Below are positions 1 to 64,000 of a stretch of 64,000 nucleotides of DNA, in pieces. Location: positions 4,481 to 68,480 of the forward strand of contig JBDRPO010000022.1 of the NCBI GenBank assembly GCA_043827085.1, given 5' to 3'. How positions within the stretch are numbered: the first letter of the stretch is position 1; each line of letters opens with the position of its first letter. The notes below the pieces were generated by a model that did no database searches, was not told the origin of the DNA, and saw nothing but the letters and a program-made list of their open reading frames with translations. The position numbers and the translations under genes were made by a program. This stretch comes from a bacterium (lineage in GTDB: Bacteria > Patescibacteriota > Microgenomatia > UBA1400 > UBA12108).

Positions 1-1
1 A

Positions 2-778
<777 letters not shown>

Positions 779-813
779 TACTAGATACAAAATACATAAT
801 ACATAAAACAAAT

Positions 814-1764
814 ATGAAAGTATTAATTGCCGGTGGCGCCGGTTTCATAGGTTCTCATCTTTGTGACCGCTTACTTCAAGATGGCCACGAAGTGATCTGT
901 GCTGACAACTTCTCCTCCGGTTCCAAAGATAACATTACTCATCTTTTAGCTAATCCTAAATTTACTCTCATCGAGCAAGATATTTGTACTCCTCTACCTC
1001 CCAAAATCTCCAATTTATCCGCCATTTTTCACTTTGCTTCTCCCGCCTCCCCCAATCCCGACAGCCCCGTCTCCTATATGTCCCATCCCGTCGAAACCTT
1101 GATGGTGAATAGTCTTGGCACCAAAAATATGCTGGACCTAGCTGTCAAAAATAACTGTCAAATTATCTTTGCCTCGACCTCCGAAGTCTACGGTGATCCC
1201 GAGGTTCATCCTCAGCCAGAAACCTATCGTGGTAATGTTTCCCCCAATGGTCCTCGTAGCTGCTACGACGAAGGTAAACGCTTTATGGAGTCCATCGCTT
1301 TCACCTACGCCCGCAAGTTTGCTGCCAAAATTAAAGTTATTCGCATCTTTAATACTTACGGACCCCACATGCGCCTTGACGATGGACGCTTCACCATCAA
1401 TTTAATTGATTCCTATCTTAATCACAAATCCTTCAAAATGTTTGGGGATGGGAGTAGTACTCGCTCATTTTGTTATATTGATGATTTAGTCGAAGGTATC
1501 ATGCTAGTTGCGGGGAGCGATCAAGCCTTGGGAGAAGTAATCAATCTAGGTAACCCGAGCGAAATTGCGCTTATTGATGCCATCAAAGTATTTGAGAGTG
1601 TTATTGGGAGCGAGTTATCCAAGCAAAGAGAGGATTCTCAGCCCGACGATCCTCACCGTCGCTGCCCGGATATTACTAAGGTCAAACAGCTACTCGGTTG
1701 GGAACCCAAAATAGACTTTAGAACTGGGATAAAAAAGACTTTGGAATCTTATCGCCATGAATAA
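814..1764 (+). CDS. NAD-dependent sugar-nucleotide dehydratase/decarboxylase of the extended SDR family, UDP-glucuronate decarboxylase (UXS/ArnA-DH)-like
   Basis: Rossmann motif GGAGFIGSHL, then DNFSSGSKDNI, then the catalytic tyrosine block CYDEGKR, as in UXS-type enzymes. It lies 36 nt downstream of gmd. A GDP-6-deoxyhexose reductase or epimerase cannot be excluded. Confidence 0.6.
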   Translation: MKVLIAGGAGFIGSHLCDRLLQDGHEVICADNFSSGSKDNITHLLANPKFTLIEQDICTPLPPKISNLSAIFHFASPASPNPDSPVSYMSHPVETLMVNSLGTKNMLDLAVKNNCQIIFASTSEVYGDPEVHPQPETYRGNVSPNGPRSCYDEGKRFMESIAFTYARKFAAKIKVIRIFNTYGPHMRLDDGRFTINLIDSYLNHKSFKMFGDGSSTRSFCYIDDLVEGIMLVAGSDQALGEVINLGNPSEIALIDAIKVFESVIGSELSKQREDSQPDDPHRRCPDITKVKQLLGWEPKIDFRTGIKKTLESYRHE

Positions 1765-2920
1765 AGTCGTTATCATTATTCCTACCTATAATGAACGAGG
1801 CAACGTGGCCCCAGTCACGTTGGCACTGTCCAAGGTTTTTAAACAATGTGTGGGCTACGCCATGCACATCTTATTTGTTGACGATAACTCTCCCGACGGC
1901 ACGAGTCGCGAAATTGATAAACTCATCAAGAAGTACCCTTTTGTTCACATCCTCAACAACAAACGCAAAGGTGGACTCGGTCACGCCTACAAGAAAGGCA
2001 TGATCTATGCGCTTGATAAACTAAAAGCCGACATTGTCTTTGAATTCGACGCCGATCTCTCTCATGATCCAGGGAAAATTCCCGCCATGCTCGAGAAAAT
2101 TGCTGGTGGAGCTGATATGGTTTTGGGCTCTCGCTACCAGCGTGGAGGGGGAATTCCCGAAAACTGGCCACTCTACCGCAAATTCCTCTCTGTCGTTGGC
2201 AATCTCTTTATCCGCGTAGTCATGTTTAACTTTTCTCTCCACGACTGGACGACCGGTTACCGCGCCATCCGCGCCACACTTGTGCAAGCGATTATTCCTT
2301 CTATGCATAACTCCGCTTTTCATGGTTACACCTGGCAAATAGGTTTTCTCGTGCAAACTATCCAGAAAGGGTATAAAGTAGCCGAAGTGCCGTTTTATTT
2401 CAAAGATCGTACCTTGGGCCGCTCGAAACTAGGTCCAGAATTTATTATTAATACCATGAGGTATATTATGAAAGTTCGTCTAACCGAAATATTCCACTCT
2501 CGTATTATTAAATTTATTCTAGTTGGTGGTTTCGGCTCGGTAATTCAATTCACTTTCCTTTATCTCTATAGGATGTTTATTCCCGCCTACCAACTCGCCA
2601 TCTTTCTCTCGATCGAAACCGCTGTAATCTCCAACTTTACCTGGAGTAACCTCTGGACCTTTGCTGACCGTAAACTCAAAACTAGCCAAATTCCGGGTAA
2701 ATTTATCCAGTTTAACTTAGCTTCTGCCGGCTCCATCATCATTCAGCAAGTCGTGGCTTTCCTCGGCGAGAGATTTATTGGACTCTACCCTCTCTTTACC
2801 GTCCCTGTTGTACATCTCGGTGTTGATACTGGCGTGATGTTTGCGGTCATCGGCATCGCGATCGGAATGTTTTGGAACTTCTTTGCCTACTCCCGCCTCG
2901 TATGGCGCAAATCTACTTAA
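1757..2920 (+). CDS. Polyprenol-phosphate sugar synthase (Dpm1-like GT2) fused to a C-terminal GtrA-like 4-TM domain
   Basis: N-terminal VVIIIPTYNERGN ... FVDDNSPDGT ... FDADLSHDP are the GT-A DxD-type motifs of Dpm1/GtrB. The C-terminal ~130 aa (FILVGGFGSVIQFTFLY ... FWNFFAYSRLVWRK) matches the GtrA flippase family pattern. It overlaps the upstream gene by 8 nt. Confidence 0.75.
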   Translation: MNKVVIIIPTYNERGNVAPVTLALSKVFKQCVGYAMHILFVDDNSPDGTSREIDKLIKKYPFVHILNNKRKGGLGHAYKKGMIYALDKLKADIVFEFDADLSHDPGKIPAMLEKIAGGADMVLGSRYQRGGGIPENWPLYRKFLSVVGNLFIRVVMFNFSLHDWTTGYRAIRATLVQAIIPSMHNSAFHGYTWQIGFLVQTIQKGYKVAEVPFYFKDRTLGRSKLGPEFIINTMRYIMKVRLTEIFHSRIIKFILVGGFGSVIQFTFLYLYRMFIPAYQLAIFLSIETAVISNFTWSNLWTFADRKLKTSQIPGKFIQFNLASAGSIIIQQVVAFLGERFIGLYPLFTVPVVHLGVDTGVMFAVIGIAIGMFWNFFAYSRLVWRKST

Positions 2921-4019
2921 ACACTCCCCAGTCACTAATAGGTTGAATATTCTTGAGAATAAATTGCCACCCAAGTAAATAAATCGGGATAATCAGCACG
3001 GCCATTACCCACCATGCCTTTTTTGGTACTTTCGGTAGGCGTGGCGCATAACCCAAAAGCGCCATGGGTGCAATCGGCAAGGCGTACCTCCCCAAATCCC
3101 GGTGAGCCACGAAAAGTAATATCGCGCCGTATATCCATCCATACGCCTTGACTGTTTTGTCCTTCACCATGGCTAGGCCTAATCCATAAAACACGTAGAG
3201 ATAAATGATGTCTTCCCTCCACATATCACTAATCCAACTCTGCATATTAGAAAATATCTGAAAAGGCGGGAAAAACAGATGCAAGTTATCTCCCGAATGA
3301 AAGTATGCTAAAAGATCTTGGTATCTGAAGCCGTAAAACACAAACAACCCCACCAGTGTTAAGGGCATAATTAAGTAAGGGATAAAATGCTTAGGTTTAT
3401 GCCACATTGCCAAAATATAGCCCGCAAATAATATTATGCCTGGACTCCTGGTTAGTACTGCTAACGCTCCGGCAATTGCACTTGGCCAATACTTTTCTTT
3501 GATTGCCCAAGTTAACGAAACTAGGACAAAAGTCATAAACAAAGGTTCATTACTTCCAACTCCGCGCACCGACAGCATTCGCGCAGGAAAAAATAAGGCA
3601 ATCACGCTCATAATTAACGCCAATCGCCTATTTTTGAGCGTAGTCTCAAAAAACCAATATAGCCCGATAGCCAGTAGGACATTTGTCACAATAACTGCAG
3701 CAAGTAGTGCGTGGGGTGGCGGCAAGGCCAAACTAAAAAACTTGACGATGCCCGCAAAGAGTGGGAAGTGAGCCGCAAAATATATCGGATCATTGCCAGT
3801 CAGAAACTGGGCATTAATCTGCTCAATTACCTGTGGATTATACCAACTTTTTGCCACTACCAGAAAATTAAGGCCGTCAAAATTCTGAACAATCGTTTCC
3901 ATCCCACGTCCCCTGAAATCAATCCCCCCAAAACTACCCGTCTTCAGTATAAATGGAGTCCAAAACACAACCAGTGACATCAAACTCGCGATTCCCACAA
4001 GTAGCAAGTTTTTTCTCAT
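2913..4019 (-). CDS. Polytopic membrane protein, putative GT-C-type glycosyltransferase. Paralog of 35643..36737.
   Basis: Hydrophobic throughout. Shares the N-terminal block NFDGLNFLVVAKSWYNPQ with NWDGPSYVITAISLYNPQ of the 35643 gene. It is the only minus-strand gene in this part of the run. Confidence 0.5.
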   Translation of the reverse strand: MRKNLLLVGIASLMSLVVFWTPFILKTGSFGGIDFRGRGMETIVQNFDGLNFLVVAKSWYNPQVIEQINAQFLTGNDPIYFAAHFPLFAGIVKFFSLALPPPHALLAAVIVTNVLLAIGLYWFFETTLKNRRLALIMSVIALFFPARMLSVRGVGSNEPLFMTFVLVSLTWAIKEKYWPSAIAGALAVLTRSPGIILFAGYILAMWHKPKHFIPYLIMPLTLVGLFVFYGFRYQDLLAYFHSGDNLHLFFPPFQIFSNMQSWISDMWREDIIYLYVFYGLGLAMVKDKTVKAYGWIYGAILLFVAHRDLGRYALPIAPMALLGYAPRLPKVPKKAWWVMAVLIIPIYLLGWQFILKNIQPISDWGVFK

Positions 4020-4037
4020 ACCTATATACTACATGCA

Positions 4038-4742
4038 ATGAGCGTAAAACTCACTAGCTTATCGATCTTCATGCCAGCTTTCAACGAAGAGGGGAATATC
4101 ACCGCGACTTTGATTGACGCTGGTAAAGCCGCCAAAAGGATCACAAACGACTATGAAATTATCGTGGTTAATGACGGTAGTCGTGACAAAACTGCCGAAA
4201 TCGTCCAAGAACTAGCCAAGCTTGATCCTCATCTACGCCTGATCAACCACACAAGTAACAGGGGGTACGGTGGAGCCGTCAAAACTGGCATGTCTGCCTG
4301 CCGCAAAGACTGGATCTTTTTTACCGACTCTGACGGTCAATTTCACTACGACGAGCTCATTAAATTTGTTGAAGTCAGCGGGTCATTCGATCTCGTCATG
4401 GGCTATCGCAAAAAACGCATGGATCCTTTTCACCGCGTCTTTGTCGCTCAAGTCCTCCTAAAAGTCTGGAATTTTGCCTTGTTTGGTTTGACCGTTCGCG
4501 ACGTCGATTGTGCCTATAAATTATTTAGGCGGGAGGTGAGGGACGCTATCAAACTAAAAACCGAGAGCGCCATCACCGTCTCCGAATTCATTATTAAATC
4601 CTATGCTCTCGGCTTTAGGATCAAACAAATGCCGGTGTCTCACTACGCTCGTCGCTTTGGAGAGCAGACCGGCGGCAATTGGCGCGTGATCGCCAGAGCA
4701 GCCAGGGAAAGCTTCCGACTCTGCAAAGAACTGCATCCATGA
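4038..4742 (+). CDS. Family 2 glycosyltransferase (polyprenol-phosphate glycosyltransferase-like)
   Basis: SIFMPAFNEEGNI ... IIVVNDGSRD ... FFTDSDGQF (DxD) ... GYRKKR. Soluble, 234 aa, with no TM tail. Confidence 0.75.
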   Translation: MSVKLTSLSIFMPAFNEEGNITATLIDAGKAAKRITNDYEIIVVNDGSRDKTAEIVQELAKLDPHLRLINHTSNRGYGGAVKTGMSACRKDWIFFTDSDGQFHYDELIKFVEVSGSFDLVMGYRKKRMDPFHRVFVAQVLLKVWNFALFGLTVRDVDCAYKLFRREVRDAIKLKTESAITVSEFIIKSYALGFRIKQMPVSHYARRFGEQTGGNWRVIARAARESFRLCKELHP

Positions 4743-6256
4743 ACTACCTAAAACGCAATTGGCTCATTATTCTCATCCTTATCCTGGCTACATTTACTCG
4801 TCTCTACCGCCTTCCCGCGACCATTACTTTTCTCGAAGACGAAGGACGCGATTTACTCATCGCGCACCGGATGATCGACACCCACAGACCTGTCCTCCTT
4901 GGTCCGCAAACTTCCACGGGCAACATGTATTTAGGCCCCCTCTATTATTATCTGATTACCCCTTGGCTCTTCGCTTTTCAGGGCAGCCCGATTGGTCCCG
5001 TCATCTTCATTGCTTTGACAGGGATATTGACAGTTTATTTGCTTTACCGCTTTGGTTTGCGCTGGTTTAGTCCGCGAGTTGGTTATCTAGCGGCTTTGCT
5101 TTATGCCCTCATGCCTCTCCCTGTCCAGTTTAGTCGCAACTCCTGGAATCCCAATCTAGTCCCGCTTATTTCGCTCCTCCTAGTTTGGACTACCCTTCAC
5201 TTAAGTTCTCATCCCCGCGTGCGCCGCCTAACCTACTTTGCGGGTCTTGGTGCCTTAGTCGGGATCTTGGTCCAGCTTCACTACATGGCGCTGATCTTCG
5301 TCGCTGCCCTCGGATTACTCAATCTCTTTTTATGGCGCAAGCAACTGAAAAGTTTCACCCTGGGTGTTCTTGTCTCCCTAGTGGCTTTCGCTGCCGTTCT
5401 TTCTCCCTTTATTGTTTTCGAGATCAGGAATAATTTTGTTAATACCAAAGCCATTACCAGTTTTATCAAAGCCGATCGTGAGAAAAATATCCGCTACTCA
5501 TTACCGTTCTGGCTCTGGGAGGGCAAAGTTGCCGCAACCGGCACTAAATTATTGGGCAGTCAATTAGGCCGTGGAGCCTTGAGTCCCGATGTCCTTAGTC
5601 CCGCCATTACCGTGATCGCCCTCACTCTTATTATCTTTGGTCTTTGGTCTACACCCATCTATCGTATGATCGCCTTTCTTTTTATCTTGCCGCTTTTAAC
5701 GCTAGGCATCTATCAAGAATCAATTCATCTTCACTACATCGGTTTCTTTTTTCCGCTTACATATTTACTTATTGCCTCACTGATAGATCGGGGCAAATTA
5801 CTTAGCCGTTTAGCTATCCTATTCGTCATTTATACTTTGATCTACTCCATCCCTTCCACTCTGAGCTACATTAGCTCTGGTCCCACTAACCAAGTTATCC
5901 GGGCGAGCGAAGTTTCACAGTACATTGTCAAGGAATCCGCAGGACGTCCTTATAACATGGTGAGTTCCGGGAAAACTCATACCACTCCGTACCTCTACTT
6001 TTCTGCCATCTCACCCTTACCTCCGGTAAATACTCACGCCCCCCTTCTCTTTTTAATCTGTCAAGACAATCCCTGTTCTGACGAGGATATTAACTCTCCA
6101 CTTCTCTATATCACGGGTCCCGCCCATCCTACTCTAGTCAACTATCTTGGTCATCCGCTCTACAACTACTATGATCAACCAAGAACGCTCATTAAAATGG
6201 AGCACGTCTCTCACGGGGTTTGGGTCGCTGAAATAAATGTTAAACTAGTACCATGA
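4739..6256 (+). CDS. GT-C superfamily (ArnT/PMT, COG1807-like) membrane glycosyltransferase, paralog family A
   Basis: Start taken at the in-frame ATG at 4739 (MNYLKRNWLIILI...), overlapping the upstream stop as ATGA. First-loop acidic motif FLEDEGRD, then LLGP....YLGPLYYYLITP, then more than 10 predicted TM helices. Paralogous to 23789..25189 and 25197..26714. Confidence 0.6.
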   Translation: MNYLKRNWLIILILILATFTRLYRLPATITFLEDEGRDLLIAHRMIDTHRPVLLGPQTSTGNMYLGPLYYYLITPWLFAFQGSPIGPVIFIALTGILTVYLLYRFGLRWFSPRVGYLAALLYALMPLPVQFSRNSWNPNLVPLISLLLVWTTLHLSSHPRVRRLTYFAGLGALVGILVQLHYMALIFVAALGLLNLFLWRKQLKSFTLGVLVSLVAFAAVLSPFIVFEIRNNFVNTKAITSFIKADREKNIRYSLPFWLWEGKVAATGTKLLGSQLGRGALSPDVLSPAITVIALTLIIFGLWSTPIYRMIAFLFILPLLTLGIYQESIHLHYIGFFFPLTYLLIASLIDRGKLLSRLAILFVIYTLIYSIPSTLSYISSGPTNQVIRASEVSQYIVKESAGRPYNMVSSGKTHTTPYLYFSAISPLPPVNTHAPLLFLICQDNPCSDEDINSPLLYITGPAHPTLVNYLGHPLYNYYDQPRTLIKMEHVSHGVWVAEINVKLVP

Positions 6257-7005
6257 AACCACTCGTTTCTGTCATCTTGCCCAATTATAACGAACTCGAA
6301 AACCTCAAGCGGGGAGTTCTTAACGATATTGCCAATTATTTAGACACTCAATCATATGGCTGGGAAGTTATTATCTCTGACGATGGCTCAACCGACGATA
6401 GTACTGCTTATATCGACAATTTTGTTGCTGAACATCCCAATTTTAGACTATTAAAGAACACTCACGCCGGCAAGCCATACGCACTCAAAAGTGCGATCAA
6501 AATTGCGCAAGGGGATTATGTTCTTTTCACCGACATGGATCAGTCCACTCCGATCGACCAGCTTGATAAACTATTGCCCTATACCAAGGATGGGTTTCGC
6601 GTTGTGATCGGCTCTCGCGGCATCCGCCGACGTGATTCTAGTCTGATCCGTCAGCTCGCCTCAGTCATTTTCCTCTTGGCACGCAAAATATTCCTTCTGC
6701 GAAGCATCAAAGATACCCAGTGTGGTTTTAAACTTCTTGAGACTGCTCTAGCCAAAAAGATTTTCACCCGCATGCGGCTTTTTGGTAGAGCTCACAAGAC
6801 CGTCGGTTGGAAAGTCACCGCCTATGATGTTGAGTTGCTCTTTCTCGCCGAAAAGCTCGGAGAAGAAATCCAAGAGGTAAGAGTAGTTTGGCGTGACGAA
6901 GACACAAGTTCCGATAAAAAGCGAAATTTTATCAAAGAAAGTATCGAAATGTTTGTCGAAATTCTCCGTGTCAGTGTCAATGATATGTTGGGTAAATACA
7001 ACTAG
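6253..7005 (+). CDS. Family 2 glycosyltransferase (Dpm1-like)
   Basis: VSVILPNYNELENL ... VIISDDGSTDDS ... FTDMDQS (DxD). ATGA overlap with the upstream gene. Confidence 0.75.
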   Translation: MKPLVSVILPNYNELENLKRGVLNDIANYLDTQSYGWEVIISDDGSTDDSTAYIDNFVAEHPNFRLLKNTHAGKPYALKSAIKIAQGDYVLFTDMDQSTPIDQLDKLLPYTKDGFRVVIGSRGIRRRDSSLIRQLASVIFLLARKIFLLRSIKDTQCGFKLLETALAKKIFTRMRLFGRAHKTVGWKVTAYDVELLFLAEKLGEEIQEVRVVWRDEDTSSDKKRNFIKESIEMFVEILRVSVNDMLGKYN

Positions 7006-7020
7006 TGCTCGGATCCCTAC

Positions 7021-7077
7021 AAGGTCCGACCTTGAAGGATGAGCCCAACCCGAGCAAAGCGAGGGAAGGTCGGACCT
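7021..7077. promoter_or_regulatory. Inverted repeat or paired palindromic sites in an 80-nt intergenic gap
   Basis: aaggtccgacctt at about 7021-7033 and aaggtcggacct at about 7066-7077 are reverse complements (12-bp arms, ~32-nt spacer). Each arm is itself a near-palindrome (aaggtc-N-gacct). No U-tract follows, so it may be an operator pair rather than a classic terminator. Confidence 0.4.
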
Positions 7078-7084
7078 CAATATA

Positions 7085-8224
7085 ATGTTAAATATCCTCT
7101 GGCTTATATTATCCATAGCTCTTTTTGTTTACAGTTACGGCTTTGTTGACTTTAATCTCACCCTCTCTTCTCACTATTTGGTGACTAGTTTTGTCTCTTG
7201 GTCTCAAGGCCTAGCTATGTTTCACCGCTCGACCTCCCTCTACGTTTATCTCGGCTTAATGGGAATGCTGTATTTGTGTTACTTTATCACGATATCAAAA
7301 TGGCGCCACTTTACCGCTTTCCCCTGGAAAATCATCGCTCTTGTTGCTCTTTTTTTTGCTCTTTCCTATCCCTTTCTATCCTCCGATGTTTTCAAATATC
7401 TCTTCAGTGCCAAAGAACTTTTGGTCTATCATGCTAATCCTCACGTCGTTGCTCCCCAAGTTTTTGCCGGAGATACCTGGCTTCGTTTTATGCGCTGGAT
7501 TCACACCCCGAGCCCCTACGGTCCAGTCATGACCGGGCTCGCGATTCCCTATTATCTCTTGGGTTTTGGCAAGTTTGTTCCCTCACTTTACTTATTTAAA
7601 CTCGATCAAATTTTTTGGTACGGTTTGTCTATTTGGGTAATTGGTAAATTAGCAGGTAAGCGGGCGGTTATGGCCCAACTCTTTTTTGCGCTCAATCCCC
7701 TGATTCTTATCGAGTGGCTCGTTAATTCCCACAACGATGCCCCCATGATCTCGCTTTTGTTGTTTTCCCTCTACCTGCTTACCCTCACTCGGAGATTACC
7801 CGCACTCATTTCTCTCTTATTTTCCATTGGCATTAAATACGTGACTATCATCTTCCTTCCAATTATCTTAATTTCAAAGAAATATACAATTAACCTAACA
7901 TCTATTATCTATTATCTAATATCTGTATTGGCGCTCGCGCCCATACTTTATCATTATCAAATCCAGTATCAACCGTGGTACGTTACCTGGCTTGTGCCTT
8001 TTGCTGCTCTCTCTGGTTCAATTCCTCTGATGGGGATGACCGCTGCCTACAGTTTCGGTGCCATTCTCCGCTACATCCCCTTCATCCAGTTGGGGCTCTG
8101 GCAGGGGAGTGGTCGCTATTTTGCTCTCCTTACCTTCACCCCCATGGTTCTCTCTGCTCTCTACTTCCTTCTTCTCCGTTTTTTCCGCCAATATCACTCC
8201 CCAGAAACCAAAAACCAGTTATAA
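7085..8224 (+). CDS. Polytopic integral membrane protein of unknown function, putative GT-C glycosyltransferase
   Basis: 379 aa, more than 9 hydrophobic segments, no soluble domain. Sits in an operon with GT-C genes. Confidence 0.45.
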   Translation: MLNILWLILSIALFVYSYGFVDFNLTLSSHYLVTSFVSWSQGLAMFHRSTSLYVYLGLMGMLYLCYFITISKWRHFTAFPWKIIALVALFFALSYPFLSSDVFKYLFSAKELLVYHANPHVVAPQVFAGDTWLRFMRWIHTPSPYGPVMTGLAIPYYLLGFGKFVPSLYLFKLDQIFWYGLSIWVIGKLAGKRAVMAQLFFALNPLILIEWLVNSHNDAPMISLLLFSLYLLTLTRRLPALISLLFSIGIKYVTIIFLPIILISKKYTINLTSIIYYLISVLALAPILYHYQIQYQPWYVTWLVPFAALSGSIPLMGMTAAYSFGAILRYIPFIQLGLWQGSGRYFALLTFTPMVLSALYFLLLRFFRQYHSPETKNQL

Positions 8225-8231
8225 TGAAGTC

Positions 8232-9725
8232 ATGCAGTGGTTCCCAAAAATAAAGAAACTCGAGTGGTTAGTTATTCTTTCTCTGGTTATTGTCTATTTC
8301 GCCTTCACTCTAACTAATTTGACCAAACTCCCCATTTTCGTCGATGAAGCACTCTACTTACGTTGGGCTCAGATCGCCTGGCACGACGCGTCTTGGCGTT
8401 TTATTAGCTTAACCGACGGCAAGCAGCCCCTTTACGTCTGGTTCGTCATTCCTTTTATGAAGATGATCTCCGATCCACTCTCCGCCGGGCGCACCGCTTC
8501 CGTCGTTTGTGGTCTCTCCACCTTTCTGGGTATGGGATACCTAGGTTGGCTGATCAAAGACAAAAAAACCGCACTTATCGCCATGATTCTTGCCATGTTT
8601 TCACCCTATCTCTTCTTTTATTATCGCTTCGGCGTCATGGAATCCATGCTAGTATCTGGCTCTATTTGGGTATGCAGCTTTTCAATACTCCTTGCCCGCT
8701 CGCGCCGCCTTGACGTCGCCATGATTCTCGGCATGATTGCGGGCGCGACCATGTTGACTAAGTCATCTGGTACTTTCTTTTTGCTCCTCATACCTTTTGC
8801 CTACCTCCTCGTAGTTGACTTCAAGCAATTCTTTTCCTCTATAACTTTTAACTACAGTATCTTAGTGCTAGTCTCATGGCTACTTGCCACCGTGATCTAT
8901 AACGTGCAGCGTCTTTCTCCCTGGATGCACATGATTGCAGAAAAAAACGCTTTCTTTATCGTCCCGTACAACGAAATCTTTAATGAACTCGGTCGCATCT
9001 TCAATAATTTTCACGATGTCTGGCGCTGGCAAATTGCCTACACAACACTCCCCATCCTCTTATTGGCCCTATTCGGCTTTTATCTCGTTATTCGCCGAAA
9101 TTGGCGACTAGGCATATTCCTTTCCGCTTGGCTCTTTGGCCCCATGCTTGGTACCGTACTCCTAGCTAAACTCTTTGCCCCTCGCTATATTATCTTTGTC
9201 ACTCCCTTTATCCTCTTATTTGCTGCTTATGCGCTCGCTTCTATCAAATCTTACTCACTCCGCTTTTGGACAAGCATGCTCGTAATTCTTCTCCCCATTA
9301 TCCTGATTGGGAAACTAATTAGTAATCCCATTACTTTCCCATATGTCTCGGTAGACGAAGGGTATGTTAACGGTTGGTCAGCCGGGGAGGGGACTAAACA
9401 AATTGCCGACTGGGCGGTGGCCCGGATTCATACCATTGGGAAACCCATCACTATTTTTACCGAAGGCACCTTTGGTATTTTGCCTCACGGCCTTGAGCTC
9501 TATGCTGACGGACGAGTAACTGGTTTGACCATCAGGGGGTTATATCCCATTAACTCGATTCCACCGCGAGAAGCACTAGAATCTGTCAAAGATAATCTCG
9601 AAACCTATCTAATTCTCAACAACACTCAAACCTACGGTCCTCAAAATGGTCTCGAACTCGTGAGTGAATATGCCAAGCGTGATCCAAAATACACAATGCG
9701 TCTTTATCGCATTATGCCCAAGTGA
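8232..9725 (+). CDS. GT-C superfamily membrane glycosyltransferase (ArnT/PMT-like)
   Basis: Start at the internal ATG (MQWFPKIKKLEW...), which is residue 59 of the track ORF. The upstream part overlaps the previous gene. Motif PIFVDEALYLRWAQ in the first loop. More than 10 TM segments plus a C-terminal soluble domain. Confidence 0.55.
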   Translation: MQWFPKIKKLEWLVILSLVIVYFAFTLTNLTKLPIFVDEALYLRWAQIAWHDASWRFISLTDGKQPLYVWFVIPFMKMISDPLSAGRTASVVCGLSTFLGMGYLGWLIKDKKTALIAMILAMFSPYLFFYYRFGVMESMLVSGSIWVCSFSILLARSRRLDVAMILGMIAGATMLTKSSGTFFLLLIPFAYLLVVDFKQFFSSITFNYSILVLVSWLLATVIYNVQRLSPWMHMIAEKNAFFIVPYNEIFNELGRIFNNFHDVWRWQIAYTTLPILLLALFGFYLVIRRNWRLGIFLSAWLFGPMLGTVLLAKLFAPRYIIFVTPFILLFAAYALASIKSYSLRFWTSMLVILLPIILIGKLISNPITFPYVSVDEGYVNGWSAGEGTKQIADWAVARIHTIGKPITIFTEGTFGILPHGLELYADGRVTGLTIRGLYPINSIPPREALESVKDNLETYLILNNTQTYGPQNGLELVSEYAKRDPKYTMRLYRIMPK

Positions 9726-11302
9726 TTATGCGGAAAAATCTCTCTCTAATCATCACCTCTCTAGTCCTCGCGCTCGTAGTCATCTGGCCTATCCGTCAAA
9801 CTGGCATTTGGTACCCCATGCATGACTCGACAAGCGTCACGAGAGTTTTGCTCATGAAAACCGCCATCATGAATGGTCAGATCCCTCCCATTTGGGCAGA
9901 AAATATTAATGGTGGTTTTGGTTACCCACTCTTTCATTTTTACGCACCACTCTTCCATACCATCTCTACACTGTTCTCCTTTTTTATCACTCCCGTCACC
10001 TCGGCCATTAAACTAACCATTTTCCTCAGTATTTTTACCGGTATCTTGGGCTCAGTATATTTTGCAAAACGTTGGGGGAGACTCGCCGCGCTCGTTACCG
10101 GAGTTGCCTTTGCCCTTGCTCCCTACGCCGCTGTCAATATTTATGTCCGCGGAGCCTTTGCCGAATACTTGAGTTTGGCACTTTTGCCTTGGGTTTTGAT
10201 CGTCACCGAAAAAATCACTTCAACTCGCAAAATGGTGGTTGCCGGGGTTTTCCTTTCTCTCTTTGTCTTGAGTCACAATCTTATTCCCATTATTGCCCTC
10301 CCCATGGTCTTGGTCTGGATGATCACCCAAAATAAGCTAAATCTCAAGTTAGTGGTCGGGGCGATCATTCTCTCCGCTCTCCTCTCGGCCTGGTTTGTCC
10401 TTCCTCTTGTGATGGAGAGGGGGTTCACCCAAGCAGATACTATTGCCAAAACTACCAACTATGCCAAACACTTTGTCGAGCCGTGGCAACTCTGGAATAG
10501 TACCTGGGGATTTGGTGGCTCTGCTCAAGGAGTCGAAGATGGGATGTCATTCAAGTTAGGCAAGATTCAGCTTATTCTCGGTATGCTCGGCGCGTTGATT
10601 GCTTTCAGGGAAAAGAAAAAATCCCTAAAACTTATCTCTCTCTTTATATTAATCTCGGTTTTTCTCACTACATCCGCCTCCAAGTTTGTTTGGGATCGCC
10701 TCCCCACTCTCCAAATCGTCCAGTTTCCCTGGCGCAACCTCGGGATTATCACTGTTTTCCTTTCCCTTCTTTCAGGTTTTACCGTAAGCAGAATCAATCA
10801 TAGAGTTTTCCGCTTTGTCGGTGCCTCCTTAATCATGGTTATGTTATTTCTGACAGGTTATAAGTATTTTGTTCCTGAATCCACAAATATCGCCAAAGAT
10901 GAAGTTTCCGACATCGCCTCGGTCGTGCCAGAATATGTCCCGACTTGGTGGAAAATCCCGCCTGCCCAAAGATATGACTTCTACGCTCCCCCCAGTATTT
11001 CCTCAGCCGAAAACGAAACCTCCCAACAAGGACCAGCAGCCGGAGGGTATCATTTCGATTTAGTCGCCACTGATCCTTCGATAATAATTTTTGGTTCCGC
11101 CTACTACCCCACCTGGGAAGGGCGAGTTGATGGCAAAAAAGTGGCAGTATCCCCGAACGGTAATGGCCTTGCCTCGTTCACTATTCCCCAAGGGATCCAC
11201 TCCATCGATTTACGCCAATCCCACACGCAGCTAGAAAAATTTGCCGCGATTATTTCTCTCATCACTTTAGCCATCATGATCAAACTTTATGTCAAAGCTT
11301 AA
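9722..11302 (+). CDS. Large polytopic membrane protein, paralog family B (YfhO-like or PTPS-related GT-C candidate)
   Basis: Conserved N-terminal block WYPMHDSTSVTRVLLMKTAIMNGQIPPIWAENINGGFGYPLFHFYAPL is shared with 22222..23811 and 31909..33522. The C-terminal ~100 aa is a soluble beta-rich tail. The track start is GTG, and an ATG lies 6 nt downstream. Confidence 0.55.
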   Translation: MIMRKNLSLIITSLVLALVVIWPIRQTGIWYPMHDSTSVTRVLLMKTAIMNGQIPPIWAENINGGFGYPLFHFYAPLFHTISTLFSFFITPVTSAIKLTIFLSIFTGILGSVYFAKRWGRLAALVTGVAFALAPYAAVNIYVRGAFAEYLSLALLPWVLIVTEKITSTRKMVVAGVFLSLFVLSHNLIPIIALPMVLVWMITQNKLNLKLVVGAIILSALLSAWFVLPLVMERGFTQADTIAKTTNYAKHFVEPWQLWNSTWGFGGSAQGVEDGMSFKLGKIQLILGMLGALIAFREKKKSLKLISLFILISVFLTTSASKFVWDRLPTLQIVQFPWRNLGIITVFLSLLSGFTVSRINHRVFRFVGASLIMVMLFLTGYKYFVPESTNIAKDEVSDIASVVPEYVPTWWKIPPAQRYDFYAPPSISSAENETSQQGPAAGGYHFDLVATDPSIIIFGSAYYPTWEGRVDGKKVAVSPNGNGLASFTIPQGIHSIDLRQSHTQLEKFAAIISLITLAIMIKLYVKA

Positions 11303-12665
11303 AATATTTCTGTTGATATTTTTCTCAACTTGTCTAGCGTACGGAGCCTCACTCAAGTATGGATTCTCTCAGGACGATTGGTATTTTCTCCTTATTTCCC
11401 AAGCCAATAACTTTCAAGGAGTTGTCAATTTCTTCAATCCTTTTGCTCAGTCTGGCTTCGCTTTCTTCCGCCCGCTTGGCACTCAACTCTATTATTTTCT
11501 CTTTACCTCTGCTTTTGGCTTATCTCGCGCCCCTCTCTTTATGCACATTTTTATGCTTATCCTGCAGGGGAGTTGTGGTTACTTAGTATATCGCCTGGCA
11601 GCAAAACTCAAATTTTCTCCCTCTTCCGCTTTTCTCATCGGTCTAGTTTATGCCACGAGCTCAGCTCAATTTCTGAGCTTGTTCTACATCGCTGCCACTC
11701 AACAGCTCCTCGCCGCTTTTTTTGGTTTACTCTCACTTAATTATTTCCTCGTTCGTCGTCATTGGCTGTCTGCTATTTTCTTTTTATTGGCCCTAATCTC
11801 CAAAGAAACCGCCATCATAATCCCATTTATTGCCATTACTCTCTCTCTCTTAACTACCACCAAACTCAATCTCAAATCCATGGTCACCCGCTTTATGCCT
11901 TATACTTTATACCTTATACTTTATACAACTCTCCGTCTCCTAGCCCCCCACGCCGTCCAAGCCGAGTATCATTTTACTTTCGGGTTAAACGTGCTAAGCA
12001 CACTTCGCTGGTACATATTGTTTGCCTTTAATGCTCCCGAAGAGTGGTTGCGTTACGCCACTCCCCACCTTGGTATTAATCTACTTCAATTTATTCGTGA
12101 CTTCGGTCTGCTTGGTTTCTCGATCACGACGCTTACCTTATCTTCCTTATTACTCTTCCTCGTTTCACTCATTCGCTCCTCCCTACGCAAGTGTGCACTT
12201 TATCTTTCTTGGTTTGTCTTGGCACTTGCTCCTGTTCTCTTTCTGCTTGACCACCGCTATCCACACTATCTCGATCTTGCTCTCGTGCCTCTCATCCTCC
12301 TGCTCTACCACTCATTTCGCGGCAAGTGGCAATATCTTCTGACGGCCATCCTGATCGTCGGCTCAGTTTGCAATATTTATCTCTCCGAGAGAATTCACTG
12401 GACTACTGGCCGTGCGAAAATGGCCTCATCCGCTCTCTCCGCGATTGACTGGTCTTCCACCTGCCCCCACTCAGCAATTATCTTCACAGGTCCCAAGCCT
12501 TTCCCCCTCGAGCTCTCATATACTCTCTCACTTGCCAACGGCCCGCGCGTAATATGCCAAAACCCCAAGCTCGGCGTATACTACCAGGAAGTAGTGCCAT
12601 CCGAGGGGACAGTTGCCTTCCCAATCGACATTAGTCCAGTCTTTAAATCATATGTCCAGCCTTAA
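11289..12665 (+). CDS. Polytopic membrane protein, paralog family C (DDW motif). Putative GT-C.
   Basis: Motifs GFSQDDWYFL, FFRPLGTQLYY and MHIFMLILQGSCGYLVYRLA are shared with the 54165..55454 gene (GGDDIWLYM, TYRPIPFSLF, MHWVPIVLHGLNVILVYLLA). Confidence 0.5.
   Translation: MSKLKIFLLIFFSTCLAYGASLKYGFSQDDWYFLLISQANNFQGVVNFFNPFAQSGFAFFRPLGTQLYYFLFTSAFGLSRAPLFMHIFMLILQGSCGYLVYRLAAKLKFSPSSAFLIGLVYATSSAQFLSLFYIAATQQLLAAFFGLLSLNYFLVRRHWLSAIFFLLALISKETAIIIPFIAITLSLLTTTKLNLKSMVTRFMPYTLYLILYTTLRLLAPHAVQAEYHFTFGLNVLSTLRWYILFAFNAPEEWLRYATPHLGINLLQFIRDFGLLGFSITTLTLSSLLLFLVSLIRSSLRKCALYLSWFVLALAPVLFLLDHRYPHYLDLALVPLILLLYHSFRGKWQYLLTAILIVGSVCNIYLSERIHWTTGRAKMASSALSAIDWSSTCPHSAIIFTGPKPFPLELSYTLSLANGPRVICQNPKLGVYYQEVVPSEGTVAFPIDISPVFKSYVQP
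11898..11925. repeat. 14-nt direct tandem duplication inside the family C membrane protein CDS
   Basis: ccttatactttata ccttatactttata. Encodes PYTLYLILYT. The unit length is not a multiple of 3. Confidence 0.6.
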
Positions 12666-14124
12666 CTTAGACAACATCAAACTCAAAGCCTTCAAAGGAG
12701 TCTTCACTCTCACTTTCCGCCGCCTCATTCTCAAAGTGATCGATACCGTTGGCGTCATTGTTCTGGCTCGTGCACTCACCCAAGACGTCTTTGGCGTCTT
12801 TGGCATCATTAGTTTTGTGGTATTTACTTTCCTCTCATTTTTTTCCGATATCGGTTTTGGCGCTGCTTTAATCCAGAAGAAAGAAGATCTCACTGACGAG
12901 GATACCCGTACCACCTTTACTATCCAACAATCCCTCGTGACTTTGCTCTTAATTATTGCTTGGGCGACCTCTCCCCTCATATCTGGCTTCTATCATCTAG
13001 GCAACCAGGGGATCTGGCTCATCCGCGTGCTCTCTCTTTCCCTCTTCCTGACTTCCTTCAAAACCATTCCCTCCATACTCCTCGAGCGTGAGCTCAAGTT
13101 TGAAAAACTCGTGATTCCCGAAATCGTCGAAACCTTAATTTACAACGGTTTTGCTGTCTACATGGCGCTTCATGGTTATGGCATCTGGAGTTTGGTAGTT
13201 GCCATTTTAGCTCGTACCATCGCCGGAGCCATTCTTTTGAATGTTCTTTCACCCTGGCGCATCGGTTGGGGGTTCTCTCGCCAATCTGCCAAGGGGCTCC
13301 TAGGCTTTGGAGTCCCATATCAATTAAATAGTGTCCTTGCCCTCATTAAAGACAACGTCACTCCGACCCTCATTGCCTACTGGTATGGCCCAGCGGCGGT
13401 CGGCTTCGTTAACTTGGCACAAAACATCGCCACCCGCCCCATGGAACTCATCAATATTGTTAGCCGCGTCATGTTTCCCGCCTACGCTCGCATCCAGGAG
13501 GACTCTGTCCGTCTCAAGCGCTGGATCGAGAAATCGGTCTCTTTCATGGCCTACCTTTATATGCCAGCAATTACCGGTCTCCTCATTACCGCCAAACCGA
13601 TCCTCGAGTACCTCTACGCCGATAAATCTGCCAAATGGCTGCCTTCCTTGCCCACTCTTCTTCTCTTCCTCGCCGGTGCCTACCCCATCATTGTGACCAC
13701 TACCTACACCAACGCCCTCTATGCACTAGGTAAACCCAAAGTTGTCTTGGCACTTATGACTCTCTATACCGTGCTCACTTGGACCTTGGGCGCGCCTCTC
13801 ATTTACAAATACGGCTTTGTCGGGATCGCGCTCGCCGGCTTTATTATTACCTATGCCACCTTGCCGATCGTGGTTCGGCAAATGAATAAAGTCGTCCCCA
13901 TATCTACCTGGGATTCCCTCAAAAAGCCGCTCCTAGCCAGTTTAATTATGGGAGTTGTTACCTATTTTATTAATCAGGTTTTCACCCACTCTTTACTCAC
14001 CCTGATTTTCACTTGCCTCTCGGGGGTGGTAACATATATCTTGGCAATTCTCGTTTTAGACGGCCCACGTCTCAAATCCGAGTTTAATAATTGGTTTAGC
14101 TTAATTGGGAGTAGAGATAAATGA
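12652..14124 (+). CDS. Wzx-like oligosaccharide flippase (MOP/polysaccharide biosynthesis protein family)
   Basis: Start at the ATG at 12652 (MSSLNLDNIK...). 12-14 predicted TM helices. Characteristic FGVFGIISFVV..FLSFFSDIGFGAALIQ N-terminal pattern and the LAGAYPI region. Confidence 0.7.
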   Translation: MSSLNLDNIKLKAFKGVFTLTFRRLILKVIDTVGVIVLARALTQDVFGVFGIISFVVFTFLSFFSDIGFGAALIQKKEDLTDEDTRTTFTIQQSLVTLLLIIAWATSPLISGFYHLGNQGIWLIRVLSLSLFLTSFKTIPSILLERELKFEKLVIPEIVETLIYNGFAVYMALHGYGIWSLVVAILARTIAGAILLNVLSPWRIGWGFSRQSAKGLLGFGVPYQLNSVLALIKDNVTPTLIAYWYGPAAVGFVNLAQNIATRPMELINIVSRVMFPAYARIQEDSVRLKRWIEKSVSFMAYLYMPAITGLLITAKPILEYLYADKSAKWLPSLPTLLLFLAGAYPIIVTTTYTNALYALGKPKVVLALMTLYTVLTWTLGAPLIYKYGFVGIALAGFIITYATLPIVVRQMNKVVPISTWDSLKKPLLASLIMGVVTYFINQVFTHSLLTLIFTCLSGVVTYILAILVLDGPRLKSEFNNWFSLIGSRDK

Positions 14125-15740
14125 AAGAAAAAATCTCCGTCATCATTCCGACCGTCAACGCTCACGAAGAACTAGATCTAGCCATCCAAAGTATCAAAAA
14201 AAACTCTGATTGTACTGTCGAATTCGTCATCGTCATTGATCCCGACATGAATACGGGTAAAGTTAATGAGGACATTCTTAAAGTCTGCCAAAAACACCAT
14301 GTTAAAGCCTGGGTCAATAAAGAAAATCTTGGCCCATACGGCAACTGGAATAGGGGAGCCGAGGTTGCAACAACTGACTGGTTGGTCTTTACGACCGATG
14401 ACCAATATTTTGCCCCCCACTGGGACTCGAACTTGCTTAAATACTGGGAACCCAAAAGATTGATTGCTGGACGTCTCATCGAGCCGGGCATTATCCCCGT
14501 CTACAAAACCAATATTAAACAAGATTTTGGCGTCTTACCCTCCGAATTTAAAGAAAAAGAATTTATTCAGTGGTGCAAGGATCGCCGCGCCAAGGGATAT
14601 ACGCCTGATGGTTTTTTTATCCCCATGCTTCAAAAACGCGAAGATTACGACGCTCTTGGTCACTACCCGACCGCCGGCAAGTTTGGGACCTCAACCGCCG
14701 TTAGCAACGACTATCTCTACGTCCAAGCGGCGCTCAAGAAAGGTTATCAGTTTGGCACCGCCGAAGACTCTTATTCCTACCACTTCCAAGCCAGTTCCTG
14801 GAAAAAGAAAACCTTGAAGCCCACGATTGCTGCCGTAGTTTTGACCAAAAACGAAGCGGGAGACCTCGCCAAATGCCTCAAGTCGCTCTCTTGGGTAACT
14901 GATATCATCGTAGTAGATTCTGGTTCGTCTGATCAAACTCTAGACATTGCCAAGAAATTAAAAGCCAAAGTCTTCTCCCGCGACTTCGACAACTTTGCCT
15001 CCCAAAGAAACTTTGCCCTCACCAAAGTCGCGCCGTACAACTGGGTGATTATGGTCGATGCCGATGAGGTGGTCGAGATGGCGCTTGCCAAGGAACTCCA
15101 ATTTTTTGCCAAAGATATTTATCTCGATGGTGTCCAAATCCCTCGCAAAAACTACATCTTTGGTAAATGGATTGAACACTGTGACTGGTATCCTGATCAT
15201 CGCCTAGTCTTCTTCCGTCCCAAGATGGTCAGCTACACCGGCGAGATACACGAGCGCGTAGGCTTTGTAAAAGGTAACGGCACTGTGGCAACTGCCACCA
15301 ATAATCTCGTCCACCACAACTACGACACTGTCCGGGAATTTGTGCTCAAAAATCTCGTGGATTATCCACTTCAGTATGCCAAAATCTTGGACGCGGACAA
15401 AGTTCGCTTTACGGCGCTCGACATCCTAGGCAAACCCATAGCCGAGTTTATGCGTCGCTTTTTCTTAACCGAAGGCTATAAAGACGGACTCTACGGTCTG
15501 GTTCTCTCGGCTCTCATGGGTGTCCAAACTCTCGTTGCCTACACTTACCTTTGGGAAATCCAAGGTAAGCGCAAAGATTTAACGACCAATGAAACCCTAG
15601 CAGTCTTTGCTACGCTCCGTGGGAAGGGGAGTGAACTCACCTATTGGCTCACCACTTTAGCCATAGAAAGCGCCTCTGGCGCTACCAAACTGGTCCACCG
15701 CGCCAAAAGGAAAATAATCAAACTAACCCAAAACCTATGA
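14121..15740 (+). CDS. Two-domain glycosyltransferase (tandem GT2-like domains)
   Basis: Domain 1: ISVIIPTVNAHEEL ... VFTTDDQYF. Domain 2: IAAVVLTKNEAGDL ... IIVVDSGSSDQT ... MVDADEVV (DxDE, WaaE/KdtX-like). 539 aa. Confidence 0.7.
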   Translation: MKEKISVIIPTVNAHEELDLAIQSIKKNSDCTVEFVIVIDPDMNTGKVNEDILKVCQKHHVKAWVNKENLGPYGNWNRGAEVATTDWLVFTTDDQYFAPHWDSNLLKYWEPKRLIAGRLIEPGIIPVYKTNIKQDFGVLPSEFKEKEFIQWCKDRRAKGYTPDGFFIPMLQKREDYDALGHYPTAGKFGTSTAVSNDYLYVQAALKKGYQFGTAEDSYSYHFQASSWKKKTLKPTIAAVVLTKNEAGDLAKCLKSLSWVTDIIVVDSGSSDQTLDIAKKLKAKVFSRDFDNFASQRNFALTKVAPYNWVIMVDADEVVEMALAKELQFFAKDIYLDGVQIPRKNYIFGKWIEHCDWYPDHRLVFFRPKMVSYTGEIHERVGFVKGNGTVATATNNLVHHNYDTVREFVLKNLVDYPLQYAKILDADKVRFTALDILGKPIAEFMRRFFLTEGYKDGLYGLVLSALMGVQTLVAYTYLWEIQGKRKDLTTNETLAVFATLRGKGSELTYWLTTLAIESASGATKLVHRAKRKIIKLTQNL

Positions 15741-16663
15741 AAAAATCCAAAAAGATCAAGCACGCAGTAGTTTTGATTAATTACAAAGTTGCAAGAGATA
15801 CGATTACTTGTGTCAAATCGATCGAAAAGTGTAAAGATCAGCCACACATCATCGTCGTGGATAATGGTTCGACAGAGGGAGTCATCCAAGAGCTCCGCGA
15901 AGCTTGCCCGGGACTTGATATCATCATCGCCGGCGCCAATATCGGCTTCTCTGCCGGGAATAATCTCGGCATCCAAAAAGCCCTTAAGCTCGGCGCCCAA
16001 GTAGTTTATATCCTCAACAACGACACTTTGGTTGACCCCAATCTCTTCTTCCGCGCATTCCGCTATGTCGCCGGCAAAAACAGAATCACAGGCGGCAAGA
16101 TTTACTACGCCAAGGGTTACGAATACCACTCTGAACAAAAGGGTAGGGGAGATATCCTGTGGTACGCCGGCGGCTACTTCGACTGGACGAGCGTGATTGC
16201 TGTTCACTATGGTGTCGACGAAATAGACAAGGGTCAACACGACAAAACTCTCCCTGTCGGCTTTATCACTGGTTGCTTTATTGCCGTCCCCCGCCAAGTT
16301 TTCAAAAAAATAGGACTACTCGATGAACCTTTCTTCCTCTACCTCGAAGATACCGATTTCTGTCTCCATGCCAAAAAAATGAGTATCGAAGTCATGTACA
16401 ACCCCAATTTAATTGTTTATCACTGCAACTCAAGCGCCACCGTAGCAGGATCTCCCTTAGTTGACTACTACATTACTCGCAATCGTTTTTTTATTGGGAA
16501 GCGCTATGGCACACTGCGCCTTCGCCTCGCCCTCCTGCGCGAAGCCATTTTTTACAACTGGAACTCCCCCATCCGCCGCCAAGCCTTCTTTGACTATTTA
16601 ACTGGTAGAATGGGGAATAGGAATGAAAAAATCTCTGCTATCGTGGTTCAAACACAAAAATAA
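15737..16663 (+). CDS. Family 2 glycosyltransferase (rhamnosyl-/WbbL-like subgroup)
   Basis: Start at the internal ATG (MKKSKKIKHAVVLINY...), giving an ATGA overlap. IIVVDNGSTEG ... GNNLG ... YLEDTDF (DxD). Confidence 0.75.
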   Translation: MKKSKKIKHAVVLINYKVARDTITCVKSIEKCKDQPHIIVVDNGSTEGVIQELREACPGLDIIIAGANIGFSAGNNLGIQKALKLGAQVVYILNNDTLVDPNLFFRAFRYVAGKNRITGGKIYYAKGYEYHSEQKGRGDILWYAGGYFDWTSVIAVHYGVDEIDKGQHDKTLPVGFITGCFIAVPRQVFKKIGLLDEPFFLYLEDTDFCLHAKKMSIEVMYNPNLIVYHCNSSATVAGSPLVDYYITRNRFFIGKRYGTLRLRLALLREAIFYNWNSPIRRQAFFDYLTGRMGNRNEKISAIVVQTQK

Positions 16664-18068
16664 TCTCCCCAATTTATTGGTAATAATTTTCCTGGCATCT
16701 ATCTCCTATCTCCTATATTTCAATTTGGGTCGTGACGCCCTGTTCGATTGGGATGAAGGTATCTACGGTGAGCTTGGGGCTCAGGTGTTAGTTACGAAGA
16801 ATATTCTCGTTGCTTTTTGGAATGGTGCACCCTGGCTAGAAAAACCTCCCGGCATCGCCTGGGTTGCTGGAATTGGGATTGCCCTTGCTGGTCCTACTGC
16901 GGGGGGTGCACGTCTTCTCATGCCTCTCATTGCTATCTACACGCTCTACATCGTTTATCGGATAGGTACCCACCTTGGGAGTTCCCGACATGGCTTGATT
17001 GCCGTCGGCGTACTTGCAACCTTCAATTTGTTCTTAGGTAGAACACGCGCGGTCAACACCGACATGCCCCTTCTGGCCAGTATCGTGACCACCATCCTTT
17101 TCCTTCTCGAAAATAGGCCTGCCTGGTGGGTAGCTCTTGCCGTCTTTGGTGGGGTTTGGTTTAAGGGCTTGGCGGGCTTGCTCTCAGTCATCATTACCTT
17201 ACCCCTTATTTTGAATAAATCAAAAACTTACATCTTACATCTTACGTCTTACGTCTTATTACTTATCCTTCCTTGGCATCTTTACGCCCTCATCAGATAC
17301 GGTAGTAATTTTACTACTCCTTATTTTTTCGAACAGGTGGTCAGGCGGGCTACCGCCCAAATAGAATTTCATTTTGAAAATCGCTGGTACTACTTCAAAT
17401 ATCTTTACGATAACTTGGGTCTTGGAGTGCTGATAGTTGCTGGCGTAGGAGCAGCAAGTATTCTCAAAAAGCGGGAAAATCTCTACTTATTATGGTGGGT
17501 TCTCGTGCCTCTTGCTATCTTCACCCTCGCCAAAACTCGGCTGTTCTGGTACATTCTCCCGATTTATCCAGCGCTTGCCCTCCTTGTGAGCGAGGCTATC
17601 GCTCGCTGGCAAAACGGGAAGCATGCCAAAAGCGTCGTTGGAATCATTGCCATCGGGATCTGTTCCCAAGCCATTCTCATGGCTTCTCGCTCAGTCGAGT
17701 TTAAGAAAGTTACTTCTCCCCTGCCTGATCGGCTTTACGTGGCCACTGAACTCGCTAAATTAAATCCTGGCACCTTAGCGGTTCTAGTTCCCCCCTCGGA
17801 GCGCTTAGCCGAAGCGCTTCTTCCGACAATTGCCCGGCTAAGTTCTAGTTTCCGCTATGGTGGTATGCCCTCGGTTGTCTTTTATTATGCTGGCCCGGTT
17901 CAATTTTATTACGACGTAGATAAGTTCGCGGCATTTTGGCAAGAAGCCCAGAATCCTACCGCCATGATCTTTGCCGAAGATAGTAAGCTCATTCCTGCCT
18001 CTTTCCGCACTGTTGTCGCCTCACCTACCTACCTTGGCATTCAAAAGGGGGTTTATGCTCTCCGTTAG
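16623..18068 (+). CDS. ArnT-like GT-C glycosyltransferase (lipid-carrier-dependent, COG1807)
   Basis: LFDWDEGIYGELG first-loop motif, then PPGIAWVAGIG, then more than 10 TM helices. Overlaps the upstream GT2 by 41 nt. Confidence 0.65.
   Translation: MKKSLLSWFKHKNNLPNLLVIIFLASISYLLYFNLGRDALFDWDEGIYGELGAQVLVTKNILVAFWNGAPWLEKPPGIAWVAGIGIALAGPTAGGARLLMPLIAIYTLYIVYRIGTHLGSSRHGLIAVGVLATFNLFLGRTRAVNTDMPLLASIVTTILFLLENRPAWWVALAVFGGVWFKGLAGLLSVIITLPLILNKSKTYILHLTSYVLLLILPWHLYALIRYGSNFTTPYFFEQVVRRATAQIEFHFENRWYYFKYLYDNLGLGVLIVAGVGAASILKKRENLYLLWWVLVPLAIFTLAKTRLFWYILPIYPALALLVSEAIARWQNGKHAKSVVGIIAIGICSQAILMASRSVEFKKVTSPLPDRLYVATELAKLNPGTLAVLVPPSERLAEALLPTIARLSSSFRYGGMPSVVFYYAGPVQFYYDVDKFAAFWQEAQNPTAMIFAEDSKLIPASFRTVVASPTYLGIQKGVYALR
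17230..17257. repeat. Heptanucleotide tandem repeat inside the ArnT-like CDS
   Basis: acatctt acatctt acgtctt acgtctt: four 7-nt units, two identical pairs. Encodes YILHLTSYVL. Confidence 0.6.
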
Positions 18069-18828
18069 TACCCAAATAGCGCGTGACGATTCGCTTGTAG
18101 ATTTTGCCAGGATGCTCAAAAGTGTTTCCTTCGCCGACGAAATCTTTGTCTTCAATATGGAGCGGAACGATATGCGAGCCCTGGAACTTTTTCAGCAATT
18201 CTCAGCTCGCGTCATTAATGTCAAAACTCCTAAAATCGTCGAAGAAATACGCGCCCGCCAGGTTCGCGAAGCGGGAGGTGACTGGGTACTCATTCTAGAT
18301 TTTGATGAAGTAATTCCAGGAGAACTCCGCGGCGAGATCGAATCAATCATCGAAAACAAAGCCTCTTGTTCTGCTTACACGATCCCCCGCGACAATTATT
18401 CCCTTGATTATCCCATGACCCACGGAGGGTGGGAACGCGACTATGTCATACGGCTACTACGCAAAGCTGACTTTATCGATTGGCCCAAAAACATCCATAG
18501 CACTCCCCGTTTCAAAGGTAGTATGGTCAAAACGCTCCATAGCATGGAGCATCACAAGGACGCCAGTCTCTCCCAAATGGTTGAGAAAACCAATCGTTAT
18601 AGTGACATCGAAGCCGATTTATTTTTTCAGGGCGGCCTGCCCCCAGTTGACTCATTTACCCTCGTCAGGAAACCTGTAATGGAATTTATCCGGCGCTACA
18701 TCCTCAAGAAAGGTTTTCTTGATGGTTGTATCGGTTTGATCCAAGCTCTCTACCAAGGTTATTCCGTCTTTATCACCTACGCCAAGCTCGCCGAGCTCCA
18801 AACTAACTATAAATCCAGTAAAAGGTAA
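18055..18828 (+). CDS. GT2-like glycosyltransferase (WaaE/KdtX-like subgroup)
   Basis: Start taken at the internal ATG (MLSVSTQIARDD...). LILDFDEVI acidic motif ... YTIPRDNY ... C-terminal GFLDG block shared with 31122..31904 and domain 2 of 14121..15740. Confidence 0.55.
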   Translation: MLSVSTQIARDDSLVDFARMLKSVSFADEIFVFNMERNDMRALELFQQFSARVINVKTPKIVEEIRARQVREAGGDWVLILDFDEVIPGELRGEIESIIENKASCSAYTIPRDNYSLDYPMTHGGWERDYVIRLLRKADFIDWPKNIHSTPRFKGSMVKTLHSMEHHKDASLSQMVEKTNRYSDIEADLFFQGGLPPVDSFTLVRKPVMEFIRRYILKKGFLDGCIGLIQALYQGYSVFITYAKLAELQTNYKSSKR

Positions 18829-18858
18829 TACTACGATTATTCGAATAATTAGAGTATT
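18827..18858. promoter_or_regulatory. 32-bp near-perfect palindrome, upstream copy, ending 2 nt before the start of the TrpR-like gene
   Basis: aatactacgattattcgaataattagagtatt. Identical to the downstream copy except for 3 nt in the left arm (acg vs cta). Centred on ttcgaa. Confidence 0.5.
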
Positions 18859-18860
18859 GT

Positions 18861-19304
18861 ATGTCACAAGTATCACGACACAAACTAAATCAAAAAGTTT
18901 ACGATAAAATATTCTCCTTGTTTCCACAATTTCTAGGTAGACTTAGTAGTCAGGGTCATGCGCAAGTTGTCGTCAACGCTCTATTTTCAACAACAGAAAG
19001 AACTATCATAGCCAAGCGTATTGCCACAGCCTTTATGTTAGTCAAGGGCTATACTTACTCAGAAATAAGTTCAAAACTATGTATTAGTTATGGCACGATC
19101 GGAAAAATTGCTGAAGTTACTAAAAATGCCGATACAAGGTTCGTCAAAGAATTACAATTAATTTCGCAAGAGCAAGCGTTTGGCGAGTTTCTCAATGCCA
19201 TTGGTTACCGAGTCGCTAAACTTCTACCTCCCAAAGGTGGCAATTGGTCAGTATGGAGGCGTAATATAGAGGAAGAACGTCGTCAAGCAGAACAATCATT
19301 TTAA
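18861..19304 (+). CDS. TrpR/YerC-family helix-turn-helix DNA-binding protein
   Basis: 147 aa. The segment STTERTIIAKRIATAFMLVKGYTYSEISSKLCISYGTIGKI follows the TrpR/YerC pattern (..AIAQRLEVARML..G.SQREIS...GVS.ATITRG). It is the only non-glycan gene in 40 kb. Confidence 0.55.
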   Translation: MSQVSRHKLNQKVYDKIFSLFPQFLGRLSSQGHAQVVVNALFSTTERTIIAKRIATAFMLVKGYTYSEISSKLCISYGTIGKIAEVTKNADTRFVKELQLISQEQAFGEFLNAIGYRVAKLLPPKGGNWSVWRRNIEEERRQAEQSF

Positions 19305-19334
19305 TACTCTAATTATTCGAATAATTAGAGTATT
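19303..19334. promoter_or_regulatory. 32-bp perfect palindrome, downstream copy. Overlaps the stop of the TrpR-like gene and lies about 22 nt upstream of the GT4 start.
   Basis: aatactctaattattcgaataattagagtatt is exactly self-complementary. It sits in the promoter/RBS region of the 19357 GT4 gene. Confidence 0.55.
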
Positions 19335-19356
19335 GCAATGTATGTAAGGTGTATTT

Positions 19357-20394
19357 ATGACTAATACAAGAAAAGCTCTGATCGTCAGCCCCTATCTCGA
19401 TCACCTCGGGGGTGGGGAGCGTTATATGCTCTCTGCAGCCAGCGCGCTTGAGTCGCTAGATTATTCGGTTTTCTTTTCTTGGGATAATCTGGCAGAAATA
19501 GCTTCTCTTGCTACCATGCTCGGCATTAAACTCAATAATCCTCAACTCGACCCTGTTATCAAAAAATTCTATTTCGGAAGTAATCCTCTTTCTATGTACC
19601 TCTCAACCAAAAATTATGACGTCGTCATCTATCTCTCGGATGGTTCTCTTCCACTCTTGGGTAGTCGGAAAAACATCATTCACATGCAAGTACCTTTCCA
19701 CCACGTGAGCGGCAGGTCATGGAAAAATCAATTCAAGAAAATGTTTGTTCATCACGTTGTCGTTAATTCTCTTTTCACCAAACGGATTATTGACCAGGAA
19801 TTTGGTTTGAGCTCAACCGTCCTCTATCCACCCGTAGATGGAATTGTAGGGACTCCGCAAAAAGATAACCTCATTCTTTCGGTCGGTCGATTCGAGCCAT
19901 CCTTAAACACCAAACATCAGGATATCTTAATTGAGGCGTTTAAGCTCCTTTCACCTAACTTGCCCGGCTGGAAACTAGTTCTCGCCGGTGGCTCGTCCAG
20001 TGACGAGTGGTTAACCAAGCTCAAAAACATGGCAGTCGACTTACCCATTGAATTCGCTCCTAATATTGCTCATGCTGACCTATCTACTCTCTATAGCAGA
20101 GCAAAAATTTACTGGCATGCTGCAGGGTTTGGAGTCGATGAGCAAAAAAATCCAGAACTCACCGAACACTTTGGCATTAGCACCGTTGAGGCTATTTCTG
20201 CGGGTTGTCTCCCTCTCGTCGTTCCCTATGGCGGCCAGCGAGAAATTGTAGTAGACACCAACCTTCATTGGACAACTATCGAAGAACTAAATACCAAAAC
20301 CCTTTGGCTATCCCAGAATCCTCAAGTACCGAGCCTCGACATTTCTCTTTACTCTCCCGCCAATTTTGCCACCGAACTAAAAAAATTACTATGA
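19357..20394 (+). CDS. Family 4 (GT-B) glycosyltransferase
   Basis: LSVGRFEPSLNTKHQDILIEAF ... FGISTVEAISAGCLPLV is the classic GT4 E-x7-E region. Confidence 0.75.
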   Translation: MTNTRKALIVSPYLDHLGGGERYMLSAASALESLDYSVFFSWDNLAEIASLATMLGIKLNNPQLDPVIKKFYFGSNPLSMYLSTKNYDVVIYLSDGSLPLLGSRKNIIHMQVPFHHVSGRSWKNQFKKMFVHHVVVNSLFTKRIIDQEFGLSSTVLYPPVDGIVGTPQKDNLILSVGRFEPSLNTKHQDILIEAFKLLSPNLPGWKLVLAGGSSSDEWLTKLKNMAVDLPIEFAPNIAHADLSTLYSRAKIYWHAAGFGVDEQKNPELTEHFGISTVEAISAGCLPLVVPYGGQREIVVDTNLHWTTIEELNTKTLWLSQNPQVPSLDISLYSPANFATELKKLL

Positions 20395-21653
20395 AATTAA
20401 AACAAATTTTCACTTCCAAAATATTTATGCTGGGGCTTCTTATTCGTCTCCTCGTCATGCCTTTTACCGGCCACTATGATCTCCGCGGGATTAATTTCGC
20501 GCTCTATAACCTTCCCTTTAAAGGGATCAGCAATGTCTACACAGTCGCAGAGAAAGGTCCCCTTGATTATCTCGTCGACGTAAACTTCGGCCGCGACTAC
20601 TTTATCTACCCACCCCTAACATATTTTACCCTCGGCTCATTTATGACGGTATTCAAGCCTTTCTATGGTCCAGAGTTCGTGAACTGGATAGAAGGGTACG
20701 GGAGCGATATTAGTAAGGTTCTAACTCACCCTCAGGTTTGGCGCTATCTATTTCTCATGAAACTACCATATTTATTTTTTGACATCCTCTTGCTCTTTGT
20801 CTTACTCAAGTTCTTCGGCAAACCCAAGGATCGTGAATGCGCGCTCAAATATTGGTGGCTCAACCCCATCGTGATCTTCCTGCCTTACCTTTGGGGACAA
20901 TTCGACATCATCCCATCAGCTGTCATGCTCGCAGGAGTCTTGTATGGCGTCAAAAACAAACCTTACCACGCCGCCATTCTTTTTGGTCTCGCCGCCTCCT
21001 TCAAAAATTATCCTCTCATTCTCTTGCCATTCTTAGCCATTATTCTAGGCAAAAATCTTTGGCAAATGCTCAAACTTTTCCTTGCTGGCCTTGCCCCCTT
21101 TGTTCTGACCACCATACCTTTTTGGGGACACGAATTTTTCCGTCGCTCAGTTTTATTCTCCTGGCAATCACAAAAAATGCTTGATTTCCAGCTAGGTCTC
21201 GGCGGTACTGATGTCATCTATCCTTTTGTGATTGGCTACGCCCTCATCCTCCTTTGGACGCTCTACCATCTGCGGGGGAAGTATGAACTCTTGTATCTCC
21301 CGATGGTCATGACTCTCACTTGGTACTACGCCACCACCAACTTCCACCAACAGTGGTTCATGTGGGTCTTGCCATACCTCGTGATCCTCGCCGTGCAAGA
21401 TAAGAAATTGTGCCTCATTGGCTTAGGGGTCATTGGACTTTTCTTTCTCCGTCTTATTGAGCTACAAGCCAACGTCACGAGCGAACTATTTATTTGGCTC
21501 GCCCCCGCCTTTGATGACATCCCCAAATCCCGCTATCTCATTGATATTTTATACGATATCGGCAAGTTCCGAGGGTTAGTTAACAGTCTCTTTGTTGCCT
21601 TATCCTTCTTCGTTTCCGTTTACTTAGTCACAAAATCTCAGGTCAAATCATGA
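20391..21653 (+). CDS. Polytopic membrane protein, putative GT-C/DUF2029-like mannosyltransferase candidate
   Basis: Start at the internal ATG (MKLKQIFTSKIF...), giving an ATGA overlap. More than 10 TM helices. GHYDLRGINFALYNLP loop. No soluble domain. Confidence 0.45.
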   Translation: MKLKQIFTSKIFMLGLLIRLLVMPFTGHYDLRGINFALYNLPFKGISNVYTVAEKGPLDYLVDVNFGRDYFIYPPLTYFTLGSFMTVFKPFYGPEFVNWIEGYGSDISKVLTHPQVWRYLFLMKLPYLFFDILLLFVLLKFFGKPKDRECALKYWWLNPIVIFLPYLWGQFDIIPSAVMLAGVLYGVKNKPYHAAILFGLAASFKNYPLILLPFLAIILGKNLWQMLKLFLAGLAPFVLTTIPFWGHEFFRRSVLFSWQSQKMLDFQLGLGGTDVIYPFVIGYALILLWTLYHLRGKYELLYLPMVMTLTWYYATTNFHQQWFMWVLPYLVILAVQDKKLCLIGLGVIGLFFLRLIELQANVTSELFIWLAPAFDDIPKSRYLIDILYDIGKFRGLVNSLFVALSFFVSVYLVTKSQVKS

Positions 21654-22213
21654 AAAAAATAGCTCTTGTCCTTGTCAGCGCTTTTTTCCTCTCCGGTTGT
21701 AGTCGCCTAGATGCCCATCAGCCCCTTACTACCTCCGTTATCCCGCTCTCGGGCGGAGAGTCTGTTTCACAAACTTTTCTCTCGACCCACGACAACCTAG
21801 GCATTGTTAGTATCTGTCTTCGCAACTTCGAGCGCGCTCAAATCCCCCTCCACTTTTCCTTGTCCGAGAATAGCAGTGTTATCAGGTCACTAGATTTTAG
21901 TAGTGCCAACATCGACAATACTGACTGTACAAGGCTTTCATTTGAAGCGGTAGCCGATTCTGGTGGCCACACCTATGTGGCATCTGTGAGTGCGGGTCCT
22001 CCCGTGAAGGGGAGTCTGAACCCCGCCAAGCTTAGCGTTGAGACAAGTGGTGCAGGTCTCCACTTCAAAACCTTTTATCGTCAGGAACTAGGCTCTGTCA
22101 TCAGGGAATCATTCGCTCAGTTTATAGCTCGCCTCACGCTCGACATAGCTTTCCTCCTCCCATATTTAGCTACCTTGCTTGTATTATTGTTCTTAATCAT
22201 TAAGAAAAAATAA
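21650..22213 (+). CDS. Putative lipoprotein with C-terminal membrane anchor, unknown function
   Basis: Signal peptide MKKIALVLVSAFFLSGC (lipobox LSGC), a Ser/Thr-rich soluble region, and a C-terminal TM helix LLPYLATLLVLLFLII. Confidence 0.45.
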   Translation: MKKIALVLVSAFFLSGCSRLDAHQPLTTSVIPLSGGESVSQTFLSTHDNLGIVSICLRNFERAQIPLHFSLSENSSVIRSLDFSSANIDNTDCTRLSFEAVADSGGHTYVASVSAGPPVKGSLNPAKLSVETSGAGLHFKTFYRQELGSVIRESFAQFIARLTLDIAFLLPYLATLLVLLFLIIKKK

Positions 22214-22221
22214 TCGCCTTT

Positions 22222-23811
22222 ATGTTTAAAAAACTTTTCATTCTTATTACCATTGGTCTCTCGATCTTTCTCACTACTCGCGCCTTATTCCACGAGGGAT
22301 TCTTCCGCACGATCGACGACGTCACTCCGGTGCGCCTCAGCTATATGGCCAAAGAGCTCGCGTCAATCTCTTGGTTAGAGAATTTCCCCGTTCGCTTTTC
22401 CGCAGATTTGTCTCACGGTTATGGTTATCCTCTTTATCTATTCTACGGTCCCTTGGTCTACTACATTGGTGGTTTACTCATGCTCCTTGCTCATTTGAGT
22501 GACATTGTCGCAGCCAAAGCCGTCTACGCTTTCCCGCTCATTATTGGCCCCATTCTCATGTACTGGGCTTCTCGTCAAAAACTGGGGAGGTGGGGAGCCC
22601 TTACTGCCACACTCCTTTACGCATTTTTCCCTTTTCGTGGCTTTGATGCCTACTTGCGTGGTGGAGTAGGCGAGGGATGGTCCATGGCATTCCTACCCGC
22701 TGCTATGGGTGGTCTTTTCCTTATAGAAAAAAAGAACCGCTGGGGCATACCTATAACCGCTATATTTCTCGCTCTTGCGATCATTTCCCACAACATTAGT
22801 GGTTTGTTAATCCTCGGATTATTGCTTGCCTATGGTTTATATTCCATGCCCAAGAATAAATCATTTTGGGTCTCACTCTTGTTGGGTTTAGGAATCTCAG
22901 CTTTCTTCTGGTTGCCCTCGCTATATTATATGAATATCGTCAAGGTCAATTATTCTGCCCAAAACACTGGGGAGGTATTGAATCATCTCTCTCCTCTTCG
23001 CGAACTCATTACTCCCCACAGTTATCGTCTTGATGAAAAATCGAGTCCCTATCTCTTATATTTATTGATCCTCGGTTTCTTCTTGACCTACAATAGTAAA
23101 AAGAAGAATCTTATTTGGCTAATTGCCTCACTAATCATCTTTTTCTTGCCCAGCATGGAAATGAAATGGCTATGGTCACTCACCTTGCCTCTCTCTCGCC
23201 TGACTCAATTCCCTTGGCGCATCTATATTATTGGCTGTTTTACCATTCCCTTGGCCATTGGTTATTTTATCAACAATACAAAGTCGAAATTTCTTAAACT
23301 ACTCTTTTTTGTTGTATTAATTCCACTCTATATAATGTATCTGCCGGCTTTTTCTCCTCGTGAATATTCCTACTTTTACAATTACAACGCCGAAGATACC
23401 GGTCCTTGTGCCACTTCTTGGGGAGATGAATATATCCCGATCTGGGTTAAAGAATGTATCTCTGCGCCATACGAAAAAATCATGTACACGAAACCAGAAT
23501 TAGATTTTACAATCCAAAAAACTAACAACTATTCCTATCAAACTACCCTCCAGAATGATTCCTCTGTCATGCTCTACGCCAATAAATATTACTTTCCTGG
23601 CTGGAAGGTTATGCTTGATGGACGTGAAGCCAACATCGACCACACTTTTTATAAGCATGGAATTTTCCGCACAGAGGCCCCCGCGGGAGTTCATAGTATA
23701 AGGCTTATTTATCAAAAAACCTGGATTATGTGGCTCGCGGATTTACTTACTCTTCTTAGTCTCTTAATTATTCTTAAAAAGGTCGTTTATGCCGTCAAAA
23801 AAACTAACTAA
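22222..23811 (+). CDS. Large polytopic membrane protein, paralog family B
   Basis: ALFHEGFFRTIDDVTPVRLSYMAKELASISWLENFPVRFSADLSHGYGYPLYLFYGPL aligns with the N-terminal blocks of 9722..11302 and 31909..33522. Confidence 0.55.
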   Translation: MFKKLFILITIGLSIFLTTRALFHEGFFRTIDDVTPVRLSYMAKELASISWLENFPVRFSADLSHGYGYPLYLFYGPLVYYIGGLLMLLAHLSDIVAAKAVYAFPLIIGPILMYWASRQKLGRWGALTATLLYAFFPFRGFDAYLRGGVGEGWSMAFLPAAMGGLFLIEKKNRWGIPITAIFLALAIISHNISGLLILGLLLAYGLYSMPKNKSFWVSLLLGLGISAFFWLPSLYYMNIVKVNYSAQNTGEVLNHLSPLRELITPHSYRLDEKSSPYLLYLLILGFFLTYNSKKKNLIWLIASLIIFFLPSMEMKWLWSLTLPLSRLTQFPWRIYIIGCFTIPLAIGYFINNTKSKFLKLLFFVVLIPLYIMYLPAFSPREYSYFYNYNAEDTGPCATSWGDEYIPIWVKECISAPYEKIMYTKPELDFTIQKTNNYSYQTTLQNDSSVMLYANKYYFPGWKVMLDGREANIDHTFYKHGIFRTEAPAGVHSIRLIYQKTWIMWLADLLTLLSLLIILKKVVYAVKKTN

Positions 23812-25189
23812 ACTAGCTGAGTGGTTCTTGGTGGGTATCCTGGTGATGTTTGCCCTTTTCTTCCGGATCAATCGACTTGAAGGCAGACTGACATTCGAAT
23901 GGGATCAAGAAAGAGACATACAAGCTGTCGAGAGTATGGTTACTACCGGGACTCCAGCGCTTCTTGGTCCGATTGTGCGGGGTAATGCCGGTGGCTTCTA
24001 CCTTGGTCCCCTGTACTACTATCTCATCACCCCCCTCTACTTGTCATCAGGGGGGAATCCGCTCTCGCTCGCCGTTGTCTCAATTGGTGCCGACTTACTC
24101 CTTATTCCCTTGCTCTATTTCTTCTTGCGCTCCCGCACCTCACCCTTTGCGGCCTTCGTCGTCTCCCTAATCTGGGCAGGCTCTCCGCTCATCATCCACA
24201 ACGCCTATACACCCTGGAACGTCTCGCTAATTCCGCTCTGGAGTTTGTTCTATCTTTGGACTATTGAGCGCTTGCACCTTAGCGGGAGATTACGTCACCT
24301 AGTTCTTTTAGTCTTTCTGAGTTCCGTGACGACCAGTATCCACGTCTCCCTGATCCCCATTGCCGCTCTCGTCCTTTTAATTAACTGGAGGCATTTTCTA
24401 GCTCTCCGCCCACGTGCGTACTTATATCTTATCTCTGCCAACATCCTGCCCATCTCTACTCTTATCTTCCACGATCTCACTCATCGTTTTGAAAATACGA
24501 TTCTCCTGAAGAGTTTTCTCTTTGGCGTTGGCGGGAACCCCACTTCGCTTGGTCAAATTCTCCCGCTCATTTTCGAGAAATTTGGCTACACCATCGGTCG
24601 CCTCTTTACCGGTGAACCATATACTGCGCTTGGAATCATTGTGGTGGCTGTTGTTATGCTCGTAGGGTTTATTAAGTATCGCCAAAGTACGGTCGTCAAA
24701 TATAATCTCATCACCATTATTGCCTTACTATTCTCCCTCATGGTCTACCGTAACCTTGATTTTGCCGAGTATTATTTTCTCCCCACTTTTGTGTCAATTC
24801 TGATTCTTTTGGCATATTTTTGTGCTTCCATTCCCAAGATCATTCGCCTCTTTATCCCCGTCGTATTCATTGTGTATTATTTCCAGTTAGGATTTGCGGC
24901 TCGCGCCTCTTCCATCTCTCCCTATTCCTTGACCGTTAAACGTCAGGTGTTAACCGAAGTAAAGTCACTCACTTATCCAGTTGAGATTAGAACCAATCTT
25001 CCGCGGGAAAGAAATACTGGCTTTACTTATTTGATGAAAGATATGGGGATAAATTCCGACTCTGGCTCTTCGCGTAAAGCCTACATCTACGAAGCCAAGA
25101 ATATGGAGATCATTTCTCCACCCGAGGCCAGAAGTATCATTCTCGATAAACCCATCCAAGCCTTCAAGCTGATTGTCTTTAGCAATTAA
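23789..25189 (+). CDS. GT-C membrane glycosyltransferase, paralog family A
   Basis: TFEWDQERD ... ALLGP..RGNAGGFYLGPLYYYLITP, nearly collinear with 4739..6256. Confidence 0.6.
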   Translation: MPSKKLTKLAEWFLVGILVMFALFFRINRLEGRLTFEWDQERDIQAVESMVTTGTPALLGPIVRGNAGGFYLGPLYYYLITPLYLSSGGNPLSLAVVSIGADLLLIPLLYFFLRSRTSPFAAFVVSLIWAGSPLIIHNAYTPWNVSLIPLWSLFYLWTIERLHLSGRLRHLVLLVFLSSVTTSIHVSLIPIAALVLLINWRHFLALRPRAYLYLISANILPISTLIFHDLTHRFENTILLKSFLFGVGGNPTSLGQILPLIFEKFGYTIGRLFTGEPYTALGIIVVAVVMLVGFIKYRQSTVVKYNLITIIALLFSLMVYRNLDFAEYYFLPTFVSILILLAYFCASIPKIIRLFIPVVFIVYYFQLGFAARASSISPYSLTVKRQVLTEVKSLTYPVEIRTNLPRERNTGFTYLMKDMGINSDSGSSRKAYIYEAKNMEIISPPEARSIILDKPIQAFKLIVFSN

Positions 25190-25196
25190 GTCTTTT

Positions 25197-26714
25197 CTAC
25201 CTCAGTGTCATATTCGTCGACATCAGATGGGGGTCCTCAGGTATTGCCGCCTCCTCACTCGTAAGAAGGTATTTCTCGATTAAAAATAATCCTTTATAGT
25301 CCCAAGTTCTTACCGGCTCTTTTTTAATTCGCACTTGGTCTTCTCTCCACCACCGGACGTCAAATTGAGGATGATCGATGGTATTTTTTGCAACCACCAA
25401 ATAAGTAGTGGCTGATTTTGTCACAAAATTCACCTTCTTCCTCGAGATCTGCGCAGCGTAGCGGACGCCATAGTTTGCCGAATATCCCCAGATGTCCGTG
25501 TCGAGCGTAAAAACACTAAAACTTTCGGGTGCATCGTCCACGATTATTTCTCCTAACGTCTTGTTAAACAGCCAGGAACTTTCCGCTTGTCTAGAAAAAT
25601 CGCGAGTAGAAAACGCCGCTACTTCTGCCTGACTCACATTCACAAACAATAGGGGAACTAAAATCACCACTGCCACATACCTACCCACTGACTCCAGCTG
25701 TGAAGCGAAAATAATGGCATTTATCGCTGTGAAATCAAAATAGTAACCCTTAATTGGTTCTGGGAAAAGGAACGAGAAAGCCCAAAAAACTAAATTCACC
25801 CATAAATAGAGACTGAAAAATCCCATTCTATTATTCTTAACTAATCCTCTCCCCACGCAAATCCAAAATAATAAGGACGCCATTCTCCGTATCCATATAT
25901 CACCTCGGGATAGCAAACCTATCGACATGGTCAGTTCACTCCATCTATTGAGGAAGACTTCTTTTATTGTCATATAAACAGGATTATCGGCCCGCAAATA
26001 CGTCGCGATCGCTCTGAGTTGAAGAAAGTTATGGCGCAAATCAAAAAGTATGTAGGTAGAGAGTGGTAAAAGGATCACCAGTAAAATCAGCGCGTGTGAC
26101 AGTTTCTCCTGCCGTCTAAAAATTTTGTATATCACGAGCATTATCAAACTCAAGAACATTGGTAATCCGAACATGATCTCAAATTGAATTAAAAGGCCAG
26201 CCAACACGCTGCCTACGGCCAAATCTCTAATTCTCCCTTTATTGTGGTATTGCCACATAAAATAAAAGAAGGTGGGGAACAGTAAAAATGCCCCATTAGG
26301 GTTAAATAGCTGATGACTAAAAAGTGGTATCCTCGAAGCCACAATGGCTGCACCCATCAAACCAATCATGGGGGAAAATATTTTCCTCCCCACCCAATAG
26401 ATTGAGTATAAAGACAACATTTCGAGCACCACCCACCACCAACCAACCGCGATGGGGTTGCCTTGACCTACGACAAACGCCGGTAAATTAAGGTAAAGCC
26501 AAGCTGGCCCATGGTATAAGCCAGGCAGGCCTCTGATCCCCTCCCCAATCAGAGTTATTTTTCGCTCCATAACCATTTGATCCATTAAGGCAAAATCTCT
26601 GGCGATGTCACTATGGAAAACAATGTCGCCATGAAGAGCGTACCAACCTGCCAATACTAAACAATACGCAATCACGCTCAGGAGCATTACCTTGCCCAAC
26701 TTACCAAATGACAT
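25197..26714 (-). CDS. GT-C membrane glycosyltransferase, paralog family A (inverted copy)
   Basis: VFHSDIARD ... TLIGEGIRGLPGLYHGPAWLYLNLP matches the same family-A block arrangement. Tail-to-tail with 23789..25189 (7-nt gap). Confidence 0.6.
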   Translation of the reverse strand: MSFGKLGKVMLLSVIAYCLVLAGWYALHGDIVFHSDIARDFALMDQMVMERKITLIGEGIRGLPGLYHGPAWLYLNLPAFVVGQGNPIAVGWWWVVLEMLSLYSIYWVGRKIFSPMIGLMGAAIVASRIPLFSHQLFNPNGAFLLFPTFFYFMWQYHNKGRIRDLAVGSVLAGLLIQFEIMFGLPMFLSLIMLVIYKIFRRQEKLSHALILLVILLPLSTYILFDLRHNFLQLRAIATYLRADNPVYMTIKEVFLNRWSELTMSIGLLSRGDIWIRRMASLLFWICVGRGLVKNNRMGFFSLYLWVNLVFWAFSFLFPEPIKGYYFDFTAINAIIFASQLESVGRYVAVVILVPLLFVNVSQAEVAAFSTRDFSRQAESSWLFNKTLGEIIVDDAPESFSVFTLDTDIWGYSANYGVRYAAQISRKKVNFVTKSATTYLVVAKNTIDHPQFDVRWWREDQVRIKKEPVRTWDYKGLFLIEKYLLTSEEAAIPEDPHLMSTNMTLR

Positions 26715-26741
26715 TTACCCATTATAGTATAAAATACCCTT

Positions 26742-27635
26742 ATGTCTAAACCGAAAGTCAGTGTTGTGATCCCTAGCTGGAACAGTGAAAGCCAACTCAA
26801 ACAAAATCTTCCTTATGTCTTTGCGGCCGCCAAAGTTGTAGGTGCCGAAGTAGTAATAGTTGACGGCAATAGCCAACTAGATAACACTGTCGGATACCTC
26901 AAGTCACTAGGTTCCAAAATCCGTTTTTACGAAAACAAAATAGACGGCAGTTTTTCCAACAACGTCAACACTGGCGTCAAGCTGGCCAAAGGTGAGGTCA
27001 TTATGCTCCTCAATACCGACGTCCGCCCATCCCCCGACTGTTTCAAGAACTGTCTCAAAAATTTCTCTGACCCCTCAGTTTTTGCCGTCACCTTCAATAG
27101 CGACGAAGCTTGGGCAGGGGGACGCTGGGAAAACGGCTTACTGCAACACGCCAAGGTCGAGCCGACAGGAGCCAACGCCAACAAATCCAATCCTAGCCTC
27201 TGGGCCTCAGGTGGCCAAGCCGCCTTCTCACGCGCCAAATGGCTTGAACTCGGTGGCATGGATCTGATGTACAAACCCTTCTACTGGGAAGACGTAGATT
27301 TAGGCTACCGTGCCTGGAAGAGGGGATGGCAAATCATCTGGGATCCAAAGTGCCAGTGTGTTCACGATCATCAAAAGAGCGTCATCGCCAGCAACTTTAC
27401 TCCCGAATTTGTGAGGGGGATCGCTCAGCGCAATCAATTTCTCTTCGTCTGGAAAAATATTCATGACTCAACAATGCTCCGCTCTCATTTCCTCCACATC
27501 CCTTCCTTCATCAAAAACTATCCGGCCCCATTCTTCCGCACTCTTTATTATCTCCCTCAAGCTCTGCGTGGTCGTTCCGTCGAAAAACTCGCCTCAGTTT
27601 GCACTGATAAAGAAATCCTACAAAAATGGAGTTAG
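26742..27635 (+). CDS. Family 2 glycosyltransferase
   Basis: VSVVIPSWNSESQL ... VVIVDGNSQLDNT ... LLNTDV ... WEDVDLGYRAW. Confidence 0.7.
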   Translation: MSKPKVSVVIPSWNSESQLKQNLPYVFAAAKVVGAEVVIVDGNSQLDNTVGYLKSLGSKIRFYENKIDGSFSNNVNTGVKLAKGEVIMLLNTDVRPSPDCFKNCLKNFSDPSVFAVTFNSDEAWAGGRWENGLLQHAKVEPTGANANKSNPSLWASGGQAAFSRAKWLELGGMDLMYKPFYWEDVDLGYRAWKRGWQIIWDPKCQCVHDHQKSVIASNFTPEFVRGIAQRNQFLFVWKNIHDSTMLRSHFLHIPSFIKNYPAPFFRTLYYLPQALRGRSVEKLASVCTDKEILQKWS

Positions 27636-29500
27636 CTATGAAACCAACGGTTTCGGTAATTATCGTCAACTACAATGCCGGCAAACTACTGGAGAAATCA
27701 GTTAAGTCCGTCATCAATTTCCCTGGCGTTGAAGTAGTGGTTGCTGACAATGCCAGTAAAGATGGTTCCTTCATTGAGCTCCAAAATACGCTTCATGCCC
27801 CCAATTTAATTTTGATCGACAACGGCGCCAACATTGGCTTCGGCAAAGCCGTGAATCAGGCGGTAAAGAAGAGTCATGGCGAATATGTTTATCTCTTGAA
27901 TCCCGATGCCTCGCTCTCCAAAACTGCCCTAGCCCGCATGGTGGAAACGGCCAAGAAATATGATGATCGAGCGATCATCGCCCCGCGACTAGAAAATCCT
28001 GATAAGTCTCCGCAATCTTCTTGTTACCGCCCTCAAACTGTCTGGAATGCAGTTAAAGAATACTGGTTTGGCATGAAGGGTTCATACAGCAAATATCTCC
28101 CACCCGGTAACTCCCCGCAAGTAGTCCACGCCACGGTCGCCGCCGCCTGGCTAGTACCACGTTCAGTTTGGGATGAACTTGGAGGGCTAAGCGATCGCTT
28201 TTTCCTCTATTTTGAAGACTTGGATATGTGTGATCGCGCAAGCATTGCGGGCATTCCTGTCATTTATGATCCTCAGGCTATAGTTAAACACGCTCACGGA
28301 GTCTCATCCCGTACCAACCCAATTGTAATGAAACTATTTACCCAATCAGCCCGAACTTATCATGGTATTATCAAAAAACTCATCATTGACGCTATCATTC
28401 GTCTTCGGGATTTCTTTATTCCCCCTGTTTCCACTAAAAAAATTACAGGAATAATTCTGACATATACTCTCTTTATCCTCACTGTTGCCTCTCTGGGTTA
28501 TCTTCTACTCCCCGAGCGATACTCTCCGACAGGCCTCATCTCTAATATTTATCACTCCAACTTCTTGCTTTGGTCATGGGCCAATTTTGATGGCGAACAT
28601 TATCTCAACATTGCACAAAATGGTTATCAAACTTTGCGTGGCCAATCTGAATACGCCTTTTTCCCTCTTTTCCCGCTCCTCATTAATTTAGTTAGCCGCA
28701 CAGGGCTAGATCTCTACCTCTCGGCTCATCTGGTCATTTTTGCCTCAGCCGTTGGTTTTATTATTATACTTCTCAAATGGGCCTCTAAATACACCAGTAA
28801 CCCCTTATCTCTCTTGTGGTTAGTTTTGCTTTCTCCTGGCGCGATCTTTCTCTCTGCGATCTACACCGAACCTCTTTTCCTCTTGCTCACAGTCACGACT
28901 TTTTACTTTAGTGACAAAAAGGAGTGGGGGAGGGCTGCTCTTATGGCAGCGCTTGCGACCGCCACCCGCGTGAACGGGATATTCTTGGTCCTATTTTTAT
29001 TAATAAAATCACGCTCGTATCGTGCGTTAATTGGGTTGACTGGATTGTTTGCCTACATGTATTATCTCTGGCAAAAAGCTGGTGATTCTCTAGCATTTTT
29101 TCATGCTCAAGCTGGCTGGCAAAAATCTAATCCTACCGTCCCCTGGGTTACTGGCTTAAATTATCTCCGTGCCGTCACCATTGATTTCCGCCCCGACCTC
29201 ACTCATCTTGTGGTCGCGATTGAAGTCTTAGTTACAGCCTTACTGTTATATCTTCTTCTCCGTTTTTGGCGCAGATCCAAGCTAGACGTCTCATACAAAT
29301 ATTACGCACTCGGGAATCTCGCTCTCCCCCTGGCAACCGGATCCCTGGGCTCCATGCCTCGCTTCTCACTCGCCCTCTTCCCCCTCTTCCTGATGATCCC
29401 CGCACTTCCCCGCCGTTTCAGAATTATCACTTATTCCTTCTATATTCTTACTTCCATAATCGGTATCATTCTCTTTACGCGAGGCTATTGGTATGCTTAA
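27626..29500 (+). CDS. Fusion protein: N-terminal GT2 catalytic domain plus C-terminal PIG-V-like (mannosyltransferase-type) 8-10 TM domain
   Basis: N-terminal TVSVIIVNYNAG ... VVVADNASKDGS ... YFEDLDMCDRA (GT2). The C-terminal half contains SWANFDGEHYLNIAQNGYQ ... AFFPLFPLLI, the same block as ILGNFDGANYLWISTHGY ... AFFPLYPILI of 34532..35635. Confidence 0.65.
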   Translation: MELAMKPTVSVIIVNYNAGKLLEKSVKSVINFPGVEVVVADNASKDGSFIELQNTLHAPNLILIDNGANIGFGKAVNQAVKKSHGEYVYLLNPDASLSKTALARMVETAKKYDDRAIIAPRLENPDKSPQSSCYRPQTVWNAVKEYWFGMKGSYSKYLPPGNSPQVVHATVAAAWLVPRSVWDELGGLSDRFFLYFEDLDMCDRASIAGIPVIYDPQAIVKHAHGVSSRTNPIVMKLFTQSARTYHGIIKKLIIDAIIRLRDFFIPPVSTKKITGIILTYTLFILTVASLGYLLLPERYSPTGLISNIYHSNFLLWSWANFDGEHYLNIAQNGYQTLRGQSEYAFFPLFPLLINLVSRTGLDLYLSAHLVIFASAVGFIIILLKWASKYTSNPLSLLWLVLLSPGAIFLSAIYTEPLFLLLTVTTFYFSDKKEWGRAALMAALATATRVNGIFLVLFLLIKSRSYRALIGLTGLFAYMYYLWQKAGDSLAFFHAQAGWQKSNPTVPWVTGLNYLRAVTIDFRPDLTHLVVAIEVLVTALLLYLLLRFWRRSKLDVSYKYYALGNLALPLATGSLGSMPRFSLALFPLFLMIPALPRRFRIITYSFYILTSIIGIILFTRGYWYA

Positions 29501-31103
29501 GTTCCTCAAAAACCCACTGGTATTAATCCTTGCTCTGGCGGCCTTTTTACGTTTATTTATGCTGACGAGTGTCCCCCCCAGCCTCAATTGGGACGAAGTC
29601 TCGATGGGTTACACTGCCTACTCCTTGTCTCAAACTGGCATGGATGAGTGGGGTCAGCGGTTACCTTTATTATTCCGCTCCTACGGAGAATGGAAATCCG
29701 CGGTTTACATTTACCTCCTTGTCCCCATGGTCAAGTTTTTCGGCATGAACGCTTGGTCAGTCCGGCTTCCCTCAGCCATTGCCGGCATTCTCGCCGTCTA
29801 TTTGACCTACTTGATCGGCAAAAAAATCTACAGTGAAAAAGTCGGTTTATGGTCAGCTTTCTTCCTTGCCATCTCGCCTTGGCATCTCTTACTCTCTCGT
29901 CCCGCCTTTGAAGCCAACGTCAGCCTCACTCTAATCCTGGCTGGACTTTACTTGTTTCTGAGATTTAACCTAGAATCTAAAGTCTATCTTCTAATATCTA
30001 GCGCTATTGCGCTAGGCTTAGCTCCCCATACTTATAATAGTGCGAAGGTTGTGGTCCCCATTCTTGCCCTCTACTTAATTTGGTCGACCAAGTTGCACAA
30101 GAATCTCAAACAACTCGTCATTTTTCTGGGCGTCCTGACGCTCTTTGCCGCCCCCCTCTTTATTGACCTCTTTTCGGGTCGCTCGCAGTTTCGTTATTCG
30201 CAAGTTGGCGTCAGCACTGATATCAAGGGACTCAACGAATTTATTAACTATCGCAAAAATCCTCATCTCCCACCCATTGTTGGCAAGCTGCTTTTCAATC
30301 GCTACACTTATTCCCTCAGCCGCGCATCTTATAACGGCCTCTCCTACTTTAATCCCGCTTTTCTCCTTGTCGAAGCCGGTGACCACAACCAACATCATGT
30401 CCGCAATTTTGGTGTGCTCTACGTTGCCGAATTTATCTTTGTGCTATCTGGGCTTTTGACGCTTTTTAGCAAGAAATCCCGCCTCATCAACTTCTTGCCA
30501 TTAGTAATTATTGGCTTGGGCATTATCCCGGCTGCTTTGACCCGCGACCAAGGTCATGTCCTGCGTAGTCTCTTGACCCTTCCCGGTTGGCAACTCCTCG
30601 CGGGACTAGGCATCGCCTCGCTCCAGCCCTCTAAGTTCAAAAAATGCTTGCTTTGCCTCCTTATCGTACAAGCATTTATTTTTATGCTTGCCTATTTCAT
30701 CTGGTACCCGCAAACCTTTGCCCGTGACTGGCAATATGGCCACAAAGAAGTGGCGGGGTATCTGCGTCTCCACGAGAATGAATATGACAAAATCGTCATG
30801 ACCAAGTGGTACGGTGAAGCCCAACTTTTCTTGGCTTTTTATAATAAATGGGATCCACTCCGCTACCAACAAGACAACATCCCCAATCTGCGCTACGAAT
30901 CAGAAGGCAAAATCTGGCTCGATCAGCTCCCTGAATATAGTCTCGGCAAGTACACTTTCAAATACCTGAACTGGCAAGCTGAAGACAAGTCAGAGAAAAC
31001 TCTCTACATCGGGAAAGGGGACGACTTCTACATCGACTCGAAGATCGTCAAGACGATTAACTTCCCCGACGGTACTCCTGCCTTTGTCCTCGTCGAACCA
31101 TAA
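29493..31103 (+). CDS. ArnT/PMT-family (PMT_2-like, COG1807) lipid-carrier-dependent glycosyltransferase
   Basis: SLNWDEVSMGYTAYSL first-loop DE motif, GEWKSAVYIYLLVP, about 12 TM helices, and a C-terminal soluble domain. Overlaps the upstream gene by 8 nt. Confidence 0.7.
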   Translation: MLKFLKNPLVLILALAAFLRLFMLTSVPPSLNWDEVSMGYTAYSLSQTGMDEWGQRLPLLFRSYGEWKSAVYIYLLVPMVKFFGMNAWSVRLPSAIAGILAVYLTYLIGKKIYSEKVGLWSAFFLAISPWHLLLSRPAFEANVSLTLILAGLYLFLRFNLESKVYLLISSAIALGLAPHTYNSAKVVVPILALYLIWSTKLHKNLKQLVIFLGVLTLFAAPLFIDLFSGRSQFRYSQVGVSTDIKGLNEFINYRKNPHLPPIVGKLLFNRYTYSLSRASYNGLSYFNPAFLLVEAGDHNQHHVRNFGVLYVAEFIFVLSGLLTLFSKKSRLINFLPLVIIGLGIIPAALTRDQGHVLRSLLTLPGWQLLAGLGIASLQPSKFKKCLLCLLIVQAFIFMLAYFIWYPQTFARDWQYGHKEVAGYLRLHENEYDKIVMTKWYGEAQLFLAFYNKWDPLRYQQDNIPNLRYESEGKIWLDQLPEYSLGKYTFKYLNWQAEDKSEKTLYIGKGDDFYIDSKIVKTINFPDGTPAFVLVEP

Positions 31104-31121
31104 TGGTTTATACTAATTCCT

Positions 31122-31904
31122 ATGGATTCAAAAAAGATTAATCTCTCGATCGCTCTGGCTGTCTATAACGAAGAAGAAACCCTTGGGGATTGTCTGAAGT
31201 CAATCGAAGGTCTTGCCGACGAGATAGTGATCGTCGACGGGCACTCTACCGATAAAACGGTCGAAATTGCGGGAAGTTACGGTGCCAAAGTCATCTCTGA
31301 AGAGAATCGAACCAACTTTCACATCAATAAACAGCACGCGATTGACGCCTGTGTGGGGCCCTGGATTCTCCAGCTCGACGCCGACGAAAGGGTGAGCTCC
31401 ATGCTCGCGGCTGAAATCAAGCAGATTGTGACTCAGTCTCCCGCTGGTCTCCCCGCCGCCTATTACCTCAAGCGAAGGAACTATTTCCTCGGCCGCTGGA
31501 TGAACAAGGGTGGCATGTATCCTGACCCAGTAATCCGCCTCTTCCAGCAGGGGAAGGCGCGCCTCCCTCAAGCCAGCGTCCACGAGCTCATGGAGGTCAC
31601 GGGAGGCACCGGGTGGCTCAGCAACGATCTCTTGCACATTGCCGACCCCAACTTCTCTCGCTACCTCCTCAGAAGCAATAGATACACTTCTTTTCAGGCA
31701 GATGATTGGCTCAAGGAAGGTAAAATCGGCACCGATTCCTGGAGTATCATTCTCTATGTGTTATTAAAGCCCCTCGCTCGTTTTCTCTCTATTTATTTCC
31801 GCCACAAGGGTTTCCTGGACGGCTTTCCCAGCTTTGTCTTTGCTTGGTACTCTGGTATTCATATCGCCAGCTCCTACGTGAAATACTGGGAAAAGAAAAA
31901 ATAA
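31122..31904 (+). CDS. GT2-like glycosyltransferase (WaaE/KdtX-like subgroup)
   Basis: LSIALAVYNEEETL ... IVIVDGHSTDKT ... LQLDADERV ... C-terminal KGFLDGFPSFVFAWY. Confidence 0.7.
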   Translation: MDSKKINLSIALAVYNEEETLGDCLKSIEGLADEIVIVDGHSTDKTVEIAGSYGAKVISEENRTNFHINKQHAIDACVGPWILQLDADERVSSMLAAEIKQIVTQSPAGLPAAYYLKRRNYFLGRWMNKGGMYPDPVIRLFQQGKARLPQASVHELMEVTGGTGWLSNDLLHIADPNFSRYLLRSNRYTSFQADDWLKEGKIGTDSWSIILYVLLKPLARFLSIYFRHKGFLDGFPSFVFAWYSGIHIASSYVKYWEKKK

Positions 31905-31908
31905 TCCT

Positions 31909-33522
31909 ATGCGTGCATTCATCAAATCCCACGCCCCGTATCTTCTTGCTATTACTTTTATAGTCATGTTTCTTACCCGCAATCTCTGGGGAACTCGTGC
32001 CTGGATCGAGACTCACGACGGAATCTTTCACCTCATTCGCCAGGAGGTTTTTACTGATGTATTAAGAACAGGACAATTTCCGGTTCGCTGGGCCAGCTCT
32101 CTAGACAATGGTTTTGGCCTGCCCTTATTCAATTATATCTACCCTGGTCCCTATTATCTGGGTTCCCCGCTCTCTCTCCTAGGCCTTAGTTCCAAGTGGG
32201 TCATCAAAGCGGTCGAAATTGGACTATATCTAGTCGGTGGCTTTGGGATGTATTTTTTACTATTCCGTAAGAATAAGTTATTTGCCACGGTTGCCGCCAT
32301 CTTTTATCTCACCACTCCCTATTTCCTCCTGAATATCTTTGTTCGTGGGGCTCTGGGGGAATTTATGGCCATTTCTTTCATGCCCTGGATTTTGCTTTCT
32401 CTGCAGGATTTGTCAGTCAGGAAAGGCTTACGTTGGTACCACCCGCTCCCGTATTTTTTTATGTTTATCGCCCATAATTTCTTGAGTTTTCTCTTCTTAC
32501 CCATTTACTTCCTAGTCGTCATGCAATATAGAAAAATATGGAAGACTAGTATTGCCAGCCTTGTTTTGTCGCTAGGTTTAGCTGCTTTTTTCGTGCTCCC
32601 CATGCTACTGGAGCGCAATTTACTGTTCTCGGTTACTAACCAGAATTTTACCTACAACTACCTCGACCATTTTGTGTATCCTATTCAGTTGATCTATGGG
32701 AAATGGGGGAATGGTCACTCCTACGCTGGCTTAAATGATAGGATCTCCTTCGCCCTAGGCTTAACTGCTCTTATAGCGCTCATCTGGGGGACCATCACCG
32801 CGATCAGGCGCCATAATCCAGACTTAACTCGCTGGCTTATCATTACTGGTCTGGTTCTATTTTTTACGCTACCTTTCTCGCTCCCAATTTGGCAACTCGT
32901 TAAACCGCTCCAAATGATTCAGTTCCCTTGGAGATTATTGTCATTCACCCCGATTACCGTTCCCCTCGTCAGTTTTTATCTTCTCTTAAGTCAAAAAAAA
33001 TCCCGTGCCATATATATAATCATCGGGATTTTGGTTGTCATTAGTCTCTATTTTGCGACTCGTTACTCAACTCCTCCATATTTTCAAAATAACGACCAGC
33101 TAGCTCAACAATTTTATATTCATCGTGACCAAACGACTACCTCCTCGCGTATTGAGATGTTGCCTCGCTGGGCACCGCTTAAAGAGAAATGGAAGGGTGA
33201 GGAGAATCTTCGTGTGGAGCGAGGTTCCTCATCCGTGACTTCAGTTACTTCAACTCCTACCAAAATTGTCTTTACCGCTGAGACAGAAGATCCAGACGCA
33301 ATCTATCGAATCCGCCGCAATTATTTTCCCTCTTGGTCAGTCAAAGACGAATCAGGCGCTTCCTACGACCTTGAGCCGACAGTTGATGGTGAGATCAACT
33401 TTACCGGCAGTACAGGGGGTCACACTTATACCGTCTACGTCGGTAGCACGAAAATAGAAATTTTGGCCAACCTTATTTCTCTCTTAGCTCTTATCTATTT
33501 GTTAAAATTGGGTTTCCGCTAA
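31909..33522 (+). CDS. Large polytopic membrane protein, paralog family B
   Basis: WIETHDGIFHLIRQEVFTDVLRTGQFPVRWASSLDNGFGLPLFNYIYPGPYY. C-terminal soluble tail with a final TM segment. Confidence 0.55.
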   Translation: MRAFIKSHAPYLLAITFIVMFLTRNLWGTRAWIETHDGIFHLIRQEVFTDVLRTGQFPVRWASSLDNGFGLPLFNYIYPGPYYLGSPLSLLGLSSKWVIKAVEIGLYLVGGFGMYFLLFRKNKLFATVAAIFYLTTPYFLLNIFVRGALGEFMAISFMPWILLSLQDLSVRKGLRWYHPLPYFFMFIAHNFLSFLFLPIYFLVVMQYRKIWKTSIASLVLSLGLAAFFVLPMLLERNLLFSVTNQNFTYNYLDHFVYPIQLIYGKWGNGHSYAGLNDRISFALGLTALIALIWGTITAIRRHNPDLTRWLIITGLVLFFTLPFSLPIWQLVKPLQMIQFPWRLLSFTPITVPLVSFYLLLSQKKSRAIYIIIGILVVISLYFATRYSTPPYFQNNDQLAQQFYIHRDQTTTSSRIEMLPRWAPLKEKWKGEENLRVERGSSSVTSVTSTPTKIVFTAETEDPDAIYRIRRNYFPSWSVKDESGASYDLEPTVDGEINFTGSTGGHTYTVYVGSTKIEILANLISLLALIYLLKLGFR

Positions 33523-33531
33523 AATCAACCT

Positions 33532-34566
33532 ATGCGTGTTCAAATTTCCACTTGTCCCATTCGTCAAGCCAGTCGCGTCCGCGGGGTGGGTATCTACACC
33601 CGCCAGCTTGAAGCTGCTCTTGTCAAAAAATATCCGGGCGATCAATATACTGTCTCCAGTACTCTCCAGAGCGGCATCGACCTCATCCACTACCCGTATT
33701 TTGAACCCTTCTTCCTCACTATGCCTTTAACCCACTCAGTTCCCGTCGTGGTCACCGTTCACGATCTGATTCCGCTTAAATACCCCGAGCACTTCCCCAA
33801 AGGTTTGCGGGGAACCCTCAAATGGCAACTGCAAAAGCTGGCGGTCCGTCGGGCTAACCATATTATTACCGACTCAAAGGCGTCTGCCGAAGATATTGCC
33901 AGAATTTTGCATTACCCCGCTCAGAAAATCTCTGTTATCCCGCTTGCTTCCGGCGCCGCGAGGACTACCACCAAAACCAAAGCCAAAGTGGTGGCAGACT
34001 ACCAACTTCCCGCACGCTTTGCTCTCTATGTGGGCGACCTCAACTGGAACAAAAATATTCCCGGGTTGATTCGCGAGTTTTCCAAGTTAGAAAATAGTAC
34101 CCTACACTTAGTTCTCGTCGGCCAGGCTTTTACAGCCAAGCCCCCTTCCTTTGAACTTCTTCAAGTGCAGGCTGCGGTTGCCGCCAGCGGCGCGAGGGAC
34201 AAAATCCACCTCATTGGTTACGTCCCGAGCCATCACCTCCCCGGTATCTATAGTCTTGCCACCATCTATGTTCAGCCTTCCTGGGATGAGGGCTTCGGCC
34301 TAACCCTTCTCGAAGCCATGGCCGCCGACTGCCCGGTCATCTCCTCCAGTCGCGGGAGCCTACCCGAAGTAGGAGGGGATGCTGTTATATATTTTAATCC
34401 AGGGAAGCCCGGTGATCTCACCGAAAAGCTAGCTACCCTCACTCGCTCTCCCGATGTTCGCTCGCAGCTAGTTGAGTTAGGCCGTCTCCAACTCAAACGT
34501 TTCTCCTGGGATCAAACTGCGGAGTTAACACATGCAATATATGAAAAAGTCTTGGCTAATCATTAG
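33532..34566 (+). CDS. Family 4 (GT-B) glycosyltransferase
   Basis: YVGDLNWNKNIPGLIREF ... EGFGLTLLEAMAADCPVISS (GT4 E-x7-E). Confidence 0.75.
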   Translation: MRVQISTCPIRQASRVRGVGIYTRQLEAALVKKYPGDQYTVSSTLQSGIDLIHYPYFEPFFLTMPLTHSVPVVVTVHDLIPLKYPEHFPKGLRGTLKWQLQKLAVRRANHIITDSKASAEDIARILHYPAQKISVIPLASGAARTTTKTKAKVVADYQLPARFALYVGDLNWNKNIPGLIREFSKLENSTLHLVLVGQAFTAKPPSFELLQVQAAVAASGARDKIHLIGYVPSHHLPGIYSLATIYVQPSWDEGFGLTLLEAMAADCPVISSSRGSLPEVGGDAVIYFNPGKPGDLTEKLATLTRSPDVRSQLVELGRLQLKRFSWDQTAELTHAIYEKVLANH

Positions 34567-35635
34567 TATTTGGATTGCCATCTTAGTTGGAGCTATCTTC
34601 TGGACAGTTTCAAAGTATCCCATATACACTCCATCATTCCCGTATCATCAGACTATTGCCCATTTGCCCCGCCAACTCTCTATTTTGGGCAATTTCGACG
34701 GTGCCAATTACCTCTGGATTTCCACTCACGGTTACCCTATCAAGGGAGGTGAAGTCGCCTTTTTCCCTCTTTATCCCATTTTAATTAGCACGCTCGTCAA
34801 TCTCGGCATTGAGCCACTCTATGCTGCCCTTATTTTTAACTTATTCTGCGTTACAATAATTGGTTTATTGATCCATCAACTTTATCCCAAATTATCTGCC
34901 AAATTCCTCTTGCTATTTCTTTCTTTTCCGGTCAGTTTTTATCTGGTATCTGCCTACACTGAAACTTTATTTATTTTATTCTTCCTCACTTTTATGCTCT
35001 GTCTTAAACAGCAACGTTGGTGGTTGGCGGCCCTCATCGCCGGCCTGGCTTCCGGTACTCGTCTCGTCGGAGCTATCTTTGGTGTCATCCTCATTATTGA
35101 ATACTTTCGCTATCATCCTATTACCATTAACCATAAACTATTGACCATGTTTATCCTCTCCGAGCTAGGCCTTCTCGCTTATATGTATTTTCTCTTTACC
35201 ACCAGGGGAGATCCACTCTCATTTATTCACGCTCAACCGCTCTTTGGGATGGGTAGGTCTGGAGGAGAAATCATTTTTTTGCCTCAGGTTCTATATCGCT
35301 ATCTTAAAATGCTTTTGACCGTCGATACGATGAGTCTCCTATATTGGCGGGTCCTCTGGGAACTGCTGACCTTTTTAGCTTCACTTTACCTCCTGATCAA
35401 ATATTGGGTCAAACTTACACCAGCTGAACGGATATATACTGCTTGGGTGGTATTACTCCCAACTCTCTCTGGCACGCTTTCCTCTTTTCCACGCTATGCC
35501 CTTGTTGCTATCCCACTTTTTCTTGCCGTAGCCAAAGAGATCAAACCCATTTACCTGACTTTTATCGTCCTAGCCCAATCTTCTCTTCTCATCTTCAATC
35601 TTATCCTCTTTACTCGTGGTCTTTTTGTAGCATAA
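34532..35635 (+). CDS. PIG-V-like (Mannosyl_trans2-type) polytopic membrane glycosyltransferase candidate
   Basis: ILGNFDGANYLWISTHGYPIKGGEVAFFPLYPIL, about 9 TM helices. Homologous to the C-terminal half of 27626..29500. Confidence 0.5.
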   Translation: MQYMKKSWLIISIWIAILVGAIFWTVSKYPIYTPSFPYHQTIAHLPRQLSILGNFDGANYLWISTHGYPIKGGEVAFFPLYPILISTLVNLGIEPLYAALIFNLFCVTIIGLLIHQLYPKLSAKFLLLFLSFPVSFYLVSAYTETLFILFFLTFMLCLKQQRWWLAALIAGLASGTRLVGAIFGVILIIEYFRYHPITINHKLLTMFILSELGLLAYMYFLFTTRGDPLSFIHAQPLFGMGRSGGEIIFLPQVLYRYLKMLLTVDTMSLLYWRVLWELLTFLASLYLLIKYWVKLTPAERIYTAWVVLLPTLSGTLSSFPRYALVAIPLFLAVAKEIKPIYLTFIVLAQSSLLIFNLILFTRGLFVA

Positions 35636-35642
35636 TTGCCTT

Positions 35643-36737
35643 ATGCCTAAAGCCTGGAAAATTATTATTGCTGTTTACCTTGGCCTCACCGTCATTTTCT
35701 ACAGCTATTATTTCTTTTTCAAAGAAACCAAACTTGATACCGTTTACAAAAACTGGGATGGCCCCAGCTACGTTATCACTGCTATTTCACTTTACAATCC
35801 CCAAATTGCCTACGATAACAACTTTATTCAGTCAACCGATATTAAACCCACCTGGACTTGGCTCCCCGCTCACTTTCCCCTCTATCCTTGGCTGATTAGG
35901 GCATCCTCTGCCATTGGCTACTTCCCCGCCATGCTCCTTATTTCTCAGATTTTCTCGCTCGCTACATTCATTGCTTTTTACGAATTTGTCCGAAGAATTA
36001 AACTCACCAACTCTCCGCTCCCCCTCACGCTTCTCATGATGCTCCTACCGCCTCGCTGGTTTATTGTCTCTCACATAGGGGCAAGCGAACCAATTTTTCT
36101 TTTCTTTATGCTCCTAATGCTCCTGTTCTGGCACCAAAAAAAGCATCTAACTGCCGCCATTTTTGGCGCCGTTGCTCAGCTTGCCCGCCCCCAGGGGATT
36201 TTGCTCTTTGCCGCCGTCGGTCTTTTTGCACTCTACGAAATGATCGTCAAAAAGATGAATATATATACCCAACTCAAAACTTACCTCCCATATTTCCTGA
36301 TTCCCGCCTCACTCCTAGGAGTATTTGTCTATTTTTACTTCCGTACCGGAGACTTTTTTGCTTTCTTTAGTGCCATAAGCATTTTTAAGCATACTCAAAT
36401 TTTACCTTTTACGGTTTTTACCTATCCCGCTCCCAACGTAGAGACTTATTGGCAAGAAATTAACGCCGTTAACTACGTCGTCTATCTAGCCTCCATCTTT
36501 GTTTTGTTCCGTCGTCGGCTCTTTCGCCTTGGTATCCTTGGCCTCATCTTCTTTCTCCCGCTGCCATTCCTGCGACACTCTGACATTTCTCGCTACGCAC
36601 TCCCCCTTATGCCTCTGGCCTTTATCGCCTTCGAAGACTTACTTTCCAGGCGCGAATTTGTGCTCGCTGCCTACTTCATGTCTCCGGCTATCATGGCCTA
36701 CGCCGTCAATTTTATGACCTTTAATCGCACCATCTAG
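35643..36737 (+). CDS. Polytopic membrane protein, paralog of 2913..4019. Putative GT-C.
   Basis: NWDGPSYVITAISLYNPQIAYDN block. More than 9 TM helices. Confidence 0.5.
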   Translation: MPKAWKIIIAVYLGLTVIFYSYYFFFKETKLDTVYKNWDGPSYVITAISLYNPQIAYDNNFIQSTDIKPTWTWLPAHFPLYPWLIRASSAIGYFPAMLLISQIFSLATFIAFYEFVRRIKLTNSPLPLTLLMMLLPPRWFIVSHIGASEPIFLFFMLLMLLFWHQKKHLTAAIFGAVAQLARPQGILLFAAVGLFALYEMIVKKMNIYTQLKTYLPYFLIPASLLGVFVYFYFRTGDFFAFFSAISIFKHTQILPFTVFTYPAPNVETYWQEINAVNYVVYLASIFVLFRRRLFRLGILGLIFFLPLPFLRHSDISRYALPLMPLAFIAFEDLLSRREFVLAAYFMSPAIMAYAVNFMTFNRTI

Positions 36738-36752
36738 AGTATAATTTAACTT

Positions 36753-37526
36753 ATGCCTTATCTACTTTCACGCTGGTCCGAACTTTCCCGTCAACTCATT
36801 GGCCGCGAAATCAAGTCGCGCTACAAACAATCATTCCTGGGTTACGCCTGGGTTATCCTCAATCCACTCCTGCAAATGCTCGTCATGACTTTTGTTTTTT
36901 CCTTGATTATCCGCGTCTCTTCCCTGGGTGTTCCCTATGCCATTTTTCTTTACGTGGCGCTTTTGCCCTGGAATCTCTTTGCCAACTCCCTGACCCACGC
37001 GACCAATAGTCTGGTTGGTAACGCCGCCCTCATCAAAAAGATCTACTTCCCCCGTCAAATCTTTATCCAAGCTACCTTAATCGCCAAAATCGTTGATTTT
37101 CTTTTAGCCTCACTCGTCTTAGTGGCCTTTTTCCTCTACTACCACCTGCCATTAACTCTCAACGTTCTCTGGGTCATCCCGATTTTTATTATCCAAGAAA
37201 TCTTTACCTATGGTCTTTCATTAATCCTCGCTGCCGCCAACCTTTTTTACCGGGACGTCCAGCATTTACTCTCACTGATTCTGGTTCTCTGGATGTACGT
37301 GACCCCCATCATTTATCCGATTGAGATGGTGCCAGAGGCCTACAGATTTGTCTTTAAGCTCAATCCCATGGCCGTGATAGTCAACGCGTACCGCGAGTGC
37401 ATCTTGGGTGGCAACATGCCCAAACTATCTAGTTTAGGGATTGCCCTCATAGTCAGCCTCGCTACCTATTATCTCGGCAGGAAAATATTTATCAAATTAG
37501 AAGGATACTTTGCCGATGTCGCCTAA
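36753..37526 (+). CDS. ABC-2 type polysaccharide/teichoic-acid exporter permease (Wzm/TagG/KpsM-like)
   Basis: REIKSRYKQSFLGYAWVILNPLLQMLVMTFVFS signature. 6 TM helices. 257 aa. Confidence 0.8.
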   Translation: MPYLLSRWSELSRQLIGREIKSRYKQSFLGYAWVILNPLLQMLVMTFVFSLIIRVSSLGVPYAIFLYVALLPWNLFANSLTHATNSLVGNAALIKKIYFPRQIFIQATLIAKIVDFLLASLVLVAFFLYYHLPLTLNVLWVIPIFIIQEIFTYGLSLILAAANLFYRDVQHLLSLILVLWMYVTPIIYPIEMVPEAYRFVFKLNPMAVIVNAYRECILGGNMPKLSSLGIALIVSLATYYLGRKIFIKLEGYFADVA

Positions 37527-37530
37527 AAAA

Positions 37531-37552
37531 CCCGGTGTACAAGGACACCGGG
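37531..37552. promoter_or_regulatory. Stem-loop immediately after the permease stop
   Basis: cccggtgt-acaagg-acaccggg, a perfect 8-bp stem. It is flanked by AAAAA on the 5' side, so it reads as hairpin+TTTTT on the minus strand. Only a weak U-tract on the plus strand. Confidence 0.4.
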
Positions 37553-37600
37553 TATGTTAAACAAAATAATACTAAAAAATCACTCACAAGTCAAAAAAAG

Positions 37601-37626
37601 GCTCGGCATACCGAAGCATGCCGAGC
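37601..37626. promoter_or_regulatory. Second stem-loop, about 22 nt upstream of the ABC ATPase start
   Basis: gctcggcat-accgaagc-atgccgagc, a 9-bp perfect stem. An A-rich spacer separates the two hairpins. Confidence 0.4.
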
Positions 37627-37648
37627 AGATTAAGGCCAATATACCAGT

Positions 37649-38401
37649 ATGATCAATCAAAGTCAAACAGCTATCACTTTTGATCAAGTGTCAAAACGCT
37701 ACTTCAAGCAGGGTACTCGTACCTTCAAGGAGATGCTCCATGCCCTCTTTATTCGAAGAGAGAAACCAGGAGAGTTCCTTTGGGCGCTCCGCAACATCAC
37801 ACTAAGTATCGCTCCAGGTACAACCTACGGAGTGATAGGAAAAAACGGTTCCGGGAAATCAACACTTCTAAAGTTGATTGCTAGTGTTAGTACACCCACA
37901 ACAGGAAAGACTCTGGTTCAGGGTCGAATCGCTCCCATAATCGAACTCGGGGCCGGTTTTCACCCAGACTTGACAGGGAGAGAGAATATCACCTTAAACG
38001 CCGCCATGCTCGGCATGACCAAAGCCGAAATCCAAGCGGCCACTCCTGCCATTATCGACTTTGCCGAGCTTGCGGGATTTCTCGACACTCCAGTCAAATA
38101 TTATTCGTCAGGCATGTATCTACGCCTGGCTTTTGCCGTCGCCATCCACGTCCACGCAGATATCCTGCTTATCGACGAGATCTTAGCAGTTGGCGATGAG
38201 GTTTTTCAGCAAAAATGTTTGGCTAAGCTAAACTCACTCAAAAAAGAGGGGAAAACCATTGTCTATGTCAGTCACAATATCCACAGTGTCTTAGATTTTT
38301 GTGATCGAGGATTATATCTTGATCACGGCAAAGTTAAAGAAGAGGGAAATATCATAAAGGTGGTTAAACATTATAGTCAGGACATGGAAAAAGAGCTATG
38401 A
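37649..38401 (+). CDS. ABC transporter ATP-binding protein (Wzt/TagH-like, with no C-terminal carbohydrate-binding domain)
   Basis: Walker A GKNGSGKST, signature YSSGMYLRLAF, Walker B ILLIDEIL. 250 aa. Confidence 0.85.
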   Translation: MINQSQTAITFDQVSKRYFKQGTRTFKEMLHALFIRREKPGEFLWALRNITLSIAPGTTYGVIGKNGSGKSTLLKLIASVSTPTTGKTLVQGRIAPIIELGAGFHPDLTGRENITLNAAMLGMTKAEIQAATPAIIDFAELAGFLDTPVKYYSSGMYLRLAFAVAIHVHADILLIDEILAVGDEVFQQKCLAKLNSLKKEGKTIVYVSHNIHSVLDFCDRGLYLDHGKVKEEGNIIKVVKHYSQDMEKEL

Positions 38402-39516
38402 GGATTGGGATCGACCTCTCGATGTTAGTCTATCAGGGCAGTGGGGTCGCAACCTATACCTTTAACGCCGCCAAGACACTTCTCAAATATGATCATAAAA
38501 ATGATTACGTCTTTTTCTACGCCTCACTCCGCCGCCCAGCCCACTTTACCTACCTTGCTGACCTGAAAAAATTGGGAGCAAAAATAGTCGAAGTTCCGAT
38601 CCCGAGTCGCCTCTTGCGGCTTATCTGGAATCGCCTACACATCTTGCCCGTTGAATGGTTTATCGGCAAAGTTGATGTTTTCTTCTCCTCCGATTACCTG
38701 CGCCCACCGCTCTTTCCTGGAACCAAGGGCATTACAACCGTCCATGACATGATTTGGCACAAGTTCCCTCAGTTTCATACTGGTGACATTATCGCTTCTC
38801 ATGCACGCAAAATGGCCAAACTCATTCGCTTTGGCGACACTATCCTTGTAGACTCCCAGAGTTCAGCTATCGACTTAACTACAATTTATCCCCAGATTCC
38901 TTCATCTCGTGTTCACGTCGTCTATCCCGGAGTAGATGATCGTTTTGCTCCGCAATCCCCTGCAACTATAAAAAAAGTCCTTACCAAATATTCCCTCCCT
39001 CAGGATCCCTACCTCATCTACATCGGTGCGATCGAACCGCGGAAAAATCTTGATCTTTCGATCCGTGTATTTGCCGATCTCATCAAACTCAAACCATACG
39101 GAAACTATAACTTCATTATTGCCGGTCGCGCTGGTTGGAAAAATGAGCACATCCACAAGCTTGTATATGATCTCAAACTAACTTCTCGCGTTCTCTTCCC
39201 GGGATTCGTGGAAGAAGGGGATATTCCCGCGCTCTATTCAGGCGCCAAAGCTTGTATGTATCTCTCAGCCTACGAAGGTTTTGGCTTACCCCCACTTGAG
39301 GCTGCGGGGTCCGGCACTCCCACCCTACTCTACAATAATTCATCACTCAAAGAGCTGTTCCCTTCTTCTTACCCATACGCCAAGGAGGGAAATGAGCTTA
39401 TGACTCTAATCCAACTTATCCAGTCCGGGCGGAAACTTCCCTTCACCCAATATGTCACCAAATTTTCGTGGCAGCATTTTACCCTGGAGTTTGATAAAAT
39501 AGCTACATCACTATGA
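38398..39516 (+). CDS. Family 4 (GT-B) glycosyltransferase
   Basis: YIGAIEPRKNLDL ... EGFGLPPLEAAGSGTP. ATGA overlap with the ATPase gene. Confidence 0.75.
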   Translation: MRIGIDLSMLVYQGSGVATYTFNAAKTLLKYDHKNDYVFFYASLRRPAHFTYLADLKKLGAKIVEVPIPSRLLRLIWNRLHILPVEWFIGKVDVFFSSDYLRPPLFPGTKGITTVHDMIWHKFPQFHTGDIIASHARKMAKLIRFGDTILVDSQSSAIDLTTIYPQIPSSRVHVVYPGVDDRFAPQSPATIKKVLTKYSLPQDPYLIYIGAIEPRKNLDLSIRVFADLIKLKPYGNYNFIIAGRAGWKNEHIHKLVYDLKLTSRVLFPGFVEEGDIPALYSGAKACMYLSAYEGFGLPPLEAAGSGTPTLLYNNSSLKELFPSSYPYAKEGNELMTLIQLIQSGRKLPFTQYVTKFSWQHFTLEFDKIATSL

Positions 39517-40859
39517 AAACTAAAACAGAAAACTGGAATATTGCCTTTGAGATTTCGCCCATACTGGCAGCTTCCGGTTCGTTTGGTGACAAATCTGGGG
39601 TCTATCGTATTAATTACAATTTAATCAAGTATTTAAGTAATTATTTTCAAGATCAAAATCTCCCTCACCAAATTTACCTTTATACCATTAACCCTCCCCT
39701 ACTTTTTAACATGAACATCGATCTTTACGAGCTCTTAAAAAGAGACAATATTCACCTGCTCAAGCTTCCCAACCTCACCAGTCGTTATCTTCACGAATAT
39801 CCAATTTTCAACCACATAGGCATTCGTTTTATCGCTAAGCTTGTGAATAAACTAATCTACAAGAAAATCCTCGAAAAAACTCTCTTTCAGCGCTACCTTA
39901 ATTCGCTCGCTGAAATCTTGCGCACAAATCATGTGGAAGTCGTTCATCACTCCGAAAGTGGTTTCGTTGATTTACAAGGTTTTGCTAACGTGATCCACAT
40001 CAACGATCTTGTCCCCATCAAGTTTCCTTTTTGGCAGCGCAAACTCACTGTCGATATCCACAAACGCAAACTTAGTTTTACCGAAAGCTCGGCACAGGGG
40101 GTAATTTGCATCAGCGAAAGTACCAAACAAGATCTACTAGGATATCTTCCCCGCTTGGCTCAATCAGATCGCCTCGTTAAAGTCATCTTCCCCGGCGCCG
40201 ATAATCACCAAGACACTATCAACATAAAATTGTCCTCGCTCAACCATATTATCGAGAAAAAGGGATATTCTGCGCTCAAAAAAGATAGATATTTCCTTTA
40301 TTTCGGCACGGTCGAGCCCCGCAAAAACATTTCGCTACTAGTAACGGTGTTTAATCACTTATTGACTAGTAAGACTTTTACTGACTTTAAACTTATATTA
40401 GTCGGTGGACGTGGTTGGGGTAAAACTTATGATGATCTACAACGTTTTATCGTTGAAAATTATCCAATCCCCTCAGAAAGCCCCATTATCTTTTTAGATT
40501 TTCTTAGTGACGACTATCTCGCTTGTTTAATCAAAAACGCCCGCGCGGTTGTCTACCCGTCGCTTTATGAGGGGTTTGGGTTACCTGTGGCCGAAAGTAT
40601 GAGACTCGGAACACCCGTCATTACCTCCAATGTATCATCTCTTCCCGAAGTGGCTGACGGTGCCTGCCTAACCGTTGATCCCCTAAATCCAGAAGCACTC
40701 GAATCAGCAATGATCAGACTCTATCAAGAAGATGCTCTGCGTTCTTCCCTTTCACGCAAGGGTCTTAAACAAGCCGCCAAATTTACTTGGGAAAATTGCG
40801 CCAAAGAAACCTATCAATTCTATGTTAGTTTGCTCCATCATTTAGGAGCCAATAAATGA
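39513..40859 (+). CDS. Family 4 glycosyltransferase, tandem paralog 1
   Basis: NIAFEISPILAASGSFGDKSGVYRINYNLIKYLS ... FGTVEPRKN ... EGFGLPVAES. 448 aa. Confidence 0.75.
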   Translation: MKTKTENWNIAFEISPILAASGSFGDKSGVYRINYNLIKYLSNYFQDQNLPHQIYLYTINPPLLFNMNIDLYELLKRDNIHLLKLPNLTSRYLHEYPIFNHIGIRFIAKLVNKLIYKKILEKTLFQRYLNSLAEILRTNHVEVVHHSESGFVDLQGFANVIHINDLVPIKFPFWQRKLTVDIHKRKLSFTESSAQGVICISESTKQDLLGYLPRLAQSDRLVKVIFPGADNHQDTINIKLSSLNHIIEKKGYSALKKDRYFLYFGTVEPRKNISLLVTVFNHLLTSKTFTDFKLILVGGRGWGKTYDDLQRFIVENYPIPSESPIIFLDFLSDDYLACLIKNARAVVYPSLYEGFGLPVAESMRLGTPVITSNVSSLPEVADGACLTVDPLNPEALESAMIRLYQEDALRSSLSRKGLKQAAKFTWENCAKETYQFYVSLLHHLGANK

Positions 40860-42202
40860 AGAAGGTTTGGAATATTGCTTTCGAGATCTCTCCGATTCTG
40901 GCTGCCTCCGGCTCCTTCGGTGATCGCTCAGGTGTTTATCGGATCAACTACAACCTGATCAAATATCTCAGCGAATACTTTGTAGCCGAGAAATTACCTC
41001 ACCAAATCTATGTATATACGTTAAATCCTGCGCTCAACTACAATATCGGTCTCGACCTCAATGCCTTACTGGGTAAAAGCAACATTCACTTTCTCAAAAT
41101 TCCTTATCCTCACGGCAAGTATCTGCAAGAGTATCAGATTTTTGACCACGCCGGTATTCGTTTTATCATCAAGTGGATTGATCAAGTAATCTGGCGACCG
41201 ATTATCGAAAACGTAGTGTTCGCCCGTTATCTTTATCTAATCTCTCAGGAGTTTAAAGCCAAGCAAGTCAAGGTAGTCCATCATTCCGAAAGTGGATTTG
41301 CTTATATCAAAAACGTTTTAAACATTATTCACATCCATGACATGGTTCCCTTTATGTTTCCTTTTTGGCAGCGACCAGTTACGATTGATATTCACCGCCG
41401 CAAAATCAAATTTGCCACCAAAAAGTGTAACGCCGTTATTTGCATCAGCAAACACACCGTCAAAGATTTTGTGGAATACGCCAAGCAATATAAGCTCCCC
41501 TGTCCTCCTCACCGCGTTATATATCTAGGACCGGAACAATTTCCACCTGGTGACAAAAATAATATTAGTGACATCAACAATTCGCTCCGTGCCAGTGGTC
41601 GTAGAATTATTCTCCCCAAAAAGTATTTTCTTTTCTTCGGGACCATCGAACCAAGGAAAAACACTACAATGCTCATCTCAGTTTTTGACAAGCTCAAAAA
41701 AGCTGGCAAACTGGCTCAGTTCGATCTAGTTTTAGTCGGCGGCAAAGGTTGGGGTAAAGTTTATGACAACACCAAAGATTATCTCCAAGAAAACTATCCC
41801 AAATCTATTGCTAGTCCCATTATTTTACTTGACTTCTTGAGCGATGAATATTTACACACGTTAATCACCAATAGTTATGCTGTCGTGTACCCTTCATTTT
41901 ACGAGGGTTTCGGTCTACCGGTCTTAGAAAGCATGCAATACGGTATCCCCGTGATTACCTCTAACAACTCTTCGATCCCTGAAGTAGGAGAGGACGCGTG
42001 TCTCTACATCGACCCCACCAGCCCAGACTCGCTCGAAGGTGCCTTACTTACTCTAGCTTCTTCACCCAAGCTTCACAAGCAACTTGCACTAGCCAGCAAA
42101 CGTCAAGCTGCCAAGTTTAATTGGCAATATACAGCTTTCCAGACTTATCAGTATTATTGTGAACTTCTCAAACCCAAACCTACTTCAAGTATATTTCACT
42201 AA
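40856..42202 (+). CDS. Family 4 glycosyltransferase, tandem paralog 2
   Basis: Same length (448 aa) and near-identical N-terminus (NIAFEISPILAASGSFGDRSGVYRINYNLIKYLS) as the upstream gene. FGTIEPRKN ... EGFGLPVLES. Confidence 0.75.
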   Translation: MKKVWNIAFEISPILAASGSFGDRSGVYRINYNLIKYLSEYFVAEKLPHQIYVYTLNPALNYNIGLDLNALLGKSNIHFLKIPYPHGKYLQEYQIFDHAGIRFIIKWIDQVIWRPIIENVVFARYLYLISQEFKAKQVKVVHHSESGFAYIKNVLNIIHIHDMVPFMFPFWQRPVTIDIHRRKIKFATKKCNAVICISKHTVKDFVEYAKQYKLPCPPHRVIYLGPEQFPPGDKNNISDINNSLRASGRRIILPKKYFLFFGTIEPRKNTTMLISVFDKLKKAGKLAQFDLVLVGGKGWGKVYDNTKDYLQENYPKSIASPIILLDFLSDEYLHTLITNSYAVVYPSFYEGFGLPVLESMQYGIPVITSNNSSIPEVGEDACLYIDPTSPDSLEGALLTLASSPKLHKQLALASKRQAAKFNWQYTAFQTYQYYCELLKPKPTSSIFH

Positions 42203-44405
42203 ATTGTGCCGACAACAAGTTGCTATCTGTGCTAGTCGGATCCACCACCTTAGGCTGCCAAGAATCTGCTGCTATGATATGTATGGTATTTATCCCTGTC
42301 TTAAGCATTGTTCGTGGCACCAACAACTGATTATCTTTCCTAGTTGTCTCCAAATTCACGCTCCCAAGAAATTCGCGGTTCAGATATATCTTAATTAGCT
42401 GAGTTTTATGGTAACTTGCTCCCTCCAAATGGAGAGTCATCTCTTTTTTATCAGCTACTTTTAGTAGAATCTGTGCCGTTGAATTCATCCAGCGGAATCC
42501 CTGGTCACGTCCATACCAATTTCCCGCGATCTGTAGTTCGTCCCCCGGCTCTCCTATTTTTACCGACAGATACTCCTGATCAGTTGGTTCTCTTGACCAC
42601 AGCTCCGCCACAGACTCCTCCTTTATTTTTTTGTATCCCAGTTTAGGTAGTTCTGTCACAATCTGCGTGTACCCTGGCGTGGTGGGGTATAAGATAATAT
42701 ATTTGATATCCAAAAAATCTACCGCTCGCCTAGCCTCATTTTCATTTAATTCCTGCCATTTACTTAAATCAGTCCGGTCCAGTCCTCCATTATTTACTAC
42801 TTGCGGATCGATCATCCTCCCTACGTAGCCGAGCCACGCATTCTGTTGATAGTAAGCAAATTTATAACTGGGTACCCTCCCACTATAGCCAGCCAACATC
42901 GGCTTACCATGAATTAGCTGCCCAGCAATGAAATTTAGCCCTTCAGTATTACCAAAATAAATAAAACCATCTCGCATTGCGCTCGGGATCTCCTGTACCA
43001 CCCCACCACCAGGATCTTTTTTGATAAACTCGTATATTTGATAAGGTAAAGGAGTAGGGGTGGCCAAAGAGTACTTGATTGAATGATCTAGTATCAAGAC
43101 TGCTAGTAATCCCACAAAGACGAGCGCCTTACCTTCTTTTGTCAGTCGCTTTCCCCATGACTGCCAAAGATAACCAATCACAATATACGAAACAAATATG
43201 TACCCAATCGCCAGTCTCCCTGGACTACGAATATTGCCCATAAAGGGTAAGTAGTGAAATAACGCAAAGGGGAGGGGAACCACCAGCTTTATTCCCTCTT
43301 GGAGTTCCTTCGTCCATCTGCCAGCCACGTGGAGGAACGGCCCTAGGGTGAGACTCCACAGCCAAAACCCAGCAAACAACCATGGCGCTACCTGCTGCTT
43401 TGCCTTTCCGAAGTTCTTCTTTCTGATTATGAGATATCCAAAGATTCCCAGAGTGACCAGGATCATGATTCCAGGATAGGTATAGTTTTCAAAAATACCC
43501 TTAGCAAATGCCCAGTGCTGATCTGTCCAAACTGCTATCCCCCGTAAATATCGACTGTAATAGCTAGGGATAAACATCCCAAACAGATCCGTCGAAAATT
43601 GCAGCGCTCCCGCCCAGCCCTCAGTTTTGGGTAAGCCGCTAAACAAAGTCACTTGTCTCAAAGTCACGAGCCATTGGGCAATCATGGCGACAATTGCTAC
43701 TCCTCCCACCACAATCATCCGCCAACTATTCTTAACTACCTCAACCACTTCATCGCGCCGGCAACACCCATAGAATCCACCCAAGAGTCCAGCCGACAGC
43801 AGCAAAGTCACAAAATAGTACAAATTATGGTACAGCGCCATAGCCAGGAAAAAGGCTGTCCCGAGTGCTCCCAACACTCGCTTTCCCAATTTTCCCCTTC
43901 CCGTCATCGTGAGTGCTGAGAGGTAAAACCACGGGAAAACATAGATCGACATATAGGTCAAATGCCCCATCCGGGGCAATAGAAATGTCGTATACGCAAA
44001 CGCCAGTCCCAAAATACCCGCAATACCCACGCCAATTTTCAACTTTCTCAGGAGTAAGTACATCCCCACACTAGCCGCGTAGATGGACAAAGCTACGGTG
44101 ATCGACATGGCTTGGTGCGTTGATAGCCATGGACGTAAGGCAATAAAATACAAAGCGTTGCCGGAATCAGTCGACGCAAACTCTGTCCCAAACGGATAAA
44201 AAGCGCTGCTCCTCCACGCGAAAGGATTTTTCCCAGCCACAATATTTTGGTATGCCTGCTCGATCCCCCACTCAGTGGCAAGTACTTCCCCGTACCTGGC
44301 TTCCACAGTCGAAGTATCAAATTTAAGTTCATGCCAAAATGATTTGTAGTACCACAAGTTCACTATCAAATATATGAGTAACACTATCCAGGTTGATTTT
44401 TTCAT
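42180..44405 (-). CDS. Very large polytopic membrane protein with a C-terminal ~230-aa soluble domain, paralog family D (YfhO-like GT-C candidate)
   Basis: 741 aa. N-terminal TEWGIEQAYQNIVAGKNPFAWRSSAFYPFGTEFASTDSG aligns with TEWIVETGYQKIIHGQNPFAPTTKLFYPFETKIALNDPG of 44405..46036. Last gene of the minus-strand operon. Confidence 0.55.
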   Translation of the reverse strand: MKKSTWIVLLIYLIVNLWYYKSFWHELKFDTSTVEARYGEVLATEWGIEQAYQNIVAGKNPFAWRSSAFYPFGTEFASTDSGNALYFIALRPWLSTHQAMSITVALSIYAASVGMYLLLRKLKIGVGIAGILGLAFAYTTFLLPRMGHLTYMSIYVFPWFYLSALTMTGRGKLGKRVLGALGTAFFLAMALYHNLYYFVTLLLSAGLLGGFYGCCRRDEVVEVVKNSWRMIVVGGVAIVAMIAQWLVTLRQVTLFSGLPKTEGWAGALQFSTDLFGMFIPSYYSRYLRGIAVWTDQHWAFAKGIFENYTYPGIMILVTLGIFGYLIIRKKNFGKAKQQVAPWLFAGFWLWSLTLGPFLHVAGRWTKELQEGIKLVVPLPFALFHYLPFMGNIRSPGRLAIGYIFVSYIVIGYLWQSWGKRLTKEGKALVFVGLLAVLILDHSIKYSLATPTPLPYQIYEFIKKDPGGGVVQEIPSAMRDGFIYFGNTEGLNFIAGQLIHGKPMLAGYSGRVPSYKFAYYQQNAWLGYVGRMIDPQVVNNGGLDRTDLSKWQELNENEARRAVDFLDIKYIILYPTTPGYTQIVTELPKLGYKKIKEESVAELWSREPTDQEYLSVKIGEPGDELQIAGNWYGRDQGFRWMNSTAQILLKVADKKEMTLHLEGASYHKTQLIKIYLNREFLGSVNLETTRKDNQLLVPRTMLKTGINTIHIIAADSWQPKVVDPTSTDSNLLSAQFSEIYLK

Positions 44406-46036
44406 TATTCACGCCTCCACCAGGAATATCCTTGTACTTGTCTCACTTCTTCTGCTCCCACCTCATTTAACATATTCTCTATTTGCTGGGTATATGGTTC
44501 GTTTCGCTTCACTATCACATCAGTAATATTTAACAAATCGAGTTCACTCTTTACTGTTTGAGTCGTCCCTGCATACTCTGTCACGACCGGCTCTTTGGGT
44601 AGCTCAGTAAACCGATTGTAGTTGCCGTGATCGGTAATTTTTAGGATGTGAGATATCCAGCTTAGTTTATCGTAGTAATCAAATACTTGTGTATCCACCC
44701 GCGCCAAATACCCTCCCATGATGCTGCGGTGATGTATGAGCTGTCCGTACATCGGGTTTAGTCCGTATATGAAACCACGATACTCAAAACCATCACGCAG
44801 GGCAAACGGGATCTCCATCACGACTCCACCCTCAGTACGCCCAAGAGTTTCATATATCTCCATCGGCATCTCATCCGCTGCTCTGTAGGGGATACTATAG
44901 TGTTGCGTAAGCAAAAATATCACACCCAAGCCAACCACGATCCACTTCTTTGTTTTCGTTAAAAGTGTCGCGACAGCTATACATGCAAAAAATATCATTG
45001 CAGGGATAAATCTATCTGGTGCGCGCAAACTCTCTAGTCCTGGTAGGCTCCTAAGTAATAAAAAGGGTAGAGGAAAAAACACCTCCACTCCGTCCAGGTT
45101 AATATGCCATCTCCCCAATACTTTCAAAAAAGGCCCCATGGTCAAAATCGCAAACCACATACTACTGATCATTGCCACGCCGATTTTCTTGTACTTTATA
45201 AGCACATAGCCCAAGAGGAGTAGTAATACTACCCCCCAAGTTTTGGGCGAGGCAAGCTCTACCAAATCTTTCGCTAGCTGGACTGCTCCCCCATACCCAA
45301 ACACTCTAGTCGTCTCTCGCCTCATCAACTCATCTCTTACACTCACAAGCCATGGGCTCAGTACTACCACCATTGCTGTCAAGCCAGCCAACATCTGGCG
45401 ATAGTTTACTTTTATATACGCATAACCAAAGAATGCGCCATAAATTACTCCCGCCATCATTATGCTTACGCCATAATAAAAATTCCCGTACCAAAATAGG
45501 GCCGCCACTATCCCAGCTCCCACCCAGTTATTTTTATAAATCAATAAATAAATCCACGGAAAAAGATAAAGACAGAGGTAAGTATAGTGCCCCCGTACTT
45601 CCCCACTTACATAAGGCATGTATGTATACACGAGCGCTAAAAGTATGGCGAGTTCACTTTTCTTGACCAGTGTACTAAGCAGTAAATACATCGCTAGACT
45701 AGAGAGAAAAAGTGAAAGTAGCACCGCTCCCATCATAGCTTGGTGTATCCCTAGCCACGGACGAAACACGGCGTAGGGAACTACCAGCAACATCCCAGGA
45801 TCATTTAATGCGATCTTAGTTTCAAACGGGTAAAACAATTTTGTCGTTGGCGCAAATGGATTCTGACCATGGATGATCTTTTGGTAACCAGTCTCTACGA
45901 TCCACTCAGTGATCCGTCCATCAGTCGTAGATAGATTATTACCAGGCGCATTACTCACTAGCTCTTTAACAAATCTCCAGTTAAAGAAGATATTGATACC
46001 AAGCAACACCAAAACCATCCACCAAACTCTTTTCAT
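44405..46036 (-). CDS. Large polytopic membrane protein, paralog family D
   Basis: 543 aa. Same N-terminal block as 42180..44405. Its stop overlaps the start of the downstream gene by 1 nt (TAATG). Confidence 0.55.
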   Translation of the reverse strand: MKRVWWMVLVLLGINIFFNWRFVKELVSNAPGNNLSTTDGRITEWIVETGYQKIIHGQNPFAPTTKLFYPFETKIALNDPGMLLVVPYAVFRPWLGIHQAMMGAVLLSLFLSSLAMYLLLSTLVKKSELAILLALVYTYMPYVSGEVRGHYTYLCLYLFPWIYLLIYKNNWVGAGIVAALFWYGNFYYGVSIMMAGVIYGAFFGYAYIKVNYRQMLAGLTAMVVVLSPWLVSVRDELMRRETTRVFGYGGAVQLAKDLVELASPKTWGVVLLLLLGYVLIKYKKIGVAMISSMWFAILTMGPFLKVLGRWHINLDGVEVFFPLPFLLLRSLPGLESLRAPDRFIPAMIFFACIAVATLLTKTKKWIVVGLGVIFLLTQHYSIPYRAADEMPMEIYETLGRTEGGVVMEIPFALRDGFEYRGFIYGLNPMYGQLIHHRSIMGGYLARVDTQVFDYYDKLSWISHILKITDHGNYNRFTELPKEPVVTEYAGTTQTVKSELDLLNITDVIVKRNEPYTQQIENMLNEVGAEEVRQVQGYSWWRRE

Positions 46037-46203
46037 GACTCTATTATAGCTTAAGACTCATGCTACAATTTACTTTGATATGTTGAAATCTTGGCTGATC
46101 TTTACTCTGGTAATGCTTGTCGCTTTCAGTCTTATCTACCGTGTTAATACCCATTGGGACCGTGTAAGAATAGTCCCGACCAGCATGTTTGCTCAGGAGT
46201 CAC

Positions 46204-48099
46204 CTATTCCCCACTAATTCTCTTGTACACAAACATCATCGGAGACTCCTCCACAAATTCAAATTTATCTCTCACTTGATCATAAATAGTGATGAGTGTA
46301 TGTTCGCCGATATTTGGTGTGTTTCTATACTCCTCAGCTTGGCGCAGCACCCTTTTGTCCACAAACAAGTATTTAGGCTCCCTGCGGTATAGCTCGATCA
46401 CATCTTTTAGTTCCTGTTTGGTGTAGAGCGTAGCATGTAGATAGTAGTAGTCAGCTAGATTTACTCGCTCGGCCTGCATTAAAAGCACATGGTCAAAGTA
46501 GCCGATGATAGCCACCCGCTCCTTGTTGGGGGTATATTTTTTGATCGCGTCCGCGCTCTCCATGAGCTCTGTGATAGGTATAGTAGGTACCGCTGTGTTT
46601 TCGACCGCTATCAACCTATTCTTTGGCGGGTAATTAAAGTTGGGGTCATACTTCATTAGTCGAAAGTCACTTAGTCGGTGTTTTTCTAGCTTTACTCCCC
46701 ACTGCACAAATTTAGTAAGGGGAAGTGCAAAAATTGCGATCGAGATCAAAACTACGAGCTGTTTGCCATAAGACCGCGTCCACACCGCGCGCACCAAATA
46801 CTGATATAAATAAATCAAAATTATGATCGCTGGGATGCTGACCGCCGCCAAGTCACTTAAGTTTTGCTTGCCCAGATAGTAGCGGAATATACCATAACCG
46901 TAAATAGATAACATAGTCAATACCGGCAAATCTCTTAGTGGTAGTCCTCCCTTGACGTATTTTCGCACCATGACACTCAAGATCACTATGCCGTATATCG
47001 CTATCGGCCAATACGCATACCAGGTTGTTAGTGCCAGGCCTTGACGCTGCAAAAACCCAGCGTTAAATAGTTGAGCGTAGTAATAGTATTGACTCCAGTC
47101 AGGCCATTTAGAGGCTACAATATATGTGTACAAGCTATAGATCGCCATGATAGTACCGGTGTAGCCAACAACCTGTATGCCTTGTCGCACCCCCAGCTTC
47201 CCTCTCAAGTAGGCTATGGTAAAGAGTGCTGCCCAGTAGCTCAAAATCAGTGGGATTCCCGATTCAAGGTTCCACAGTACCCCTACTGCCAGGCTTAGTT
47301 GGAGTAGTCTCCAAGCCCACTTTTTTTGTGTCCTACTCCACCACAAAAAAAGCAAAATCGCAGGCATTGCAGGCAAAAATCTCCACACACTCCCCCCTGG
47401 CCACAAAAAGAACTCCGAGGGAAACAGAGTCGGGAAGACTCCATAAAAATGCACACTAGTCGTCACGACAATCCCGAGTAACGCCAGGGTTTTCGACTTG
47501 GTCAAAACTCGCATAATCAAATACACGGCCATGTACTCGCAGACCCCCATAATCATAGAGATCAAATGCACGTTTGGATGCGAGAAGTACAGTCCAGCTT
47601 TAAAGATCCATGAAGTCAGGAAGATATTCAAAAATCCGTACTGGGCTTTGGTATCTACAAGAAGAATTTTTCCATTTAAAACATCATTGAGTGGTCCAGT
47701 AATAAAATTGAGATGATGATAGTTGTAAAAAAATTGGTAAAAAGCGTTATAACTAAAATTCACCACTAAACCAATAATTATCAAAGTAAAGAAACCTATC
47801 TCTTTCGCTCCTGGCCAGTTGATTTTGCCAGGAGTTTTTGGCCATAGTTTACGTATAGGCTCCAATTTCTCGCGCAAGATTAAATGAAAACCCCTCCACA
47901 ATCCATAAGTTACTGTGGGGATATAGAGTAGCGCTACAGGCCAAAAGTATTTATACGGAGTAAGTGTAACTGTCCGACTAGCTACCCACGGCAAAAATGT
48001 GTCGAGCGTTACTTGGTCAACTATAGGGTAAGGGTAGTTTACCGCCAAATACCAAAAACTCAGTCCCGCCAAGCTTAGTGCCACCAGAAATTTATTCAA
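46204..48099 (-). CDS. Large polytopic membrane protein with a C-terminal soluble domain, unknown family
   Basis: 631 aa. About 12 TM helices, then a ~170-aa hydrophilic tail (NYPPKNRLIAVENTAVP...). Overlaps the upstream gene by 8 nt. Confidence 0.5.
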   Translation of the reverse strand: MNKFLVALSLAGLSFWYLAVNYPYPIVDQVTLDTFLPWVASRTVTLTPYKYFWPVALLYIPTVTYGLWRGFHLILREKLEPIRKLWPKTPGKINWPGAKEIGFFTLIIIGLVVNFSYNAFYQFFYNYHHLNFITGPLNDVLNGKILLVDTKAQYGFLNIFLTSWIFKAGLYFSHPNVHLISMIMGVCEYMAVYLIMRVLTKSKTLALLGIVVTTSVHFYGVFPTLFPSEFFLWPGGSVWRFLPAMPAILLFLWWSRTQKKWAWRLLQLSLAVGVLWNLESGIPLILSYWAALFTIAYLRGKLGVRQGIQVVGYTGTIMAIYSLYTYIVASKWPDWSQYYYYAQLFNAGFLQRQGLALTTWYAYWPIAIYGIVILSVMVRKYVKGGLPLRDLPVLTMLSIYGYGIFRYYLGKQNLSDLAAVSIPAIIILIYLYQYLVRAVWTRSYGKQLVVLISIAIFALPLTKFVQWGVKLEKHRLSDFRLMKYDPNFNYPPKNRLIAVENTAVPTIPITELMESADAIKKYTPNKERVAIIGYFDHVLLMQAERVNLADYYYLHATLYTKQELKDVIELYRREPKYLFVDKRVLRQAEEYRNTPNIGEHTLITIYDQVRDKFEFVEESPMMFVYKRISGE

Positions 48100-50257
48100 A
48101 GCTAATCCTCCGAAAGTCGACTGCTAACTCGCGCTTGTCGCCTGAGGCTGCGTCTGGATTTTCAACTTTGTCAAACTCAAAGCTTACTAGATGCTTACCT
48201 AGCTGTACCTTTGGTAGCTCGATTGTATATTCACTCCATTCTCTACTCAAAGCTAACTTTCTGCATAACTCATCGTTTACAAATACCCGCACTGTCTGTC
48301 CGTCGATAAAGGATGTAGCTGTTATCTTGAGTTGAGTTTTCGTCATATTTTTCTCAGTTACCCACCATATACTTGCTGTCTTTTCATTGGCCCAGCGGTG
48401 ATCGTTCTCAGGGGTACTCCAGCCATCAATCAAAATCGTATCGTCATACTGAGTTTTCCCAAACTCTATCGTTTGCAACTGCTTGGAGTTCTTTAGTAAA
48501 CAATCATCACTCAAACAGCGTCTCCCCAACTTATAAAATCCATTTTCCCACACAACCTGCTCAAACAACAATTTTGGTGGTCGATACCACAGCTCTTTAG
48601 ATACCAAAATTAAAGCATCTTCTGGCACTATGCCATTTTTAAATTCCTGCAAATTTGCACTAGATACTAGCTCTTTTTGCGGGTAAAGAAAATATTCAGT
48701 CCATATTTGTCGCCAGTAATACCCCATCCCCTCCACCACTTCACTCAAATAAATTGGCTCTGTAATACTTGGATTATTTGCCAGTTCAGACAGAGACATT
48801 AGCGACCTGTCCACTGTAATGTGGTTATATGTAAAACGTCTTATCAGTCTCCCCCCCGACCACAAAGATGCCACAATGAGTATCACCCCCACTCCCAACC
48901 CAAGGTAGCGTTTTTTGTCAGCAATGTCTATCCAGCCAGCCACGAACCACGGGAGTACCACAGGGAGTACGTACGTCACCACTCTGTTATAGGCAAAAAA
49001 GTTGTTATTCCCCCAGGTTGTCCAAACTATCATCGGCAAATACAATCCTACCATTACCATAATCATCCCTCGCCCGCTTGCCTTCCACATTCCTCTGGCC
49101 AAGATGACCAAAATCAATCCCGATAAACTCCAGGCCACTATCCATGGCAGGGCAGGGGAAGTATGAATATCCCATAGCCCCAGTAACTCTACGGGGTTAG
49201 CAAAGGGATTAATTTTACGGAAAATATCCCAGCCTATTGGACCATTCACTAGTTGTGCTTGCTGGATATCAAACATGATCGAGTGGATGGCTGCCACACC
49301 ACCCAAAAGTAGAGTAGTAGTAGCGACCCGCCACATCGTTTGCCAGTTACGGCTGATGAGTAAGTAGATCCCAAACGGAGCCAGCAAAAAGATAGAACCT
49401 TCATGGTACGAGTAAAATACACTTGCCACAATGATTCCAATCAGAAAGTCATTTCTCTCTGATTTTTTGCTAAAAACATGGATCCAAAATAACAGCTGCA
49501 GTCCCCAGAAAAATACTTGTCCTGCGAAATTATGGTAGAGCATATACAACAAATTCGCATTTGCTGCCGTCAATCCGGCAGTGAGGATCAGTCCGAGCTT
49601 ACTCTCTTTCCCAGTCATAACGACTAGGAGTACATAAACCAGCGGGATCATCCAGGCGAATAGTAAGACTTGGAATAGGTAGGTGAATTGATACCCCCTG
49701 AGTCCCGTTACCTCCAATAGGTATCCCATCGTGATCGGTGTGCCCCACCTATACCCAATTCGAATTAGATTACTGATTCCGTTGTAGTCATACTTTCCTT
49801 CATGACCATCCACCAAAAGACGAGAAAATATTGTGCCCTTTTGCAAGTATTCAGGTACCGTAGCATAGATTATGGCGTCATTATTCCCCAGCGACACAGT
49901 GGTGAGGATTTTGTCATTTCTCCACAGTGGAGCCAAATTTACCAAAATCGAGACTCCAACCACACTCGCCAGGATCACCTCTCTCCATCCGATCGTCACT
50001 CTGATTTTGTCGTAGAACCAGGTTTTGAGGCTTAGGGTCGCAAGTACCAAGGTCAGGGGGATAGTGCTGTAGGCAATAGGTATCCCCATCAAGCTTAAAA
50101 TGGTGAGACCTACACTCACCCCCACGATTGTGTACCAAGGGGCCAGCCAAAAGGCAAAAAAGGCAATTTTCTTAGGCGTTAAATAGCTAGCGATACCATA
50201 ACCGAGGAAGTACATTAAAATTGTAATACCTGCTGGATACAAAAATATTTCTTTCAT
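48092..50257 (-). CDS. Very large polytopic membrane protein with a C-terminal ~250-aa soluble domain, paralog family E
   Basis: 721 aa. TTVSLGNNDAIIYATVPEYL block shared with TTLSLGNLDPVTYASGGEFL of 50254..51933. Confidence 0.5.
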   Translation of the reverse strand: MKEIFLYPAGITILMYFLGYGIASYLTPKKIAFFAFWLAPWYTIVGVSVGLTILSLMGIPIAYSTIPLTLVLATLSLKTWFYDKIRVTIGWREVILASVVGVSILVNLAPLWRNDKILTTVSLGNNDAIIYATVPEYLQKGTIFSRLLVDGHEGKYDYNGISNLIRIGYRWGTPITMGYLLEVTGLRGYQFTYLFQVLLFAWMIPLVYVLLVVMTGKESKLGLILTAGLTAANANLLYMLYHNFAGQVFFWGLQLLFWIHVFSKKSERNDFLIGIIVASVFYSYHEGSIFLLAPFGIYLLISRNWQTMWRVATTTLLLGGVAAIHSIMFDIQQAQLVNGPIGWDIFRKINPFANPVELLGLWDIHTSPALPWIVAWSLSGLILVILARGMWKASGRGMIMVMVGLYLPMIVWTTWGNNNFFAYNRVVTYVLPVVLPWFVAGWIDIADKKRYLGLGVGVILIVASLWSGGRLIRRFTYNHITVDRSLMSLSELANNPSITEPIYLSEVVEGMGYYWRQIWTEYFLYPQKELVSSANLQEFKNGIVPEDALILVSKELWYRPPKLLFEQVVWENGFYKLGRRCLSDDCLLKNSKQLQTIEFGKTQYDDTILIDGWSTPENDHRWANEKTASIWWVTEKNMTKTQLKITATSFIDGQTVRVFVNDELCRKLALSREWSEYTIELPKVQLGKHLVSFEFDKVENPDAASGDKRELAVDFRRISFE

Positions 50258-51933
50258 TGCAAGTCCTTTGCAAGCATCAATTTATCCACGTTGATTAACT
50301 CATACCCGTTCTCAGGCGTATTATGCAAAGTCACAAACGGTCCATCTCCCCGCCCAGTGAGCGGTAAATTGGCTCGTGTATAAAAAGGAACCTCGCGCAA
50401 AAAATGCTCTTCCCACACCCGCTGCCACAAATCATATCCTTCTGTCATCACATCTGTATTGTAAATGGGACTTTCCTGTATGGGCAGATTCTGCAATTCT
50501 GCTATCTCACGTCCTACCAATCGGTGGTGGTTAAAGTATTGGATCATAGTGCGGTAAGACGACCGTAAGGTCAAAACTCCCAGTATCACCATTACCACGA
50601 TGCTAATCTTGTAACTCTTGATCTGCGCAAGTCCAATAGATACAAGTACCACAAGTAGAAACATCCCATAGCCTAACACACGGTTATAGACAAAATAATT
50701 ACTAATTATTAAACGATAAAAAACCAAAAAAACACCAAAAACTAAAATGTATGCACCGATCAATTTTTTCTGCTTGATTTTTGCAAATCCCCATACAGCG
50801 ATGAGTAATAGAGGCAAGCTCACAATCAGGTCAACAATTAGTGGCAAATCCCGAGAATAATTCAGGTTATATATCCCGAGCAGTTCCCATAGTGACCCAA
50901 AGCGGATCCTCTCCCAGCCGATAAAAGTTGTGTTCGTGGTCACTTTGATTAAGCGAATTATTTGGTTTACACTATTTACCATTGTGATCGGAGTTAGTGC
51001 TAAAGCGTAAGAGATACTTATCCAGATATTTTTATATTGAGTAAGCAATAGGGGCAACAGCAACAGCATCATGCCATCTGGATATACCGAGGAGGTGGTA
51101 GCAATAGTTACTCCCATCCACCACGCTTTGCCAGGAGAGTCACCAAGAGCCAAAAGAATTGTCAAAACTATCAGTCCCCCGTAGACAAACTGTGGCATAA
51201 AAGCGTGGAACTGCCAGTACATGAGAGTAGAGTTAAGTCCAAAAAGTAGCGTAGTACCTACTAGCAAGCGTATATCATCGCGTCCCAGTAGCTTTTTGCT
51301 GAGTAAGTAAATTAGCGGCAGGGTCAGCGCTGTCAAAACTGCCAGCAATATCGTATAAACCTGGTATACCTGCTGATGCAAAATCACTGCAAAAAAACTT
51401 AAAGTGAGTGGCACTCCGTACCGAAAACCGTAGTGGAGTATGTCTGCGATAGACCAAGTATATGGGTGCTGCATATCTATTGCACTACCTTGGATCAGGC
51501 TATACTCCCGCAAAAACTCTCCACCACTTGCGTAAGTCACAGGATCTAGATTACCCAGGGACAAGGTGGTGGGGTAGCCAACCTTACCCCACATTGGGTA
51601 AAGATAGAAAACTATCACGCCGGTGACAAAGAGCAGCAAGCGCCAGTCGCTCATTGACCATTTAGAGCTCCACCCATACTTAATTAGCGCAAAAATATTA
51701 ATCAGGCTTGCGCAAAATAGTACGGCGTAGCTCCCGTACTTCATTGGGATATTTGCCAAACTCAAAGCACCAGATAGCAAGACAACTAAGCAAACTCCCC
51801 ACCAAGGCACGCTCCATTTCTCCTTGCGTAGCGGTGTAAGTCTATTTACCCCCCATCCCAGAAACATTAATAACCCCAAAATACCAAGTGTCAATAAACT
51901 AATTTGCAGCATAACTATGATTATACTATCCAT
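50254..51933 (-). CDS. Large polytopic membrane protein, paralog family E. First gene of the minus-strand operon.
   Basis: 559 aa. Shared block as above. An AT-rich divergent promoter region (51934-51979) separates it from the plus-strand PP-loop gene. Confidence 0.5.
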   Translation of the reverse strand: MDSIIIVMLQISLLTLGILGLLMFLGWGVNRLTPLRKEKWSVPWWGVCLVVLLSGALSLANIPMKYGSYAVLFCASLINIFALIKYGWSSKWSMSDWRLLLFVTGVIVFYLYPMWGKVGYPTTLSLGNLDPVTYASGGEFLREYSLIQGSAIDMQHPYTWSIADILHYGFRYGVPLTLSFFAVILHQQVYQVYTILLAVLTALTLPLIYLLSKKLLGRDDIRLLVGTTLLFGLNSTLMYWQFHAFMPQFVYGGLIVLTILLALGDSPGKAWWMGVTIATTSSVYPDGMMLLLLPLLLTQYKNIWISISYALALTPITMVNSVNQIIRLIKVTTNTTFIGWERIRFGSLWELLGIYNLNYSRDLPLIVDLIVSLPLLLIAVWGFAKIKQKKLIGAYILVFGVFLVFYRLIISNYFVYNRVLGYGMFLLVVLVSIGLAQIKSYKISIVVMVILGVLTLRSSYRTMIQYFNHHRLVGREIAELQNLPIQESPIYNTDVMTEGYDLWQRVWEEHFLREVPFYTRANLPLTGRGDGPFVTLHNTPENGYELINVDKLMLAKDLQ

Positions 51934-51979
51934 CAGGCTTGTGTTATAGTAATTTCATTACCACAAATAAAAAGTAAGT

Positions 51980-52657
51980 ATGATAAGTAAACAAAAAGTT
52001 AAAGAAGCTCAAAAAATTATTCGTCAAGCTCGCTCTAAATGGGATGATGACAAGATAGCGGTAGCTTGGACTGGCGGCAAAGACTCTACCGTCATCCTGA
52101 GTCTAATCCGTGAAACTTTTAACGGCAAAATCCCCTTTAGAGTCATTTTCAACGACTCGACTATCGAATTTCCCGAAGTATACGAGTTTATCAAAAAAAC
52201 TACTAAGGATTGGAATCTAAAACTCATTACGATTCCTCATTTGCCCGAAGATCTCCAAGCTTATCAAGACGCTGTCTCCCCGGAAGACAAAATGGAAATC
52301 ATGCGGATCGCCAAAATTAACGCGATCAATTATGCGATCACCGAATACAAGCTTCAAGCGTTCATGTCAGGTATCCGCGCCGACGAACACGAATCGCGCA
52401 GCGAAGAAACTCACTTTTCACCACGCACTTCCCACATGCGTGTCCACCCAATTCTCAATTTTACCCTTACTGATATTTGGGACTACATCAAAGAATTTGA
52501 AGTTCCCTATGTCAAGCTCTACGACCAAGGCTATAAATCGCTTGGAGAAGCACCTTTTACGAGTCCTGTCTCAGATCCCAATGCTCCCGAACGAGCGGGA
52601 AGGGAGGCCACCAAAGAAAAAACCATGAAACGTCTGCGTGATCTCGGTTATTGGTAA
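51980..52657 (+). CDS. PAPS-reductase-fold PP-loop protein (PF01507-like) lacking the redox cysteines
   Basis: WTGGKDSTV PP-loop, RADEHESR, ILNFTLTDIWDYI and YDQGYKSLGEAPFTSPV align with the CysH/CysD family. The family's QGY.SIGC.PCT cysteines are replaced here (C to E, C to F), and there is no C-terminal Cys pair. Confidence 0.7.
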   Translation: MISKQKVKEAQKIIRQARSKWDDDKIAVAWTGGKDSTVILSLIRETFNGKIPFRVIFNDSTIEFPEVYEFIKKTTKDWNLKLITIPHLPEDLQAYQDAVSPEDKMEIMRIAKINAINYAITEYKLQAFMSGIRADEHESRSEETHFSPRTSHMRVHPILNFTLTDIWDYIKEFEVPYVKLYDQGYKSLGEAPFTSPVSDPNAPERAGREATKEKTMKRLRDLGYW

Positions 52658-52666
52658 TACTGAGTT

Positions 52667-54178
52667 ATGTACAAAAATCTTGTCATTATCTCCATCGATT
52701 CTCTCCGTGCCGATGCCACCAACTTTTCTCACCAGGCAATTCATGGTCGTGCAGAACCACGACTTAAAACTCCCAACCTAGACAAGCTCGCAGGTCAAGG
52801 CTCATACATAGAAAAAGCTTATTCCACCAATACCTATACCACCGCTGCTCACGCTTCCCTCTTTACCGGCCGTTACCCTTACCAACATCAAGTCCGGGCC
52901 TTCCTTGATTTCCACAGCACTTTAAATCCCACAACACCTACCCTTGCTGAGATTCTGCACAATCAAGGTTTTCAGACATTTTTTTATTCCGATGTCCCAG
53001 AATTATTTTCCTCAAACGACATTTGGCGCGGTTTTAGAGTCAAAACTAAAAATAATACTAACTGGTTCTTTAACTCACTAGAAGAAGCCAAGAAAGACCG
53101 GAATTTTATCTTCCTCCACCTTTTTGATGTTCACGAACCATACTTATATATCGAAGATCAAAACCACAAACCCAATGCCAATGACGATTACTACGACTCA
53201 GTGACAACCCTGCAGAAGAAACTGGGATATAAATCCAAATTGAATCCCAAGAAAAATCCCCACGATTTCTGGCAAGAAATTCGTCAACATTTTCGCGCGG
53301 AGCATCTCAAAGAGTATCCTTATCTTTACCCCCTGTATCTTGCGGGAGTAAATTACTTTGATAAATACCGACTGCCATATTTTTTGAATCAATTTGACCA
53401 TCTGGGCTACACTAGTGACAATACTCTCTTCATTTTCCTGAGTGATCATGGCGAAGGACAAACCACTTTCGATACCAATAATATTATTAAATTTAATCAC
53501 GGGGGTGACATTACCGAAGACGTTCTCAGAATATTTCTGACTATTTCTGAGTCAGGTATTAATCGCAAGCTCATGTCCATCGCCGATCTCTCTAATCTAG
53601 CATTGTCTTTACTAGGAGTCCCATACCCCAAACCAATTGAATATTCACTCAGCCGCGCCGTTATTCCTCCGCATCATCTTTACGCCGAATCACACTACAA
53701 TATTGTCGGCGACAAACTGGCTCATGGATTAACTGATCAAGGTACTCTCGCGCAAATTACCTCACACGTCTTGGGTAGCCGGGCATTTATCACCGATTCT
53801 CACAAATATATTCTTCATGGTGAGCCGGAATACCTCGCCTCTTCCCATTCAACCGAACCTGCCAGCGTCGTGATTGATCGCTTATTCCAGTCTATCTTCT
53901 ATCGATTTTCCGATTCGACTTCCAAGAAATCATTACTCGGCGCCCATGCTCATTCTCCACTTGAACCCGATGCCCTTGCGTACAAACTTCTGATTTCTCC
54001 CGAAAAAACTCTCAAGCCTTTTACCGAAAGCTTTGAAACTACCGACCTAGCTGATCATCCAATTGACGACACGTCCTGGACAATCCAAGCCAAATTTCAT
54101 TGGCTATCTGCTCTCACAACCCACGTCCTCCATCCCCGCCGTCATTATCGTTTTTCCAAACTAATCAATAATTACTGA
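52667..54178 (+). CDS. Alkaline-phosphatase-superfamily phosphodiesterase/pyrophosphatase (ENPP type I phosphodiesterase-like), with a ~150-aa C-terminal extension
   Basis: Metal site ISIDSLRAD. Thr nucleophile block TNTYTTAAHASLFTGRYPYQHQ matches the ENPP pattern T-x3-H-x-S-x2-TG-x-YP-x2-H. HLFDVHEPY and FLSDHGEG second-metal motifs. Not a Cys/Ser-type sulfatase, because the CxPxR motif is absent. Confidence 0.65.
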   Translation: MYKNLVIISIDSLRADATNFSHQAIHGRAEPRLKTPNLDKLAGQGSYIEKAYSTNTYTTAAHASLFTGRYPYQHQVRAFLDFHSTLNPTTPTLAEILHNQGFQTFFYSDVPELFSSNDIWRGFRVKTKNNTNWFFNSLEEAKKDRNFIFLHLFDVHEPYLYIEDQNHKPNANDDYYDSVTTLQKKLGYKSKLNPKKNPHDFWQEIRQHFRAEHLKEYPYLYPLYLAGVNYFDKYRLPYFLNQFDHLGYTSDNTLFIFLSDHGEGQTTFDTNNIIKFNHGGDITEDVLRIFLTISESGINRKLMSIADLSNLALSLLGVPYPKPIEYSLSRAVIPPHHLYAESHYNIVGDKLAHGLTDQGTLAQITSHVLGSRAFITDSHKYILHGEPEYLASSHSTEPASVVIDRLFQSIFYRFSDSTSKKSLLGAHAHSPLEPDALAYKLLISPEKTLKPFTESFETTDLADHPIDDTSWTIQAKFHWLSALTTHVLHPRRHYRFSKLINNY

Positions 54179-55454
54179 GATAATGCTTCCCTGCATATAG
54201 TATCTCCAGGTTTTTTGGCTTTTCACATTGTTCATTTATTCGCACTCCTACTGGATAACTCATCATGTTAACGAGTTGCCCAACTCCCGTCGCCCAAAGT
54301 TCGTACTCTCCCATCCCAGTGAGGCATAAGGTATCGTATTTACTCCAATCATATTTCTCGACCACTTCTTTCTGGTACTGCTCCGCGGCCTGCACTCCCC
54401 GTGCCGAAAACGAATTTATCACCCACTGAGACCTGGTTGTAACTGACATATAGATTGCCAGTCCTAGGAGTAACCATCTCTCCCTCTTCCCCCCCGCGAT
54501 CATCAAACATACCCCTATCAAACTAAACTCCAGGTAAAAAGGCAACGCTCTACCTAGGAAATAAAAGGGGAGTAGCCCGACCGCTCCCCACCAACAAGCG
54601 AACCGAAACAATTGTCTGTTCTTTCGCCACACGTTCCACACAGCTAACCCCACAAGAATAGCAAACGACACACTGACCAAGTCGTAATACGAATGAGGAG
54701 GGTAGGGCATCCCCATCTGCCAGCCATGGCGCCAGTTGATGAGCCACAACCCATAATCAAATAAATTCTTCCGCAGAGTCTCTAAGTTAATAACATAGCT
54801 GTAGGCTGCTCCTTGTTGGCGGTACTGTCCCAATTTCAAAAAAAAATATATTATCGTTGGTACCCAATAAACCAAATAATACTTCCAACGAACCCTCTTC
54901 TGCCAAAGAATGTAACTCAGCACCAAAAGTACACTCACAAAACTTTCTTTACTAAACATCGCCAAAATAAATAATCCCCAGCTAGCAATAAACCATTCTT
55001 TCTGATACTTCGATACTTCGAAGTATCGAAGTAACAACAAAATAGATCCAAGTGAGAAAAGTAAAAATACTTGATCCACCAGCCCAGTGAGAGTGAACAC
55101 ATCAAAAAAGACGATGTGCGACACACCGTAGGTTACCGCCGCGGCGACTGCTCCCCATTTCGCTTTGCTTAGACCTTTCGCGAGTAGATACACAAGTATG
55201 ACGTTTAAGCCGTGGAGCACTATTGGTACCCAATGCATTGCACTAATATTGTTTCCTAAAAGGTGGTAGATAGAAAATAGTGAGAAGGGGATCGGTCGGT
55301 ATGTCCCTCCGATATCTGCAAATAACTCTCTGACTCGTCCCCAGCCACCCGGGGCGCTCATATACAGCCAAATATCATCTCCCCCCACAAAATAATGGGT
55401 AAACCCACTATAATAAAGGAGTATGAAAGCGAAAAGTCCTGTGATTATCCACAT
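54165..55454 (-). CDS. Polytopic membrane protein, paralog family C (DD motif)
   Basis: See 11289..12665. Contains an internal 28-nt perfect palindrome at about 55006-55033. Its 5' end overlaps the 5' end of the divergent 55423 gene by ~32 nt. Confidence 0.5.
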   Translation of the reverse strand: MWIITGLFAFILLYYSGFTHYFVGGDDIWLYMSAPGGWGRVRELFADIGGTYRPIPFSLFSIYHLLGNNISAMHWVPIVLHGLNVILVYLLAKGLSKAKWGAVAAAVTYGVSHIVFFDVFTLTGLVDQVFLLFSLGSILLLLRYFEVSKYQKEWFIASWGLFILAMFSKESFVSVLLVLSYILWQKRVRWKYYLVYWVPTIIYFFLKLGQYRQQGAAYSYVINLETLRKNLFDYGLWLINWRHGWQMGMPYPPHSYYDLVSVSFAILVGLAVWNVWRKNRQLFRFACWWGAVGLLPFYFLGRALPFYLEFSLIGVCLMIAGGKRERWLLLGLAIYMSVTTRSQWVINSFSARGVQAAEQYQKEVVEKYDWSKYDTLCLTGMGEYELWATGVGQLVNMMSYPVGVRINEQCEKPKNLEILYAGKHYLSNY

Positions 55455-57027
55455 ACTCCAAATCTTATCATTCCTGCTCGTACCTTTGTTCGTTTACTTA
55501 TTCATCGTGAACTCTTCACTCTCCGCCGTGGGGCCGTATGTCGGCACCTACTCCCCCTCCGACGAGGAAACCAATTATCTAACTGCTCTGTCAGTTTACC
55601 GTGGCGAGGGACTATACAAAAATTTTAGTATTTCCTATCCCCCCGGCCGCTTCCTTGCTCAGGCACTATATTTCCACTTGACTCAGCCCACCATCATTTC
55701 AGCCAGGATTTACATGAACCTCTTTGCTCCGCTCTTATTCCCCACACTGCTCTTCTTTTTGACTTACCGTGTTCTTCGTGTCCTCAAACTCAGTTTCTTC
55801 CCTGCCTATCTCCTAGGCTGGCTCGCGCTTCTACTGGACCTAACCATAGTTCACTCTGCGCAAGAAGTGCACGCACTCATCGCTGGATTTTGTCTAGTTT
55901 TGTTATCGCGGCTAAAATTCCATCAATTTTTCTTAGGTTTACTCTTGGGACTCATTTTTCTCTTCCGTTTCGAAGCCGGAATTATCGTCGCTCTCTCGCT
56001 CATCCTAGCATACCGCTCACCGCCCTCTAAACAGAATATCCTTGGTTTTGGGGTTGTTTGGCTCCCAGTCCTCGCTAACCTACTCTTTCATGGCACTCTC
56101 GCCAACTTTTTTTATGACACCATTGTTCTCGGTCTCATCATGCAGCCTCGCGTCATGGGCCAGCCAATTCCCCCCAATGCACTCTGGTATGTTTTTCTCT
56201 CCTCGCTCCTTGCGCTGTTCGGTTTCACCCTCTCCCTCGCGGCCCACTCCAACAAATCATTACGCACCGTAGCGGGTATCGCCTTATTTAGTTATGTCTC
56301 CGCCCTAGGTCGCTCAGACGAGGGACACTTATGGTACGCTCTCCTTTGGCTCCCCTTACTTATAAGTTATTCCCTTACCCAGCTGGACCGTATTCGCCTC
56401 CTACCCACAATCTTTATTGGCTTAGGTTTATTTGCAGCCTGTTATCTCATTATCGTTGTAAAATCTCCTGCCTTATTTCTGTCCATTGCGGCGATCATGC
56501 TGCTCTTGGCTGACCGCCTAAAGTCGTTTTCCCGTGAGATCACACTCGCAGGCATTATTACCGCTCTCCTCATTTTCCACAGCTTTCAGTACTTCACTCT
56601 CCGTTTCCAGCTTCCCCGTTATGTTGGTACTCTCGCCCACCCTTGGACTCAATCCGCCTCTGGCGGATCGATTGGCGGACTCGATTTCCCTTTCTCAACT
56701 CTCACTTCACTCTTGGAAATTAAATTACATATTACCGGCAACTCTCCCTCGCTCTTTATCTTCCCCGAAAATACTATTTATTATGAATACTTTAAATTGC
56801 CTCGTCCCACCCGCTATCTCTATCTCACTGGTGAGCGCACAGCGGGAACCGAAACCGAGATTATCCTCGATCTAGAATCAACCCCCAACCTCTACATTCT
56901 GGTCTTCCCCGTCAAAGCCGCTCATCGCGGGGGTGAAGTTTGGTCCTGGATAGAGTCCCACACGGAAGTTATCTACTCTGCTCCCTACCAGTCCACGACC
57001 GTTGAGCTGCGTCATTCATCGCTTTAG
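55423..57027 (+). CDS. Polytopic membrane protein with a C-terminal soluble domain, GT-C-like (SDEETNYL loop motif)
   Basis: 534 aa. About 11 TM helices. Acidic DEE motif in the first loop. C-terminal ~110-aa hydrophilic domain. Start uncertain because of the divergent overlap. Confidence 0.45.
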   Translation: MKAKSPVIIHILQILSFLLVPLFVYLFIVNSSLSAVGPYVGTYSPSDEETNYLTALSVYRGEGLYKNFSISYPPGRFLAQALYFHLTQPTIISARIYMNLFAPLLFPTLLFFLTYRVLRVLKLSFFPAYLLGWLALLLDLTIVHSAQEVHALIAGFCLVLLSRLKFHQFFLGLLLGLIFLFRFEAGIIVALSLILAYRSPPSKQNILGFGVVWLPVLANLLFHGTLANFFYDTIVLGLIMQPRVMGQPIPPNALWYVFLSSLLALFGFTLSLAAHSNKSLRTVAGIALFSYVSALGRSDEGHLWYALLWLPLLISYSLTQLDRIRLLPTIFIGLGLFAACYLIIVVKSPALFLSIAAIMLLLADRLKSFSREITLAGIITALLIFHSFQYFTLRFQLPRYVGTLAHPWTQSASGGSIGGLDFPFSTLTSLLEIKLHITGNSPSLFIFPENTIYYEYFKLPRPTRYLYLTGERTAGTETEIILDLESTPNLYILVFPVKAAHRGGEVWSWIESHTEVIYSAPYQSTTVELRHSSL

Positions 57028-58274
57028 TATTGCCGCACAAACTCACTTAGTGTCTTGAGTACATACTTCATCTGCGGCGCCCCAATGCCGGGAAACACTC
57101 CCAGCCAGAAAGCCTGATTCATCACAATGTCGGCATTAGTCATCTCACCCATCACTCGCTTATTCTCGACCCGCAGATAGGCTGGGTGGCGGAGAAGATT
57201 CCCAGAGAAAATATTTCTAGTTCCCACTTTATGTGCTTCCAGGTATTCTGTGACATCATTACGTGAGAAAGGAGCTTCTTTCTGGACAATAATCGGGAAG
57301 CCAAACCAACAGGGTTTAGTACCCGCCGGCTCTTCAATAATTTTAAATAAGATGGGATATTGCACAAAGAATTTTCTTAAAGTCGCGTAATTAGCTCGTC
57401 TACGCTTGATGAAATCGGGTAAACGCCTGAGTTGTGCGATTCCAATCGCTGGTCCAAAATCAGTGAGCTTGAGGTTATATCCAATCATCGAGTAAATATA
57501 CTTGTGATCATAGCCGTATGGGAGCTCCCCGAGCTTCCACTTAAATCTGCGCCCGCAGGTATTATCCTTCCCCGTATCGCAGTAGCAGTCGCGCCCCCAG
57601 TCACGAAACTGGCGAAGGCAGCGGTGGATCAGGGGATTATTGGTCACGACCGCACCACCCTCTCCCATGGTGATTTGGTGTGCCGGGTAAAAACTGTAAG
57701 TTGCGATATCGCCAAAGGTCCCGACCAGTTGCCCGTTGTGGGTCGAGCCCAGTGCGTCGCAGCAATCTTCGATAATCCACAGTTGATATTTTTTCGCCAA
57801 TTCTTTGATTTTGTTTATGTTATAGGGGATACCGAGCGTGTGGGCTACCATGATGAGCTTGGTCTTAGGACTGATCGCCGCTTCGATTTTCTCCACGTCG
57901 ATATTTAATGTAGTTAAATCTGCGTCCACAAATACAGGCGTGAGTCCATGTTGAATCCCAGGATTAACTGTCGTGGGAAACCCAACCGCACAGGTAATGT
58001 ATTCATCCCCAGGCTTAAGCTGACGATCTCCAAAAACTGGTGAAGTGAGTGCCGCGAGTGCATTCAAGTTCGCGCTCGACCCGGAATTGACGAGTGTTAC
58101 GTACTCGACTCCCAAGAATTTCTTAAACTCACTCTCAAACTTTTTTGCCCATCTGCCCTCCGTCCACCACCCATCACGAGCCGCCTCGATAGCGTTATCA
58201 ATTTCTTCCTGCCCAAATACTTTTCCCGATACCGGCACATAAGTTTCACCAGGGACAAATTTTAGCTTACTCAT
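57024..58274 (-). CDS. ddhC: CDP-6-deoxy-D-xylo-4-hexulose 3-dehydrase (E1, DdhC/RfbH/AscC), DegT/DnrJ/EryC1 family
   Basis: N-terminal signature VPVSGKVFGQEEIDNAIEAARDGWWTEGRWAKKFE. [2Fe-2S] motif C-x-C-x7-C in DCYCDTGKDNTCGRRF, with an upstream Cys in EDCCDALG. 416 aa. Confidence 0.8.
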   Translation of the reverse strand: MSKLKFVPGETYVPVSGKVFGQEEIDNAIEAARDGWWTEGRWAKKFESEFKKFLGVEYVTLVNSGSSANLNALAALTSPVFGDRQLKPGDEYITCAVGFPTTVNPGIQHGLTPVFVDADLTTLNIDVEKIEAAISPKTKLIMVAHTLGIPYNINKIKELAKKYQLWIIEDCCDALGSTHNGQLVGTFGDIATYSFYPAHQITMGEGGAVVTNNPLIHRCLRQFRDWGRDCYCDTGKDNTCGRRFKWKLGELPYGYDHKYIYSMIGYNLKLTDFGPAIGIAQLRRLPDFIKRRRANYATLRKFFVQYPILFKIIEEPAGTKPCWFGFPIIVQKEAPFSRNDVTEYLEAHKVGTRNIFSGNLLRHPAYLRVENKRVMGEMTNADIVMNQAFWLGVFPGIGAPQMKYVLKTLSEFVRQY

Positions 58275-58317
58275 ATCAATTTATTATACACGAGCAAATA
58301 AGCTGTATAATTCTCCT

Positions 58318-60462
58318 ATGGTTATCCGTACTCCCAAGCGTATACATTTGTCTTTTGTTTCCCTCGTGACGCTCCTTGTCTCAATCATCTTGACAGGATT
58401 CATCATTGCCTTTGTAAAATTCTATTATCCCTTTGGGAACCAGCCCTTCTTTACTGTTATCTACATGTGGTGGACCAGAATGGCTTATCTTCTCTGTCTC
58501 GTGCTCGTCCCGCTTTATGCCTGGTTCATTTGGCGTGTATTACACCGGTACACTCGTCCATCTAAAACCATCACATTGATTTATTACGTGCTTAGCGGAC
58601 TTGCTTTTGTTGGGCTCCTTGCTTACATTGCCAAACTTGACTTGACTTTGTTTTATCATTGGTCCTCCGAAAAAGTCGCGATCTACTCAGACTGGAAGAC
58701 TCATGCCGTTACTCTAGGTTTTGCCGCCCTCATCCTTGGCTTCTACCGGAAACGTTCGTCTATTTACTCTTTTCTCTCTCATTCATTGACCAAAATAATT
58801 CTTGTCATTATGGTCGTCATTTCACTGTACCTAGCCAATTTTGCTCTCCTCAATGATAATCATCGCTACAATGCCAACGGATTAAATTTTAGTGTTGTCA
58901 TGCACCCAGCTGTCCAAGTTTACTATGGCAAAGCCGTACTGATTAACCAAAAAACTCAATATGGTCTCTACGCCCAACTCCTAGAGCCAATTTTTCATTT
59001 AATGGGAGGTATCAGTGTCTTCAAGTTTAGCCTTATTATGGCCATACTTATTTGTTTATCACTCCTTGCGATCGGCTTTTTCCTGCTCCTATCTGTTCAC
59101 CCAGTCTTTGCTTTAGTCGGGTTTTGTGCCACCATCTACTTCCATTATTTTGCCGGTACCCTCTGGCCTCACGAGCTTTACTATCAGTACTATCCCATTC
59201 GTACTATTGTCCCCACCTTGACATTGCTCTTTAGTACACTCTACTTCCGCACTCCCACCCAAAAGAAATTTTTAGCCATGCTGGTTTTCCTCTCCCTCGG
59301 CATTATCTGGAATCTTGATGTCGGTCTCTTTGCCTTTGGCGCTTTTGTCATCGCTGTCTCTTACCAATACCTTTTTCTCTCGGAAAATGTTTTTTATAAA
59401 CTTCGCCGGCTATTTAGTACTTGGTTTCTCTCAGGTCTAATCTTTACTCTTGTTTTTGGCGCTTTTTTGCTATATTTACGCCTTCGTTACCATGCTGTGC
59501 CTTCTCTTGAAATGTTTGTTTCGGCTCAAAAACTCTTCCTGAGCGGTCAGTTCCCCGTCCTCTTTCGTTTATGGACCATCATTGTGCTGATTTATCTTGC
59601 CGGTTTGATAAATTCCGTCAAAAATCTCGTCTTGAATCGTCCGTCCGTCAACCACACGATGATCTTTTTCACTACTATACTTGGTCTGGGCATTTTCACT
59701 TATAGTATCAACAATCCCCATGACTCCGTACTAACCAATTGTGGTTACCCTGCGCTTATCGTGCTAGTCCTTCTTGTTCATGAAACTCTCCAGGAATGGG
59801 GAGAGGAAGCCAGGCTTCGCTACCGCTCGCTTTTCCAATACAAATTTATTGTTCTCTCACTACTCATTATCTCATTTTTAGGGACTGCTTTCTTTGTCAA
59901 TCTGCGCGGGAGTACCCTCGTGCGAGACGCGATCACTATCGAAGATTTAATTCATCCTCGCCCCGGTAATATGGAAACTGCCTGGGATGCTAAAGGTGAA
60001 ACCGAAAAAATTGTGGATTTTATTACGATAGGTGATCTCTATCTCGATCCCAGCCTGACTCCGAGCTGGGTCAACAAAGCCAACTTTGCTGCCCGCTACG
60101 CTCTCCCAAATGGGGCCATTCGCGACGATCTCTTGATCCTTTCCAATTGGGAATACCTGCTTTATCTCAAAGCACATGCCAAAAGCCCTCTAATTTCCGT
60201 TAATTTTCGTCATCTGTTTCTCGTTAACGAATGGCAATCTTTATTTGATCAGCTCAAAAACCGTCAAGATCGCTATGTCCTCGTCGAAGACGAATGGGGT
60301 CTTTTCCAGGGTGAACTCAAAAATCATCCCAATGAGTACATCGCCAAAATCGAAGAACTTTTAGCCGCCAACTATCACCCAATCGAAAGAGAAATTGTCG
60401 GCGATAGTTGGTATGATGATCGCTGGTATCCCAGCGTGATGATCATGTACGAACGCAATTAA
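58318..60462 (+). CDS. Large polytopic membrane protein with a conserved C-terminal ~200-aa soluble domain, paralog family F
   Basis: 714 aa. The C-terminal IEDLIHPRPGNMETAWDAKGETEKIVDFI ... DDLLILSNWEYLLYLKAHAKSPLISVNFRHLFL ... YHPIEREIVGDSWYDDRWYPSVMIMYERN is homologous to the C-terminus of 63312..64000(-). Confidence 0.5.
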   Translation: MVIRTPKRIHLSFVSLVTLLVSIILTGFIIAFVKFYYPFGNQPFFTVIYMWWTRMAYLLCLVLVPLYAWFIWRVLHRYTRPSKTITLIYYVLSGLAFVGLLAYIAKLDLTLFYHWSSEKVAIYSDWKTHAVTLGFAALILGFYRKRSSIYSFLSHSLTKIILVIMVVISLYLANFALLNDNHRYNANGLNFSVVMHPAVQVYYGKAVLINQKTQYGLYAQLLEPIFHLMGGISVFKFSLIMAILICLSLLAIGFFLLLSVHPVFALVGFCATIYFHYFAGTLWPHELYYQYYPIRTIVPTLTLLFSTLYFRTPTQKKFLAMLVFLSLGIIWNLDVGLFAFGAFVIAVSYQYLFLSENVFYKLRRLFSTWFLSGLIFTLVFGAFLLYLRLRYHAVPSLEMFVSAQKLFLSGQFPVLFRLWTIIVLIYLAGLINSVKNLVLNRPSVNHTMIFFTTILGLGIFTYSINNPHDSVLTNCGYPALIVLVLLVHETLQEWGEEARLRYRSLFQYKFIVLSLLIISFLGTAFFVNLRGSTLVRDAITIEDLIHPRPGNMETAWDAKGETEKIVDFITIGDLYLDPSLTPSWVNKANFAARYALPNGAIRDDLLILSNWEYLLYLKAHAKSPLISVNFRHLFLVNEWQSLFDQLKNRQDRYVLVEDEWGLFQGELKNHPNEYIAKIEELLAANYHPIEREIVGDSWYDDRWYPSVMIMYERN

Positions 60463-60483
60463 GATGTTAAAATATCTCTGAAT

Positions 60484-61422
60484 ATGGTCAATAACAAAAA
60501 GTTAATCTCCATTGTGGTTCCCGTTTACAACGAAGAGGCCGTCATCCCCGAACTGCTCAAACGTTTAACTCAATTTATTTCTTTTTCTTCTCTCTATCGT
60601 TACGAAGTGATTTTTGTCGAGCACGGTTCGCGAGATCGCTCTTTCGCGCTTCTCAATCAAGCTACCAAGCGTCACGCTTACTTCAAAATCCTCCGCCTCG
60701 CCAGGAACGTCGGAGCTGACGGAGGCATTGTTGCCGGTATGCAGCACGCGGCAGGCGATGCCTGTGTCATCCTCATGGCTGATCTCCAGGAGCCGCCCGA
60801 GCTGATTGCCAAACTCGCCGAAAAATGGGAAGAGGGATATGGGATTGTCTACGGTTTAGTCAAAAAACGCACCGCTGGTATAGTCCGCAACTTTAACTCT
60901 CGCCTGTTTTACAAAATCATCAACTTAATGACCGGTAATATGTTCCCCGAAAATGCCTCCGACTTCCGCCTCATGGACCGACCTGTTTACGAAGTCGTTG
61001 CTCGCATGAAAGAGCACAACAAATACTTGCGCGGCCTCGTCATGTGGACTGGCTACCCCAGTATCGGCGTCCCCTTTGACCGCGCCCCGCGCTTTGCCGG
61101 TACTCCCAAATCAGACCTCAAAACTGTCCTCAAAGTGGCGAGTAACGGTATCTTCTCCTTTTCTTACGTTCCACTTCGCCTAGTCTCGACCCTCGGTATC
61201 TTCATGACACTGGTTTCGTTTGTCTTGGGTTTGATCTATCTCTATCTCTTTATCTCCGAGGGTAGGACAGCTCCAGGTATCACAACCGTCATCCTCTTGA
61301 CCCTGATTCTTTTTGGAATCCTGTTCTTTGTCCTCGGCGTCATCAGCGAATACCTCGCGCGGATCTACGAAGAAGTCAAAGACCGTCCACCGTACCTAGT
61401 CAAATCCAAAACCAATCTCTAG
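60484..61422 (+). CDS. Polyprenol-phosphate glycosyltransferase (GtrB/ArnC/CsbB-like GT2 with two C-terminal TM helices)
   Basis: ISIVVPVYNEEAVI ... VIFVEHGSRDRS ... LMADLQEPPE ... RLMDRPV, then two C-terminal TM helices (IFMTLVSFVLGLIYLYLFI and VILLTLILFGILFFVLGVI). 312 aa. Confidence 0.8.
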   Translation: MVNNKKLISIVVPVYNEEAVIPELLKRLTQFISFSSLYRYEVIFVEHGSRDRSFALLNQATKRHAYFKILRLARNVGADGGIVAGMQHAAGDACVILMADLQEPPELIAKLAEKWEEGYGIVYGLVKKRTAGIVRNFNSRLFYKIINLMTGNMFPENASDFRLMDRPVYEVVARMKEHNKYLRGLVMWTGYPSIGVPFDRAPRFAGTPKSDLKTVLKVASNGIFSFSYVPLRLVSTLGIFMTLVSFVLGLIYLYLFISEGRTAPGITTVILLTLILFGILFFVLGVISEYLARIYEEVKDRPPYLVKSKTNL

Positions 61423-63278
61423 TTTGACTCTGTCAATGTCTTGTCCCTATCCACTGTCGGGATAATCATATTGGCATTAAACTCATCTCTTGGTAAAAGA
61501 GGCGATAGGTCTTCGATCGGGTTACCAAACGTCAATTTGGGCTCTATTTTCTGGTCAGGTTTCAGCATCACTTGTACAAGACATGGTCCCTTTTGCGCCA
61601 GTGCCCAGCGGATACCCCGCTTTAGTTTTTGGTGATTATTGATCATTTTCCCAGGTATTCCGTACACCTTGGCCAGCTTAATAAAGTCTGGATTACAGAC
61701 CCCGGTGGTAGCATCAGTCGCAATATAGTGATTATCTAGATATAATTCCTGGAACTGTTTGATAATCCCGTATCCCCGGTTATCCAAGATAAATATTTTG
61801 ACCGGTAATTTTTGGATCGAGAGGGTCTGCAATTCCTGCACATTCATCTGAAAGCTCCCATCCCCGTCGATGCAGATTACTTCTTTCTTCCCGAGCGCGA
61901 CCGAGGCTCCGATTGCCGCCGGGAAAGCGTATCCCATCGGGGAATTGCCGAATGCCGAGAATAAGCGCTGTCCCTGTTTTAGCTTGAAAGACTGCATGAT
62001 CCAGGTCAAATGTCCTCCATCGTCGGGGATAATCACCGCATCTTTCTTCAGCTCTTGTGAGAGCATCTCTCCAAAAACATAAGGGTTGACGTACTTCTTC
62101 TGCTTAAAGTGGATCTTTTGCACCGTCGGATACTTTTTCTTCCACGCCAAGGTTCTGGCTAACCAAGCTTTAGTGTTGGGCAAACGTTTCAGATACTTGG
62201 GAGCTTGTTTGATCATCTCGCGCAAAAATTCCTTGGCGTCACACTCGATCTCTAGCTTTGGAGTCAGCCCACGCCGCTTCGCCAGCTCGCCTTGGTCAAT
62301 GTCCACCATGATGATCTGCGCGAGTCTGGCAAAGGTTTCCGGTCTCCCTCCTGTTTGGCGGGTATCGAGGCGTGATCCTACGGACAAAATCGCATCGGCG
62401 TTTTGAACAGTAAAATTGGCCGCTCTGGTTCCATACACACCATGACATCCTATGAGTTGCTGATGCTCCCAGCCAAAGCTATCCAGTCCGCTCCACGATG
62501 TCACCACCGGGAACTTCGTGAGCTTTGTCAGCTGATGGACTTCTCTTATCCCATCCGCTAGTCTGATTCCTCCTCCAGACAGTAATACCGGCCTCTCCGC
62601 CTTCACAAGTATCTCCCAAGCTTGTTTGACTTTTTCTCTGAGTTTACTGCCGGTGTCACGGTAGGGAAGGGTAGTGGGAGTAGCAAATGACTTCATCCTC
62701 TTTGGTTCGCAAGGAACACGCTGAAGGTCCATGGGGATATCTACTAGGACTGGTCCAGGTCGTCCAGACTTGGCCATGTACACAGCTTTTTCTAATTCGT
62801 AGCGGACATCCTCCAGCTTACCTATCTTAACCACGTACTTGGTTAGTGGTTTGACGATACTCACAATATCTGTTTCCTGGAAACCAATTTGGCGGGAGTT
62901 CTCTGTTCCCGGCATGCCGCCCTTCTGTTCGTAGGTATTTACCTGCCCTGATATATATAGTGTTGGAATACTGTCAAACCACGCACACCCCATCCCAGTG
63001 ATCAAATTGGTCGCACCCGGTCCCGAGGTCACCATACAAGCCGACAGTCCCGGACCCAAGCGCGAGTAAGCTTCTCCCATCATGGCAGCGCCCTGCTCGT
63101 GATTGACAGGCACATACTTAATGTCTTTCCGGCCATAGAATGCATCCATCACAAAGGCGATCGCCCCGCCCGTAACCACAAACACTTCCCTCACTCCTTG
63201 GCTCACCAAAAAATCCAAAATATAGTCGTTGACTTTATAAACTTGCTTCTGCTTGGTCATGAATCTTTCTCCCATCAT
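61419..63278 (-). CDS. Thiamine-diphosphate-dependent enzyme, acetolactate synthase large-subunit-like (candidate YerE-type sugar-nucleotide branching enzyme)
   Basis: N-terminal Pyr domain VREVFVVTGGAIAFVMDAF ... SGPGATNLITGMGCAWFDSIP. C-terminal ThDP-binding GDGSFQMNVQELQT. 619 aa. Convergent with the GT2 gene (4-nt overlap). Confidence 0.7.
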   Translation of the reverse strand: MMGERFMTKQKQVYKVNDYILDFLVSQGVREVFVVTGGAIAFVMDAFYGRKDIKYVPVNHEQGAAMMGEAYSRLGPGLSACMVTSGPGATNLITGMGCAWFDSIPTLYISGQVNTYEQKGGMPGTENSRQIGFQETDIVSIVKPLTKYVVKIGKLEDVRYELEKAVYMAKSGRPGPVLVDIPMDLQRVPCEPKRMKSFATPTTLPYRDTGSKLREKVKQAWEILVKAERPVLLSGGGIRLADGIREVHQLTKLTKFPVVTSWSGLDSFGWEHQQLIGCHGVYGTRAANFTVQNADAILSVGSRLDTRQTGGRPETFARLAQIIMVDIDQGELAKRRGLTPKLEIECDAKEFLREMIKQAPKYLKRLPNTKAWLARTLAWKKKYPTVQKIHFKQKKYVNPYVFGEMLSQELKKDAVIIPDDGGHLTWIMQSFKLKQGQRLFSAFGNSPMGYAFPAAIGASVALGKKEVICIDGDGSFQMNVQELQTLSIQKLPVKIFILDNRGYGIIKQFQELYLDNHYIATDATTGVCNPDFIKLAKVYGIPGKMINNHQKLKRGIRWALAQKGPCLVQVMLKPDQKIEPKLTFGNPIEDLSPLLPRDEFNANMIIPTVDRDKTLTESN

Positions 63279-63311
63279 TTTATTTAAGGTTTCCTATTAT
63301 AAACTATTTTT

Positions 63312-64000
63312 TTATTTTTCGTTTCTCTCCCACGTACTTATGTAATTGACTTGCCACTGCCAGCCGTAGTATTCCTCGCCCACCAACTCACGCTCAATTA
63401 CGTGATAATTATTGCGAATCTCCCGCCACAGTCGCTCTACCATTTCCTTCACATGACTCTTTTCTCCTCCCACAGTGATGAGTTGTTCTTCGTCAACGAT
63501 CAGGAGTTTACTTTGCCTCCCAGCAATATGGGTAAACAACTCCTCCCACTCACTTGGTAGTGCCAAATGACGGAAATTCACCATGGGTAACGGAGCTCTC
63601 GCTCTCGCGTGCAAATATAGCAAATAATCCCAATTAGATAATATGAGCACGTCATCGCGAACTTCCCCCATGTTCAATTTGTATTCGTCAGCGTATTCCG
63701 CTTTCTTTACCCAAATGGGTTTTAAGCCACGGTCGCGCGCCAAATCACTTTCATAGACAAAATCGATACCGGTAGCTGAGCCTCTATGTATTCCCCAGAG
63801 TGACTTGGCACTTTTTGTCTCGGGTCGGACCACATCTTCAATGGTAACCGTGTCTCCTACTAGCCGGCTGTAGCGCAGGTTTTGCACTGAGCTGGCCGCC
63901 ATCAAACAAAGTAAACCCACCCCCATCCATCCCGGCCACCAAAGTTTCTTTTGCCTCCATGCTCTCTCTACGAGGAGGGTAAGCAGAATTATTGCCGGGT
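63312..64000 (-). CDS. C-terminal part of a family F membrane protein. The frame stays open to the window edge, so the N-terminus lies outside.
   Basis: TIEDVVRPETKSAKSLWGIHRGSATGIDFV ... DDVLILSNWDYLLYLHARARAPLPMVNFRHLAL ... YHVIERELVGEEYYGWQWQVNYISTWERNEK matches the C-terminal domain of 58318..60462. No in-frame stop upstream of the first Met through nt 64000. Confidence 0.5.
   Translation of the reverse strand, partial: PAIILLTLLVERAWRQKKLWWPGWMGVGLLCLMAASSVQNLRYSRLVGDTVTIEDVVRPETKSAKSLWGIHRGSATGIDFVYESDLARDRGLKPIWVKKAEYADEYKLNMGEVRDDVLILSNWDYLLYLHARARAPLPMVNFRHLALPSEWEELFTHIAGRQSKLLIVDEEQLITVGGEKSHVKEMVERLWREIRNNYHVIERELVGEEYYGWQWQVNYISTWERNEK

Follow-up and report, generated by a model that had tools for sequence, protein, structure and literature searches.

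The locus described here raises the question of what a single bacterium might do with an exceptionally dense array of polytopic membrane proteins resembling GT-C glycosyltransferases, which attach sugars to molecules of the surface outside the cell. It lies in a 64-kb window (the whole stretch of DNA analyzed; JBDRPO010000022.1:4481-68480, assembly GCA_043827085.1) on a contig of a metagenome-assembled genome (MAG) from an uncultured bacterium. The host is a Microgenomates (CPR/Patescibacteria) bacterium, an ultra-small organism with a tiny genome; complete genomes of the lineage measure ~0.8 to 0.9 Mb. ORF calling yielded 49 large ORFs (g01–g49) and a conserved ORF of 147 aa. Glycosyltransferases make up 39 of the 49 and together occupy ~83% of the window. 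A first-pass annotation, made from the sequence alone, had proposed at least 14 GT-C-type proteins on one strand within about 35 kb and about 25 such membrane proteins in the full 64 kb. Both counts were borne out, and ORF calling, hydropathy, Pfam, and all-versus-all BLAST agreed on where the genes lie. We count 25 GT-C-type polytopic membrane proteins, whose genes cover ~38.4 kb (~60% of the window). Between positions 1757 and 36737 there are 16, a number that comprises the polytopic membrane proteins minus transporters: 14 on the plus strand (g06, g08, g09, g10, g11, g15, g18, g20, g21, g24, g25, g27, g29, and g30) and two on the minus strand (g04 and g22). The remaining nine lie further 3′ (g36–g40, g43, g44, g46, and g49, the last cut by the window end). 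The reviewed model Gram-positive bacteria carry one to three GT-A/GT-C pairs per whole genome (PMC8035078), and the density found here is thus far beyond chance. The number of GT-Cs far exceeds that of any described bacterial surface-sugar locus, and the locus is, as first suggested, far more elaborate than the O-antigen, LTA, or WTA glycosylation loci described to date (PMC8035078). A literature search found no paper describing such a GT-C supercluster.

Could this density be an artifact of a chimeric or collapsed assembly, or of over-called ORFs? The source is a MAG contig, and in a second assembly of this run the sequence is interrupted at ~19.3 kb of the window. However, GC content is uniform along the window (0.42–0.49), and the gene order g13–g32 is kept in three other MAGs from other samples, at 54 to 78% identity. 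These MAGs also reproduce the order g16, 147-aa ORF, g17 across the 19.3-kb point, and a Logan contig independently spans 19.3 to 64 kb. The paralogs are only 24 to 33% identical to one another in all-versus-all BLAST, and hence are not collapsed repeats. The comparison of gene neighborhoods, the even composition, and the second assembly dispose of the chimera that the first-pass annotation had raised as a possible undoing of its own reading, and we regard an artifactual origin as exceedingly improbable. The locus is a real, previously undescribed, expanded form of extracytoplasmic glycosylation systems.

The assignment of the membrane proteins to the GT-C type, rather than to permeases, is supported by Pfam, BLAST, hhalign, and two fold searches. 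Eight proteins (g06, g09, g10, g15, g18, g24, g25, and g27) pass Pfam thresholds for PMT_2, PMT, PTPS_related, PIG-V/Mannosyl_trans2, or GT87, and all-versus-all BLAST ties six more to them (g04, g20, g21, g22, g29, and g30). Hydropathy analysis gave 6 to 12 TM segments in the 24 candidates whose genes the window contains in full. Two other polytopic proteins, g12 and g31, were considered as GT-Cs and rejected as transporters (a Wzx-like protein and an ABC-2 permease, respectively).

The proteins between 1757 and 36737, encoded on the plus strand unless noted, fall into several families. The PMT_2 family is represented by g06 (4679..6256; 37.4 bits), g09 (8058..9725; 32.1 bits), g15 (16623..18068; 48.9 bits), and g25 (29493..31103; PMT_2 57.4 bits), and by the PMT_2-like g21 (23789..25189; BLAST to g06, 9e-25) and g22 (25197..26714, minus strand; BLAST to g06, 9e-16), the latter just below the Pfam PMT_2 cut-off (25.4 versus 26.1 bits). 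PTPS_related members are g10 (9722..11302; 47.9 bits) and g27 (31909..33522; 51.1 bits), which g20 (22222..23811) resembles in BLAST (g10, 3e-23; g27, 7e-18). PIG-V-like proteins comprise g04 (2913..4019, minus strand; BLAST to g30, 3e-24, and g24, 6e-5; hhalign probability 98.8% to the g29 family), g29 and g30 (34532..36737; g29 to the g24 C terminus, 3e-30; g30 to g04, 3e-24), and g24 (27626..29500). By Pfam, g24 is a fusion of a cytoplasmic GT2 (residues 10–128) to a PIG-V-like GT-C (Mannosyl_trans2, 49 bits, residues 280–472), and the fusion recurs in the related loci L001, L002, L056, and L072. The GT87 family contains g18 (20205..21653; 27.2 bits, cut-off 25). A probable MptA/MptB/GT87-like GT-C, g08 (7085..8224), matches the NCBIfam models MptA (7e-7) and MptB (2e-4), both far under cut-off, and aligns to g18 at 53% in hhalign; for g08, as for g38 below, support for membership in a recognized GT-C family at the sequence or profile level is weak. 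Lastly, g11 (11289..12665) is a probable GT-C related to g43 (BLAST, 1e-6).

The nine GT-C-type proteins 3′ of 36737 belong largely to other families, several of them uncatalogued. Family E consists of g36 and g37 (42180..46036, minus strand). The 741-aa g36 joins a GT-C membrane domain to a C-terminal CBM35/6-like β-sandwich; the similarity of g37 (543 aa) to g36 is confined to residues 3 to 606, and the CBM is apparently absent from g37. Family F comprises the probable GT-Cs g39 and g40 (48092..51933, minus strand). Its deep alignment (A4) matches the PTPS_related family in hhalign (94.6%, E 7e-8, 214 columns), and the C-terminal domain of g39 is the CBM-like domain of the g36 type (hhalign 99.4% to family E). 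Family G contains g46 (58318..60462, plus strand), which has a GT-C fold, the probable GT-C g38 (46204..48099, minus strand; BLAST to g46, 2e-6), and g49 (63312..64000, minus strand), the C-terminal part of a third member (40% identity to the g46 C terminus). The g49 gene, ABII21_04400, extends past the window end and encodes 667 aa, with a 680-aa counterpart in L093. The probable GT-C g43 (54165..55454, minus strand) belongs with g11 in a family that hhalign matches to PMT_2 (95.6%, E 1e-8, 305 columns); hhalign to GT-C profiles reaches ~95% or more for families E, F, and g11/g43. For the two uncatalogued families E and G, AF2 models of g36 and g46 are multi-helix membrane bundles whose top matches in fold searches are all GT-C enzymes. 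Profile, Pfam, and PDB searches gave no signal for g44 (55423..57027, plus strand), a 10-TM protein. Its family carries an invariant PSDEE motif in loop 1 and, in eight of eight distant loci, has a g05-like GT2 as its divergently oriented partner, a motif and gene context that make g44 a candidate GT-C.

The claim that these proteins lack an obvious textbook ArnT or PMT match therefore fails for at least eight proteins that pass Pfam thresholds, and stands for g36/g37, g39/g40, g38/g46/g49, and g44. Some family-E homologs have a precomputed match to Pfam DUF6311, and two remote family-F homologs match DUF6541 at 7e-11, whereas neither of these models of uncharacterized membrane families is reached by the proteins of the window or by most of their homologs. 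The modeled folds point to GT-C.

The acidic motifs quoted in the first-pass annotation are all present, and each occupies loop 1, immediately behind TM1: EDEGRD at residue 53 of g06, FVDEAL at 94 of g09, QDDW at 28 of g11, DWDEG at 42 of g15, WDQERD at 38 of g21, WDEV at 33 of g25, and FDGxxY at 321 of g24 (FDGEHY) and 55 of g29. In g29 this motif reads FDGANY. Loop-1 acidic residues also occur in g04, g10, g20, g22, g27, g30, g37, g43, and g44, and all 22 paralogs whose first loop was inspected have an acidic motif right after TM1. Little or no variation of this motif is seen in families E (D30), F (N125, D127), and g44 (D47, E48, E49), a pattern from which a catalytic role may be proposed. 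These data bear on whether many of the paralogs might do something other than transfer sugars: polymerize or ligate glycans with a GT-C fold, in the manner of Wzy or WaaL, or serve as catalytically dead scaffolds or as subunits that bind the acceptor. Pfam detects neither Wzy nor WaaL despite the Wzx flippase, and separate acceptor-binding partners have been speculated on (PMC8035078). The GT-C-fold matches also include PIG-U, which is not a glycosyltransferase. Against this reading, which we judge improbable, stand the retention of the loop-1 motifs and the identity of the profiles matched, namely the transferase families PMT_2, PTPS_related, PIG-V, and GT87.

A further possibility, which we consider rather unlikely, is that the GT-Cs mainly perform general PMT-like O-glycosylation of secreted proteins, such as pilins and those of the S-layer, instead of assembling a glycopolymer. 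Proteins of the window resemble PMT (GT39) and ArnT (GT83) in the loop-1 DE-type acidic motif and in the Pfam matches of g25 (both PMT and PMT_2) and of g06, g09, and g15 (PMT_2). Only g25 combines the PMT model (46 bits, cut-off 22.7) with a loop-1 DE motif. The MIR domains that eukaryotic PMTs carry in luminal loop 5 are absent (no Pfam match in any protein). The PMT/PMT_2-type proteins here measure 480 to 555 aa, and at least six divergent paralogs (24 to 33% identity) lie side by side. To our knowledge, bacterial Pmt homologs likewise lack MIR.

What would supply these transferases with sugars? As the first-pass annotation observed, genes for soluble GT2 and GT4 enzymes and for GT2s resembling polyprenol-phosphate-sugar synthases are interspersed among the GT-C genes. 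It placed four Dpm1/GtrB-like GT2s in the first part of the window; three (g03, g05, and g07) are found there, and the fourth, g47, lies at 60484..61422. The fusion of a GT2 to a GtrA flippase domain exists in g03 (1757..2920, plus strand; Pfam GT2 and GtrA_DPMS_TM), but it is the native architecture of an archaeal-type dolichol-phosphate-mannose synthase: a GT2 catalytic domain followed by a 4-TM GtrA/DPMS domain, with a match to Pyrococcus furiosus DPMS (5mlz; E 3e-46) that spans the entire protein. We class g03 as a polyprenol-phosphate-hexose synthase of this type. On the same strand, g47 is a GtrB/ArnC/PgfS-type synthase with full-length PDB matches to GtrB sll0501 (5ekp; E 2e-67) and ArnC (2e-39), an NCBIfam PgfS score of 220 bits, and two predicted C-terminal TM helices, as in GtrB. 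A short ArnC/Dpm1-like GT2, g05 (4038..4742, plus strand; Pfam GT2), is a candidate lipid-phosphate-sugar synthase, with ArnC and DPMS as its best NCBIfam and PDB matches across the whole catalytic domain. For g07 (6253..7005, plus strand; Pfam GT2), whose best PDB matches are ArnC (7e-12) and DPMS (3e-11), a synthase role as opposed to that of an ordinary GT2 is uncertain. All NCBIfam matches of the candidate synthases fall far under equivalog cut-offs. From these adjacent DPMS-, GtrB-, and ArnC-like genes, the GT-Cs are candidates for using polyprenol-phosphate- or diphosphate-sugar donors on the outer face.

The closest known counterparts are the multi-component Gtr-type systems (GtrA/GtrB/GtrC, CsbB/GtcA/YfhO, ArnC/ArnT, and Lactococcus lactis CsdAB/CD/EF with CflA). 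The window shares with them GT2s for polyprenol-phosphate sugars (the full-length GtrB/ArnC homolog g47 and the DPMS-type g03), a GtrA/DPMS-type TM domain, and PMT_2-type GT-Cs adjoining GT2 genes (g05/g06, g46/g47, and the g44 family with its g05-like partner). The notion of a three-component module repeated many times nevertheless has to be given up. In contrast to the Gtr-type systems, three to four synthases and a single GtrA-type domain accompany ~25 GT-Cs, several of them from uncatalogued families, and that domain is the g03 C terminus; among the ORFs of at least 150 aa, Pfam detected no GtrA standing on its own. This ratio implies a logic of few donors and many transferases, in which many GT-Cs would share donors. 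In multi-component transmembrane glycosylation, one flippase can be common to several GT-A/GT-C pairs (PMC8035078).

A further difference is the presence of a Wzx protein, an ABC exporter, and 14 soluble glycosyltransferases, which marks the window as a locus for biosynthesis rather than a cassette for decoration. The flippase g12 (12613..14124; Pfam Polysacc_synt_3, 1.4e-64) is of the Wzx/MOP type for lipid-linked oligosaccharides, and g31/g32 (36753..38401; Pfam) are the permease and ATPase of a Wzm/Wzt-type ABC-2 glycan exporter. Soluble enzymes, likewise on the plus strand, include by Pfam the double GT2 g13 and the GT2 g14, both cytoplasmic (14121..16663), the GT2s g23 (26742..27635) and g26 (31122..31904), and the GT4s g17 (19357..20394; Glycos_transf_1), g28 (33532..34566), and g33–g35 (38398..42202). 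In BLAST, the GT2-like g16 (17971..18828) resembles g26 (4e-24) as well as the C-terminal half of g13. The window also encodes a DegT aminotransferase (g45) and GDP-mannose dehydratase/epimerase (g01/g02). Pfam found no priming phosphoglycosyltransferase, LCP ligase, or recognizable Wzy/WaaL in the window, and the route to the acceptor polymer therefore has gaps as far as the window shows.

We favor, as the probable account, that the window is the central part of a supercluster for cell-envelope glycans, working in four steps. The data establish which genes are present, their GT-C fold or family assignments, the homologies of the donor synthases, the CBM-like fold, and the conserved synteny; from these we infer donor and acceptor identities, step order, and catalytic activity of all paralogs. 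Cytoplasmic GT2 and GT4 enzymes (g13, g14, g16, g17, g23, g26, g28, and g33–g35) would assemble lipid-linked glycans from nucleotide sugars made partly by g01/g02 and g45. These intermediates would cross the membrane through g12 and g31/g32. The three to four polyprenol-phosphate-monosaccharide synthases (g03, g47, g05, and g07) would make lipid-phosphate-sugar donors, which would be flipped outward. On the outer face, the ~25 GT-Cs, from at least eight sequence families (PMT_2-like, PTPS_related, PIG-V-like, GT87-like, g11/g43, E, F, G, and g44), would each attach one particular residue, or form one particular linkage, on one or more wall glycopolymers and possibly on surface proteins. The CBM35/6-like domain of g36 and g39 most likely holds the polysaccharide acceptor, by analogy with proposals for AftD and Emb; the AftD CBM is thought to bind acceptor (PMC8035078).

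The assembly of arabinogalactan and LM/LAM in mycobacteria and corynebacteria follows a similar logic of few donors (DPA and PPM) and many transferases (EmbA/B/C, AftA–D, MptA/B, and PimE), an analogy that makes donor sharing among many GT-Cs plausible. The logic of the window stands closer to this scheme than to Gtr cassettes. Unlike the mycobacterial genes, which are scattered over a 4.4-Mb genome, those of the window are packed into 64 kb in a CPR lineage with genomes of ~0.8 to 0.9 Mb; they lack sequence-level orthology to Emb or Aft, and their donors are probably hexoses as opposed to arabinofuranose.

To what extent is this cluster peculiar to one genome? Comparable GT-C clusters surround this locus in 79 related genomes, mostly Microgenomates, which makes a GT-C-rich cluster typical of the lineage. 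The density called exceptional is so by comparison with described loci, but these relatives as a rule have GT-C-rich clusters at this locus, of which the window is a large example. In L080, an alternating E/F operon is kept, with six E/F genes together with a GT4, a g05-like GT2, and an adjoining ABC transporter pair of the g31/g32 type. Variation among the loci leaves some room, though we hold this tentatively, for a hypervariable surface-antigen locus, in which gain, loss, and replacement of paralogs, driven by phage or host recognition, would generate combinatorial diversity and strain-specific glycans, with only a subset of genes mattering in each strain. Thus, g20 and g22 are missing from the closest relatives, L001 and L002; identity to L002 is 38 to 42% for g19, g21, and g29 and 64 to 82% for most neighbors; and the 79 loci each carry between 0 and 6 PMT_2 paralogs. 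Conversely, the backbone order g13–g32 persists across MAGs that are only 54 to 78% identical, and repeats, recombinases, and mobile-element genes are absent from the Pfam matches in the window. Hypervariability is compatible with the supercluster explanation and not exclusive of it. The 147-aa ORF (18861..19304, plus strand), for which a PDB search gave only a weak TrpR-like match, is possibly an HTH regulator; it occupies the same position in L001–L003 at 54 to 60% identity and also occurs in L087/L088.

The window contains 49 closely packed ORFs of 150 aa or longer (g01–g49, in order), with frequent start/stop overlaps of 4 to 8 bp. A Pfam scan of all 49 proteins found the region to be devoted almost wholly to glycan biosynthesis: nine GT2 genes plus one GT2 domain within g24, five GT4 genes, a Wzx-type flippase (g12), an ABC-2 permease and ATPase (g31/g32), and sugar-nucleotide enzymes, namely a GDP-mannose 4,6-dehydratase fragment and an epimerase (g01/g02) and a DegT aminotransferase (g45). 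By hydropathy and BLAST, 16 polytopic membrane proteins other than transporters lie between 1757 and 36737, 14 on the forward strand and two on the reverse strand (g04 and g22). Nine more lie outside this region (g36–g40, g43, g44, g46, and g49, the last truncated by the window end), for a total of 25. These counts bear out the first-pass annotation, which had claimed at least 14 membrane proteins on one strand and about 25 per 64 kb. GT-C genes account for ~60% of the window, and all 39 glycosyltransferase genes for ~83%.

GT-C enzymes carry their catalytic acidic residue in the first loop directly after TM1, and each of the acidic motifs quoted in the first-pass annotation was found in that position. 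Eight of the membrane proteins reached Pfam gathering thresholds: g06, g09, and g15 for PMT_2, g25 for both PMT_2 and PMT, g10 and g27 for PTPS_related, g24 for Mannosyl_trans2/PIG-V, and g18 for GT87. An all-versus-all BLAST comparison tied six others to this set. Links were found from g21 and g22 to g06 (E 9e-25 and 9e-16; g22 also falls 0.7 bit short of the PMT_2 threshold), from g20 to g10 (E 3e-23), from g29 to g24 (E 3e-30), from g30 to g04 (E 3e-24), and from g04 to g24 (E 6e-5), and hhalign matched g04 to the g29 family at 98.8%. The g11/g43 family aligned with the PMT_2 family at 95.6% (hhalign; E 1e-8, 305 columns). For g08, NCBIfam gave MptA/MptB matches below threshold and hhalign a 53% match to GT87. 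Overall, 16 of the 25 proteins are firmly GT-C, four stand at ~95%, and five are probable or plausible members, among them g08, g38, g44, and g49.

Several families lie beyond current profile libraries. Family E (g36/g37) had no match in Pfam, NCBIfam, or a PDB sequence search; its AF2 model, built with 43 homologs, has a pLDDT of 89.5 and a pTM of 0.87. For family G (g46/g38/g49), hhalign against the GT-C families of the window gave no signal, and the family was placed by fold search. Its AF2 model (pLDDT 84.1, pTM 0.86) returned GT-C proteins as all of the best 15 Foldseek matches, with probability 1.0. For MATE, MFS, and Wzx folds the probability stayed below 0.4 and TM-scores were ~0.1; g46 has the GT-C fold and not that of a transporter. 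Within the family, g38 is joined to g46 by BLAST (E 2e-6), and g49 is 40% identical to the C terminus of g46, the full-length g49 gene being a family G member. The alternative reading of the membrane proteins as transporters or permeases is rejected, transporters in the window being limited to g12 and g31.

A search of 1.84 billion proteins (2079 matches at E <1e-3) supplied 55 remote homologs, which were added to the family F (g39/g40) alignment. The enriched membrane domain aligned with the PTPS_related family at 94.6% (hhalign; E 7e-8, 214 columns), and its invariant GNND loop comes to lie close to the g27 loop-1 Asp. A CBM-like domain of family E has a homolog in the C-terminal domain of family F, as present in g39 (hhalign, 99.4%). 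This CBM35/6-like domain, present at the C termini of g36 and g39, is fused in a Patescibacteria MAG (L080, 828–1874, forward strand) to a hexapeptide-repeat acyltransferase; its occurrence on differing enzymes suggests a portable acceptor-binding module serving several kinds of glycan-modifying enzyme. For g44, 10 TM segments are predicted, and loop 1 bears an invariant PSDEE motif; no homology signal came from Pfam, NCBIfam, PDB, or hhalign against the GT-C families of the window. In eight of eight distantly related loci, its homolog (39–45% identity) divergently adjoins a g05-like GT2 of 230 aa. Across every member of families E and F and of the g44 family, Pfam returned no significant family except two DUF6541 matches in remote F homologs; NCBIfam searches of the window proteins gave matches below threshold only, and PDB sequence and profile searches with the family alignments (A1–A5) gave no useful match. 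The GT-C-fold families missed by current libraries comprise g36/g37 and g46/g38/g49 and probably also g39/g40 and g44.

Among the donor enzymes, g03 is homologous over its full length to the Pyrococcus furiosus dolichol-P-mannose synthase (DPMS; 5mlz, E 3e-46). It had been annotated on first pass as a GT2 synthase fused to a GtrA flippase, a novelty that does not hold: the "GtrA" part is the native membrane domain of standard DPMS architecture, and its Pfam family is named GtrA_DPMS_TM. g47 shows homology to GtrB/ArnC/PgfS along its whole length and carries two TM helices at the C terminus. The short GT2s g05 and g07 have ArnC and DPMS as their closest solved relatives; g05 is the more convincing synthase, since other genomes have its homologs paired with GT-C genes. 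The products of g13, g14, g16, g23, and g26, and the N-terminal domain of g24, look like ordinary soluble transferases. Three to four candidate donor synthases and one GtrA-type domain therefore stand against ~25 GT-Cs. g24 itself (27626–29500, forward strand) encodes one polypeptide with both a cytoplasmic GT2 (GT-A) domain and a membrane domain of the PIG-V-like GT-C type; such fusions also occur in loci L001, L002, L056, and L072, and the GT-C part alone in most Microgenomates.

Exact matches place the window on a 69,945-bp contig of an NCBI MAG (locus tags ABII21_04350, ABII21_04385, and ABII21_04400); g24, g03, and g02 had no identical record. Among one-genome-per-species GTDB contigs, relatives of g24 are overwhelmingly Microgenomates/Patescibacteria (Daviesbacteria, Woesebacteria, Levybacteria, Blackburnbacteria, and others), and homologs of family E are annotated as Gottesmanbacteria and Roizmanbacteria. 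Complete genomes among the g24 relatives measure 0.82 to 0.92 Mb, so that 64 kb would be ~7% of such a genome. Many loci closely homologous to this one (L001, L002, L009–L012, and others) come from TPA MAGs titled "uncultured Gammaproteobacteria/Pseudomonadales"; these labels look wrong because the gene content and the nearest named relatives are those of Microgenomates.

The gene order g13–g32 is kept in three other MAGs, with g24 identities of 78% (L002), 57% (L001), and 54% (L003), which argues against a chimera. That artifact is ruled out by this synteny together with the even GC content of the window (0.42–0.49) and a second assembly, the Logan assembly of SRR26275510, which independently spans ~19.3 to 64 kb. 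Both g20 and g22 are missing from the syntenic relatives (L001, L002), and identity along the locus is uneven, at 38 to 42% for g19, g21, and g29 versus 64 to 82% for most neighbors, which suggests cassette turnover. We compared 79 loci, taking 10 kb on either side of a g24 homolog. The median density is 2.85 GT-C-like ORFs per 10 kb, and four to six PMT_2 paralogs are typical; chosen through a cluster gene, these loci show conservation of the cluster rather than genome-wide density. In the L080 MAG, six consecutive E/F genes adjoin a g34/g35-like GT4, a g05-like GT2, a DegT gene, and the same ABC-2/ATPase pair.

The best functional analogy is the assembly of arabinogalactan and LAM in mycobacteria, with many GT-Cs and few donors. 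There, DPA and PPM donors are common to many GT-Cs, and Emb and AftD bear CBMs; an AftD match in our fold search is consistent with this analogy. The closest described bacterial kind is that of the Gram-positive multi-component glycosylation systems, with one to three GT-A/GT-C pairs per genome in Bacillus subtilis, Lactococcus lactis, Listeria, and Staphylococcus aureus (PMC8035078). CPR papers remark in general terms on abundant glycosyltransferases (PMC3812714, PMC7143001), and "29 genes of glycosyl transferases" were thought notable across one complete Microgenomates genome (PMC7143001). Hypothetical membrane families enriched in Microgenomates have been noted, some guessed to be transporters (PMC6744442). 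The searched literature, most subscription journals lying outside it, yielded no paper describing expanded GT-Cs in Microgenomates.

The observed gene content, folds and families, and conserved neighborhoods are compatible with the following scheme. Soluble GT2/GT4 enzymes would make lipid-linked glycans, to be exported via Wzx and via the ABC transporter, and DPMS/GtrB/ArnC-like enzymes would supply a few polyprenol-phosphate monosaccharides. On the outer face, the GT-C battery would extend, branch, or decorate one or more glycopolymers, perhaps also proteins, with the CBM-like domains of g36 and g39 holding the carbohydrate acceptor. Some paralogs, especially g25, may carry out protein O-glycosylation. 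A broader reading, which we regard as tentative and rather doubtful, is that Microgenomates (~0.8–0.9 Mb) build their main envelope glycopolymer largely outside the membrane in a mycobacteria-like manner, using ~25 GT-Cs and few lipid-phosphate-sugar donors, with families E, F, G, and possibly g44 escaping Pfam and NCBIfam models, and that this is a defining trait of the whole lineage. If true, such extracytoplasmic glycan machinery could underlie host attachment or phage evasion and might explain some of the enriched hypothetical membrane families.

Every component is of a known kind, and no concept is overturned. What is new is the scale and concentration, with ~25 GT-Cs of at least eight families gathered in 64 kb of a tiny genome; a layout of few donors and many transferases in a CPR bacterium; the GT2–GT-C fusion of g24; and GT-C-fold families outside Pfam-A (2025) and NCBIfam (2026). 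Ultra-small and for the most part uncultured, CPR bacteria are believed to be host-attached, and next to nothing is known of their surface chemistry. A sub-megabase genome with ~7% of its length in a single GT-C-dominated glycosylation cluster would mean that the lineage invests heavily in surface glycans, which likely have a central part in attachment, host specificity, or phage defense. The uncatalogued families, some with CBM-like putative acceptor-binding domains, widen the GT-C repertoire and offer concrete, testable biochemical targets, and the locus should strike glycobiologists and CPR researchers alike; the hypothetical membrane families reported earlier (PMC6744442) can be re-read as possible glycosyltransferases.

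Other genes of the window deserve mention. A conserved 147-aa ORF (18861–19304, forward strand) occupies the sole large intergenic gap in the forward-strand run. It is found in the same place in L001–L003 (54–60% identity), and homologs flank the g44-family locus twice in L087/L088; it resembles a small HTH (TrpR/YerC-like) regulator, its PDB match being insignificant (E 0.8). Between two GT-C genes, g19 (21650–22213, forward strand) encodes a small predicted lipoprotein with a weak LPAM signal. At 42 to 45% identity in L001/L002, versus about 70% for its neighbors, it is far less conserved than they are and might be a rapidly evolving surface protein or an acceptor. Also amid GT-C genes are g41 (51980–52657, forward strand), of the PAPS-reductase family, and g42 (52667–54178, forward strand), a TM-less member of the sulfatase/phosphodiesterase family. 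g41 is unusually strongly conserved, at 92% identity to its L089 homolog versus 58 to 69% for its neighbors. Might the pair act in sulfation or phospho-modification of the glycan? Adjoining the GtrB-like g47, g48 (61419–63278, reverse strand) encodes a three-domain, acetolactate-synthase-like thiamine-pyrophosphate enzyme that may function in an unusual pathway of sugar or phosphonate modification.

GC skew is negative in every 2-kb bin of the window (1–64000), ranging from −0.09 to −0.27 with a cumulative value of −5.46, and is independent of gene strand, forward genes and reverse genes (42–52 kb) being alike. This strand asymmetry is unusually large among bacteria and is reminiscent of the [quoted passage not shown] described in a complete Microgenomates genome (PMC7143001).

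Follow-up and report, generated by a model that had tools for sequence, protein, structure and literature searches.

Genes and palindromes at the locus

In the window (the whole 64-kb stretch of DNA that was analysed), the gene for a 147-aa TrpR-fold protein lies between a GT2-like gene and a GT4 glycosyltransferase gene, with one long dyad on either side of it (Table 1). The first-pass annotation of this DNA had placed both dyads correctly and had described them as two copies of a perfect palindrome. This holds for the downstream dyad, copy 2, but copy 1 carries three mismatches to it, all in its own left arm (ACG for CTA), and is therefore not a perfect palindrome, with 13 of its 16 arm pairs complementary. 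The unequal arms of copy 1 (left TACTACGATTA; right, reverse-complemented, TACTCTAATTA) are retained in comparison locus L099, at 76% protein identity (left TACTTCGATTA, right TACTCTAATTA). Both copies clearly exceed chance: a test of the match between them gave 0 matches with at most three mismatches in 100 dinucleotide-preserving shuffles, and for a 32-bp palindrome without mismatches in 64 kb we estimate a chance expectation of ~ 64000 x 4^-16 = 1.5e-5.

The features are tightly packed. The stop of the GT2-like gene shares 2 nt with copy 1, only 2 nt separate copy 1 from the ATG at 18861, and the first base of copy 2 is the second base of the TAA stop (19302-19304) of the 147-aa ORF. Copy 2 is itself wrapped in a weaker, longer dyad spanning 19292-19345. 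The 147-aa gene has no Shine-Dalgarno (SD) sequence. The intergenic gaps flanking it measure 32 and 52 nt, rather than the 33 and 53 nt first given, and the GT4 ribosome-binding site lies outside copy 2, contrary to what had been thought: the SD-like AAGGTG of that gene (19346-19351) sits downstream of the palindrome. A third, related palindrome, perfect over 28 bp and located far downstream, had gone unmentioned. Two Logan contigs, L001 and L099, terminate at or within the copy 2 palindrome.

Table 1. Genes and palindromic sites discussed in the text, in window coordinates
Feature	Position	Strand	Description
GT2-like gene	18055-18828	+	257 aa by the L001 gene call; longest ORF from 17971
Upstream dyad (copy 1)	18827-18858	none	AATACTACGATTATTCGAATAATTAGAGTATT; 28-mer family core at 18829-18856
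147-aa TrpR-fold HTH gene	18861-19304	+	Pfam, PDB profile search, AF2 model
Downstream dyad (copy 2)	19303-19334	none	AATACTCTAATTATTCGAATAATTAGAGTATT; perfect 32-bp palindrome
GT4 glycosyltransferase gene	19357-20394	+	Pfam Glycos_transf_1, 2.1e-20
GT-C/PMT_2-like membrane glycosyltransferase (third-site host)	54165-55454	-	429 aa
Third site	55007-55034	none	TACTTCGATACTTCGAAGTATCGAAGTA; perfect 28-bp palindrome, in frame, encodes LRYFEVSK

The 147-aa protein

The 147-aa protein passed the Pfam threshold for Trp_repressor (PF01371) with 31.5 bits against a gathering score of 27, residues 22-99 aligning to profile positions 7-85 of 88. All other Pfam matches were weak and of HTH type, and Trp_repressor alone was above its gathering cut-off. 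A PDB profile search returned the YerC-like TrpR structures 3kor, 3frw, and 3g1c. The AF2 model (pLDDT 77) is all-helical and matched E. coli TrpR chains in Foldseek with a probability of 1.00 and a target-normalised TM of 0.75-0.84, superposing at an rmsd of 1.6-2.0 Å over about 91-94 columns (residues about 10-105). A TrpR-type fold with its HTH (helices D-E) was found in the model, together with a C-terminal tail of ~ 45 aa that TrpR lacks. No catalytic domain, nuclease domain, or HUH/Y1 motif was found by Pfam scan or in the AF2 model.

The first-pass annotation had called the protein TrpR/YerC-like and had proposed a search for an HTH-family match as a check. The Pfam and PDB profile matches supply one, and together with the predicted structure they support a TrpR-fold DNA-binding regulator as far as Pfam family and fold are concerned. 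The closer assignments did not hold: the protein reached neither the NCBIfam TrpR equivalog TIGR01321 (18.3 vs 67.25 bits) nor TIGR02531 for YerC/YecD, that is, HisR (18.2 vs 42.2 bits), and by these cut-offs it is not an orthologue of TrpR or YerC/HisR. Its family comprises at least 1175 clusters at 50% identity (E<=1e-10), and among the best 150 of these 1175 nearly all proteins are 145-150 aa long. Literature searches for the TrpR-like family or its palindromes in CPR found nothing. The protein and its dyads belong to a large, so far undescribed protein-palindrome family.

Association of dyads with the gene and its paralogue groups

Nineteen TrpR-like loci were found via the protein and are hence unbiased for palindromes. 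A long dyad lay just upstream of the gene in 18 of these 19, and in about 12 of the 19 the dyad was repeated just past the stop of the TrpR-like gene. The layout of palindrome, gene, and palindrome was seen again in relatives from Microgenomates-type genomes. The dyads differ between paralogue groups of the protein: the recognition helix KVS[HQTY]GT pairs with TTCGAA-centred dyads, KV[GS]L[SA]TV with ATGTTCTAGAACAT, and HVSNSA with TGAATCGATTCA, and the CAYILS genome holds three paralogues with three unrelated dyads. An autoregulated repressor with its own operator had been proposed at the first pass, and the upstream and group-specific dyads lend it good comparative support. Within the TTCGAA class, no one-to-one fit of dyad positions 5-7 and 10 to protein sub-groups was seen.

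The consensus of the TTCGAA group is a 28-bp dyad, TACT-N3-AT-N-A-TTCGAA-T-N-AT-N3-AGTA. Across 91 unique sites, half-site positions 1-4, 8, 9, and 11 and the centre are near-invariant, while positions 5, 7, and 10 vary, a pattern that appears to be the signature of protein contacts, not of a stem. Arm mismatches numbered 24 G:U, 35 A:C, and 29 others, and thus showed no G:U bias, in a count where sites were not oriented by transcription direction. Sites of the same locus were 67% identical at the variable positions, compared with a random expectation of about 36%, which fits a genome-specific binding preference. The two arms within one site were 82% identical, compared with the 67% between different sites of the same locus, so some force would seem to favour dyad symmetry as such. 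Perfect 28-bp palindromes make up half of all sites. DNA looping with helical phasing was considered and set aside: centre-to-centre spacings of 471-494 bp showed no 10.5-bp periodicity, which is uninformative at such a distance.

States of the glycosyltransferase junction

The junction between the GT2-like and GT4 genes occurs in at least five states, with palindrome-bounded genes in either order. It is empty, with an ATGA gene overlap, in L095 and L097, the latter having eight genes collinear with the window and no palindrome-TrpR-palindrome unit. A solo palindrome occupies it in L098. The full unit is found in the window, L002, L004, L006, and L007, is followed by a hydrolase gene in L096, and is preceded by a palindrome and a hydrolase gene in L008 and L046. 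Orthologues of the GT2-like gene stand at the same junction in L095-L098 with 63-70% identity, and the highly conserved GT4 protein shows 60-74% identity among the best 120 clusters listed. Judged by these loci, the TrpR-like module is optional, an insert into a sugar-transferase operon that is itself conserved. The other suggestion of the first-pass annotation, a cassette within a tightly overlapping operon, is borne out by the empty junctions, the solo palindrome, and the two-gene loci; the comparison of orthologous loci that it had recommended did reveal presence and absence of the unit.

The downstream copy is retained beside a convergent or unrelated next gene in L037, L061, and L069, and L003 has an orthologue with GT4 but without the downstream palindrome. 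This copy is therefore tied no less to the regulator unit than to GT4. The earlier idea that it is a second operator controlling the next operon is plausible.

The third site and dispersed sites

The third site coincides with a 9-aa indel among orthologues of its host protein, homologues of which are assigned to PF13231, or to GT39 by source naming. Variants of the same class fill the indel in L090, L091, and L094, nothing is present there in L089 and L092, and a palindrome-free loop of comparable length stands there in the outgroup L093. The in-CDS sites of L091 and L094 have CGACGA in the left arm, where the consensus CGATGA would create an in-frame TGA stop, and keep the consensus TCATCG in the right arm, though the synonymous TCGTCG would restore pairing.

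On other contigs, related sites were found beside genes for NUDIX, peptidase S51, aminoacyl-tRNA synthetases, gatCAB, NrdD, and glycosyltransferases, in placements that include convergent gene gaps, the gatA-gatB junction, and in-frame positions inside a CDS. A crude gene caller marked 16 sites as intragenic, several of them falsely (for example, the L068/L023 gene has an AAGGAGG SD right after the site). In-frame placement rests on the orthologue comparison for the third site of the window and on inspection by eye for L039/L066 (GT4), and is probable for L027 (hisS). The density is low, with 3 sites in the 64 kb of the window and 1-2 strict matches per contig on six matched contigs of 104-574 kb, and the similarity around sites ends at the 28-32-mer. 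According to the first-pass annotation, many dispersed copies would favour a MITE-like repeat. The sites did prove to be dispersed, but a MITE was rejected because of the low density and the similarity that ends at the palindrome; there is no element body, and conservation is position-specific. No target-site duplication was seen around the sites. A phage origin was also rejected, since viral contigs and phage records contained neither the palindrome nor a homologue.

Promoter, terminator, and RNA signals

A consensus scan of 17800-20500 predicted no sigma-70-like promoter at copy 1 or copy 2, and no intrinsic terminator was predicted in the same interval, where the stems are A+T-rich with no T-run. 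Candidate -35 boxes (at least 4/6, 16-18 nt upstream of the AATNAT core) were weakly and not convincingly enriched on gene-start sides of the dyads (11/47, 23%) compared with other sides (19/139, 14%), and TTGACA-17 nt-AATAAT was found at L043 alone. The SD-less starts abutting the dyad suggest leaderless or near-leaderless mRNAs. Folded as RNA, copy 2 reached -19.6 kcal/mol (z -4.7), the third site -18.1 kcal/mol (z about -5), and copy 1 -7.2 kcal/mol (z -0.4). Rfam 15 gave no family, only sub-threshold miRNA-hairpin matches (23.7 vs 99 bits).

Interpretation

Our preferred reading, to which we assign a probability of roughly 60%, is that the 147-aa protein is a self-regulating TrpR-fold repressor, that the palindromes are its cognate operators, and that the whole was acquired as a module where two operon genes meet. 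The protein would be a dimeric HTH repressor of a Patescibacteria-specific subfamily marked by the C-terminal tail, and would recognise the 28-bp consensus dyad as its unit. At the upstream site, beside the SD-less start, it would turn its own gene off, acting as a roadblock or occluding a promoter. At the downstream site, its binding would control whether transcription coming from the upstream glycosyltransferase genes proceeds into GT4 and past it, and an ATGA overlap that is translationally coupled in relatives would thereby become a regulated break in the operon. The site within the GT-C gene and the further sites in related genomes would form a small, dispersed regulon. Binding to the sites, repression on binding, the positions of promoters, and the identity of a ligand are elements that we infer from sequence.

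Several observations bear on the operator reading from either side. That half of the sites are perfect over 28 bp counts against it, since natural operators are seldom so perfect, as do the functionally mixed neighbour genes, the lack of any promoter that could be located, and arms that match better within a site than between sites of one locus; placement in convergent gaps, between gatA and gatB, and inside a CDS is odd for classic promoter operators. Complementarity as such is not what is conserved, as seen in the asymmetry of copy 1, the lack of G:U bias, and the arms of L091 and L094, which counts in its favour. The palindrome-bounded genes act as modules at one junction, and a recombination role fits this too.

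We consider it unlikely that the palindromes are instead the borders or crossover points in a gene-cassette system that works by site-specific or hairpin-mediated recombination and in which the TrpR-like protein is cargo or an accessory DNA-binding factor, although an operator role would be compatible with such a system. The many states of the junction, including those with an alpha/beta-hydrolase gene, point in this direction, as do the perfect palindromes and the fact that the palindromes behave as clean indels in gene gaps, with 0-20 nt left over, and, once, as an in-frame indel in a CDS. Hybrid sites also occur in which the arms differ at three positions at once (ACG/CTA, TCG/CTA), as if exchanged at the centre. 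A simple attB x attP origin of these was rejected, however, because the arm patterns do not fit: the window hybrid is copy 1 alone, and L056 would need two hybrid parents. No recombinase, integrase, or transposase was found in the 15 window ORFs scanned (part of the window) or, for the comparison loci retrieved through their encoding contigs, among the gene calls listed, the 147-aa protein has no catalytic domain, and the results on target-site duplications, viral contigs, and phage records speak against mobility as well. The TrpR-like and GT4 genes co-occur on contigs of many lineages with identities of 56% and 66%, consistent with vertical descent. In integrons, a tyrosine-recombinase integrase adjoins the array, and the imperfect attC sites span 57-141 bp. 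Gene-palindrome arrays at one junction, with differences in presence and order, are common to integron cassettes and the loci described here, but our sites are 28-32 bp, near-perfect, and fixed in sequence by position.

Two further explanations seem very improbable to us. RNA hairpins acting independently of the TrpR-like protein, as a 5' or 3' stabiliser, processing site, factor-dependent terminator, or translation block, would account for the strong folding of copy 2 and the third site, for the many sites directly past stop codons in tandem or convergent gaps, and for arms that are more alike within a site than genome preference alone predicts. Against this, the folding of copy 1 is on a par with shuffled sequence and its unequal arms are conserved, fixed bases stand at fixed positions across lineages even in the would-be loop TTCGAA, mismatches show no G:U preference, and neither a U-tract, a terminator call, nor an Rfam family was found; the pairing of each paralogue group with its own dyad beside its own gene is left unexplained. 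Slightly less probable still is a selfish system of the REPtron type, in which the small protein mobilises or maintains its own palindrome genome-wide and regulation is a side effect. In REPtrons proper, the RAYT transposase is an HUH/Y1 enzyme and REP copies run into the hundreds. The layout is shared, with a gene of ~ 150 aa between short palindromes and scattered copies in intergenic gaps elsewhere, and the in-frame insertions in CDS and the likeness of same-locus sites would also fit. The protein here, however, has an all-helical, non-catalytic TrpR fold with neither HUH/Y1 motif nor nuclease domain, the sites are as few as reported above, and there is no extended element body. Rickettsia palindromic elements (RPEs), which measure about 100-150 bp, occur in many copies, and lack a binding protein of their own, offer a parallel to the third site as in-frame palindromic elements in the loop region of a protein-coding gene, but the element here is 27-28 bp and shares its class with the sites on either side of the TrpR-like gene.

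A broader and rather doubtful possibility is that TrpR-fold proteins and their palindromes are self-contained, palindrome-bounded regulatory modules that spread in Patescibacteria genomes and rewire operons, with the sites serving both as operators and as borders for recombination or insertion. If true, this would make them a counterpart of REPtrons without HUH enzymes, or else a novel type of mobile operator, inserting between closely packed genes and even in frame inside genes.

Significance and relation to known TrpR-family systems

Patescibacteria/CPR have tiny genomes and few recognisable transcription factors and are mostly uncultured, and to our knowledge almost nothing is known about their gene regulation. 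Envelope glycosylation is a trait central to their episymbiotic lifestyle. Because the TrpR-like module breaks a cell-surface glycan operon whose genes run on without a gap in relatives, it likely marks a control point for envelope glycosylation. With at least 1175 clusters and an own dyad per paralogue group, the family offers ready-made candidate regulator-operator pairs that can be tested without cultivation. Presence and absence of the unit, solo palindromes, and in-frame sites raise the question of how such perfect operators originate and move.

TrpR-family regulators (TrpR, HisR/YerC) bind palindromes of about 20 bp, and an autoregulatory site is found at about half of hisR genes (PMC9413887). 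In Firmicutes, the histidine repressor of this family, HisR, is usually encoded by a single copy and recognises cacTTTAnnnnnnTAAAgtg at his genes; HisR proteins are below 100 aa and HisR/TrpR proteins below 100-110 aa (PMC9413887). As in these systems, palindromes are found here at the regulator's own gene and at further genes, with a dyad of 28-32 bp. HisR (YerC/YecD) provides the best solved-structure matches and shares the palindromic operator; unlike HisR, the proteins studied here have several paralogues per genome and other motifs, and no his genes are nearby at this locus. E. coli TrpR (trpO, aroH, trpR) shares the fold, Pfam family, palindromic targets, and a site at its own gene. It differs in that the dyad here is longer than about 20 bp, with TACT boxes 12 bp further apart, the gene has sites on either side of it, the protein has 147 aa, and the context is a CPR glycan operon instead of aromatic amino-acid genes. 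The TACT/AGTA boxes at the outer ends are reminiscent of the GNACT half-site of TrpR, and the dyad of the L022 paralogue, ATGTGATCATGTACTAGTACATGATCACAT, contains GTACTAGTAC as in TGTAcTnGTnnACnAgTACA, which we note as a resemblance only.

Palindromes bracketing a TrpR-like gene

The junction between the GT2-like gene and the downstream glycosyltransferase gene (GT4) holds a 147-aa ORF (18861-19304, plus strand), a TrpR-like helix-turn-helix gene, with one palindrome on each side (see table). The first-pass annotation described both as perfect 32-bp palindromes. This held for copy 2, but copy 1 differs from it at three adjacent-to-near positions of the left arm (ACG for CTA) and is therefore only 13/16 self-complementary. 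In the shuffled window there were 0 matches to the palindrome at ≤3 mismatches, with no shuffle containing any. The intergenic gaps flanking the gene were found to be 32 and 52 nt rather than 33 and 53 nt, and the GT4 Shine-Dalgarno-like AAGGTG (19346-19351) lies outside copy 2, which had been thought to cover it. No sigma-70-type promoter or intrinsic terminator was predicted at either copy. Two independent Logan contigs end at or inside the downstream palindrome (L001 10445-10472; L099 3443-3471). Such assemblies are probably broken by perfect palindromes longer than the assembler k-mer; if so, TrpR-like loci would be systematically fragmented in k-mer-based public assemblies.

Palindromic sites, related dyads and states of the GT2-like/GT4 junction
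Feature	Position or locus	Sequence	Description
Copy 1	18827-18858		stops 2 nt short of the 147-aa ORF's ATG (18861)
Copy 2	19303-19334	AATACTCTAATTATTCGAATAATTAGAGTATT	perfect 32-bp palindrome; first base falls within the ORF's TAA stop codon
Third site	55007-55034	TACTTCGATACTTCGAAGTATCGAAGTA	perfect 28-mer, in frame within a 429-aa membrane glycosyltransferase gene (minus strand)
Lineage variant dyad	L004-L006	TACTACGATAATTCGAATTATCGTAGTA	
Lineage variant dyad	L008	TGTATCGATGATTCGAATCATCGATACA	
Lineage variant dyad	L009	TACTTCGATGATTCGAATCATCGAAGTA	
Dyad of distant paralogue	L012	TATGCTACCATGTTCTAGAACATGGTAGCATA	
Dyad of distant paralogue	L015	GAGTGACATAATGAATTAATTCATTATGTCACTC	
Dyad of distant paralogue	L016	ACTCACTTGAATCGATTCAAGTGAGT	
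Dyad of distant paralogue	L017	TTTACTATAAATCAATCGATTGATTTATAGTAAA	
Junction	L097		collinear with the window, 8 genes, 49-70% amino-acid identity; no TrpR-like gene or palindrome
Junction	L095		empty, like L097
Junction	L098	CACTACCATAATTCGAATTAAGGTAGTA	solo palindrome, no TrpR-like gene
Junction	L096		pal-TrpR-pal-hydrolase-GT4
Junction	L008, L046		pal-hydrolase-pal-TrpR-pal
Junction	L003		no downstream palindrome copy

The protein was annotated as a TrpR/YerC-like regulator, a call upheld at the level of Pfam family and fold. It passed the Pfam Trp_repressor model (31.5 bits; gathering score 27), and a profile built from 33 homologues matched three YerC-like proteins from structural genomics in the PDB (3kor, 3frw and 3g1c). 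Residues ~10-105 of its AlphaFold2 model (pLDDT 77) align with E. coli TrpR at an rmsd of 1.6-2.0 Å and a target-normalised TM of 0.75-0.84. The NCBIfam TrpR and YerC/HisR models, however, scored ~18 bits each, short of their cut-offs of 67 and 42; judged from its sequence, the protein is an orthologue of neither. A C-terminal extension of ~45 residues carries a conserved LPPKGGNWSxWR motif and was modelled, at lower confidence, as two helices. Homologues are numerous and vary little in length: nearly all of 83 close ones are exactly 147 aa, and an exhaustive profile search gave 1175 clusters (50% identity, E≤1e-10), with the best 150 listed nearly all 145-150 aa. Homologue organism names, where available, were Microgenomates, Collierbacteria, Woesebacteria and 'Patescibacteria group'. 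Several MAGs with a Patescibacteria-type locus (L002, L004-L007, L009, L010, L012, L014-L017) have public record titles reading 'uncultured Pseudomonadales' or 'Gammaproteobacteria', most likely taxonomic mislabels.

Distribution of genes and dyads

Among 20 genome loci fetched by protein alone, 19 were usable, and 18 of these have a long dyad just upstream of the TrpR-like gene; in about 12 of the 19 it is repeated just past the stop codon. Dyad sequence varies between lineages with two-fold symmetry retained, and more distant paralogues have dyads unrelated in sequence. Differences in the predicted recognition helix follow the dyad classes, and the CAYILS genome has three paralogues, each with a different dyad. 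This coarse protein-DNA co-variation is our main argument that the palindromes are putative cognate sites. A 137-aa paralogue (L022 941-970 / L074 11072-11101) has upstream a dyad of the TTCGAA-centred class found in the window, and downstream a different dyad, ATGTGATCATGTACTAGTACATGATCACAT, with a core, GTACTAGTAC, similar to the trp operator of E. coli.

Loci fetched via the GT4 protein, and hence unbiased for the palindrome unit, show the junction in several states; the comparison of orthologues proposed in the annotation found the unit both present and absent. The GT2-like and GT4 genes of L097 overlap by ATGA. The third site, absent from the first-pass annotation, coincides with a 9-aa indel among orthologues: L090, L091 and L094 have class variants there, and in L089 and L092 the position is short and empty. 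In the outgroup L093 a loop about as long is present but contains no palindrome, which fits an insertion and an origin in situ equally.

A metagenome-contig scan with TACTNNNATNATTCGAATNATNNNAGTA gave 67 loci; roughly one site in four adjoins a TrpR-like ORF. Neighbours of the rest are unrelated, including NUDIX, peptidase S51, alpha/beta-hydrolase, HhH-GPD, MFS and the gatA-gatB junction by Pfam, and gatC, lysS, gltX, nrdD, ftsK and tgt/rpsG from reading flanking translations. The L027 site (96-123) is probably in frame inside hisS. Sites typically occupy a gap with 0-20 nt to spare per side. Related sites are dispersed, a possibility the annotation had raised, but with only 1-2 strict matches per matched contig (104-574 kb) and similarity between loci ending at the palindrome edge, a MITE or high-copy repeat was rejected. 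Viral contigs and phage records gave no match to the palindrome or a homologue.

Individual placements were also noted. One TTCGAA-class palindrome sits in the gatA-gatB gap, 7 nt from the stop and 10 nt from the start (L029 2110-2137), and another is in frame within a GT4 gene (L039 10941-10968 / L066 628-655), reading ...AYK YYDDSNHRS NIKIEFCGDGE. Intergenic arrays of 3-5 different long palindromes (L031 4574-4926; L045 3556-3688 / L048; L077 2324-2403; L075) include classes flanking other TrpR-like paralogues, e.g. the TGAATCGATTCA type, a hint that several paralogues may exert control in combination.

Base conservation and proposed mechanism

Across 91 unique TTCGAA-centred sites, the half-site consensus is T-A-C-T-[T/A/C]-C-[G/A/C/T]-A-T-[G/A/T]-A followed by the TTCGAA centre, with positions 1-4, 8, 9, 11 and the centre near-invariant. 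That the fixed bases extend to what would be the hairpin loop is more suggestive of protein contacts than of a stem, as are several further results. As RNA, copy 1 is no more stable than its shuffled versions (-7.2 kcal/mol, z -0.4; copy 2, -19.6), and its asymmetry is kept in L099 (76% protein identity; left TACTTCGATTA, right TACTCTAATTA). No G:U bias was found among arm mismatches of the class. At the third site, inside the membrane glycosyltransferase (GT-C) gene, two lineages have CGACGA in the left arm, where the consensus CGATGA would give an in-frame TGA, and retain the consensus TCATCG on the right instead of the pairing-restoring synonymous TCGTCG. Against protein contacts, 45 of the 91 sites are perfect palindromes. 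Arms agree at variable positions in 82% of cases within a site, 67% between sites of one locus and about 36% expected at random, which implies that sites follow a preference specific to the genome and, to a lesser degree, are drawn towards symmetry itself; the latter could stem from template-switch correction of quasi-palindromes.

The best-supported model from these comparisons is a TrpR-fold dimer that would bind the 28-bp dyad; both palindromic operators and autoregulation are known from TrpR and HisR (PMC9413887). TTCGAA-class dyads end -1 to 13 nt from an ATG lacking a Shine-Dalgarno, whereas other paralogue classes have one and a dyad further upstream. The former arrangement suggests a leaderless or near-leaderless transcript with a promoter overlapping the dyad; the textbook TTGACA-17 nt-AATAAT was observed in L043 only. 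Occupancy of the upstream dyad would repress the regulator's own gene, and occupancy of the downstream dyad would prevent initiation for GT4 or read-through into it, so that regulation would replace translational coupling at the junction. The annotated role of copy 2 as an operator for the next operon is plausible, yet loci with a convergent next gene (L037, L061, L069) also keep the downstream copy, so it may instead serve the regulator unit as an auxiliary operator or insulator.

RNA hairpins would account for copy 2 and for sites just past stop codons, but do not explain copy 1, the conserved loop or the association of each paralogue group with a dyad of its own. Recombination or gene-cassette sites would fit the modular junction states and hybrid arms, though the arm patterns are unlike a simple integration product, and scanning 15 window ORFs and the gene calls listed for related loci turned up no recombinase. 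That the palindrome-bounded units are mobile regulatory modules we consider improbable. The layout also matches a REPtron-like selfish system of palindromes and a small protein, but the TrpR-like protein has no HUH domain and palindrome copy number is low. The unit is best viewed as a probable TrpR-family regulator with putative operators. It differs from known members in its distinct 147-aa subfamily, much longer and often perfect dyads, conserved gene-bracketing layout and modular presence or absence at an operon junction. A literature search for this family or its palindromes in CPR bacteria found no description.

Other hairpins in the window

A different hairpin/dyad motif, CCTACAAGGTCCGACCTTGAAGG (7016-7038) then GGAAGGTCGGACCTC (7066-7077), occupies the spacer separating two GT genes. 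Its core CAAGGTCCGACCTTG recurs in L033, L034, L050 and L073, and in these loci it directly adjoins TTCGAA-class palindromes arranged in tandem ahead of a NUDIX-family gene. Two G+C-rich hairpins, ACCCGGTGTACAAGGACACCGGGT (37530-37553) and GCTCGGCATACCGAAGCATGCCGAGC (37601-37626), occupy the 122-nt gap between ABC-2 permease and ABC ATPase genes and could be terminator- or attenuator-like elements.

Follow-up and report, generated by a model that had tools for sequence, protein, structure and literature searches.

A tandem array of probable GT-C glycosyltransferases in a predicted glycan-synthesis island of an uncultured Microgenomates bacterium

Results and Discussion

Gene layout

The analysed window is a 64 kb stretch of DNA from an uncultured Microgenomates (CPR) bacterium. 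Five consecutive open reading frames (ORFs) on the minus strand encode polytopic membrane proteins, here called E-short, E-long, U, D-short and D-long (Table 1). Full-length conserved homologs exist for each of them, and the ORFs are therefore genes and not chance ORFs. A first-pass annotation had described five consecutive minus-strand ORFs of 559, 721, 631, 543 and 741 aa, and the coordinates and homologs bear this out. The polytopic architecture with C-terminal soluble parts was also recovered: all five proteins have about 11-14 hydrophobic helices and tails of 101-296 aa after the last TM helix. The tails are predicted to be located outside. The genes had been described as chained by overlaps throughout, which does not hold. 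Neighbours overlap by 4 nt (E-short/E-long), 8 nt (E-long/U) and 1 nt (D-short/D-long), whereas 167 nt separate U from D-short. Two of the three overlaps hinge on the choice of start codon, because the gene calls of another assembly start U five codons and D-long seven codons further downstream.

Table 1. Features of the array and of associated loci in the window.
Feature	Position	Strand	Description
Convergent partner unit	36753-42202	+	ABC-2 permease, ABC ATPase (Wzm/Wzt-like), three GT4 (Pfam)
D-long	42180-44405	-	741 aa; predicted GT-C fold membrane domain (~11 TM helices), α/β domain, C-terminal β-sandwich
CBM-like β-sandwich of D-long	42183-42566	-	aa 614-741
D-short	44405-46036	-	543 aa, D family; membrane domain, α/β domain
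U/D-short gap	46037-46203		167 nt
−10-like box TATAAT	46048-46043	-	putative; 6 nt upstream of the D-short ATG
−10-like box TGCTACAAT	46061-46069	+	putative; 10 nt upstream of the 45-aa ORF
45-aa ORF	46080-46217	+	unannotated, opposite strand, one hydrophobic helix, in the U/D-short gap
U	46204-48099	-	631 aa, TTG start; polytopic, large unnamed family
E-long	48092-50257	-	721 aa; predicted GT-C fold membrane domain, α/β domain, C-terminal β-sandwich
CBM-like β-sandwich of E-long	48095-48472	-	aa 596-721
E-short	50254-51933	-	559 aa, E family; polytopic, without C-terminal β-sandwich
Second U-family protein and GT2	58318-61422	+	714 aa, followed by a 312-aa GT2

Transcription units

The gap between U and D-short is not empty. 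The 45-aa ORF has counterparts of 52 aa (L027) and 50 aa (L026) at the equivalent position in relatives, and one source lists the L027 copy as a gene. Nucleotide differences from the relatives follow the codon position order 3>1>2 (e.g., 17/9/22 for positions 1, 2 and 3 versus L026). The gap also contains −10-like boxes facing both ways. In the alignment with relatives, GCTATAAT is conserved between the window and L027, and the (T)ACAAT box is kept in 3/3 genomes. These back-to-back boxes within 46043-46069 may act as promoters. A generic promoter and terminator scan yielded 17 promoter-like sites versus 21.2 expected from shuffling. This is not above expectation, and the argument for an internal promoter therefore builds on the conservation of the −10-like boxes, not on the scan. 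Rfam showed no RNA family within 41500-52500.

A single operon would be an uninterrupted run of same-strand genes without an internal promoter or an opposite-strand gene. The run is broken at the U/D-short gap, and the earlier view of one five-gene operon is doubtful. A conserved opposite-strand ORF and back-to-back −10-like boxes in the 167-nt gap make two transcription units likely, one with E-short, E-long and U and the other with D-short and D-long.

Sequence families and paralogy

By sequence comparison, the proteins fall into three families that lack a database model. The 741 and 543 aa proteins make up family D, the 721 and 559 aa proteins family E, and the 631 aa protein belongs to family U. 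All five were scanned against Pfam and NCBIfam, and PDB sequences were searched with single proteins and family profiles; both approaches retrieved only noise (SPW, a cytochrome bd subunit and an acetylcholine receptor subunit). Emb and Aft chains were absent from the PDB results. Some D homologs bear precomputed PF19830/DUF6311 labels, which were not reproduced by a Pfam scan and were not relied on. A literature search for DUF6311 or for GT-C enzymes in CPR bacteria found nothing relevant.

The two paralog pairs of the first-pass annotation were recovered, with 30% identity between the 741 and 543 aa proteins (E 7e-71) and 27% between the 721 and 559 aa proteins (E 2e-30). Their duplication had been considered recent. 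The opposite is indicated: in comparison to the 27-30% within the pairs, identities to orthologs in other genomes reach 33-74%. Each paralog is closer to orthologs elsewhere than to its own neighbour, hence the duplications are old. Orthologs of E-short with 593-613 aa occur in nearly every related array. The closest orthologs of D-short (52-55% identity) have 693 and 712 aa and extend about 125 residues further at the C-terminus. D-short ends at the linker (...QGYSWWRRE), where the orthologs continue into the C-terminal domain. From these alignments, D-short is a secondarily shortened protein that lost its C-terminal β-sandwich by a recent deletion, while the closest orthologs have kept it.

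The U family is large, with 3,358 representative clusters at E≤1e-3. Relatives of U add Laminin_G_3 or TPR domains, and the membrane core of the family is matched by no Pfam model. A second member is encoded in the window by the ORF starting at 58318 (BLAST with U, E 2e-6; U HMM, 476 bits). ORFs of about 205 aa adjoin U homologs in L006 and L007 and are related to one another; no kinship was found with the 204-aa ORF of the window or with any C-terminal tail of the array.

GT-C fold

AlphaFold2 models were obtained for D-long (pLDDT 87.5) and E-long (pLDDT 89.3). Foldseek matched D-long to AftD (6wbx, E 5.7e-8), STT3 (6ezn_F), AftA (8if8_B), EmbA/B (7bvc) and ArnT (5ezm). Matches of E-long were STT3 (8b6l_I, E 2.7e-5; 8agc_A; 6ezn_F), EmbB (7bvf_B), AftD (6wby/6w98), AftA, AglB (3wak) and ArnT (5f15). 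Among the top 50 matches of each model, all full-length ones are GT-C enzymes and the others are CBM-containing proteins. TM-scores to the GT-C structures are modest (0.3-0.5). Transporter folds would have contradicted the GT-C fold proposed in the first-pass annotation; MFS, RND and MMPL proteins are absent from the top 50 of both models. Wzy, O-antigen ligase (WaaL) and SEDS proteins are likewise absent from both top 50 lists and had no Pfam match. The models thus place D-long and E-long in the GT-C superfamily, and the proposed fold holds for the D and E families. D-short and E-short are predicted to share it because of their homology to the modelled proteins.

Profile comparisons provided further links. 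D-long aligned with the PTPS_related proteins of the window (hhalign probability 89.6%, E 1.9e-6), and one D-short ortholog, encoded in another genome, scores 29.8 bits with Pfam YfhO, above the cut-off of 28.5 bits. The five window proteins themselves had no match at E≤1 to YfhO (PF09586) or PTPS_related (PF10131). The D family is thus a distant relative of YfhO/PTPS_related, linked by profile, and not a member. The E family matched neither PMT_2 nor PTPS_related by profile. No match was found by hhalign between the D and E membrane domains; the C-terminal domain is all they were found to have in common. U is probably GT-C-like. A broadened U alignment (A4) matched the E family over 319 columns (probability 87.5%, E 3.6e-6) and the PMT_2 proteins of the window (probability 86.9%, E 4.2e-6). 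The signal came only from the broadened alignment; the narrow one (A3) gave none against D or E.

Membership in the Emb/Aft, YfhO or Wzy families, as considered earlier, was not confirmed by any sequence model for the window proteins, and the likeness is at the level of the fold. The Pfam models of the Emb/Aft enzymes (GT-C_AftD, Arabinose_trans) matched no window protein, and GT-C_AftD reached only E 0.03 in 2/42 D homologs.

Conserved residues, topology and C-terminal domain

An acidic residue at D-long position 40 and D80, H148, D273, R393 and R397 are kept in 20/20 D-type proteins. D-short keeps the family-wide D39, D79, H148, D255, R336 and R340. The E family has an invariant D127 (E-long numbering, the Asp of SLGN-D) in a long loop after TM4, and the E-short row of alignment A2 carries every invariant E-family column, including this Asp. 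In U, the Asp of the LLVD motif (D149) is present in both consensus sequences and lies outside the columns of at least 90%.

Topology was derived from AlphaFold2 helices and the positive-inside rule. Lysine plus arginine residues are enriched on the inside, with 19/48 in inside versus 9/116 in outside loops for D, 17/57 versus 4/64 for E and 23/78 versus 10/157 for U. Invariant polar residues are located in predicted outside loops or TM helices, never in inside loops. The conserved acidic, His and Arg residues seem to lie in outward-facing loops in these models. Conserved acidic residues in early predicted-outside loops of D and E are candidate active-site positions, assigned by conservation and topology and not by superposition on a solved GT-C structure.

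E-long and D-long have a C-terminal β-sandwich of about 125 aa in common (hhalign probability 99.4%, E 1.5e-21). Comparison of this domain with carbohydrate-binding modules (CBMs) had been suggested, and it resembles CBM36, CBM35 and CBM6 and the carbohydrate-binding domain of BcsB. Foldseek matches of the D-long domain were BcsB (9fmt), CBM36 (1ux7_A, TM-score normalised to target 0.58), CBM35 (2w3j) and CBM6; those of E-long were CBM35 (2w3j), CBM36 (1w0n/1ux7), CBM6 (8j3x) and BcsB. At E values of about 1e-3, the CBM assignment applies to the level of the common β-jelly-roll fold.

The same C-terminal domain is borne by a Hexapep acyltransferase in relatives, an occurrence that fits poorly with a strictly extracytoplasmic glycan-binding role.

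Genomic context

Judged by gene content, the window is a glycan-synthesis island. Its cytoplasmic partners comprise PgfS/ArnC-like GT2s, a fusion of GT2 and GtrA, Wzx, Wzm/Wzt and GT4s; several PMT_2 proteins are encoded as well. The first-pass annotation had stated that the operon has no cytoplasmic catalytic partner within it. This is correct, but partners are abundant elsewhere in the window. The 312-aa GT2 (60484-61422) is matched over its full length by two NCBIfam models, PgfS with 220 bits (model positions 3-304 of 308) and ArnC with 162 bits. Neither score reaches the equivalog cut-off. An 'O-glycosylation flippase' model is among those that match the Wzx-like protein. DPPR synthase and DprE1/E2 of the decaprenyl-phospho-arabinose (DPA) pathway had no match among the window ORFs scanned.

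Arrays of 2-7 D/E genes on the same strand recur across Microgenomates beside sugar-nucleotide genes, with convergent GT4s wherever flanks were read. The GT4s follow the array in L027, L003 and L001, in L027 together with the ABC transporter. Most of the arrays in relatives hold both short forms without and long forms with the C-terminal domain. Genomes differ in the order and count of the short and long genes; L010, L015 and L019, for example, have Ds-Es-Dl-El. An all-membrane operon had been regarded as unusual, but such arrays are a conserved feature of Microgenomates. embCAB in mycobacteria is a precedent for an all-membrane gene array.

Proposed function

Most likely, the proteins transfer sugars to a glycan of the cell surface, acting on the outer side of the membrane. 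We consider it probable that the five genes encode extracytoplasmic GT-C glycosyltransferases of three families, which act on a surface glycan together with the donor and export genes of the island. Cytoplasmic GT2s of the PgfS/ArnC/DPM1 type, whose genes are present, would load single sugars onto polyprenyl phosphate. A flippase would carry the lipid-linked sugar over the membrane; the GtrA-domain fusion and the Wzx-type protein are candidates for this step. Each GT-C may then pass the sugar to an acceptor at the outer face via the conserved acidic, His and Arg residues, and different members of the array would attach different sugars or linkages. The conserved synteny suggests as the most likely acceptor a polymer made by the convergent GT4s and exported by the Wzm/Wzt-like ABC transporter. 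The CBM-like β-sandwich of both long proteins probably binds the acceptor glycan. A multi-component model of transmembrane glycosylation has been described (PMC8035078), and CBMs are known in GT-C enzymes (PMC11127046).

The acceptor could also be a protein. The five enzymes would then modify S-layer, pilin or other secreted proteins in the manner of oligosaccharyltransferases (OSTs) or PMT/PgfM, instead of a polysaccharide. The best Foldseek matches of E-long are STT3 subunits and AglB, the GT2 at 60484-61422 matches PgfS of streptococcal protein O-glycosylation better than other named families, and the flippase model matched by the Wzx-like protein and the several PMT_2 proteins point in the same direction. 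However, for D-long the fold matches to AftD, AftA and Emb are equal or better, and no OST sequence model was matched. The CBM-like domains on the long forms, as in AftD, Emb and GT136, point to glycan acceptors, and GT4s consistently accompany the arrays, joined in the window and L027 by an ABC-2 exporter, a pairing typical of polysaccharide synthesis. A protein acceptor is therefore unlikely. Some members might instead be non-catalytic, and each pair with and without β-sandwich might form a heterodimer in which one protein catalyses and the other binds the acceptor. EmbA-EmbB and Pmt1-Pmt2 are heterodimers of GT-C paralogs. The paired genes overlap by 1-4 nt, most arrays in relatives combine the two forms, and small GT-C enzymes were speculated to require a separate acceptor-binding partner (PMC8035078). 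We regard this pairing as quite unlikely. E-short keeps all E-invariant residues and D-short all conserved residues of its family, so neither looks like a pseudoenzyme. Moreover, gene order and number vary between genomes, and D-short of the window owes its shortness to a recent deletion. Large polytopic proteins without annotation at the sequence level might be suspected to be transporters, permeases or membrane proteins of another non-enzymatic kind. This is largely refuted already and hardly credible: neither top 50 list contains a transporter of any family, and the conserved polar residues cluster in predicted outward-facing loops, not within the membrane.

A more far-reaching version of the extracytoplasmic glycosyltransferase proposal is tentative and in our judgement rather unlikely. 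The arrays of 2-7 D/E genes, with or without U, would form an extracytoplasmic assembly line that builds a whole polymer domain from lipid-linked monosaccharides, comparable to mycobacterial arabinan. Short and long enzymes would be specialised and possibly heteromeric, and the single-helix microprotein of 45-52 aa might be an accessory subunit. If true, it would be without a described precedent in CPR bacteria and would define up to three new GT-C (CAZy) families.

The genomes of CPR bacteria (Patescibacteria) are tiny, and these bacteria live attached to other cells. Their surface glycans are therefore likely central to their lifestyle. At least 64 kb of the present genome, with about 16 genes of the GT-C type, serve glycan synthesis. 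A fold, for U a probable one, and a plausible mechanism can now be assigned to three unannotated families, of which U alone has more than 3,000 representative clusters. The analysis defines the common CBM-like domain and shows the gene array to be a conserved feature of the lineage. It points to specific candidates for new GT-C families in CAZy and for work on the cell envelope of CPR bacteria.

Comparison with known systems

Among the structural matches, the mycobacterial enzymes AftD, AftA and EmbA/B/C rank first or close to first (6wbx/6wby, 8if8_B, 7bvc/7bvf). They have in common with the window proteins a polytopic membrane domain of the GT-C type, extracytoplasmic domains after it, including CBM-like β-sandwiches, and tandem paralogous GT-C genes. 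Emb/Aft enzymes use a lipid-linked monosaccharide as donor, and embCAB is an operon of paralogs. Differences are the lack of similarity at the sequence level, the size of the window proteins (543-741 aa versus 1,040-1,310 residues of the matched AftD/Emb chains) and the host, which is actinobacterial there and a CPR bacterium here. Furthermore, neither an acyl-carrier-protein partner nor DPA-pathway genes were identified among the window ORFs scanned. Emb and AftD contain CBMs (PMC11127046).

The YfhO/PTPS_related systems (CsbB-GtcA-YfhO, GtlA-GtcA-GtlB and GtrA/B/C) are connected by the profile link of the D family and by their other components, as the window encodes ArnC/PgfS-like GT2s, a GtrA domain and a Wzx-type protein. 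The mechanism of CsbB-GtcA-YfhO-type systems has been described (PMC8035078, PMC5836110). Each known system has one GT-C, in contrast to five in a row here and up to seven in relatives, and for the E family no link by sequence to a named GT-C family was detected.

The GT136 enzyme of the ORF12 type from Citrobacter youngae O1 has the same architecture of a GT-C domain with a C-terminal CBM and modifies a polymer outside the cytoplasm after polymerisation; polymers from ABC-transporter-dependent pathways can be modified likewise (PMC11127046). The comparison concerns architecture and mechanism, not sequence. In the GT136 system the donor is a PRPP-derived pentofuranose and the flippase is of the MATE type; neither was identified among the window ORFs scanned. 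The OSTs STT3, AglB and PglB include the top Foldseek matches of E-long (8b6l_I, 8agc_A, 6ezn_F, 3wak) and are strong matches of D-long. Their GT-C membrane core is likewise joined to an extracytoplasmic domain at the C-terminus, but they have no match at the sequence level, and the C-terminal domain of the window proteins is CBM-like. The sequence families are unnamed, yet enzymes and gene clusters of this kind are known, and the system as such is not of a new kind.

Gene array and transcription units

Five minus-strand genes encode the membrane proteins E-short, E-long, U, D-short and D-long, named after the sequence families D, E and U and the presence (long) or absence (short) of a C-terminal β-sandwich. 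The ORFs lie exactly where the first-pass annotation had placed them. Its description of a single operon chained by 1-8-nt overlaps holds for three junctions (4, 8 and 1 nt) and fails between U and D-short, which are separated by 167 nt. Two overlaps hinge on the start codon: another assembly of the same genome has a U of 626 aa and a D-long of 734 aa.

Coordinates of features in the window and in loci from related genomes (L numbers)
Feature	Position	Strand	Description
E-short	50254-51933	minus	559 aa, transcribed first
E-long	48092-50257	minus	721 aa, transcribed second
U	46204-48099	minus	631 aa, TTG start, transcribed third
U/D-short gap	46037-46203		167 nt
Small ORF	46080-46217	plus	45 aa, MLKSWLIFTLVMLVAFSLIYRVNTHWDRVRIVPTSMFAQESPIPH, one hydrophobic helix
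D-short	44405-46036	minus	543 aa, transcribed fourth
D-long	42180-44405	minus	741 aa, transcribed fifth
GT2 with GtrA/DPMS domain	1757-2920		fusion to transmembrane domain
PAPS-reductase/sulfatase pair	51980-54178	plus	225 and 503 aa
U paralog	58318-60462	plus	714 aa
GT2	60484-61422		adjoins U paralog
Stand-alone ORF	63312-63926	minus	204 aa
L027, small ORF	about 7724-7922		52 aa
L026, small ORF	about 2447-2582		50 aa
L027, D-short ortholog	7923-10004		693 aa
L026, D-short ortholog	2583-4721		712 aa
L001, Hexapep protein	7080-8126		348 aa
L017, Hexapep protein	4828-5874		348 aa
L006, ORF flanking U homolog	11941-12552	minus	about 205 aa
L007, ORF flanking U homolog	11991-12626	plus	about 205 aa
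L008, ORF with weak E-core match	4187-5167		313-326 aa range
L009, ORF with weak E-core match	8982-9923		313-326 aa range

The gap holds a small, unannotated ORF on the opposite strand. It has counterparts at the same position and orientation in the two closest relatives, L027 and L026 (67-74% amino-acid identity). Over 38 codons, differences by codon position were 17/9/22 to L026 and 19/14/24 to L027, a coding pattern (3>1>2). A TGCTACAAT-like box 10 nt upstream of the small-ORF ATG is conserved in all three genomes. On the other strand, both the window and L027 have GCTATAAT 6 nt ahead of the D-short ATG. A generic promoter scan gave no enrichment over shuffles. The conserved ORF and the boxes on both strands speak against one five-gene operon. 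This sequence pattern suggests that promoters lie back to back and that the genes form two transcription units, [E-short, E-long, U] and [D-short, D-long]. The small-ORF product may be a membrane partner of the array enzymes or unrelated to them.

Fold, topology and C-terminal domain

None of the five proteins matched Pfam or NCBIfam at E<=0.01, nor the PDB in sequence searches with single proteins and family profiles. AlphaFold2 models of D-long and E-long, built on family alignments, were confident (mean pLDDT 87.5 and pTM 0.87 for D-long; pLDDT 89.3 and pTM 0.87 for E-long). In Foldseek searches of the PDB, all full-length matches among the top 50 of each model were polytopic membrane glycosyltransferases of the GT-C fold, in support of the GT-C assignment in the first-pass annotation. 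D-long matched AftD (6wbx, E 5.7e-8; 6wby), the oligosaccharyltransferase subunit STT3 (9n9j_I, 6ezn_F, 6s7o_A), AftA (8if8_B), EmbA/B (7bvc, 6x0o) and ArnT (5ezm). E-long matched STT3 (8b6l_I, E 2.7e-5; 8agc_A, 6ezn_F), EmbB (7bvf_B), AftD (6wby, 6w98), AftA, AglB (3wak) and ArnT (5f15).

The other matches covered only the last ~125 residues and were carbohydrate-binding β-sandwiches, in line with the suspected resemblance to carbohydrate-binding modules (CBMs): CBM36 (1ux7, 1w0n), CBM35 (2w3j, 2w47, 4qb2), CBM6 (8j3x, 1gmm) and the carbohydrate-binding domain of BcsB, with E about 1e-3 and target-normalised TM-scores of 0.5-0.6. This domain is the sole region common to the D and E families by profile comparison (D-long 614-741 against E-long 596-721, hhalign probability 99.4%, E 1.5e-21). 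It also occurs (72-81 bits) in a Hexapep (acyltransferase)-repeat protein encoded directly upstream of D/E arrays in L001, L002, L016 and L017. This is hard to reconcile with a purely extracytoplasmic domain, unless the protein is secreted.

Transmembrane segments were set by hand from AlphaFold2 helices and hydrophobicity, and orientation followed the positive-inside rule. D-long has 11 predicted helices (N in, C out; 19 K+R in 48 aa of inside loops, 9 in 116 aa outside), E-long 14 (N out, C out; 17 in 57 aa, 4 in 64 aa) and U 13 (N in, C out; 23 in 78 aa, 10 in 157 aa). In these topologies, invariant polar residues are located in outside loops or transmembrane helices and none in cytoplasmic loops. 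All 20 D-type proteins, covering all subfamilies and D-short, keep an acidic residue at position 40, D80, H148, D273, R393 and R397 (D-long numbering). E-short has every E-family invariant residue, including the SLGN-D Asp. Because the family-conserved residues are intact, both short paralogs look catalytically competent. GT-C enzymes are described with a 7-13-helix domain and an extracytoplasmic domain catalysing sugar addition from lipid-linked donors (PMC11127046); the predicted topology and conserved residues fit this description.

Families, paralogs and conservation of the array

Full-length conserved homologs of all five proteins were found in metagenomes. Named ones belong to Candidatus Gottesmanbacteria, Roizmanbacteria and 'Patescibacteria group' MAGs; the NCBI entries for the window's own proteins are hypothetical proteins (ABII21_04340, ABII21_04350). 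In profile comparisons, the D family matched the three PTPS_related (PF10131) proteins of the window (89.6% probability, E 1.9e-6, 306 columns). One D-short ortholog on a Gottesmanbacteria-related contig exceeds the Pfam YfhO threshold (29.8 against 28.5 bits, E 2.7e-7). The E family showed no profile link to PMT_2 or PTPS_related and was found almost only in Microgenomates among the searches run (22 protein clusters, 18 genome loci). A profile search placed U in a very large family that has no name, with 3,358 representative clusters at E<=1e-3 and 916 at E<=1e-30; 9 of 35 relatives have added Laminin_G_3 lectin-like domains and 3 of 35 have TPR domains. A broadened U alignment hit both the E family (87.5%, E 3.6e-6, 319 columns) and the window's PMT_2 proteins (86.9%, E 4.2e-6, 309 columns), so U is probably GT-C-like, although the evidence is weaker than for D and E.

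All-against-all BLASTP of the window ORFs recovered the proposed paralog pairs D-long/D-short (30% identity, E 7e-71) and E-long/E-short (27%, E 2e-30). U is weakly related to the 714-aa paralog (24%, E 2e-6). The C-terminal ~200 aa of this paralog share 39-40% identity with the stand-alone 204-aa ORF, which has no Pfam match; the paralog's soluble domain is thus encoded a second time, by a gene of its own 3 kb away. The ~205-aa ORFs flanking U homologs in two distant genomes resemble one another (29% identity, E 6e-28) and are related to nothing in the window's array.

The duplications had been thought recent. They are old, because each array protein is nearer to orthologs in other genomes than to its adjoining paralog: D-short scored 330 bits against its L003 ortholog and 233 against D-long, E-short 303 against an ortholog and 117 against its paralog. 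The D-short orthologs of L027 and L026 (52-55% identity) have an extra C-terminal tail of ~125 residues, in L026 with a weak match to the C-domain HMM (22 bits). The window D-short stops exactly at the linker before this tail (...QGYSWWRRE), where both orthologs continue; the window genome has thus deleted the β-sandwich-like tail. The end of the deletion is the exact start of D-long.

We searched 25 loci with HMMs for the D core, the E core, U and the C-domain. Roizmanbacteria, Gottesmanbacteria, Daviesbacteria and related MAGs also have same-strand D/E arrays; this conserved Microgenomates feature had first been thought unusual. L027 has the window's exact order (Es556, El722, U654, D693, Dl743; s, short; l, long; number, aa), followed by convergent GT4s and an ABC transporter. 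The 8.1-kb contig of L026 carries the U, D712, Dl741 portion. Other arrays differ: D'752, Ds619, Dl748, Es603, E736, E739, E738 in L003; Ds, Dl, Es, Dl, El, Dl' in L002; and Ds, Es, Dl, El in L010, L015 and L019, where L010 and L019 have extra long forms. Among arrays that no contig end cuts short, most have a single E-short-type gene and several long forms, and often one D-short-type gene as well. ORFs inside the L008 and L009 arrays that match the E core weakly (33-34 bits) could be fragments of E-family members or a small partner in their own right. Several MAGs with Microgenomates-type arrays (L015, L018, L021, L023, L024) are titled 'uncultured Gammaproteobacteria bacterium', probably by mislabelling in public records.

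Genomic context and proposed function

Nearly all of the 64-kb window forms a glycan-synthesis island. It encodes GDP-mannose dehydratase and epimerase, a DegT aminotransferase, about nine GT2 and five GT4 glycosyltransferases, a Wzx/MOP-type flippase and a Wzm/Wzt-like ABC-2 permease and ATPase. The array is convergent with three GT4 genes and the ABC transporter. Cytoplasmic partners are encoded outside the array; the GT2 beside the U paralog has full-length matches to PgfS (220 bits) and ArnC (162 bits), both below the equivalog cut-offs. About 16 GT-C-type genes are present, a heavy commitment for a CPR bacterium whose genome is small: two each of D, E and U, four PMT_2 with two BLAST paralogs, two PTPS_related with one BLAST paralog, and one GT87. 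A PAPS-reductase-domain and a sulfatase/phosphodiesterase-domain protein are encoded divergently, 46 nt from the array start. The pair also adjoins the array in L027, a hint that the same glycan may be sulfated or undergo phospho-transfer.

We consider it likely that the array encodes five extracytoplasmic GT-C transferases. They would draw on polyprenyl-phosphate sugars outside the cytoplasm and elaborate the surface polymer made by the adjoining GT4/ABC-transporter pathway, and the long forms would bind the acceptor through their CBM-like domain. The resemblance to STT3 and PgfS would also suit enzymes of protein glycosylation, but the CBMs and the polysaccharide-type context make this role unlikely. 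Heteromeric complexes of short and long forms with one non-catalytic member are quite improbable, given the intact conserved residues and variable gene order. Transporter folds, set against the glycosyltransferase assignment in the first-pass annotation, were absent from the top-50 Foldseek lists of D-long and E-long; a transport function is extremely improbable.

These results are chiefly of value because they annotate, for the first time, three families without names and a gene array conserved in CPR bacteria. D, E and U are new families without database models, D and E inside the GT-C superfamily and U probably so. Closest among known systems are mycobacterial AftD, AftA and Emb, which share the fold with CBMs and tandem paralogs; GT136 ORF12, which combines GT-C with a CBM; and YfhO/Gtr-type systems. 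The array proteins are outside the sequence families of all these. In multi-component transmembrane glycosylation, a GT-A enzyme makes the C55-P-sugar, a flippase follows and a GT-C enzyme transfers the sugar outside (PMC8035078). The components of the window match this system.
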